A program made the translations under genes and the position numbers. Positions 1 through 39,398 of a stretch of 39,398 bases of DNA are shown here, piece by piece; within the stretch, counting starts at the first letter, position 1; each line of letters starts with the position of its first letter. Under the pieces are notes generated by a model. It was not told the DNA's origin, did no database searches, and worked only from the letters and a program-made list of their open reading frames with translations. Source of the DNA: Jimgerdemannia flammicorona (taxonomy: Eukaryota); assembly GCA_003990765.1 (NCBI GenBank), contig RBNJ01000144.1:1-39398 (forward strand), given 5' to 3'.

Positions 1-164
1 CGTTTCTCCTAAGTGTACCAGACAATTGACTTTTGCTTTGGTTTGTATTCAACTTTCGGACTGAGGTTTTATTCACTCTCGCCACTGGGGTAATTTATAC
101 AAGTTGGTTGCTATCTGGTTGCTATGTGGCTAATTATACATTTGCTATCTTTGGTAATGTTTGG

Positions 165-278
165 GTGTGTCCTCTGGGTACAGGTGTGTCCACAGGACAT
201 GAGTGTGTCCGCAGGACATGAGTGTGTCCGCAGGACATGAGTGTGTCCGCAGGACATGAGTGTGTCCGCAGGACACAG
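165..278. repeat. 19-bp tandem repeat (GTGTGTCCGCAGGACATGA), ~6 units, each with an internal TGTCC-nnn-GGACA palindrome
   Basis: Units start at 165, 184, 203, 222, 241 and 260; no spacers. Confidence 0.9.
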
Positions 279-442
279 GTAAACAATCCTGATCTGGTGT
301 CTTGGCTAATTATAAGTGTGGCGGGCATGAGTAACTATGATACACTGGAAGTCACATCATGCTGAGTAAGTATGCTAATTGTTTGTGTCATCCGGCTAAG
401 TTATAATTCAGGTGGTACGTTTTTGGTCTGTTACAATAGATA

Positions 443-607
443 GATTGTATACAGGTAGGTTTTGTATAGACAAGTTGCATACAGATGGGTTGTATACAGA
501 CAGATTGTATGCAGATGGGTTGTATGCAGATAGGTTGCATATAGCCAGGTTGTATATAGCTGGGTTGTATGCAGCCAGGTTGTATACAGATAGGTTGTGT
601 ATAGACA
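443..607. repeat. 15-bp degenerate tandem repeat (consensus GGTTGTATACAGATA), ~11 units
   Basis: Direct inspection; it generates the spurious 5-aa-periodic ORFs at 388-788. Confidence 0.85.
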
Positions 608-784
608 GGTTTGTTTTGTTTACTTGTAATGTAGCAGGAAAGAAAAAAAATAAAGAAAAAGAACAAAAGAAAGAACAAAAGAAGAGAGAGAATAAAAGAA
701 AGAGTAATGTTACTAAAGTATAGTAGGAAAAAAAAATAGAGTAAAAAAAGAAAAAAAAGAAAAAGAGTGATATCACTAAAGATT

Positions 785-926
785 TCATATAATCAATCTG
801 GATGGATCAATCTAGATAGATTGATCCAGATCAGATCACAAGACCAATCTGAGTTGATTCAAATCCATTACATGACAAATCTGAATTGAATCTCATTCAA
901 ATCAATTTCATCCATTCAGAGCACTA
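785..926. mobile_element. Right end of a hAT-like MITE/transposon, CpG-eroded
   Basis: Ends in ATCCATTCAGAGCACTA, matching the TIR ATCCGTTCGGAACCATA at 29941-29957 and the end of 19778-19895; subterminal ATC/GAT-rich motifs; no left TIR seen. Confidence 0.6.
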
Positions 927-999
927 GACTCTGAGATTTATATAAATATTATATAGTAATATTACAGAATGTATAGTTCAATAAAAAGGAAAATAATAA

Positions 1000-1765
1000 A
1001 AAGATTCATATGGATAGAATAGGATTTGTAGTCTATGAGCTAGCAGATAGCTGGGATTAGTAAGTAGGACTGAGTGGTGATTTAGTCTTAGAGTGCAGAG
1101 GTATAGTGATGGCTTCCTCTAAATTATGAATAAAGTAGTAGTATTTATTATAGAGAAATATCATATTAAACTTTCAGTCAAGTCACTTGGTAGATGGTAG
1201 GTACTTTGATTGTGAGGAGTATTATAGTATAGAGTAGGAAGAGAGCTTTATATAGTTGCCTGAATATTGGTTAGAGGAGTACCAGATTCTTAGAGACTTC
1301 TGGGTAGCAGTTGGAAATTACTGACAGTAGTGAGGAGAGAGGATACTGAGAGGAGTTGGTGAGATGATTTAAAGAAGATATTAGTAGATTGTATTGATAA
1401 TAAGTAACTTATAGTTGGGTAAGTCTTGATAGTATGGGTGGAGCTAACTGGATACTAGTTGTATATATTTGAGGAGAGAAGACAAATGAGTTTGAAAGAG
1501 TATTTGATAAGGTGAGAAGGGTTATTGAAAGAAGTTATATCTGACTAGTGGGTGGAGTAGAGTCTCCAAGAAGATCATTATAAATATCTTGTAAAGAGAA
1601 TTTATAGATAGAGTGGGGAGAGGGTTGTGATGGTTAATGGTCAGATGGCTTTTAATTGTGAAGAGATAGGGAGTAGTCTCTAGAGGGGGATTGGTTTGGG
1701 GAGGAATTATTATATTATATTAGAGATAGATGAGTTTGATAATAAAGAAGTCTGAGAGACTATTA
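1000..1765 (+). mobile_element. Degenerate 3' fragment of a Tx1/L1-type LINE
   Basis: 1150-1310 resembles the ORF2 C-terminal Zn-finger region of the copy at ~22480-22630; ends AATAAAGA-AGTCTGAGAGACTAT (1741-1763), the family 3' motif; 5' limit approximate. Confidence 0.65.
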
Positions 1766-3132
1766 ATGAAAGATTCATATAGATATACTCATTCTAATCT
1801 CTACTTTAATATCTATATCTAAGCAAATATAGTAATTGGTACTAATTTCTCCAATAAAGTGAAATTATTTTCAACTATTATATATATCTGAGCTAGAGTT
1901 GTCTAAGTTAAGAATAATAGAGATTATACCTTTCTCTGATATTAATTACATTATGCAAACTTCCAGCAATACTTTCAACACATTTTTTGGAAAAAAGATA
2001 AGAGTAATATATTAACTAGTAAGAGTTCTGATGAGCATACTGAATCAGACAGATCTGGGGCCTTTGGGTAGTAGTATATTGAGAGAGGATATGATCTAAG
2101 AATAGGCTCCTTTGGTAGAGTGAATGGTCAGGAGGGGTCTGGAGGACAGTTAGGATCTGGAGAGAGTAGGGATAAGTTGGGACCCATGAGCTTTACTGAT
2201 AAGATAAAGGAAGGAGGCTAGCTGGTAAGCACTAGGGCTAGTAGAGCTAGTAGTAGAGACAGACTGAGTTAGAAGAGAGCTGGAGGTCCTCTGCTTGGGG
2301 AAGCAGACATAGGGGCTAGAGAGGCTATGACTAGAGAAAGAGAGATAACTACTAATGGTAATATAACTGAAGATCTGAAAAAAAAAAATCCAAATGTGAT
2401 AGCTGATAGTAGAGCTGAGCAGATAGGCTACAAAAGGCAAGAGGATCTAGCAGATAGTGTAATAGATCTAGTGGTTGTACCATTATTCAAGAAGTTGATT
2501 TTAGAATTTACTATTATATTATGCTTCTGAGAGCTGGTAGTGACTATAAAGATGGTTCTGAGCCTAATTTCAAAACAGATAACTAGAGTGACTTTGGTGA
2601 AGTTCTTATAAGAACTAGAGGGGATTGAGGTGAGCTTTGAGAAGATGGAGTCACTGGAGAAGACATTGAAGACTGAGTTAGTACTTAGAGAGATAGTGGT
2701 ATCAATAGTATACTACTTGAGATAGGACCCTAGGATGGTTTAGCTTCTGATAAAAAGAGTGCCTATGGAGATAAGGTAGAGAGTAGTGGAGATGAAGGTA
2801 GAGTATAGTGATATTATGAATATTGGATTCCAGGTCTGAGAGAAGACTTCTTTCTGAACTAGAGATATTGATATCAGACTCAGACTGACTAGAAGAGAGG
2901 CTATCAGGAAGGTGCAGGACTGGCCATCAGTGATGATATGAGATACTTTCATTTATAAGATAATAAGAGTAAAGAGGAGTAAGGAGAAGGAGAAGGATCT
3001 GCTGGAGACACTGGAGGACTTGAGTGGGATAGTAGAATATCAAGTAGAGGTATGGAGGAAGTATGTAGCTTTGATCTACTTAGAGATAGTAGATGAGAAG
3101 TAGATTCAGATAGACAAGATACTGTGGGAGAA

Positions 3133-3599
3133 TATAACAGTTCTAGTTTCTTTAAGAGGAAGCAACTAAGTTCTGAAAGTTCTAGTAGATCTAAAGTAGC
3201 TTAAAGAGATACTCATAGGTTCAAGTATTCTCAAAGGAATTCTAAGAGAAAATATTCTGAGCTTTATTCAAGTAGAGAACAAGGATATTTATATAGAATC
3301 TAAAAGAAAGATCCAGAAAGGATCTTAGAAAAGAAGAGAAAAGCTAAGAAATAAGTTCTTAGTAAAGATAACCAATAATATTCTACAATGTTCCAAAGGT
3401 TCTATAACTAGCCAAGATATGAAACTTGGTACTAAGAAAAGACAAGAATGTTTTAGTAAAGTCTTAGTACCAGGAGAAGATTTCAAGATATTTAGAAAAT
3501 ACTGAAATATAGTAGAATATGTAAAAAAAAAGACAAAAAAAGATTAGAAAAAGATATGAAAAAGTACTAAGACTAATATATAACTATAAAATTATTATA
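3133..3599 (-). repeat. 3' LTR (467 bp)
   Basis: Direct repeat of 14561-14932; termini read TATAAC...ATTATA, consistent with mutated TGTAAC...GTTACA. Confidence 0.93.
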
Positions 3600-3615
3600 T
3601 CCCTCCCTTCTTAAG
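3600..3615 (-). other. Polypurine tract (AAGAAGGGAGGGA on the minus strand)
   Basis: TCCCTCCCTTCTT abuts the 3' LTR. Confidence 0.85.
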
Positions 3616-3949
3616 AACCAATGTACTTTTTGAGTTCTTAGATAACATAAGGCTAAATATACTTAACCAAAATTTTTCAAACTTGTATCAATATATTGGT
3701 AAGAATTGACCATCCTCATATAGGGCAGAGGGTCTATTATTAGACTAATCAACTGAAAGGAGTTCAAACCTAGCTAGTAGTTTCATTTTGGTAGATTTCT
3801 TATTCACTAAATATTCTGCTAGTTCTAGGGTCCCAAAGTAAACTTCTGATATATAAGGTACTGGTTATTACTATAGATCATCAATAATCTAAGAAAGTCA
3901 CTATAGAGATTGGGCAATATATTTTGCCTCAAAGTTTTGAACCAGATCT

Positions 3950-5140
3950 TAAGAGTTCTTGAGATTGATCAGTAGTTTTCAGATAGCATCATATTTAGAG
4001 TAGCCCATTCACTTAATCAGATATTCAGGATAATAGTAGTAGATTCACTTATTAAGAATTTTCTCAACTTTATACTCAATATAGTCTTTAATAAGCACAG
4101 GGGCAGATAGCTTGAAAACTCAACCAGAGTAGAGTAGTGACTAGTTCCAGGTCTTGAGATATGATATATAAAAGACTAGATATACTCTCATGATTTCAGG
4201 TAGCTTGAGATGGTAGGAGAATATAGAGACTTATTTAGTAATCTCAAAGAATCTAATGTATCTTGAGGTTCTCAGTAGATAGTAAGCTAATAATGTAGGT
4301 AATATTATAGTACTTCTTATCAGCATACTTAGCTTGATACTGTTGGGTCTTTTGGAGATTCATGATAGTAATCTTGAGTAGTTTGTCTATTTTGTCTATA
4401 AGGTTTCTGGCAGTAGAGACTTATATTTAACTGTTTTTCTTAAAAGGAACTAGACTTGTAGGGGTCTTGGGATCTTGACCATAGAGTAGCTGAAAGGGAA
4501 AAAGACTAGTAGATAATTGGACAGTATTGTTATATATAAATTCTATATAAGTCAAGTAATAATCTCAATCATCTTGCTCATAAGAAATATAGTTTCTGAG
4601 CATTTGTTCTAGAGTTCTGTTTATGTACTCAGTTTGTTCATCTGTTTATAAGTAAAAGACAATAGATATATTTAATTAGATTCTCAGAGTCTTGAAGAGA
4701 GTTTGCCAAAAGTGACTAGTAAACTTGGGATCACAATTACTGACAATTACTTATAGTAGACCATAGTGATAGAAGATGAACTTAAAGAAGATTCTTACAA
4801 TCTTAGGTGTAGTAGTATTAGTAATAGTTAGTTCAGCAACCATAGTCTTGGTCAGATAGTTAACAAATATGATGATAACATCAGTACTAGATTGGATTTA
4901 TAGTAGTTAAGTTATAAAGTCCATTATAACTTACTTAAATTTCTTAGTCAGAATTGGCAGTAGTTATAGCAAACTAGCTAGTACTTAATTGGTAAACTTG
5001 TTGTACTGATAGAGATTATAGTTAGCAATATAGTTCTTGATTTTCTTGGCTATACTTGGCTAATAGTAGTGATGCTAGATATTCTTAACTGTTTTCTCAA
5101 TTTCAAGATAACTAATAAGAGGGGAGTCATAATATTCTTA
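3950..5140 (-). pseudogene. Gypsy integrase plus C-terminal chromodomain
   Basis: Minus-strand relics: HHCC-region YDSPLISYLEIEKT (~5095-5133), TDEQTE (QTDGQTE, ~4628-4650), VYLVFYISYLKTW (HPVFHVS, ~4147-4185), chromodomain IEYKVEKILN...EYLIK*MGY (~3995-4080). Confidence 0.9.
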
Positions 5141-5454
5141 TAGTATCTTATAGTAGAGATTCATGTTGTCAGGTAGGTAGACTTTGTCTTGATGATAGAT
5201 CAAGTTGTCTTTAATAGTATATATGTATATTCTTAAGCTCATTTGAGAAAACTCTAGTGATGATAGTGTCTTCTGGTCACCCTGGACTCCTTTTGCTCGA
5301 ACCATTCAGAGCAAGCTAAGCCACATGGACATCTTTTCGCGACAAGCAACACGTTTTCAAGTTTTTCCATTGTCTATTCTGGTGTACAAGGTGCGGCAGG
5401 AGTCTAGCTACAGCATACAACAAGTCTCATCTAATTTGGTGGAGTATTCGTCAG

Positions 5455-7299
5455 ATGGCAACCCAGGGTTCATCAAGCTCTGAGCGTTTGGAGAGGAGGA
5501 GGCCTGGTCTGGGTCTCCCCAAGAGCTTCGCAGTGACAGTTGGAGCAGGTGTAGGGGCAGGAGGAGTAGGTGGTCAGGGGGGGCAGGCTGGCATTGTGAG
5601 TTGGCACACAGTGATGGGGGGCAGGAGGGCGGCTACTAGGCCCATGGGGGTAGGGCAGGGGGGGTGTAGTATTGACAGGGGTAGGGGTCAGGTGACCAGC
5701 CAGGTGACGGGTCAGGTGACTGGTCAGGTGCCTGCTAGGGGCCAGGGGTCCGGAAGTGGTGTGGCTGGGACTGGTATTCCTGGGGCTGAGCTGGTGGCTG
5801 GGGTGACTGCTGGAGTATCGGAGAACAAGAAGAAGGTGACGATGATAGCTGGATCTGGTGAACTGGTGGTGCATCCCTTCTTCCACAAATCGGTGTCGAC
5901 GTGGGCCATATCAGCGAATTTTTTGGGGCTGGGGATGTCTGCGAGGGAGGTCTTGCAGCTAGTTGGAGAGGAGATTGCAGAGGCGGAGTCGCTGAAGTTC
6001 ATCCCATCAGCTGAGGCAGTCAAGATAGGATTCATTGAGGAGGAGGAGATGGTGAAGGCCTTGGAGAAAGGGCTGGTCATCAAGAACATCAAGGTTGGCA
6101 TGGCGAGGTGCCTGAGGTGGGACCCATGGGCAGTACAACTGGTGATTGAAGGGCTGCCAACATTGGGGAGACAGGAGACTAAAGGAATGGTGGCGGAGGC
6201 ACTAGGGGCATTTGGCGAGATGGTTGACTTCGGGTTCATGTTTTGGGAGGGGACCAAGTTGAGAAATGGCAACTGCGAGGTGATGGTGAGGCTGGAAGGC
6301 AAGGAGGCCATGGGGCAAGGGAGGGACTGGCCAGAAGTAGTTCGCATCAGAGGGTAGGAGTACAAGGTGTAGAGAAGGAAGGGCTTGGAACAGGAGGAGG
6401 AGGAATTGCTAGTCGCCCTAGAGGAGAGAGAGGCTGCAAAGGAATTGCGGAAGAGGAAATGGGAGGAGTTTGCCAAGAATTGGATCTGGATCCTGACTGA
6501 TGGGAAGAGGAAGAGGTGGTGAAGGGCAAACTGGGAGCATCTGCAGACAGTCCTCCAGGGCTCGAAAAGGGAGGAGGAGGAAAAAGCAGAGATGGCCAAA
6601 AGTCAAATGGAAGAGGTGGAGATGGCTGAGGTGTCCTTCTCACAACTGGGGGGTGTGGAGGATTCTACTCATGTACCAGTGACAGGGAAGTGGGTGGATA
6701 AGGAGGAGGCAACCACTGGGGGCTTTGAGGAGGTTGTCAAGGTGGTACCAGAGACCCAGTTGGAGGATGTCCACATGGCGGGAGTGGCAAATGTGCATTG
6801 GGAATGCCCAGAGGCAGGCGAAGTGGTTCGGCTGGAGAAGGGCACTGAGGAGGACGATCTGGTGGATGTGGCTTCCAATGTGTTGGCAGATAGAAAGATG
6901 CTGCAGGAGCTGAGTAGGACTCCAAGGCCTGCCACCCTGGGGCCCATAGTGATGATGGCAGATGACTGGTATCAGGCAGTGCTCGAGAAACTCGTGGAGG
7001 AGGATATCAAGAAAGTGGATGTGTTTAATGGATCGCAGGAGGCCTGAGAAGGGTTTCTCAATGTGGCATTGCAGGGGCCAAAGTTGGTGACAGCAATAGT
7101 GGTGGCACTTCTGGATGATGAAGGATATGAGGTTGATGAGGACCATATGGCTGAAATCAGGAAGGTGGCATCAGAGCGAGTGGTGGTCTTTTGCAATGAG
7201 ATGAATGGAGCACACATCTGGAGGGGTATCTGCAAGGAACGGAAGGCTATTATTTGCGGTAGGGCTGAGAAGGTGGTGGCGAATCTGGTGGAAATTTAA
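5455..7299 (+). pseudogene. LINE ORF1 (Gly-rich N-terminus, probable RRM-like core, acidic C-terminal region); 4 in-frame stops
   Basis: ORF pieces 5455, 6592 and 7063 share one frame; internal stops at 6355, 6370, 6520 and 7045. Confidence 0.85.
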
Positions 7300-7311
7300 A
7301 CATTTACATTC

Positions 7312-10300
7312 ATGATGATGAACAGTCTACGTATATTATCACTAAATGTCAATGGTTTGTGTGATGGAGTGAAGCGAAGGCATTTGTTTCAGTGGCTGAA
7401 GAACAGGAGATATGACTTGATATTTTTGCAGGACATTCGGGCCTATGGGGAGCAAGATTATAGGGAGTGGAGCAAGGAATGGTATGGTAGCACAGGGTAG
7501 AATGAGCAGGTGGAAATTCTGGTTGACTTGGAGAGAGGAGAGCTGAAGGAGGTCGAGAGATATGGTAATCGATTGGTCTGGGGGAGACTGAAAGGAGGAG
7601 CAGGTGATGGGCTTGTAGTTGGCTCAGTGTATCTGCCAGCAGTTGGCAGAGAGTGAAACCAATGGGTGGAAGGTTGGCTGGATTGGGAAGGCCGAGAGGA
7701 GATTGAGCTGTACATTTTGGGAGGGGACTTCAACATGGTTTGTGACAGGACATTAGATAGGTCTGATGGTGGAATCGGCGTGGCAGTTTCTACAGGGCTC
7801 TCATGATGGCTTCAAGTGGAGAAGGAAATGGGATTGGTTGATGGAGTATGACAACATCAAGGTGAGAAGTCAGGGCCATTTACTAGGTGGCATCCAGTTG
7901 GTGAGGATTTGGTTGGTACAAGGATTGATTGGATTCTGGTGGCAGAATGCTGGAGTAATGTTTTGGATTCAACTGAGGTACAGTGGTGTCCCTGGTCAGA
8001 TCACTGGGGTGTAGAGGTGTGTGGGAGATTCCAGGCGGCCAGTAGTGGTGGAGGCAGATGGCGACTTAATGTGGCATTACTCAAGAGATAGGTGGAGTGG
8101 GACCAGTTTGTCAAAATTGCAAGACAGGAAGTGGCACGGTGGAAGAATAGTGGCCAGTCGATAGCACAGTAGTGGGGAAAATTTAAACATCTGGCAGGTG
8201 CATTCTGGCATGATGTAGGAGAGGTAGCAGGAAGGGAGCAGAAGGATAGAGAGAGGAGAGCAGAGCAGGGGCTACGCTGGTGGTTGAGACTTTTAGAGGG
8301 AGGGAACCCCTCCAGGGAACGGCGCTCCCTGTTGATCAAGGAGGTGGCGGAGTTGCAGACAGATTTGAAGGCTGCAGAAGATAGGGTGGTGGATGGGTTG
8401 CTAGCAAGATTGTGAGCCAAGTGGTTGGAAGAAGGAGAGCGACCCACCAAATACTTGTCCGGCATCTTGAAGGCAAGAAGGGTGAGGCACAGCTGGGCTT
8501 CCGTGTTGCAGGAGGATGGCACTGAGGTGACTGATATCACAGACATGCTTGGGGAGATCTCTGGTCATTGGTGCACCCTATGGCAGGATGATGGAGGGCT
8601 GGCGGAGGGAGAGGCAGCACTGGAGGACAATACCAATTTGGTCAGCAGCTGGCCAGTGGTGGCGGAGCTGGCAATTGGTGGTGCAGTAATGGGTAGGGTG
8701 TCCCTTGAAGAAGTGTTAGAGGTTCTGAGGAAAGCGCAGACTGGTTCATCACCAGGGGAGGATGGACTGCCTTGGGAGTTCTGGAAGGAATTTCAAACTG
8801 AGCTTGGGGAATGGCTTGTAGAAATGGCAAACTTTACACTGGGGGAAGGCTGCTGGATTGGCAATGGCTCCTTAGGGCTAGTCTCTCTGCTCTATAAGGA
8901 GAAAGGGGACAGACGTGTGTGGCAGAACTGGAGACCCATCATGTTACTGAATGTGGATAGGAAGTTGGTCTCCAAGATTCTGGCAGGGAGAATGCAACAA
9001 TGGATTGGCCAATTAGTGGGAGATGAACAGCAAGGGTTTGTGAAGGAGAGGCAGATTAGAGACAGTACTGCATGGGTGCAAAATGTTTTGGAAGGTTGTC
9101 GAAGCCGGCAAGTAGATGGAAGGATAGTGTTTTTGGACCAGGAGAAGGCTTACGACAGGGTGCGGTGGAACTACTTGGAGGCAGTTCTATGGAAGGCTGG
9201 GTTTGATATGGGGGAGGCTCGAAAGCTGATGGGTCTGGTGTGAGGTTGCCAGGCTGCAGTGTTGATGAATGGGTAGAGTGGCCCAGAGTTCCTCTTAGGG
9301 CGAGGTGTGCCGCAGGGAGATCCTCTCTCACCCCTGCTTTACATTTTATTATTGGAGCCCTTGTTGGCATGGTTGAAGGGGAGGCTTACTGGGTTGAAAA
9401 TGGGGGATATGGTCTGGAAGATAGGGGCCTTTGCGGACGATATGGTAGTAGGGTTAGGCAGTGTGGAAGATGTGGTGAGCTTACAGGAAGGGGTAGGACA
9501 GTATGAGATGCTGGTAAGAGTGAAGCTGAACTGGGGCAAGTGCGAGACTATGGAGCTTGGAGCTGGATTGGGGGAGCATGGACATTTTGGACAATTGGTT
9601 AGACTGGGGGAAGCAGTTAGATATCTGGGCATCTGGTTCTCGGTTTATGGGATGGTGCTGCCAAAAGAGTGGTAGTGTGGAATGATACAGAAGTGGGAGA
9701 ATGTCTTGGTGGGCTGGTCTGGGAGGGGCTTCTCCTTGGTTGGGAGGATTGTAGTTTTGAATGTATATTGGTTACCGAAGCTGTGGTACTTGGGGTACCA
9801 CCTGGACTTTCCAGGATGGGTGGTTCAAAAGCTGAAGAAGGTGGTCGAAGGATGGCTGTGGCAGGGAAGAAGATCACAGATTAGCTGGGAAATTATAGTG
9901 ATAGTGAAGGCAGATGGAGGTCTGGGGTTGGTGGACTTCAGAAGGTGGCTGAAGGTACTTAGAGGCTGGTGGGGTTGTCAAATGGCAGAATTAGGAGGGG
10001 AGGGCTGGAGCAAACTGGCTATGGACAACTGGAAAGTTCAGTTCTGCCCCCGGAGTGAGGTTCGGAAGGACATACGAGGTTTGCTCCAGGTTGGAAGGGT
10101 TAGCAGGTTATGTTATAGGGGATTTTGGTGGGGTATTGTAGAAGCTTGGCTGGCAATGGGTCTCATGGGCCCAGAACCTGGCAAAGAAGAGGAGAACCCA
10201 GATCGACATTGGTGGCAATTTGGTGTGATTCGTATTAGCGGCCACCCGTTGGTGGAATACTCTTTGGCTGGGGCGATGGAGTGGATCCGGATGGGTCCAC

Positions 10301-10947
10301 TTGAGAGGTGGCCGGTTGGTTGGCAGAAGGCTGGGTTTGGAGAAGAATGGGAGTGGGGTCGGGTTTGGGGCTGGGGGACCTCACTACTCAAGATTGCCCC
10401 GCCCAAGTTCTGGGTGGTATGGTGGCGATTTCTGCGGAGGAATGTCATGCTGGGGTACAGGACAGGGTGGATAGTAGAAGAAGGTGTAAAGGAATGTGAG
10501 TGGTGTGGTGAGCTGGATGGGGGAGTAGTGCAGACTCCGGAGCATGTTCTGGCAGTCTGTCCAGGGGTTGAAGGATTTTGACAGACATTGGAAGGTTACT
10601 GGAGGGAGGAGAGTGAGTGGGCAGGGGGCCCCACTTGTCAGGTGATCAAGTGCCACCTGGTGGGAGAAATTAGGGACATCTGGGGAGGCCTGGGTCGGAT
10701 TATTGGCATCTGGGTACTGATGGCGGTGCACTGGCAATAGGTGTTCAAGAGGAATCCCTGGATGGGAATTGGAGAATTGGTGGAGTGGTGGAAGGGGTTG
10801 CTCTTGGAAGTGGTGCAAGGGTGGTGATATCAGGGGAAGAGACACCAGTTGGGGGCCATGAAGAAGGTGTTTGACATTGTTCAGAGAAGTCAGAAACACC
10901 TTGTACTTGGTGAGAAGAGGGTGAGGTGGAAAGAAGGGGTGGGCTGA
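7312..10947 (+). pseudogene. LINE ORF2: APE endonuclease, reverse transcriptase, CCHC zinc finger (~1211 codons, ~13 in-frame stops, no frameshift)
   Basis: Endonuclease SLNVNGL, GGDFN, TRIDWIL, SDH; RT WRPIMLLNVDRK, FLDQEKAYDRV, PQGDPLSP, FADD, YLG; CEWC-x12-H-x4-C. LDQEKAYDRV is typical of the Tx1/L1 group. Confidence 0.95.
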
Positions 10948-11179
10948 ATGGCCCTTCTTTGTATTATTATAAATAGTTGTGGGTTGGGTTCATTATTGTT
11001 TTAAAGGTAATCATAGAGATACATGGATAGTGCTCTCTTTCTAGACTAGTGAAATAAAGGAGTCCAAGTGACTATAAAAAAAAAAAAAAAAAAAAAGATA
11101 GTGTCTTCTTGGTAAGCTTAACTGATTTAGTCTAGAAATTTAGATACCAAGGTGACTTATATAATTGTAGCAAGGTCTG

Positions 11180-13055
11180 AATATCTAGATAAGGCATCTG
11201 ATATTACAAGTATCTTACCAGGCTTATAGATGATTATTGGATTGAAGGTTTGAAGCTTAAGGCTCTACTTGGCTTATAGATATAATAGAGTAGATTGGGT
11301 ATTAATATATTTAAGTACTTGATGATTAGTAATGATCTCAAACTTAACATCTTCTAGATAGCATAACTAATGATCCAGAGTATATATTACTACTAGTAGC
11401 TCTTTCTTATGAGTAGCTAACTTTTACTTAGCTAAGGTCAACTTGTAGGACTCAAAGGCAATAAGGTAATGTTCTTTGTCATCATCTTGTGACAGGACTA
11501 CTCCAATGGTAAAATTTGATGTATTAATAATAATAATGAATTTCAAACTTGGATCTGTATTATGTAGGACTAGAGTATAGATCAGACAGTTCTTGAGTTC
11601 TTGAAAAGCTTATTGACAAAAGAGGTCCCAGATGTAAAGTACATAATGATCAGAGTTAGGTACCTTTCTCATAAGGTTAGTCAGTAGCTCAGCAATATCA
11701 GAGAGTTTCTGATAAAGCAGTAGTAGTAGTCAGCTAGACCAAGAAAGAACCAGAGTTCTGTGAGGTTTGATAGGATAGACTATTCTTGAATTACCTCTAT
11801 CTTGTGCAGGTCTACTTGAATTTCTTATACAGAGACAATATGGCCAAGATATTCAACTTGTTCTTTGAAGAATTTATACTTCTTGAGCTTTGCATAAAGC
11901 TTATATTTTTACAAGATCTCTAGAACTATTCAGATATACTTAAGATATTTTTCTTTAGTTGCACTAAGATCAGGATATCATTAAGATATATCAACAAGAA
12001 GATGAATAGTTAGTTCTTGAATATCTTGTTTATGAGTCTTTAGAATGTGATGGGTATATTGATAAGACCAAATGCTAGAACTAGAAATTTATAGAGTCTA
12101 AAGAGAGTCATAAATATGGTCTTAAAGATGTCTTCTGGCTTGATTCAGATTTGGTAGTATCCTAACATGAGATTCAACTTGGTTAAGTACTTGGTATTCT
12201 TGAGAGCATCAAAAATTTGATCAATCAAGAGTAGTGGGTATTAGTTCTTAACTATAAGCTTATTGAGTGTATGATAGTCTATACATATTTATAGAGTACT
12301 ATTCTTCTTCTTGATAAATAGGACTAGTGAGCCATAGAGAGATTTTCTTGGTTGAATGACTCCTCATATGAGTAGTTCTTCTAGTTTTTTCTTGACTACT
12401 TTAATTTTGAGTAGTGATATGCAGTATAGATATATATTTCTTGAGTAATATAGCTCCTAGAGTCAGTTCAATTTTATGATCAACTTCTTGTATAGGTGGT
12501 AGACCAGATAGCTTATCTAGGAAGACATTCTTGAATTCTTCAAGTAATAACTTAATGCTTTTATTGATTGACAGCTTATTGTTTTGTTTCTTGGAACAGA
12601 CTATTATAACAAAGGTATGCACTACTTTCTTGAGTACTTTTTTATACTATATTACTGATGGTATTACAACTGAGGTCTTGTTTGCAGGCTTGTCTGTCTT
12701 GATAGTAATATTGACTCCTTCTTGAAGTAAAGTAACTTTATTCTTATATCAATCAATATTTGAGTTTGTTTGATGAGTCAGGGTTTTCCTAGGATCAGGT
12801 TATAGTCTCTTAGTAATATAACCTCAAAGTCTACTTGTTCTCAATATTTCTAATCTTAATAGATAGTTTGGTAGAAATTGACTCAATAGAATATAGTATA
12901 CTATCTGCAGTAACTATAATATCATTCTTAGATATAGACTTGGTAAAAATCTTGAGGTTTTCAATGAGATTCTGATTGATGAAGTTTTCTATAGCTCTGT
13001 TGTCTATGAGCACTTGAACTTCTTTTTCCTTGACTAGAACTTTGAAAATGAACAT
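11180..13055 (-). pseudogene. Gypsy aspartic protease, reverse transcriptase and RNase H
   Basis: Protease VLIDNRAIENFI (LIDSGA-like) and LILGKP*; RT YLNDILI (YLDD) at ~11969-11989; RNase H SNFTIGVVLSQ and DALSR (~11184-11200). Confidence 0.92.
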
Positions 13056-13089
13056 AGCTTGAGCTCTATTTTCAGTGAGACTTACTATT

Positions 13090-13512
13090 GGATCAGTACT
13101 ACCAAAACCTTTCTGATCTCACTTAGTTTCAGATAGTTCTTAGACTTCTATAATCTTGGGTTAACTGGCTTTTTCTAGGATCATTTGTATGACTCAGTCT
13201 CCTTCTTTAACTATATAGTCTTGATCCTTATAGTTAACAAGTAAGACTTGAACTTGTTCTTAGTAGTCTAGGTCAATAATATCAGTATCAATATCTAAAT
13301 GATATTTGATACTGAGTTCTGATCATAGTGTAATTCTGGTATAATATGTATTCTTCAGGACATTGGATAGTAATTCCAGTAGGTACCAGAGTTCAGTCTT
13401 TAGCTGGAATTGTGACTTATTTGATAAAGTATAGATCAAGACCAATGATTTCTTCTGATTGATATTGAGGGATCTGAGTCTTCAAATAAAGCTTCTTAAT
13501 CTTGAGTTCAGG
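13090..13512 (-). pseudogene. dUTPase domain inside the retrotransposon polyprotein
   Basis: All five trimeric dUTPase motifs in mutated form: IGLDLY (AGxDL), RITL*SEL (RIAPRSGL), DIIDLDY*E (GVIDxDYRG), GD*VIQM (GDRIAQ), *DQKGFGSTD (RGxxGFGSTG); also LVPTGI; one frameshift. Confidence 0.9.
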
Positions 13513-14492
13513 TTAACTGATGGTAGAGTTGACTGGTATATCTTTGGACAATACAGTAACTGGTCTTGAGAGTTTGCTAGTCTTCTTAGGACATTTGGTT
13601 GCAATATATCCTATTTGGCAACAGAAGAAATAAGCTCCAGATTTCTTCAGATAGTCTTTCTCATCTGAAATAAGCTTGTTATTTTTCTTATTTATGGCAT
13701 CTAGATCCATTGGTGCTGGGTTAACTGCTTTGGGTTAGTTCTTGTGATAGTTCTCAAAGTAGTTCTTCTTACAGTATCATTGTTCAAAGTGGTTACCAAA
13801 GATAATAACATCAAACCTATCAGTAATTCTCATGGTTTTATTGAGGGTCTGTAGCTCTTCTAGCTTAACCTTGACTTATATATTTCTTTTTAGGCCTTAG
13901 ATATAGTGGTCTATCTTTTTATTTTCAGATATTGCTAATAGTTTAAATAGAATTAACAGGAATTGTGTATTATAACTTTGTACAGACTTGAGTTACTTGA
14001 TGTTTGCTAGCTTATCTCAGGCTAGCTTAGTAGCATTAACAGGCTAGAACTACTGGTGGAGGACCTTCTTGAAAGATTTCAAGTCTTGGATTCTTGTATT
14101 CAAGTATATGGAAGTAGTCATAATATGATTGTGTCACCAGATGGCTGCATTCTCTCAGAGAAGTGTGACAGCAAATTGAACTTATATATCTTCTTCTATT
14201 CTTATAAGTTCAAAGTATTGGTCTATTTGGAAGGTCCATATATCTATAGTCAGTTCTCCTCAATGACCATTAAAGGTGTCTAGCTTGAGTAGCTTGAAAC
14301 TAACTGGTATAGTAATAGGGTGTAATGCAGCTATAGTCTTGATCTTCTGATATTCTAGTTGTACTTGAAGTTATTAGATTTGGTGGGCCATAGTAGTAAT
14401 CATATCCTCTAGATTAACTTGTGGTTTGGCACTATCTGCTTTTTCTATAGCAGAGTAGACTAGTTCTCCAGTATGGCTCATTTTGGACTCAT
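13513..14492 (-). pseudogene. Gypsy gag with zinc knuckle
   Basis: KLDTFNGH (KPDTF-like), A*DKLANIK*LKSVQSY, PAPMDLDAI, YFFCCQIGYIATKC (mutated CX2CX4HX4C). Confidence 0.88.
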
Positions 14493-14545
14493 GTAATGAG
14501 TTGTGACTGATTTCTGAATTTGTATAAGATTTCTTAATAAGGCAT

Positions 14546-14560
14546 ACTACTGCTACTAAG
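14546..14560 (-). other. Putative primer-binding site (tRNA-iMet type)
   Basis: Minus strand reads CTTAGTAGCAG just inside the 5' LTR, equal to TGGTAGCAG with one G>A. Confidence 0.5.
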
Positions 14561-14932
14561 TATAATGATTCTAGTTTCTTTAAGAGGAAGCAGTTCTGGA
14601 AGTTCTAGTAGACCTAAAGTAGCTCAAAGAGATATTTATTAATTTAAGTATTCTCAAAGAAATTCTGGGAGAAAATATTCTGAGCTTTATTCAAGTAGAG
14701 AACAAGGATATTTATACAGGATCTGAAAGAAAGATCTGGAAGGATCTCAGAAAAGAAGAGAAAAGTCAAGAAATAAGTTCTTGGCAAAGATGACTAATAA
14801 TATTTTACAATGTTTTAAAAAGTTCTATGACTAGCCAAGATATGAGACTTGGTATTAAGAAAAGATAAAAAAAGTCTAGTAAAAAGATGTAAAAAAGTAC
14901 TAAGACTAATATATAACTATAAAATTATTATA
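14561..14932 (-). repeat. 5' LTR (372 bp; ~90-bp internal deletion relative to the 3' LTR)
   Basis: Direct repeat of 3133-3599, followed by TSD GAGAA. Confidence 0.93.
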
Positions 14933-15667
14933 GAGAAGACTCAGGAGAGAAAGAGGCAGAGAGACTTGCTGACTAGAATGAAGACATTACTGGTGGCTGA
15001 ATTGGAGGAGTTCAGGAGAAGTACTAGAGAGTATCTGGACTACTAGTAGTATAGAGAGATGAGTGGAGGGTGTGGGAGTGAGTAAGGAAATAAGAGATCA
15101 GCAGCTCTATATTGATGGTATACTTGAAGTATGAGAGAAGAAGGTGAGTAAAGTGAGGGCTATAGCTTCTGAGTGGAGAATTGGTGAAGATATCAAGATG
15201 AAGAGCACTCACAGGGTTCAGTTTAGAGTTCCTGATATAGTGAAAGGGGGCCAGATAGTTGGCATCAAGGTGGATGAGTTGGTCAATATTCAAAAGAAGA
15301 CATATGATAAGTCTGCAAGTACTGGAGCTGATACTACAATATTGAATACAGAGTAGCCTAATACTCTTGAGGGGAAAAATATTGGCAACTTATGATAGAT
15401 ATGCATAATAATGTACAATCTGGTGACAGAGAAGTTGGGTGAGGTAGACTTGAGAGTAATCAGTGAAGAGTACTGAGAGAGAGTCCTGTGAGAGAATAGT
15501 ATAGTGGAAGCTCTGAAGGCTAAGATGTTGGCAGTATATCTGAAGAAGGAGAGTTATGAGATAGATACTGCAAGGAAGGCAGAATTAGCTACAGCTACTG
15601 GAAAATAGACTATCTTTTGGTGGAAGAAGTAAGATAGATTACTGCTTTAGTGAGAGACATATCTGGT

Positions 15668-16170
15668 GGGATGTTTTGGAGTTATATTGCAGACTGGCTA
15701 GGGCTGCAAGCCCTGGAGGGAGGGAAAGGGGGAAGATGGGGAGAGCTCTGCCAAAGGCTGGTAGGAGGGGTTGGGGATGAATGGCTGACCCTCCGTTGGG
15801 CTTTGGCCATATAGATTGGGATGGCTGGACATTGGGTACATATATTTGAGGGAGGCCAGGGGGTTAGGATTGGGGATAGGGTGGTGTATTGGGAATGGTT
15901 ATTACTGGATATTTTGAATGATTAGTGGTGAGGGTGGAGACCAGGTGGGGGGAGTCACAGGGGTTTGGTATAGGGTATCTCCTGAAAAAGTGGCAGAAGG
16001 GTTCAGGTGGTAGGCAACTGGGTTATCCTCTGGTAGGGGAGAACAGAGAGTGGAGGAGTGGATCTGAGGGATATCAGTTGAGGGGATGGAGTAATATTGT
16101 ATTACTATTATTATAGATAGCAATAATAAAGGGAAGTCTAAGTGACTTTAAAAAAAAAAAAAAAAAAAAA
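15668..16170 (+). mobile_element. 5'-truncated LINE insertion (~500 bp)
   Basis: 16-bp TSD GAGAGA(C/T)ATATCTGGT at 15652-15667 and 16171-16186; AATAAA, AGTCTAAGTGACT, A21 tail. Confidence 0.9.
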
Positions 16171-17778
16171 GAGAGATATATCTGGTATATAAGAAAGAGA
16201 TAGAGGAGAAGGATAATGAGGTATTGATTGAGCTTCTGATTGGACTAGAGACTAAGAGGGTTGAGGATGAGGAGGTTATTACAGAATGTGGGCTAGACTT
16301 GGCCCAGAAGAAGATAAGTGTAGAGCTTTGAAGAGGCTGAGACTCTTATACTATTTTTCTTTATAAATAGTACAATTAATATTTTCTCATAAATGTGAAT
16401 AATCTGAGGAACTCCAGAAGATGTCAGAATATTTTTACTTGGCTGAAGGGACTGGATGTAGATCTTTTTCTATTGCAGAATATATAGTAGGAGAAGAACT
16501 TAGATAGACAGAAGTGGATGAGAGAGTGGAGTAGTATAGCTGTTTAGAGAAATAAGATTAGAATTCTGGTATGATGTAGCAAAGGTGAACTTTATAAAGT
16601 TAGAGGCTGGGGTGACTGATTGGTCTGAAGGGAGTGGCAAAGACCAGAGTAGGAGGCTGTTATCATTGACATATATTACTATTTGACAGATGAGGCAATC
16701 AAATTATATAGTTGGATAGACTTCTTGATAGTAGTGTGCTGGCTGAGGCAGGGGTTGACATACTTGAGAGAGACTTCAATATGGTCAGAGATATGGTGTT
16801 GGATAGGACTGATTAGGAGAGAAGTATTAGAAACTGCAGTAGAGATCTGAAGCTTTAGGAGAAAGTAGAGAGGCTCAGCTCTTTGATAAATGCTAAAAGG
16901 GTAATATGGGGTGACTACTGAATTTATATTCATTGGGTGAATGGGCTTGAAATGAGAATTGACTGGATGCTGACAGCTGATTGCTGGGAGTTAGGTATTT
17001 GGAAGAATTTGGAGATCAAGTAGTACTTATAATCAGACCATTGGAGTTTATTAGAGCATGGTTGATTTGGAGAGAGTGAGAATGAACCTAGATATTAGTG
17101 ACTCAATTCCTTCTTACTGGCTGAGAAGGGGTTGTAGAATACTTAGATTAGAGATATTGGGTTATAGATAGATTATTAGAACCATAAGAGACTCTTAATA
17201 GAGTGAGAATAAAAGAAGCTACTAGGGTATACTATATGTATCTTTAATCTTGAAGTATAAATAGTAGTCAAGAATTAGATTGATTCAGATTAATACTATA
17301 CTACTCCAACCTAAACATCACTTTACTATTAAGTAAAAATCTACTATATAAACTTAATAATTAGATTAGAATAAAAATAGTTAGACTCACTTCTACAGGC
17401 TTCAGAACTAGAAATCCTTTTTGAAAGACCAAGTCAGTACTATAATATCCAGACTCACTAAGATAGTAATTTCAAGAAAGACCTAAGAGAGTACCAATCT
17501 GACAACAGTTAATAAGAAACTGTAGGTCTAGAAATATTTCAACCAGTTACTTCTAGTAACTAAAAGAGCCAAGAACTCCAGATATCTGAATAAGATCAGC
17601 TATCAGTTTAGATATTTAAACTACTCAATCTTATAAATATATTTGATCTTCTTTCTAGGAACCAAGTAACCTCTAGTCATACAGTATCTCAACTATATTA
17701 AGTAGAACCCTCATCAGAAGAGTCAACTCTTACAGTACTACTACTAATAACTATAATAACTAATAGTCAGATCTAAGT

Positions 17779-20700
17779 AATCACATTTTTCTCTATTATA
17801 ATTTACATTATACAAACTTTTAAAATACTTTCTATATAGTTTTTGGAGAAAAAATATTAATATTATATTAATATATATAAGTTCTGATAGATATGCTAAG
17901 TTGGGTAGATCTGGAGTCTTTAGCTAGAAGAGGTTACAGTCTGGAGATGGGCTTTTTCAGTAGTAATAGTGAAAGAGAGAATCTAGTAGGAGTCAACTAT
18001 CTAGCTTAGATGATGGGAGGTAGTGACTGATGAGCTTTGCTAATAAGATAAAGGTGGGTGGTTGGTCTGAAGATACTTGAGATAGTAAGCTTAGGAAGAA
18101 GAGTAAGACAAGTACTGAGAGGGCTGAAGGGTCAATGCAAGATGAGGTAGGTATAGAGACTGAGGGAGATATTGCTGGAGGCTGGAGTATGATTATTATG
18201 ATAGAGTTAGGGTAGATCTAAAAAAAAATCCAGATGTAACTGCTGATGATAAGGCTGAGCAGACAGAGTATACAGAAAAAGGAGACTTAGTAGATAGTGT
18301 GATGAGCCTAGTAGTAACTTCATTACTCAAGAAGTTAATTTCAGAATTTATAATTACTTTATATTTCTAGAGGCTAATAGTGATAACCAAGATAATCTTG
18401 GGTCTGATTATGAACCAGATAACTAAAACAGCCTTGGTGAAGTTTCTGTGAGAGTTGAAGAGAGTTGAGATAAGGTTTGAGAAGATAGGACTATTGGAGG
18501 AGGTCTTGAGAACTTGGTTATTAGTTAGTAAAGTGGTGGTACTAATGACTTAGTATCTGAGGTGAGATTCTAGAGTAGTATAACTTCTAGTAAAGAGATA
18601 TCTATAGTAATAATTATTGAGATGAGGAAGAGGGTAGAGGAGATAATGAGAGAGTTTTGCAAAATAGTAGATATTGAATTTTAGATATAGGAGGGGACTT
18701 TGTTCTGGACAAGAGATATAGATATATAGCTCTGGCTTATAGGAAAGGAGATTACCAGAAAGACTAGAGACTAACCTTCAGTACTGATATAGGGTGCCTT
18801 TATTTGTAAAGTAATGAAGATGAAAGAAAGTAAAAAAGAGGAGAAGAATTTACTAAAGGCTCCGGAGAAACTCAGTGGAGAAGTAGAGTGTCAAGTAGAG
18901 ATGTGGTGAGCTTACATAGTATTGACACATTTAGAGATAGTGAATGGCAAGCAGATTCATATAGACAAGATGATGTAAGAGAAGACTTAGGAGAAGAAGA
19001 GGCAGAGGGATCTACTGATGAGTTTGAAGGAGAGGACAACAACTGGAGCTGAGGAGAGTTGTAAAGACAAGTAATTGGGCTAGAGATAGATTGAGAGAGA
19101 AGAAGAAGAATATGATAGAGAGTAAGGAGGCAAGGAGTCAGTAGCTCTATAATAATAATATGCTCAAGGTCTAAAAGAAGGAGAAGAATTATATAGTGAG
19201 ACCCAATGCTCAGAAAAGGAGAGTTATAGATATAGAGATAAGAGATATATATAGGTTCTAGTTTGGAGTACCAGATATAGCTAAGAGAGAACAGATAATT
19301 AGAGTGAAGGAAGATGAGCTATATGATATTCTCAAGAAGGAGTGAGATGAGTCTACTAGTACTGATACTGATACTATACTACTGATAGAGGAGAGGTTTA
19401 CAACTTTAGGTAAAAAATATATTGATGATATTTGATAGATGAGTATAATGATAAATAAGTTGGCTGCTGAGAAGCTGGGAGAGGTGAATTTACATATTGT
19501 CAGTAAGAAGTTCTAGATAAGGGTATTGAGAAGTAATGGGGTAGTAGAGAAGCTGAAGGCTGAAGTTTTGGCTGTATTTTTAGAAGAGAAAGATTATGAG
19601 ATAGATGTGATAAGAGAGATTGAATTAGCAGTAGTTGCTGGAGAGTATGCTGCTTTCTGATAAAAGCAGAGATATAGATTACAGCTCTGGCAGATAGTAT
19701 ATGAGAAGTATAAGGAGGAGATAAAGGCTAAGAATAATAAAGAGATTACTGAGATTGGATACTAAAAAGATTGAGGATAGTACTCTTAATGAGTTTAAAT
19801 TGGACCTTTGATTCAATTTAAATTCGAAATTTAATCATATTAAAAATCCCCAATTTAATTTAATTCAAATTAATTTCATTTATTTAGGAGTACTGGTTGA
19901 GGAGAAGAAAGTAATTGCAGAGCATAGTCTAGACTTGGCTTGAGAGAAGATGAGTATAGAACTATAAAGGAGATAGAACTGCAATATAACAAATTTTTTT
20001 TATAAACAGTATAACTAACATTTTCTCATTAAATATGAATGGTCTGTAGGGCTCTGTGAGATATTAAAATATTTTTGCTTAACTAAAGGGTTTGAAGGCA
20101 GATCTTTTTCTACTGTAGAATATATATATACTATAAGAAGAAATTAGATAGACAGGTATAGAATTCTGGTATGGAGAAGTAAGAGAGAACTATATAAGAT
20201 TGAGAGATGAAGGAACTACTTGATATAGAGAGAGTGGTAAAGGCCAGAGTGGAATCCAGTAGTAGTAGATTCTTATTATTACTAGGCAGTTAGGAGTAAC
20301 TAAGTAGAGTAACTAGAGAAACTTCATGAGTATGGTATACTTGCTGAAGCTGGTATAGATATACTGAGTAGAAACTTTAATATAGTGTAGAATATACTAT
20401 TAGACAGGACTGATAGAGAGTGATATATAGTAGACTATAGTGGCAGTCTGAATGTTTGAGAGGAAGTAAAGTATCTAAGTTTATTGATAGATACAAGTAG
20501 AATGATATAGAGTGACCAGAGAGTTTATACTCATTAGGTGAATGAACTTGGAATAAGAATTGACTAGATGCTGACTGCTGACTACTAGAGGTTAGATGTC
20601 TGAGTGACTTTGGAGATAGAGTAGTATCTAGATAGTGATTGGAATTCTGAGAATCTTGGACCAGTTGAGCTCAAGGTAGGGACAGTTATAGAGTGAGGAG

Positions 20701-23137
20701 AAAGGTGGAGAAGATGTCCTGGACATTGAACAACATCTGGAGGATTGATATCCAGACCCAGCAGAGGGTCTTGGGGATCTTAGAGTTCCTTAGAACTGCT
20801 TCTAGAGAGGATGGACTATCTTAAGATTTCTGGAAGAAGATGACTAGTGTAGAGTTAGCATTAGAGGAGATGGTGGGGATGTATAATGAGGTTATTGGAT
20901 CAGGAGAGTAGATTGAAGAACAGTATCTAGGACTGATAGCTCTACTGTATAAAAATAAGAGGAGACAAAAGAAGTGGAAGAACTGGAGACTGATCATGCT
21001 TTTAGATATAGATCACAAGCTGGTTATGAAGATATTGATGGCTAGGCTACAAAGAGTGGTGCAGCAAGTACTGGGGATGAAACAGAAGAGTTTTGTCAGA
21101 GAATAATTGATAAGAGATAGGACTGCTTGGATATATAGAGTTATTGAAAGAGCATGGACTACAGGGGTAGATGGTCAGCTAGTTTTTCTGAACCAAGAGA
21201 AGGTATATGATAGGGTCTAGTAAGTTTGGCTAGTAGGGGTATTGAAGCAGATGAGAGTTCCCCCAGAGTTCAGATGATCATTAATAGGGCTGTTGGAGGG
21301 AAATTGGGTAGTAATATTAGTAAATAGTCATAGGGGAGTTTTATTCCCCTGGACAGAGGAGTGCCACAAGGGGATTCACTGTTACCAATTCTCTATACTC
21401 TCTCTCTGGAGCCTCTGTTGGATATGATTTAGTATAAGATAGGGGGGTTAAATATTCTTGGAGTGAATTGGAAGGTAGGAGCCTTTGCTGATAATATGTA
21501 GTTAGGCTGGACTCTATAGAAAACATGGCTACACTGAAGAAAGCTGTAAAATGATATGAGGGATGCTCTAGTACTAAGCTTAACTGGTACAAGTATAAGA
21601 CACTAGTGTTAAGAGGAGAAATAGTAGAGAGAGATATGATTGAAACAGTTATTTTAATAAAAGAGGCAGTATGTTATCTGGGAATTTACTTCTCAGTATA
21701 TAGATCTCTACTGCCTTGAGAATGGTAGGAGTGGTAGTTAGTGGAGAGAGAGAATACTCTTCTGAGGTGGGGTGACTGATATATCTCTCTAGTAGAGAGA
21801 GTGATGGTACTGAATATATACTGGCTACCCAAGTTGTGATATCTAGAGTACTACTTGGATTTCTCAGTATAGATGATCAAGAGGCTGTTGAAGATGGTCA
21901 GAACCTAGATATAAGTAGGACAGAGGAGTCAGATAGGCTTGGAGATAATAACATAGCCAGTGGATCAGAGAGGGCTAGGTCTTATAGACTTTATTAAGTG
22001 TTTATATTACTTGAGAGTATAGTGGTTGAAGCAAGCTAGTGAGTTGAGAGGCCATAAGTAGATACTCCTTATATAGAGAATATGGGAGGTGTGGTTCTCT
22101 CTCTGAGGCATATTTAGTGATCTGCTCTCTCTAGTGGCTCTGGAGGAGAGCCAGAAGATGTACTTTAAAGACTTCTAGTGGGGAGTGGTTGATAGTATAC
22201 AGTGAATTAGCATCAGATGAAGACAATGAGAGAGAGGCTGTCTGGAGATCCAGAATGTAGAGGTGGAACTGTCTTCTGCTAGGGGGTATACTGGTGAATA
22301 ACTTCAGCTTAGAGGATAGTATAGAATATCTTCAAGAGCATGGGCAGGATCTGTGACCTATAGCATAGTAAGGAGTGGAGATCAGTGAGAAGTCAGACTG
22401 GAATGAAGTATGGTTATAGAGCAAGCAGATGGTATGATAGATCTCCCTTAAGTTCTGAATAGTATAGTGGAGACTTTTGTAGTAACATATAATATTGAAC
22501 TATTGATCAGGATATTTGGTGAATGGGGGAGTATTGGAGTGTGAAGAGTACTTCAATATCAGATAGAGAGGAGTAGTGCAAACTCTGAAGTATTAATTGG
22601 AGGAGTATAAGGTAATGTGGAACTTTTGGAAGATAATTGAGAGTCTTTTGGGAGTCTGTCCACTAGGGCTTATTGTGGGAGAGAGGTAGAGAGATTTATA
22701 GAGAAGGCTGGTGAGAGAGGTTGGGAATGAGTAGTTAACCATTAGGTGGATACTAGTTATTTGAATTGGACTTACTAGATATTAGCTATATGTATTTGAA
22801 GATAGATAGTAGTTGGCACTTAGACTATAAATTGCAAGATGAGAGTAATTAGGGTTGGATCTATTGAATGGCTGATAAAAGAGTGGGGACCTAGAGGGGG
22901 GCCCCATAAGAGGCTGGTAGAAAAATCTGCAAGCAGAGTAGAGAGAGAATTGGAGTAGCTGAGTGGGTTGTAACTTTCTGGAGAGATAGAGAGAGAGAGA
23001 GAGAGGAGAGAGAGGGGTGGGGGGGTGAAGCCCCTCAGGAGATTGGATGAGAGAGGGGCCTGTATTAGTATAACATAGATTGGTAATAAGGATAATAAAG
23101 TAGAAGTCCAAGTGACTATAAAAAAAAAAAAAAAAAA
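17779..23137 (+). mobile_element. Degenerate near-full-length LINE copy B2 (internal deletion near 20630)
   Basis: RT relics KNWRLIMLL (~20977), FLNQEKVYDRV (~21185), GVPQGDSLLP (~21358), AFADN (~21481), YWLPKL (~21819); 3' motif plus A18 (23120-23137); no TSD found. Confidence 0.9.
19778..19895. mobile_element. 118-bp hAT-like MITE inserted in LINE B2
   Basis: 8-bp TSD ATTGAGGA/GTTGAGGA (19770-19777, 19896-19903); termini TAGTACTC...GAGTACTG; absent at the homologous site of copy B1 (~16260). Confidence 0.85.
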
Positions 23138-23990
23138 TGTGAAATTTATAAGTAATTTTGGACAAGTACTCTTCAAAAGTCTAGGAGTACAACTTAAGAT
23201 ATCTACTATATATCATTCAGACAGATAGCTAAACAGGAAGAATCAACTAAACTCTAAAGTAAATGCTTAATATCAACTATAGCTATAAGCAGAATAATTA
23301 GAATAAAAACTAATCTTAACTAAATTTATATATAATAATAGTATGTATACTAAAATAACTTCATTCTATCTGAACTATAGATAATACTCTCAGATCTCTA
23401 TAACTATTATATAAGCTATAATATGTATCAGCTATATAAGAAATTACCAATACTATATAAGATAATATCTAGAAAGTACATGATACTCTTATAGAAGTAT
23501 AAAGAATATAAGCTATATATACTGATTAAAATAGAAAAGAAGTTACTTATAAAAAAGATAAATATATATTACTCAATATATAATATCTGATCCTAGATAA
23601 TATTAAGACTAAAAAAGAAACACAGACTCTACTATATTAGACAATTTAAGATCTTAGAAATATATAGTTCTATTGTATATAAGTTGGACCTTTCAGTAAT
23701 CTTAGAGAGAATTTATCTGGTATTTTATATATTCTAACTTCTGCTATATACTCTAAATATCTTTGAAGGAAGAACTATACTACTCTTAGATCTGATTATT
23801 ATTAATCAGAAATTAGAATACAAAGTAATTATATCTTAAATTATAAGAATTGATAATTTAGACAAGCTACTAAGTTCACTCAGTACTATCTTGTAAAATG
23901 AAAAAAATTATCTTAAATATAATATTACTTGAAAAAAAGAATATAATCTCTTATCAAATATAGAAGAAGTAGTAATCTGATAAATATATA
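23138..23990 (+). mobile_element. Relic of a second chromovirus: integrase core to chromodomain
   Basis: KFISNFGQVLFKSLGVQLKISTIYH..TD.*T..INQTL-like; IRQFKILE (GPF region, ~23636); YKLDL...IYLVFYI; YYLVK*K (~23884). Confidence 0.75.
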
Positions 23991-25103
23991 GTATAAAGGA
24001 AATTCCAAAGAAATTTCTAAAGAATAGTTATATCTTTGATAAAATAAGTATAAATATTCTTAAACATTATATAAATAACTCTCTATAATATGAGTAATTA
24101 GCAATAATACTGAGAGTAAACTAAGAATAAGATTACTATAGTCATTCTTATAGTTATTAAATACCAATAGACCTCTATTGAACCACTCTCTATCAATATA
24201 TAAATCTCTAAAGACCTATATCTAAATAAAGCCCAATAATATCTTAAAGAAATACAATCTTCCAAGTCTTTCACTACTAATAAGAACTAAAGAAATACTA
24301 TAAAATAGACTGAATTATCTGCTAATAGATAACTCTCAGTGAAGCTAAGCAATTATCCTACCTGTTTATCAATAACTATGTATATCTATATTATTACAAA
24401 AAGACTATATGTCCTTTTCTATATCTAGTCTCAAGTCCTTGACCACCTTTATGAAATATTTTCTAAAAATATTATCAACTTAACTGATGAGTATTAGAGT
24501 AATATTACCTTTCAAGTAGTTTAGTATACAGTCCTTTAGTTTGACAAATATCTAAAGTTTAGTATAGAATTAAATAAGTAAATTCAGATAAAGAAAGAAA
24601 GGATATAATAGTTTATTATATAACAACAAGCCTCTGGAAATTATAACAGAATTTCTAATGAAATTTACAATGAAAGTTCCAATAAAAATTATAATATAAT
24701 TTCTAACATAGTAGTTATAGATAATATATATAGTATAACTATATATAGATATATCTAATATATTATATTTAGCCATAGTTCTAAATCTGTATAAATATTC
24801 TCTATACTGAGTATATTGTAATCTTAGCTCTATTTTCTCTCTCTTAAGAATAAAGAAGTATTAATAATTCTAAGTCTGATCAACTTAGAATATATATATA
24901 AGCACAGTACCTATCTAACATAAGAACTTGAAAGTAATACTTAGACTATACCTCCATAACAGACAGAAGGAACTTAGCACTTTCTCACAGAACTCAGAAC
25001 TTAGAGCTAATAGTCATCTCTGATTATCTACAATATATTAATTCTATCAGTATATAGTTTTATTATAGTATAATTATTTAAAATTTTTCAGAAGTATTTA
25101 TAT

Positions 25104-25178
25104 AAGTTGTTTAAACTTAAGTTGTTTAAACTTAAGTTGCTCAAACTTGGGTTACTCAAACTTGAGTTGTTTAAACTT
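25104..25178. repeat. 15-bp quasi-palindromic tandem repeat (AAGTTGTTTAAACTT) x5
   Basis: Direct inspection. Confidence 0.85.
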
Positions 25179-25597
25179 GAGATATATGTGAAATTCAAAG
25201 TTAACTTATAAAAGAAGATGAGTTCATAGATAATATTAATACAATCTTAGTATTATTAAAGTTGTTAAATTTTTAATAAACTGAAAATTCAGAAGATGCT
25301 AATTAAATAGACTTATTGCTATCTCAATTTTGGTATATATTATATAAGTATACTATATATCTTGCAGATATATTAAGTTAAGCCTGAGATAGATTTGTAT
25401 TTTAGACTGCAGTGTGAGTAAGCAAACTTCATATTTGGAGGTAGAAGTATGCAATATTTTGAATTCGTGAATTTTAATAGATATCAGGTTTAATTGTGAT
25501 GTGTCTCCTTATGGCATACATTGTGCCATTATGTACATGCATGGTTAATGATAGTTATTCGGAAATCCCATGGTACTCCCTGCGACGATATTCGATA

Positions 25598-26032
25598 CTA
25601 AACCTGTTGACCCTTCCTCTTTTGTAACAGAAGCATTGCACATCCACCAATATGTTCCCACGTGACGGTCCAGTCGCACCGTAAGAACCCCTCCGCACCG
25701 CATCCTTGGCAACACTTCCTCACTGCGCTGCAATACTCGAAGATGTCATGCCTTCCTGGGTTGCGGCGAATGGCCAGAGTGCCCTCGTGGCACACACGAC
25801 AAATCTTTTGTCTGGTACATGTTGGGTGGAAGCACGCGGCGAGGAACTGAACGTGAAGATCGTTGGCGTACCAGTAGAGGGATTCCCCGCACCAGCACAG
25901 ATGAAGGGAATGTGGAAGATACCATGGGCAGTCGTCAACGTCACAGAAAAATCTGCCTCCGCAGCTTGGGTTGGCGCATCTCTGCGCGTGCAGGCAGGGG
26001 GGAATGTGCGAGTTTACAATTCTCGGTGCCAT
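25598..26032 (-). CDS. Cys/His-rich small hypothetical protein (144 aa), possibly zinc-binding
   Basis: ATG in AAACATGG context; GC-rich island; 17 Cys with CX4C (x3) and CX2C (x2) spacing. Confidence 0.5.
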   Translation of the reverse strand: MAPRIVNSHIPPCLHAQRCANPSCGGRFFCDVDDCPWYLPHSLHLCWCGESLYWYANDLHVQFLAACFHPTCTRQKICRVCHEGTLAIRRNPGRHDIFEYCSAVRKCCQGCGAEGFLRCDWTVTWEHIGGCAMLLLQKRKGQQV

Positions 26033-26433
26033 GTTTTATAGTGACGGATGGGTTTGAAAAAGGCGTCAGGATGACGAAAGAGAGTGCCTGAGATGGGCCT
26101 GATGACGATGGAGATTTATGCGATTTCTTGACCCACCGAATTTCCCCTTTAATTTTCAGAATCCCGAAGCGGCCAGCGAAAGGGGATATTCCTGATCTGA
26201 AGCCTTGTATCCACCCAAAGGATTGTTATGGGCGGCATAGCGAGTACATGGCTGCCCGAATATCCATCCGAGTATATACATTCGTCAGGAAATACAACCT
26301 TTTAAACGGTGATTGTAATGTTTTATTCAGATCGTGGTCTGCAGCTCGATCAACCTTTCCGTCACTGCTACACATTTACATTGGCACATTACTGGCTGAC
26401 TTCGTTATATTGTTGATATTGGATTCTTTAAAG

Positions 26434-26474
<41 letters not shown>

Positions 26475-27629
26475 CGAATATGCCGAGTGAATTTGAAATA
26501 CAGAACGAGGGTTGGAGGCTTCGGGAGTGTCAAATGTTTTGGGAACTCTGTTAAAATATCGATGGTGAGGTATATTGTCTGAACAAGCAGAAAATGTGCA
26601 TGCTCTCTCCTGAAAGGAGGCCATCGGAGGAAAGGGGTGGCGGTCAAATAGTAATTGCAGTTTAGTGCGTGCTCCGCAGATATCAGGGCAGAACCACATA
26701 TCATGTTCATGCAGCACGCTCTTCTGTGGTTCCGCGGCCGGCGTCAACCACCTAACAGCCCTGTCCAATCTACGAGTTTGAACGACGAATGAACGCGATT
26801 CTATTTCAAAAGCCATTCCATTCCATTCCTTTTAGAATCTGAAAAAGAGTTACGAAACTTCGGCTGTTGGTTTTTGACACGCCGATGGTATGTATTTGCG
26901 ATATCAAAATCTGTTAAAGGAGTAAGGGAATCCTAAACATTTCTGACGGCTCCTTGTGTTCCGTTGATATAGCATAACAAGCGTGAAGGATACAAAACGA
27001 GTGGGCGGTCCATGTTTCCACGCTTGCCTTGTAAATATTATTACGCAATATAATTATACAACGATGGTTATTTTCGGCACGAGCAAATGGATAAAATGGA
27101 CGTAAGTTTTCCGGTTACATCATTTAACACAGACTTTGCAAAACACATCTTCACGCAGCCCCGTGTGACAGCGATCCTGTTTCCTAATCATAATTCCGAG
27201 TGAATGGACAAACAGCCTGGTGAATTTACGACGCCTGGCAATCAAATTCAATTGTTTGTCCAAGATTGATTACCTATAGAAACATTATCGTTTTAGAATA
27301 AAGTTTAATAAAGATGGAAAGCCTAAAAAATAAAATAAAATAAAATAAAATAAAATAACCCCCCCCCCTATTTAAGCCTCCAGATCAACGACAAATGTAT
27401 CTTCACCATTTCGTATTCATAATTTTCAAAGCTTTATTATTTGATTTTGTGACTAGGTAGACAGAATTCGAGTATTTCAGCAATCTGAACTATTTAGTTC
27501 GAGCAAGCTTTCGTCTTATTTTCACCTCCCTTGGCTTTGCTGCCGCCATTCCGCTGCTCATGGTATTACTCCTTTCCCCTGAGGGTAGTATTCTTTTCCT
27601 CGATAGTAATACACTTAAACAAGGGGGAG

Positions 27630-28010
27630 AAACGATGACATTGAAATCGGCGCCGGACGCGAGAGGGATCTGTGTTGAGGCATTACCCCGCCCAAGGAAC
27701 GAAGTGAAAATATTGACATTGAAATCGGCATCAGGCGCGATAGAGGTGCATAACCCCGCCTAGGAAGGGGGAGGAACGAAGTGAAAATATTGACATTGAA
27801 ATCGGCATCAGACACGATAGGGGTCTGTTTTGAGGCATAACCCCGCCCAGGGATGGGAAGGAACGGAGTGAAGACCAAGATATTGAAATCGGAGTTAGAC
27901 ACCATAGGGGACTGTGTTGAGGCATGAACGAGAAGGAACGAATAGAAGACCGAGATATTGAAATCGGAGTTAGACGCCATAGTCTCTGTTGAGGTAATAA
28001 TCCCTCTTCC
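27630..28010 (-). repeat. Five degenerate 75-87-bp tandem units overlapping and following the stop codon of the secreted protein
   Basis: Core TTGAAATCGG at 27641, 27719, 27796, 27883 and 27958. Confidence 0.9.
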
Positions 28011-28902
28011 GAAATCCGGCGGACATGTTCGAGATGCAGTAAACGCCGGTGAGACAGGGGACAAGGCCCCCGTGATGTCCGGGGTAGCCGTGATGTCCGG
28101 GGTAGCCGTGATGTCCGGGGTAGCCGTGATGTCCGGGGAAGCCGTGATGTCCGGGGTAGCCGTGATGTCTGGGGTAGCTGTGATGTTTAGGGTAGCCGTG
28201 ATGTTTAGGGTAGCCGTGATGTTTGGGGTAGCCGTGATGGTGATGTTCGTGGTAGCCGTGATGTTCGGGGTAGTCGTGATGTCCGGGGTAGCCGTGATGT
28301 TCGGGGTAGTCGTGATGTCCGGGGTAGCCGTGATGTTCGGGGTAGTCGTGATGTCCGGGGTAGCCGTGATGTTCGGGGTAGCCGTGATGTCCGGGATAGC
28401 CATAGTAATATGCGTTGTTGGGATCGTAATTCTCCTTGTTACGTTTTACATACATTTTCTGAATGGCTTTGTCGTTGATAGGTGGTGACTCGTCTGTTGT
28501 CGGATAATCATTGGGTTTGTACTGCTGATAGACTTTTGTAGGTTGGTAGGTCTCGGTGGGCTGGTAAACCTGGGTGATGTAGGTAGGCTGGTAGCCTTGG
28601 GTGCTGTAGGTGGGCTGACTGTCCTGGGTGCTGTAGGTGGGCTGGTTGTCCTGGGTGCTGTAGGTGGGCTGGTTGTCCTGGGTGCTGTAGGTGGGCTGGT
28701 TGTCCTGGGTGCTGTAAGTGGGTTGGTAGTCCAGGGTGGTATAGGTGGGCTCGATTTGAGTGCTGTGAGTGGGCTGATCGGACGGATAGTGAATTTCTTG
28801 GGGTTCTTCATGGCGTCGGGTAGGCACGACACCAGCACGAGGGGCGGCGGCGGCTTGAACCGCTAGGATCGCGGCAAATATTGAAAGAATTATTTTAGCC
28901 AT
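27970..28902 (-). CDS. Secreted repeat protein (310 aa): signal peptide, QPTYSTQDN repeats, dibasic-flanked His/Tyr-rich (GYPxHH)18 domain
   Basis: MAKIILSIFAAILAVQAAAAP signal peptide; AAAAATGG start context; TATA ~100 bp upstream; YVKR and FRKR sites. Confidence 0.85.
   Translation of the reverse strand: MAKIILSIFAAILAVQAAAAPRAGVVPTRRHEEPQEIHYPSDQPTHSTQIEPTYTTLDYQPTYSTQDNQPTYSTQDNQPTYSTQDNQPTYSTQDSQPTYSTQGYQPTYITQVYQPTETYQPTKVYQQYKPNDYPTTDESPPINDKAIQKMYVKRNKENYDPNNAYYYGYPGHHGYPEHHGYPGHHDYPEHHGYPGHHDYPEHHGYPGHHDYPEHHGYHEHHHHGYPKHHGYPKHHGYPKHHSYPRHHGYPGHHGFPGHHGYPGHHGYPGHHGYPGHHGGLVPCLTGVYCISNMSAGFRKRDYYLNRDYGV
28072..28401 (-). repeat. 18-bp coding minisatellite, 18 units
   Basis: GGCTACCCCGGACATCAC variants; the only indel is 6 bp, in frame. 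Confidence 0.95.
28528..28776 (-). repeat. 27-bp coding minisatellite (QPTYSTQDN)
   Basis: ~8 nonamer units plus 2 shorter units. Confidence 0.9.
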
Positions 28903-29003
28903 TTTTTTTGCCTACTTAAGTAAAAGCAGTGAGCTTGTGGGAGTTGTCTTGGTGTATTTGACGTGTACTTGACAAGGAATCAGAGAAGTATTGCCGGGGT
29001 CGC

Positions 29004-29011
29004 TTTATATA
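29004..29011 (-). promoter_or_regulatory. TATA box (TATATAAA) of the secreted-protein gene
   Basis: TTTATATA on the + strand, ~100 bp upstream of the ATG at 28902. Confidence 0.6.
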
Positions 29012-29761
29012 CCTTATACCTCGGGTAATTGGGAGGCCTGATCCTTAGCGTTACAGGTTTGTAACATATGAGCTGTCTAGGGGTGATGGGCCCCTATGTG
29101 TTTTGGCAAAACATTTAGGGGTAAAATGACAATCATTCTTGTTGCAAATCCAATAACGAATGTCATCGCCATACAACCCTTTGTAGTTGCAACAGTGAAT
29201 TAGTCCGTGACATCAATAGGACAGAATGCTGTCTATATGGGATTTTACCACTCCAAACGACAGATACAGGCATCCACCGGTTCGACGACGACGACGAGGC
29301 CATGCCAGTCAAACTAACGACGAATATATGTTGGAAATACGGCTGCATTTTGCGTACAGCCTAAACGCAGTATGCCAGAGTATTTATTTCGAAGTGACGC
29401 TGTAAAAAGAAAGTTGTAATTGGATGTTATGAAAAAGACGAAAGCATTCATGGTCCAACATAGCATTCGCGGACTGAAACAGAAATATGGCATGTATGGG
29501 TTTCTAGTTGGAGATTGACTTGGTACCAATGTTTAATTCTGTGGTGATGCTAAATCGTGCTGGTAACATTTTGACAATAAAAACCTGTTATTCAGAACAA
29601 AAGCTAAACTGGCCAAAGATAGCTGACTCATTTCCACCAAGTATATGCGGGAGGGACGACGCGCGTTCCCCCTTCGCGCCCGCGGGGCACCTGAACTACG
29701 CAAGCGTATGGAGCACACCACCATGGATTATTGCAACGCGCCAGTGCAGTTTATGAGTAGT

Positions 29762-29957
29762 TAAGGCTCCGAACGAATACGGATATAAACGAATCGATCC
29801 ACGGATATCAGATTCAATTCAATCCCGATCATCGGTTTTCATATCAGAGGTTTCGATTCGGTTCGGATCGATTCGATTGAAAGGCTACAACCGAAATATT
29901 CGGATCATTTGGATCCATCGAATCGAATCTAATCGAATTGATCCGTTCGGAACCATA
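29762..29957. mobile_element. 196-bp hAT-like MITE, CpG intact
   Basis: 17-bp TIRs TAAGGCTCCGAACGAAT / ATCCGTTCGGAACCATA (3 mismatches); 8-bp flanks TGAGTAGT/TTTGTAGT (6/8); many TCGGAT/TCGAAT subterminal motifs. Confidence 0.75.
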
Positions 29958-30122
29958 TTTGTAGTGAGGTTTCTTAGAGAACGGTCAAGACTTGCTTGCT
30001 TCGCAGTAGCTGGCCGGTATGCCATCAGGTGATTTGCTGCGACGAACGGGTTGGTTCCGTCGGCCTTGGGATTGGCAAATTAGGATATATCGCTCAGGGC
30101 ACCCATGAAGTTGAGACTAGCC

Positions 30123-32010
30123 TTGCTTATCGGCGCTCACAACATTGTTTTAGATAATGGCGACATGTGGAAAAAGCATCGTAAAATAGCCAGCCCAGTA
30201 CGTCTCATATTGAAAATCTTGAAATTCGAAGATGGTTTACCCTCCCTTCGTATTACTCCCTAGATTTACTCATCTTGCGATGTGCTGGTGGCTCTTTTAA
30301 CATTCCATCGTTCCATGCCGGTCAAACTGTTTGGTACCCTCACGCAAAAATTCTTCAAACAGATCGAGAAGAAAGGCAATCATATTGACGTTAAGGAATA
30401 CATGCATCGGTATGTAATTTTTATCACTTACAGGCATATACAATGTGTAATTTCTTCTTGAAGGATACATACTCGTATGCTCACATATGTATGTCTCTCG
30501 TCTTTGCGCAGGTTTACTCTCGATGCGATTGGTCTTGCTGGATTTGAGTTCAATTTCCATGTAAGTCTAACCATCACAGTCACTTCCGATGGCCCATGCT
30601 TAATACTTTCCAAACGCTACACCTCTAACTCGGTACATTCCCCCAGTTGATTGACGATGCCGACAGCAGGTGGGCCTCAACCTATAACCAGGTGCAAGAA
30701 GGCGCTAGCTCCGTGTTGCTCGCCATATTCTCCCGTCTGGACATTTACTTCCTGTGGGCACTTCCACGGAGGCGCGAGCTTCACCAAAAGATGACGTATA
30801 TATATAGTTGAATGAACTGTTCAAAAGGGTGATTGAAGCCAAAAAAAAAAAAAAAAAAAAAACCGCGCCGTTCTGCAGGAGGGGTACGCGAGAGGGCGAG
30901 GCGGAGAAAGACTTGCTGACAATGGTGGTTGAGGCTAACGCCATGGAAAACGATGAACGATTGAGTGATGGCGAGTTAAGAGTACTTTTTTTTTTGCAGG
31001 GTATGCATACTCAAAATTAGTTGAGAAGCTAATGGCACTGAACCTTTTCCCCTTTTATAGAATAATCTTGCTGTGTTCGTCGCAGGTATATATGTTGAGC
31101 TATTGTGCAATTAGAAAGAAAACATAATACTAAAAAGATATAAGTACGCTCCTAATATTGATTACTTATTTACACCTTTCAGGCCACACACAACTGCCAG
31201 CGCGTTGACGTCTGCCATTTACTATCTCGCCGTACAGAAGGTGATTGATAAGCATTCAAAGCAAGCTGCTAGCTTTGGTTTTCGTACTCGAACAATATAA
31301 TTAGACACCTTCTGGGACTAAAGATGTTCTCTCGGTTTGCTATTTAATTGAGGGCTGTCAAGAAAAGGCTCGCGAAGAGGCTATTGATGTCCTTGGAGAC
31401 GCGCCTCAGGACATCCTTCCTGATGTTGAGCAGACCAAACAGCTCAAGTATATTAACCAAATAATGAAGGAGATAACAAAACACATTCTAGAATCCGACT
31501 GGCCATTGACTATATTCCCACTTTAAGACTGAAAATGGGTTCGCTCTCTTCACAGACACTCCGCCTCAACCATCCGACGGGCGGTGTTGTTAACCGCGAA
31601 ACGACGGAAGACGTGAACTTGGGCACATATTACATCCCTAATGGCAGCAACGTCACGATCGACATATTCGCCATGCACCACAACCCACGAAACTGGTCGG
31701 ACCCACCCCGAGCGATTCGCCGAGGGTGGCGAGAGTGAGTCTAAGATGGGCCTAGGCAACGGCGCGAGCTACGCCTGGATCCCGTTCAGTAATGGCCCGA
31801 GTCAGTGCATCGGAATAACTTTTAGCTGAGGGTCGTGACAATGCTTCGTAAATTTTGGTGGCAACTTACAGGAACCCAGCCATCATCCACAAGCAATTTC
31901 TCACCAGCTTATATTCTTTCCCGTAATCTTTCCCTCTTCTGCCAGTCCGTAAATACGAATGGTCCCTCCCCGCGGACTCTATCCACAAAGGCGGGCTTAG
32001 GCTCACTAAA
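30123..32010 (+). pseudogene. Multi-exon cytochrome P450 pseudogene, CYP509-like (Mucoromycota type)
   Basis: Motifs NGDMWKKHRKIASP/FHRSMPVKLFG, FTLDAIGLAGF, AGH(D)TT, KE/TLR, PERF, FSNGPSQCIG (31785-31814). Lesions: no N-terminus visible, TAG at 30805, 1-bp deletion in the I-helix (~31187), GT>AT donor at 31473, deletion before PERF, R>S in the heme motif, premature TGA at 31827. Family assignment is from recall. Confidence 0.9.
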
Positions 32011-32516
32011 TCAAGCAAATAATATACATTATGGAAGATAAGGGGTTCTAAACCTGTGTCTCCGGATGAAATTTAATAATGACGTCAAAGTAGAAGCGAT
32101 GGAGAGTGCGAATGTGATTTTGTTCATTGGACTGGGAACCTAGTGGTCATGTGCGCAAGGATATGATGGGCTTCGTATGCGTCATCGATATTCCGACTTG
32201 CTGCGATGCACCATTCCTAATTACATGTCGGAGATATCGGCGAAGGCACCAAGGTTACAAGGTTAGGGAGGAAATTTGTGAAACATCGACGGCTCACCAA
32301 ACACATATACGCATGTCAATCCAACCGCGGCTGAGGGACGCAGTCACATGGAGAGAAGCTAATCACCAATACCGTATACCTTTTCCCTCCCGTTCCAGTC
32401 TCGTGTGTGGGGAAAATCCCCAATGCCTTTCACGCCAAAATAACTAAGCCTATCGCGGATTTTCCGTTTGTTCGTCTATCCTAGATCGGACAACCATTGT
32501 ATTGAAACGAGGAATC

Positions 32517-32769
32517 AAGACTGCCAACAGCAACCCCACAGAGCATTTCCCTAGGGGCACAGGGACACAACGGCGCAGGAACAACAATGGAGTCCAAAAA
32601 ATCCGCCTATCCGTAACACAAGTCAAGGGCCATCTCCCTTATCGGTGGGAGAAACGAGGCGCTGCGTTCCGATACCGTGGTGAGTGGAATGTCTATATTT
32701 CTGCAATACAAAACCCTACTTGCAGATGTGATTAAAGTTCTCACAAACTTTATCGGATTTTTGGTAGTG
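32517..32769. mobile_element. ~250-bp dispersed repeat ending in a CACTA-like terminus
   Basis: Inverted homologue of 35590-35857; ends GGATTTTTGGTAGTG (reverse complement CACTACCAAAAATCC). Confidence 0.5.
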
Positions 32770-33574
32770 CCCATTAATCAGTAACAGCTAGAAACCTTTT
32801 CGCTCCAAGCCCGAGCCCGACCCCTTAGATCTTTGGAATTTTACGTATCGACCATGCACGTATATGCATCGGGGGCAATCCTAGCCTGGAAGCCTCTCCG
32901 TCCGTCGGGTAATAAGTGAAAAAAGCAATAGGCCGAACCCACCTTTCCTCCAAATTTGCGTTCCTAGGAGACACCAAACCGAACTTAACCACACTCACTG
33001 TGTACATAGAAACCTAGAAGCGAGCATCTAATCGATAGGCTCGCACCCAAAATATAAACTCTGTAAGCGAACCTGTCAAATGGCCAAACTCGACCCGACC
33101 CGACCCGACCAGACCCGACCCAATCTTATATAATACATTATATATTATAACTCCACAAGGACACATTTGTCATGAATGTACATAAACTCAATCGAACCGA
33201 CTTGCTGAGGAACCTAACGAGTCAAAAATTGGAGAAATCAGATGTGTTCCCGGATTCAACAAGCGGAAACCAGATATGCTTTCGGGGATTATGGTGTAAG
33301 ATCGGGTTTAGTGTCGGGGCCTCTAGCCGTATATATATATCCAGAATATCGGACGTCTATATTAACTATATTAAGCAGTGCCGCGCATTTGATCAGGTTG
33401 TCCACGTTGCCCACATGACTAGGACCCAAACTCTACTTCACAATAATCGCGTGGCACGTCGGAGTTAGTATCGACAGAAACTACATTGAACATAAGTTGT
33501 ATGTCTTCTGCTACTAGGTATTTAAACAGCCCACAATTTTTCGAACCTCAAACGGTGCTTTCAATGTTAATCTA

Positions 33575-34081
33575 ATGCCTCGACTGCTCACACACACGTC
33601 CATTCCGACCCTGGATCTTGAAAATTGGGAGCAAGAGCCCGTGGATTCGATCAACCTTCTGTATCACCAAGAACTGACAATCGCAACATTGATCAGCACC
33701 CTCGGCCACGACTCTCATTTCTCAACCGAAGTATCTCAAACACCATCCTGGTCAGCACCATTCTTCGTCTTTTTTGACGTGCTCCCAGTGACCGAGTCCG
33801 TCCAAATCACCGATCACAGCTTGCTTCATGAGACCGTAGACGCTTCGGTGGCCTACCACGACGACGACCTCCTCGCCTTCTTTAGGACAAATGAGTGGGC
33901 CGATCTCGAGCGCCTCGTTGACAACCACACTGATATTAGCCAGTTCGATGACGAAGTCAGAAACGTTGTCGAACGGTATCCGAACGTGCAACGCATGCAG
34001 GTCATTATTGGACAAAATGGTTTCGTGCTGCTTCTGTTGTTTCCTATCGATATTGTACAGATCAATGTTGTTTTCCCTTAA
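33575..34081 (+). CDS. Hypothetical protein, paralogue A (168 aa)
   Basis: Intact ORF; synonymous differences versus paralogue C; TATTTAAA at ~33519. Confidence 0.8.
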   Translation: MPRLLTHTSIPTLDLENWEQEPVDSINLLYHQELTIATLISTLGHDSHFSTEVSQTPSWSAPFFVFFDVLPVTESVQITDHSLLHETVDASVAYHDDDLLAFFRTNEWADLERLVDNHTDISQFDDEVRNVVERYPNVQRMQVIIGQNGFVLLLLFPIDIVQINVVFP

Positions 34082-34143
34082 TGCTCTGCGTTGCAACCAC
34101 GCTGAGCGCACTTGAAACCTAGACATGATCAAAGTGACCTTTT

Positions 34144-34201
<58 letters not shown>

Positions 34202-35146
34202 CTTCCTTGCGTATGCTTAAATTTGACGTTCTTACGCCCAAAAATAATCTATATTTCAGTAACTTAAATATTTTACGTATAACAATCCGTTTACGTATGC
34301 ATGAATTACATCTCTCCATACTGCAAGTTTCCTTTTTATATTGTTCCAAAACGTAGCGCCAGTGGAGATAATACATATTTGATTGCTTGCTATATAAATT
34401 TTTAATTCACAATGTCAAAATATGAGGATTTTCTTGAAGCTCGTGTTGCGCAGCCAATCCTTTTTATCTGGAAGCCCGAACTCTTAAACCCTAATAACAA
34501 CACTTATTCTTTGCGGATCAAGATTATCATCTTTGTGGAACCAGATTATCATCCTTGCACATACTTTAATATCCGACGTCTGCACCGTTCACAAAGCATG
34601 CCAAATCCGTCTCGCCGTGGATACGCCACCTATTTTTTTGTAGGCGTTGATTTCTCGTTACGATCGGGTCCTCATCGGGTCACCCGATTTTTAACCTCCA
34701 AACTGCGCAAACAAACCTGCATCACAAAATCCTGGTACCAGATGTGCCTTACATTTAAGTACATGTACACCAAGTATGTGTATGTGACGTGGGATTTGTG
34801 GGTGATGTGTAAGCACCAGGGGTTTATTGTGTTTTGTCCTTCAACACAACGGGTCACCCAAACTGGGCAACTTAATTGTACAAATTATTCCCAAATGACG
34901 GTAAGTATCAGACGACGGATCCATATGCTGGTCATGGCATATTTTTCACGTGGCAAACACCTTTCTGACCTCCCCATACTAAGATTTCTACCCACATGAC
35001 CTTTCCTACGGGTCATGCGGTCATGTGTCCATGCAAGCCCTTTTCCTCTCACGAACCAAACTATGCTACACTTTCGGCTACGCCGCGCAAGAGTGCCAGA
35101 AGGCTGTAAGTATGCTCTTCAACATTTCCGTCATACAAAGGTACAA

Positions 35147-35224
35147 AACTGGAACGGTTCGACCCCGCGCGGTTCGCTGAGGGCGACGAGAAGAGGCAGT
35201 GCATGCATGAATTTCAGCTTGTCT
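35147..35224 (+). pseudogene. Small cytochrome P450 relic
   Basis: NW..RFDPARFAEGDE then RQCM/MNFSLS: PERF and heme-loop remnants homologous to 31690-31825. Confidence 0.7.
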
Positions 35225-35589
35225 CTATGTTCTTTGGCAAGAGCCTAAGCCAATTAAATTTAATGAATACCTGATGCTATAAATACCGGCACCACTGATA
35301 GTTAATTATAGTCATCTTCCAAAATCGAATCGACGAAATTTTGTCAGCGTTTTCGTTCAACAGCAACAGTATTATATACTCGTTGCAAACGGGATTCTCG
35401 GCTTTCACTAAATGTAGCACATTGCGTACAGTACGATAATGGGGTCTAACCAATACCCCGAGATGAAATTAAAGATGGTGAGGCCGAACGGAATTTTAAT
35501 GATTGGACGGGAACTGGTGGTACGAAAGGATAAATGTGTCTTAAAATTCACCGCTAACGGATGGGGCTCTGCAGATCAGTGGTGCAACG

Positions 35590-35857
35590 TACTACTGAAA
35601 ATCCAAGGAACCCCAATTGTGAAGTGCTCTAATTGGCCGATAATTTCCCGAATTGCACAGAATATATTGAGTAAATCATCATTTCACCCACCATGGTATT
35701 GGAACGCAACACCCCATTTCTCCTGCCGATAAGATGCCCGCCGTGCTGACATGCATGTTACGGATATACGCTCCATTGCTCTCCTTCCTGCATTTGTCTA
35801 TATCTGTGCCCCTGCGCCCCTAGGGGAATGACCTCTGGGGTAGCCGTTGGCAATCTG
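35590..35857. mobile_element. Inverted copy of the 32517-32769 repeat
   Basis: Begins TACTACTGAAAATCC; shares blocks such as CCCTAGGGG, ATCCGTAACA, CTTATCGG and TGCGTTCC. Confidence 0.5.
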
Positions 35858-36817
35858 CGGGACTGATGTCTGGGCTTAGAAGAGATATCTGATTGGATTA
35901 TCTAGTCAACAGAAAAGTACCACAACGGAATTTTTCTTCCTTTCTGCGCTTTGTTCACTGTTTTCCCACCCATGTAACGTAGTTGGTCTTCTCCCGAGCT
36001 CGAGCTGTTACTCCTCGGGAGGATAGGCATTCGCGCGCGGGCGGAATGGACGCGCTCTTCGTGCACCCAAAAAAAAAACCACAAAATAGAAATACACACG
36101 AGACTAACGTGACCTGGAGCAAAAGTGCGGGGAAAAAACGTGAATGATACCAACACCCATGTCCGCAACTGGGTATTTTTGGATATCAGATACAAAGTGC
36201 TACTGAGAACCCCTTTCGTTTCTCCGACCGTCGTTTTCGACAAGCGAATACTAAAGCCCGAGCCCGACCCGGGATATTTCGAACTCACCCCAGAAACCGA
36301 ATCTAACCACGCTTGCTGCGCACACAGAATCCCTAAAAACTAGCACCTAATCGATAGGCCGCCGTTCCCCTCTCGCTCGATTACATACTCTCGAACCACA
36401 AAAATTCGCGTGTCTCGGACTTGTCAAATGGCTAACCTCACCTTCTCGACCGACCCGACCCGACCCGACTCGACTTTATAAGAAAAACACTTCATATATT
36501 GTAGCTCCACGATGAGATATCCAATTTTTCTGAATTTTGGCTTGTTGGATTCCTCTTAGCTGGGATACAGGGCTAATAGTCGGATAAGCGCACGATCTGG
36601 GGTCACTCCATTCAACGGCACTTGAAGAGAGTCCATCACTTGTGATGTCATTGGGCCCGCTTGGCCACGTTTCCTGCCCAGGGCTTGATCACAATTTCAC
36701 CGATCACACCTAATTACATTAAAATTGTATGTCTCCTGTTCAGTTACGAGGCAAGTAACCAGCCCACAATCACTCCAACCTCAACCACGCTTTCGTGTTT
36801 TGCGTAATGGTAATCAA

Positions 36818-37361
36818 ATGCCTCGACCGCTCATTCACGTTTCTTGGGAACAAGTGCCCCTCTGCATACTGAAGAATCAATGACCTTCACGCGAATCACC
36901 GAGAACCCACAATCCCAACAGCGATCCGCATCCTCGGCCATGAGTTTTATTTCGATCTCGGGGTCTCAACCGAACAAGCATTTCCAACGCCACCCTGGCC
37001 CATACCATTATTTATCTTCGTCGACCTGATCCCAGTTGCCGAGTCCGCCCAAAACACAGGCGCGGAGTATGATCACAGCTTGCATCATGAGGCCGTAGAC
37101 CCTTCGGCGCGCTACCACGACGACGACCTTCTCGCCTTCTTTAGGACCAATGAGTGGGCCGATCTCGAGCGCCTCGTTGACAACCACGCTGATATTAGTC
37201 AGTTCGGTGGCGAAGTTAGAAACGTTGTCGAACGGGATCTGGACGAGCAACGCGTGCAGGTCATTATTGGACAAACTGGTTTCGTGTTGTTTCTGTGGTT
37301 CCCTATCGATATCATACAGATCAATTTTGTGTTGCAACCACACTTGGACGTAGGCGAATGA
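36818..37361 (+). pseudogene. Paralogue B, frameshifted
   Basis: ATGCCTCGA start; homology runs through three frames (36818, 36844, 37080); 3' deletion removes the original stop; TATTTAAA box lost. Confidence 0.8.
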
Positions 37362-37861
37362 TGGGAAATTATCCGGAAACCAAAATTGCATGACTAAACT
37401 GACATTTTTTTGGACTATTTTATTAGTGCGTTTGTGAGGAAATACAAAGTAGATTTCAATACTCCTCCCTCTTCCACACTCTTTTCTTCCTTTATATATA
37501 TGTTTGAATTTTACTTTCTTACGTCCAAAATATATCTTATCTTCGAATGGAATATCAGCATGTATAAAATATATAATGATATTTTGTGAAGTATTGCATG
37601 TATGCTTATAGGTCGCCAAACCGGAGACTGCATAGGCTCATTCGAACCAACTTGCTGAGAGAAATCAGATGCGTTCTCGTGAGTTATGCTGCAAGATGGG
37701 TGGCCCACATAAGATCGCGGTTTGGGTTATGCCCCAGATCGACTGAAAGGGACATCTTCCGCTCGCGGCAGCCGACATCAAATAATTGTGAGAAGCCGCA
37801 ACAATGGAGACTGGCTTATATAAGACACTGCTGATGTTATCTGATATTATGGGAGTCACTT

Positions 37862-38028
37862 GGCCACGTTGTCTGCATGACTGGGGCCAAACTCGCGTGG
37901 CCATTGGTTGCATGACTAGGGCCCAAACTCGCGTGGCCACGTTGGCTGCATGATTAGGGCGCGGCCATATTGGCTGCGTGACTAGGGCCCAAACTCACGT
38001 GGTCACATTGGCTGGCCCAAGCTCGCGT
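37862..38028. repeat. ~37-bp tandem repeat x5 in the promoter of paralogue C
   Basis: GGCCACGTTGGCTGCATGACTAGGGCCCAAACTCGCGT variants. Confidence 0.85.
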
Positions 38029-38152
38029 GTTGTACCAATTACATTGGATAAGCAAATTGTGATTTATGGTTCCTTTTAGGCCACATATTTAAACAACCTA
38101 CAATTACTCGAACTTCACACTGCGTTTTCCAGTTTTGCATAGCGTTAATCAA

Positions 38153-38704
38153 ATGCCTCAACCACTCGCTCGCGTTTCCATTCTGACCATGAGCCATGTG
38201 GAGCCTGAAAATTGGGAACAAGAGGAGTTGATCAACCTTCTGCATACTGAAGAGCCAATGATCTTCATGCCGAATCGCCAAGAACCCACAATCCATACCC
38301 TCGGTCATGACTTTTATTTCGAGCGCGGGGTCTCAACCGAAGAAGCATCTCAAACGCCCTGGTCCGCACCATGCTTCGTCTTCGTCGACATGCACCCAGT
38401 GGCCGAGTCCGTCCCAATCGCTAGCACGGAGTACGATTACAGCATGCGTCGTGAGGCAGTAGATTCTCCGGCGCGCTACCACGACGACGACCTTCTCGCT
38501 TTCTTTCGGACCAATGAGTGGGCCGAGCTCGAGCACCTCGTCAACAACCACATTGAAATTAGCCAGTTCGATGAGGAAGTCAGAAACCTTGTCGAACGGT
38601 ATCCGGACGTGCAACGCATGCAGTTCGTTATTGGACAAAATGGCTTTGTGATACTTTTGTGGCTCCCCATCGATATCGTACAGATCAATGTTGTTTTGCC
38701 TTGA
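38153..38704 (+). CDS. Hypothetical protein, paralogue C (183 aa from ATG 38153)
   Basis: Intact ORF MPQPLARV...; start matches A and B; TATTTAAA at ~38087. Confidence 0.8.
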   Translation: MPQPLARVSILTMSHVEPENWEQEELINLLHTEEPMIFMPNRQEPTIHTLGHDFYFERGVSTEEASQTPWSAPCFVFVDMHPVAESVPIASTEYDYSMRREAVDSPARYHDDDLLAFFRTNEWAELEHLVNNHIEISQFDEEVRNLVERYPDVQRMQFVIGQNGFVILLWLPIDIVQINVVLP

Positions 38705-39398
38705 TGGTTTACATTGCAACCACGCCGAGCACACTTGAGGCGCAACTAAAACCTAGACGAATGATAAAAAATCCAAATGGATGACCAAACTGACATTTTG
38801 AGGATAATGTTATTACTGCGCTGATGAGAAAACACGGCGTAGGTTTCAATATTTCTCCCCTCTCCCTCCTCCTCCGTTCCTTTCTTTTTCTTCCTTTTTT
38901 TTTTTTTTTTTTCATTTTTTTTTATTTTTTTTTTTTTTTTCCCAAAATTTTCTTATATTCCAATAGAATATCTACGTGTGTAAAATATATAATGGTTATT
39001 TAGTAAAGTATTGTATGTATGCCGGTTCATTAGCTTATACATGTAGCCGGGTAAAATTGTCAACCCGACTTGTTGAGAAAAATACAAGCCCAAAAATAGG
39101 AAAAATCAGATGTGTTCTCGTAAATTATGTGTGGTGAACACAAGGCAGGTTATGCCCCAGATTGACTGAAAGGAGATACAGGGATTTCCAAAAAAAAAAT
39201 TGCCGGCTTATATAAGCTTATTCGAGAACTGATGTCATGGCCACGTTGCCCAGGAATTTCGTGTCACGTTGGCCCCAATATCTGTCTGTCCGCCATTGAC
39301 AGCGATGAGCATTGAAGGCACCAGTATTGTGGAGGAACGCCAGCTGAGTGACGTTATGCTGACAGTATGGTAAAGATTGGGGGGGGGGGGGGGGGGGG

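Follow-up and report, generated by a model that had tools for sequence, protein, structure and literature searches.

Canonical RIP, known from Neurospora and Leptosphaeria, is a RID-dependent process that changes CpA to TpA; it is triggered by homology and mutates duplicates of a few hundred base pairs (bp) with ~80% identity or more, genes included. Affected DNA is recognized by TpA/ApT > 0.89, a substrate index, (CpA+TpG)/(ApC+GpT), < 1.03 and a composite index > 0. Transposon-confined patterns of the type described here are already known from several fungi. Tuber transposons are reported to be methylated coextensively with the element, with CpG to non-CpG methylation at ~3:1, and highly methylated elements to show more C>T (PMC4165359), and a signature of CpG plus CpA mutation in transposons has already been published for Tuber melanosporum (PMC4352252). 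RIP-like TpCpG hypermutation has been reported in Pucciniomycotina (Horns et al. 2012, PMC3318451), and methylated repeats of vertebrates and plants undergo CpG decay. Here we compare with these systems a window of 39,398 nucleotides, the whole stretch of DNA that was analysed, for which an original prediction had proposed a transition-dominated, multi-context mutation process directed at transposons.

A retrotransposon nest beside genes

The left 25 kb of the window is a retrotransposon nest, in which a Ty3/gypsy element has split an old LINE and has in turn been interrupted by a younger LINE; to the right of this nested trio lie another old LINE and a probable gypsy remnant. The features are as follows.

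419–1930, unstranded: CpG-free, AT-rich sequence, not assigned to an element type, containing a 15-bp tandem array
1931–3132, plus strand: left part of old LINE copy O1, cut by the gypsy insertion
3128–3132 (left) and 14933–14937 (right), unstranded: 5-bp gypsy target-site duplication, GAGAA
3133–3599, minus strand: 3′ LTR (467 bp) of the Ty3/gypsy element, with TA...TA ends
3600–3612, minus strand: gypsy polypurine tract, AAGAAGGGAGGGA, immediately upstream of the 3′ LTR
4150–5239, minus strand: gypsy integrase region, heavily mutated (Integrase_H2C2, 5158–4997; SH3_Tf2-1, 4266–4150)
5275–11096, plus strand: younger L1-clade LINE (LINE Y), sitting in the gypsy element between RNase H and integrase
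11244–12565, minus strand: gypsy RT and RNase H
12840–13476, minus strand: gypsy aspartic protease (13067–12840) and inserted dUTPase domain (13476–13095)
13795–14283, minus strand: gypsy gag (Ty3_capsid)
14561–14932, minus strand: gypsy 5′ LTR, 372 bp, termini TA...TA
14938–17700, plus strand: right part of O1, right end approximate, with an internal A-run at 16150–16170
17701–23137, plus strand: old full-length LINE copy O2, start approximate (RVT_1, ~20970–21270; poly(A), 23120–23137)
23138–25465, plus strand: most decayed stretch, resembling a gypsy integrase-to-LTR remnant, GC 23%
25466–39398, unstranded: unaffected control, with genes, tandem arrays, three paralogues (33.5–38.7 kb) and a P450 relic (31457–31829)

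The gypsy element has the features expected of Ty3/gypsy: a target duplication flanks it, and its LTRs enclose a polypurine tract and genes in the order gag–PR–RT–RNase H–integrase, with an extra dUTPase domain between gag and PR. LINE Y is bounded by a 13-bp target duplication (5262–5274 and 11097–11109), ends in a poly(A) tail (11076–11096), has three internal stops in ORF2 and is multi-copy, as judged from the depth of metagenome contigs. The LINEs were assigned to the L1 clade, and their homologues carry zf-RVT. The left part of O1 aligns with 17788–18983 at 67–72% identity, and the most decayed stretch has weak homology to the first gypsy element (score 330 vs ~200 for shuffles). Damaged motifs named in the original prediction were located in these elements, all three with the codons it implied: YLND (TAT CTT AAT GAT, 11988–11977, minus strand), YLVFYI (23714–23731, plus strand) and GFGSTD, derived from GFGSTG, at 13109–13092 on the minus strand, in the dUTPase domain and not in the protease.

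CpG loss ends with the transposons

CpG loss is coextensive with the transposons, and genes and flanks are spared. No CpG was observed in 419–5274 (116 expected) and three in 11097–25465 (367 expected), giving 3 vs 483 expected for the old elements together. LINE Y holds 93 vs 321 expected (observed/expected (o/e) 0.29), and the genic part from 25466 holds 743 vs 727 (o/e 1.02). Near absence of CpG from the older elements had been predicted and was found, although not over the predicted 1–25400: the affected zone is 419–25465, the nearest CpGs outside it lie at positions 418 and 25466, and bases 1–418 keep ten CpGs. The right-hand edge is sharp (~200 bp, at 25.4–25.6 kb), and the loss ends ~200 bp or less from the transposon edge, with little leakage beyond.

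Every 1-kb bin from 27 to 39 kb has a CpG o/e of 0.84–1.23, in line with the prediction that the duplicated genes and tandem arrays there keep their CpGs. The three gene paralogues, which have ~600 bp in common and lie 1.4–3.3 kb apart, show a CpG o/e of 1.06–1.27 and a transition to transversion ratio (Ts:Tv) of 1.8–2.1 in aligned blocks (~1 over whole alignments); no hypermutation was found in these three linked copies, whose present-day identity is roughly 80–88% and may have been different when the process was active. Transitions are not more frequent than transversions in the genic tandem arrays, and CpG o/e is 1.07 in ORF-poor DNA next door and 1.16 in the P450 relic. Because duplicated genes 8–13 kb away are untouched, the process probably follows transposon or heterochromatin identity and not mere duplication. 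This is the direction that the prediction had given, and the ~200-bp edges and the spared ORF-poor DNA and P450 relic agree with it.

Plain age, in which old neutral DNA drifts to AT under ordinary mutation bias with no targeting, would account for one feature of the nest, as the degree of decay tracks the nesting order of the elements. Against it, CpG is wholly erased and not just reduced, and the ORF-poor DNA and pseudogene fragment keep theirs. This reading is already disfavoured, and we consider it very improbable.

Transitions in the LTR pair

Over 372 aligned positions (97 gap columns excluded), the two gypsy LTRs are identical at 329 and differ by 40 transitions (21 C/T, 19 A/G) and 3 transversions, so that the predicted transition-dominated divergence holds for the full pair. 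The nearby gene paralogues differ by 159 transitions and 83 transversions in well-aligned blocks (Fisher p = 1.2e-4), and this ~2:1 ratio among neighbours again speaks against plain age. Since the LTR transitions comprise both C/T and A/G differences, both strands were hit, after integration. The changes are spread evenly over the two copies (20 and 19), and no strand-coordinated runs were detected in either LTR (runs test, P = 0.48 and 0.80).

Among the 39 transition differences with readable context, 17 are CA-versus-TA or TG-versus-TA with an unchanged neighbour, another 17 lie at CpT or CpC, and the TG-versus-CA pattern expected of a former CpG occurs at only 2 sites (4 columns); as predicted, the excess is not CpG-only. 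When sites are classed by the context of the copy that keeps C, 22/33 CpA, 7/15 CpC and 10/70 CpT sites differ. CpG contexts account for a minority of the LTR transitions; the others rank CpA > CpC > CpT, with CpA>TpA the commonest recognizable class. As 22 CpA sites differ and 11 are kept, we estimate that about half of the ancestral CpA sites changed per LTR copy, against transversions of ~0.4% per copy. LTR elements generally have TG...CA ends; both LTRs here end in TA...TA, as predicted, and the predicted conversion from TG...CA would follow from that general rule, TA...TA being what is observed.

Direction and context of change

Gypsy coding sequence repeats the LTR ranking, the fraction changed being 0.52–0.55 at CpA, 0.27–0.59 at CpC and 0.07–0.34 at CpT; in the two old LINE copies it is 0.69, 0.73 and 0.51, respectively. 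The old LINE pair differs by 483 transitions and 158 transversions, counted over the 1908/3463 alignment columns that passed the quality filter. In these LINEs the 5′ neighbour has no effect (fractions 0.51–0.57) and there is no CHG excess (CHG 0.45 vs CHH 0.56, with CTG the lowest class).

Comparison of gypsy codons with homologue P0121 (761 aligned codons, 474 different, 295 explicable by one base change) gave 156 GC>AT transitions vs 13 AT>GC (12:1), which bears out the predicted directional excess; five other homologues gave ratios from 8:1 to 1.2:1. For O2 against P0005 the counts are 39.5 GC>AT vs 3.3 AT>GC, and for LINE Y, used as a control against five homologues, 22–58 vs 11–54 (ratio 0.9–2.0, with four of five at 0.9–1.3). 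Transversions are likewise skewed to GC>AT (47 vs 14), so that there is AT drift of a general kind or else the homologue differs in composition; this is the kind of skew that plain age would leave. The transition excess is family-wide: across 3100–23099, assembled soil-metagenome contigs of the same families differed by transition at 1433 places and by transversion at 272 in run X1 (740 vs 166 in run X2).

On the gypsy coding strand, G>A outnumbers C>T in the P0121 comparison (107 vs 49) and is ~1.8 times as frequent in the context tally, an asymmetry that may come from context or ascertainment. It is also what editing of retroelement cDNA by an AID/APOBEC-like deaminase before integration might leave, and the gypsy element encodes a dUTPase, which in retroviruses has been connected with the avoidance of uracil (PMC2864245). 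Such editing is largely refuted by the symmetric post-integration differences between LTRs that were identical at integration. The lack of a 5′-neighbour preference also counts against it, as does the 15-mer array (438–617), which is not a retroelement but is transition-rich too (24 transitions and 8 transversions among its units); we find this explanation scarcely credible.

RIP indices and a graded series

Canonical RIP indices are weakly positive in the old elements: TpA/ApT is 1.05–1.20 in all of them, the substrate index 0.78–1.16 and the composite index −0.03 to 0.43, with three of four at 0.14–0.43 and 23138–25465 at 0.43. Strongly RIP'd DNA has far higher composite indices. The TpA/ApT values and the composite values of those three elements also suit an active RIP-like process.

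An unlikely explanation, though one with several points in its favour, is that true RIP has acted, or else a premeiotic RIP-like enzyme (RID/Masc1 or DIM-2 type) that prefers CpG and CpA; in that case an ascomycete with ordinary RIP would be the probable host. It would account for the 12:1 codon bias, the 13:1 Ts:Tv of the LTRs, CpA>TpA as their commonest class and the sign of the indices. Tuber, besides Polyporales, is reported to have dUTPase-bearing gypsy elements (PMC2864245), a 2025 kingdom-wide screen reports RIP-like repeat signatures in Ascomycota only (PMC12543289) and RIP at CG has been described for Uncinocarpus reesii (PMC4165359). Opposed to it are the three paralogues, which show no homology-triggered mutation, the multi-copy LINE Y with its composite index of −0.95, the absence of strand runs in the LTRs, the little leakage past the element edge and the low composite indices of the old elements. 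L1-clade LINEs with zf-RVT homologues are also not the usual Pezizomycotina type, which counts against RIP.

LINE Y (GC 52%) has TpG at 1.22, CpA at 1.57 and TpA at 0.58 alongside its CpG o/e of 0.29, and this depletion of CpG alone with a TpG/CpA surplus is the classic signature of CpG methylation decay. Its NCG trinucleotides have o/e values of 0.18 (ACG), 0.28 (CCG), 0.30 (GCG) and 0.41 (TCG). A graded series runs along the nesting order, in which the youngest element is depleted of CpG only and older ones have lost CpA, CpC and CpT too. The CpG deficit of LINE Y may be inherited from its family and not acquired at the present site.

Proposed mechanism

On balance, the pattern is probably the result of transposon-wide 5mC followed by deamination, targeted by transposon or heterochromatin identity. 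A DNMT-type system would methylate the whole transposon block, CpG above all and non-CpG less, a step that we infer purely from the DNA letters; the 5-methylcytosines would then deaminate over time, following the 'MIP-like methylation plus deamination' picture from T. melanosporum. What the DNA itself shows is C>T change on both strands after insertion, much faster than background, with a rate set by the 3′ base of the C: CpG is fully erased, CpA comes next, CpC equals CpA or falls below it, and CpT is last; the 5′ base has no effect. With about half of CpA changed per LTR copy and transversions at ~0.4%, non-CpG methylation would have to stay dense over time for passive decay to suffice, and a review describes Basidiomycota methylation as strongly CpG-biased (PMC13297926), which counts against 5mC decay. 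Both an active RIP-like enzyme and dense 5mC with deamination fit the data, and we favour the second.

The predicted multi-context cytosine-targeting defence stands in part. The multiple contexts, the action on both strands and the 3′-neighbour dependence were found, but the data do not single out an active enzyme: passive 5mC deamination fits too, the RIP indices are only weakly positive, LINE Y carries the CpG>TpG/CpA decay signature and Tuber offers a precedent (PMC4352252). A new, RID-independent defence against transposons or heterochromatin, run by an early-diverging fungus (Mucoromycota) or by another non-Dikarya soil fungus or little-studied eukaryote, seems improbable to us. Its deamination would act in all dinucleotide contexts, with CpG hit much harder than CpA, CpC at most as hard as CpA and CpT least; CpG would be wholly erased and duplicated genes ignored. 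The multi-context, transposon-confined spectrum would suit it, and L1-like LINEs are reportedly present in Mucor (10.1101/706580). Protein searches gave no close or informatively named match and the atlas taxa were Streptophyta, Chordata and Rotifera, which speaks neither for nor against the predicted Mucoromycota host. A genic GC of 46% and CpG decay of the methylation type are not specific to Mucoromycota, and the spectrum requires no new enzyme. According to the same review, 6mA and not 5mC predominates in early-diverging fungi (PMC13297926). If true, this reading would place a RIP-like genome defence outside Ascomycota, where the 2025 screen reports none (PMC12543289).

Comparison with known systems

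The locus resembles canonical RIP in that C:G>T:A transitions dominate its repeats, TpA is enriched and AT-rich relics remain. It differs in that CpG is the top and most complete target, the indices are weak, gene duplicates are spared, strand runs are absent and the multi-copy LINE Y is unaffected in the CpA class. In its CpG deficit and TpG/CpA surplus, LINE Y matches the decay that methylated repeats undergo in vertebrates and plants, but the old elements also lose CpA, CpC and CpT, and a plant-type CHG signature is absent. With the Pucciniomycotina case the locus shares a CpG-centred spectrum on transposons; unlike there, as that hypermutation is reported (PMC3318451), TCG is not preferred, being the least depleted class in LINE Y, a TpCpG preference was not found among the 5′ neighbours in the old LINEs either, and non-CpG contexts are strongly hit. 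With the reports on T. melanosporum the locus shares a transposon-restricted, coextensive process with CpG as first target, CpA as second and genes spared (PMC4165359, PMC4352252), and gypsy elements that bear a dUTPase are reported from Tuber too (PMC2864245). Relative to those reports, CpG erasure here is near total and the LINEs have lost CpC as heavily as CpA; methylation was measured in Tuber, and the present case is known from its sequence.

Organization of the retroelement nest

The window divides into a nest of retroelements and a region of genes and tandem arrays, with the following features:

419-25465, retroelement nest
1931-3132 and 14938-~17700, old LINE O1, split by the gypsy insertion
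3133-3599 and 14561-14932, LTRs of a Ty3/gypsy element on the minus strand, flanked on either side by the 5-bp target duplication GAGAA
3600-3612, gypsy polypurine tract
5275-11096 (+), younger LINE Y, flanked by a 13-bp target duplication and ending in a poly(A) tail
~17700-23137, old LINE O2, with a poly(A) tail and 65-72% identity to O1
23138-25465, remnant with GC of 23% and weak gypsy similarity
25466-39398, genes and tandem arrays, with GC of 46% and CpG at expectation
33518-34081, 36873-37361 and 38093-38704 (+), three tandem orphan paralogues

Because the gypsy element lies inside O1 and Y lies inside the gypsy element, the insertions occurred in the order O1, gypsy, Y. Pfam matches gave a gypsy domain order of gag (Ty3_capsid), dUTPase, protease, RT/RNase H and integrase, with the RT and integrase parts confirmed by tblastn using the closest protein homologue, P0121, as query; the integrase part is separated from RNase H by Y. 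In the databases, homologues of Y combine an AP-endonuclease domain with RVT_1 and zf-RVT, an L1-like set. The remnant (23.1-25.5 kb) showed weak homology to the first gypsy element, with no tblastn match at E < 1. Within O1, a 21-base A-run (16150-16170) between two blocks colinear with O2 may be an A-rich linker between ORFs or the junction of two elements. The gypsy dUTPase domain (13095-13476, minus strand; Pfam E = 1.6e-11), between gag and protease, makes a curious pairing, in that an enzyme of uracil avoidance sits inside an element wrecked by cytosine deamination. Gypsy elements with a dUTPase have been reported from Postia, Phanerochaete and Tuber (PMC2864245).

Protein homologues were distant. 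The best matches to the LINE ORF2 had 31-36% identity at 67-100% query coverage, with one further match at 50% identity over 43% of the query, and the LINE RT was placed in a protein atlas only as 'Eukaryota', with Streptophyta, Chordata and Rotifera. The gypsy RT had 13 matches (best, 45% identity), the named ones being from two plants and one fish. Six candidate window proteins had no exact match in the protein collection, a metagenome contig scan returned 21 loci that were all 24-34% identical, and Rfam and tRNA scans found nothing.

Other features of the genic half

The orphan paralogues belong to no Pfam family, and a search with one of them gave no usable protein-atlas match; no start codon is obvious in the middle one (36873-37361). 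On the minus strand, a single-exon ORF (27970-28911; 313 aa) has a signal-peptide-like start, MAKIILSIFAAILAVQAAAAP, followed by QPTYSTQDN-type repeats and ~20 HGYPGHH/HGYPEHH repeats; the 18-bp and 27-bp arrays encode the repeats of this ORF, and its Pfam 'Collagen' match was sub-threshold. Intergenic poly(T) tracts of ~20-60 bases occur at ~26440-26475, 34145-34200 and 38890-38940.

CpG loss is confined to the transposons

CpG was absent from 419-5274 (0 versus 116 expected) and almost so from 11097-25465 (3 versus 367), Y retained 93 of 321 expected, and the sequence from 25466 to the window end had 743 (727 expected). The original prediction had placed the affected span at 1..25400; CpG loss in the old elements bears this out, but the start is slightly too generous, because bases 1-418 retain 10 CpGs. 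Just outside the CpG-free zone, at 181-275, is a 19-bp tandem repeat in which four units have the sequence TCCGCAGG and the first has TCCACAGG, differing by one CpG>CpA change at the edge.

The boundary of the CpG-free zone falls within ~200 bp. Beyond it, ORF-poor DNA next to the nest (CpG observed/expected 1.07), the paralogues (1.06-1.27) and a cytochrome P450 fragment (1.16) are all unaffected, which upholds the proposal that hypermutation is confined to transposons. The P450 fragment (31457-31829, plus strand) covers profile positions 331-416 only, in two frames, and had no matches in a protein search; it is probably what is left of a pseudogene, or else the product of a frameshift in the assembly. 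Transitions were no commoner than transversions in the genic tandem arrays, versus 24 transitions and 8 transversions in a 15-mer array within the CpG-free zone. The window shows a process that tracks transposon identity rather than duplication.

Transition excess between the LTRs

The two LTRs of an element are identical at integration. The present pair is identical at 329 positions and differs by 40 transitions and 3 transversions, with 97 gap columns excluded. As a mutation baseline we used the three paralogue pairs, which gave transition:transversion counts of 47:26, 54:30 and 58:27 (total, 159:83) in well-aligned blocks only (columns 600-1200 of 1597), and ~1:1 over whole alignments. The LTR and baseline counts differed significantly (40:3 versus 159:83; P = 1.2e-4, Fisher's test). 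Plain neutral ageing is excluded, given both this 13:1 ratio and the retention of CpG in non-coding DNA nearby. Editing of cDNA is likewise excluded as the main cause, because the LTR changes are post-integration and symmetric.

Both LTRs start and end in TA, as had been noted; their proposed origin from TG...CA is a reasonable reading of these ends rather than an observation. Three catalytic motifs said to be broken by such transitions (YLDD>YLND, GFGSTG>GFGSTD and HPVFHV>YLVFYI) were found with the codons described, and the C-terminal GFGSTD is part of the gypsy dUTPase domain.

Sequence context and direction of change

Context could be assigned to 39 of the 40 LTR transitions. Only 2 sites (4 columns) had the former-CpG pattern of TG versus CA, whereas 17 differences were CA versus TA or TG versus TA with the neighbour unchanged and 17 were in CpT or CpC context. 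The differing share of sites was 22/33 for CpA, 7/15 for CpC and 10/70 for CpT, an order repeated at gypsy coding positions, and we estimate from the LTR pair that each copy has undergone change at roughly half of its ancestral CpA sites. The O1/O2 pair had 483 transitions and 158 transversions (1908 of 3463 columns kept), with fractions of 0.69 (CpA), 0.73 (CpC) and 0.51 (CpT). These counts from LTRs, gypsy coding positions and the LINE pair establish that the spectrum is multi-context, as first claimed. We saw no effect of the 5' neighbour (an APOBEC-type 5' motif), no preference for CHG over CHH (a plant-type signature) and no TCG-specific loss among the surviving CpGs of Y. Dependence on the 3' but not the 5' neighbour would point to DNMT-type rather than AID/APOBEC-type recognition.

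Direction was determined by aligning homologous proteins to the decayed gypsy element and seeking, for each mismatched codon, a single base change from a codon for the homologue's residue to the present one. Against P0121, 761 codons were aligned and 474 differed, of which 295 were explained by one change and 179, needing more than one, were excluded. There were 156 GC>AT transitions, 13 AT>GC transitions and 125 transversions; for five further homologues the GC>AT:AT>GC ratios were 5.4, 4.3, 2.7, 7.7 and 1.2. The same method gave 39.5 versus 3.3 for O2 against its homologue P0005, and essentially symmetric counts for Y against five homologues (22-58 versus 11-54). The asymmetry therefore belongs to the old elements, not to the method.

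Y was rejected as a DNA outgroup for the old LINEs, its transitions being about equal to transversions at ~45% identity, which places it in a different family. Its sense strand is unusually G-rich and C-poor (G 37.5%, C 14.8%; GC 52% versus 46% in host genes). Single-base codon differences from homologues comprised 24-44 A>G versus 5-14 T>C in the four best-covered comparisons, and 8.2 versus 3.0 in the fifth. Family composition and a sense-strand A>G bias are candidate causes.

Related copies in soil metagenomes

Two soil-metagenome runs have 1776 and 179 contigs that match 3100-23099 at 80-99% likeness. Compared with the window, these contigs show transitions at 1433 places and transversions at 272 in one run, and at 740 and 166 in the other; 98 contigs are ≥99% like the window. 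Summed contig depth peaks in the LTR bins (3100-3766 and 14439-15105) at ~100-117, versus 16-44 in the gypsy interior, a profile suggestive of abundant solo LTRs or of a high copy number of the family in that community. Among the 40 of 2020 places listed, G>A changes private to the window in Y came after G at 4 places, T at 2, A at 1 and C at 2. Most differences among copies of the younger family are therefore non-CpG transitions as well. Of the words of one genic stretch, the two runs contained 5-6%, and no RNA run was among those listed as sharing them.

Mechanism

Two explanations are left, an active RIP-like process and deamination of dense 5mC across the transposons, and we lean modestly towards the second, methylation plus deamination. 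This is favoured by a graded decay series that tracks nesting order, the classic methylation-decay signature of Y (CpG 0.29, TpG 1.22, CpA 1.57, TpA 0.58), the tight boundary and the sparing of gene duplicates. Composite RIP indices are also weak (-0.03 to 0.43), and the LTRs show no strand runs, in a clustering test that is uninformative for old, multi-round change. An active RIP-like process, or RIP proper, draws support from non-CpG change that is very large relative to transversions and from CpA>TpA as the leading recognisable class; we judge RIP proper unlikely. Bolder still, a RIP-like system outside Dikarya seems distinctly improbable. A simple, unfitted two-rate decay, in which CpG changed at least ~10x as fast as CpA, would account for Y as well as for the old elements.

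Comparison with known systems

A kingdom-wide screen found RIP-like repeat signatures in Ascomycota only (PMC12543289). Amselem et al. described transposons of Tuber melanosporum as bearing both CpG and CpA signatures, and those of Microbotryum, Melampsora and Puccinia as bearing CpG signatures alone (PMC4352252), and Horns et al. reported TpCpG in Pucciniomycotina (PMC3318451). In the Tuber methylome, methylation is described as coextensive with transposons, at ~3:1 CpG to non-CpG, and AT enrichment is ascribed to deamination where methylation is heavy (PMC4165359). With these precedents the window pattern is already known in kind. The original prediction stands as an observation, and its interpretation has partial support.

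Novelty would rest on host placement. If the host lies outside Ascomycota, this would be a clean, multi-context cytosine hypermutation confined to transposons, internally dated by three nested insertions and an LTR pair, and would help to decide whether only ascomycetes have RIP-like defences. The locus also shows how far decay can proceed, with complete CpG erasure and, by estimate, about half of ancestral CpA sites altered in each LTR copy. As it stands, it exemplifies, at good resolution, a pattern already in print, of the same kind as the CpG plus CpA transposon signature of T. melanosporum.
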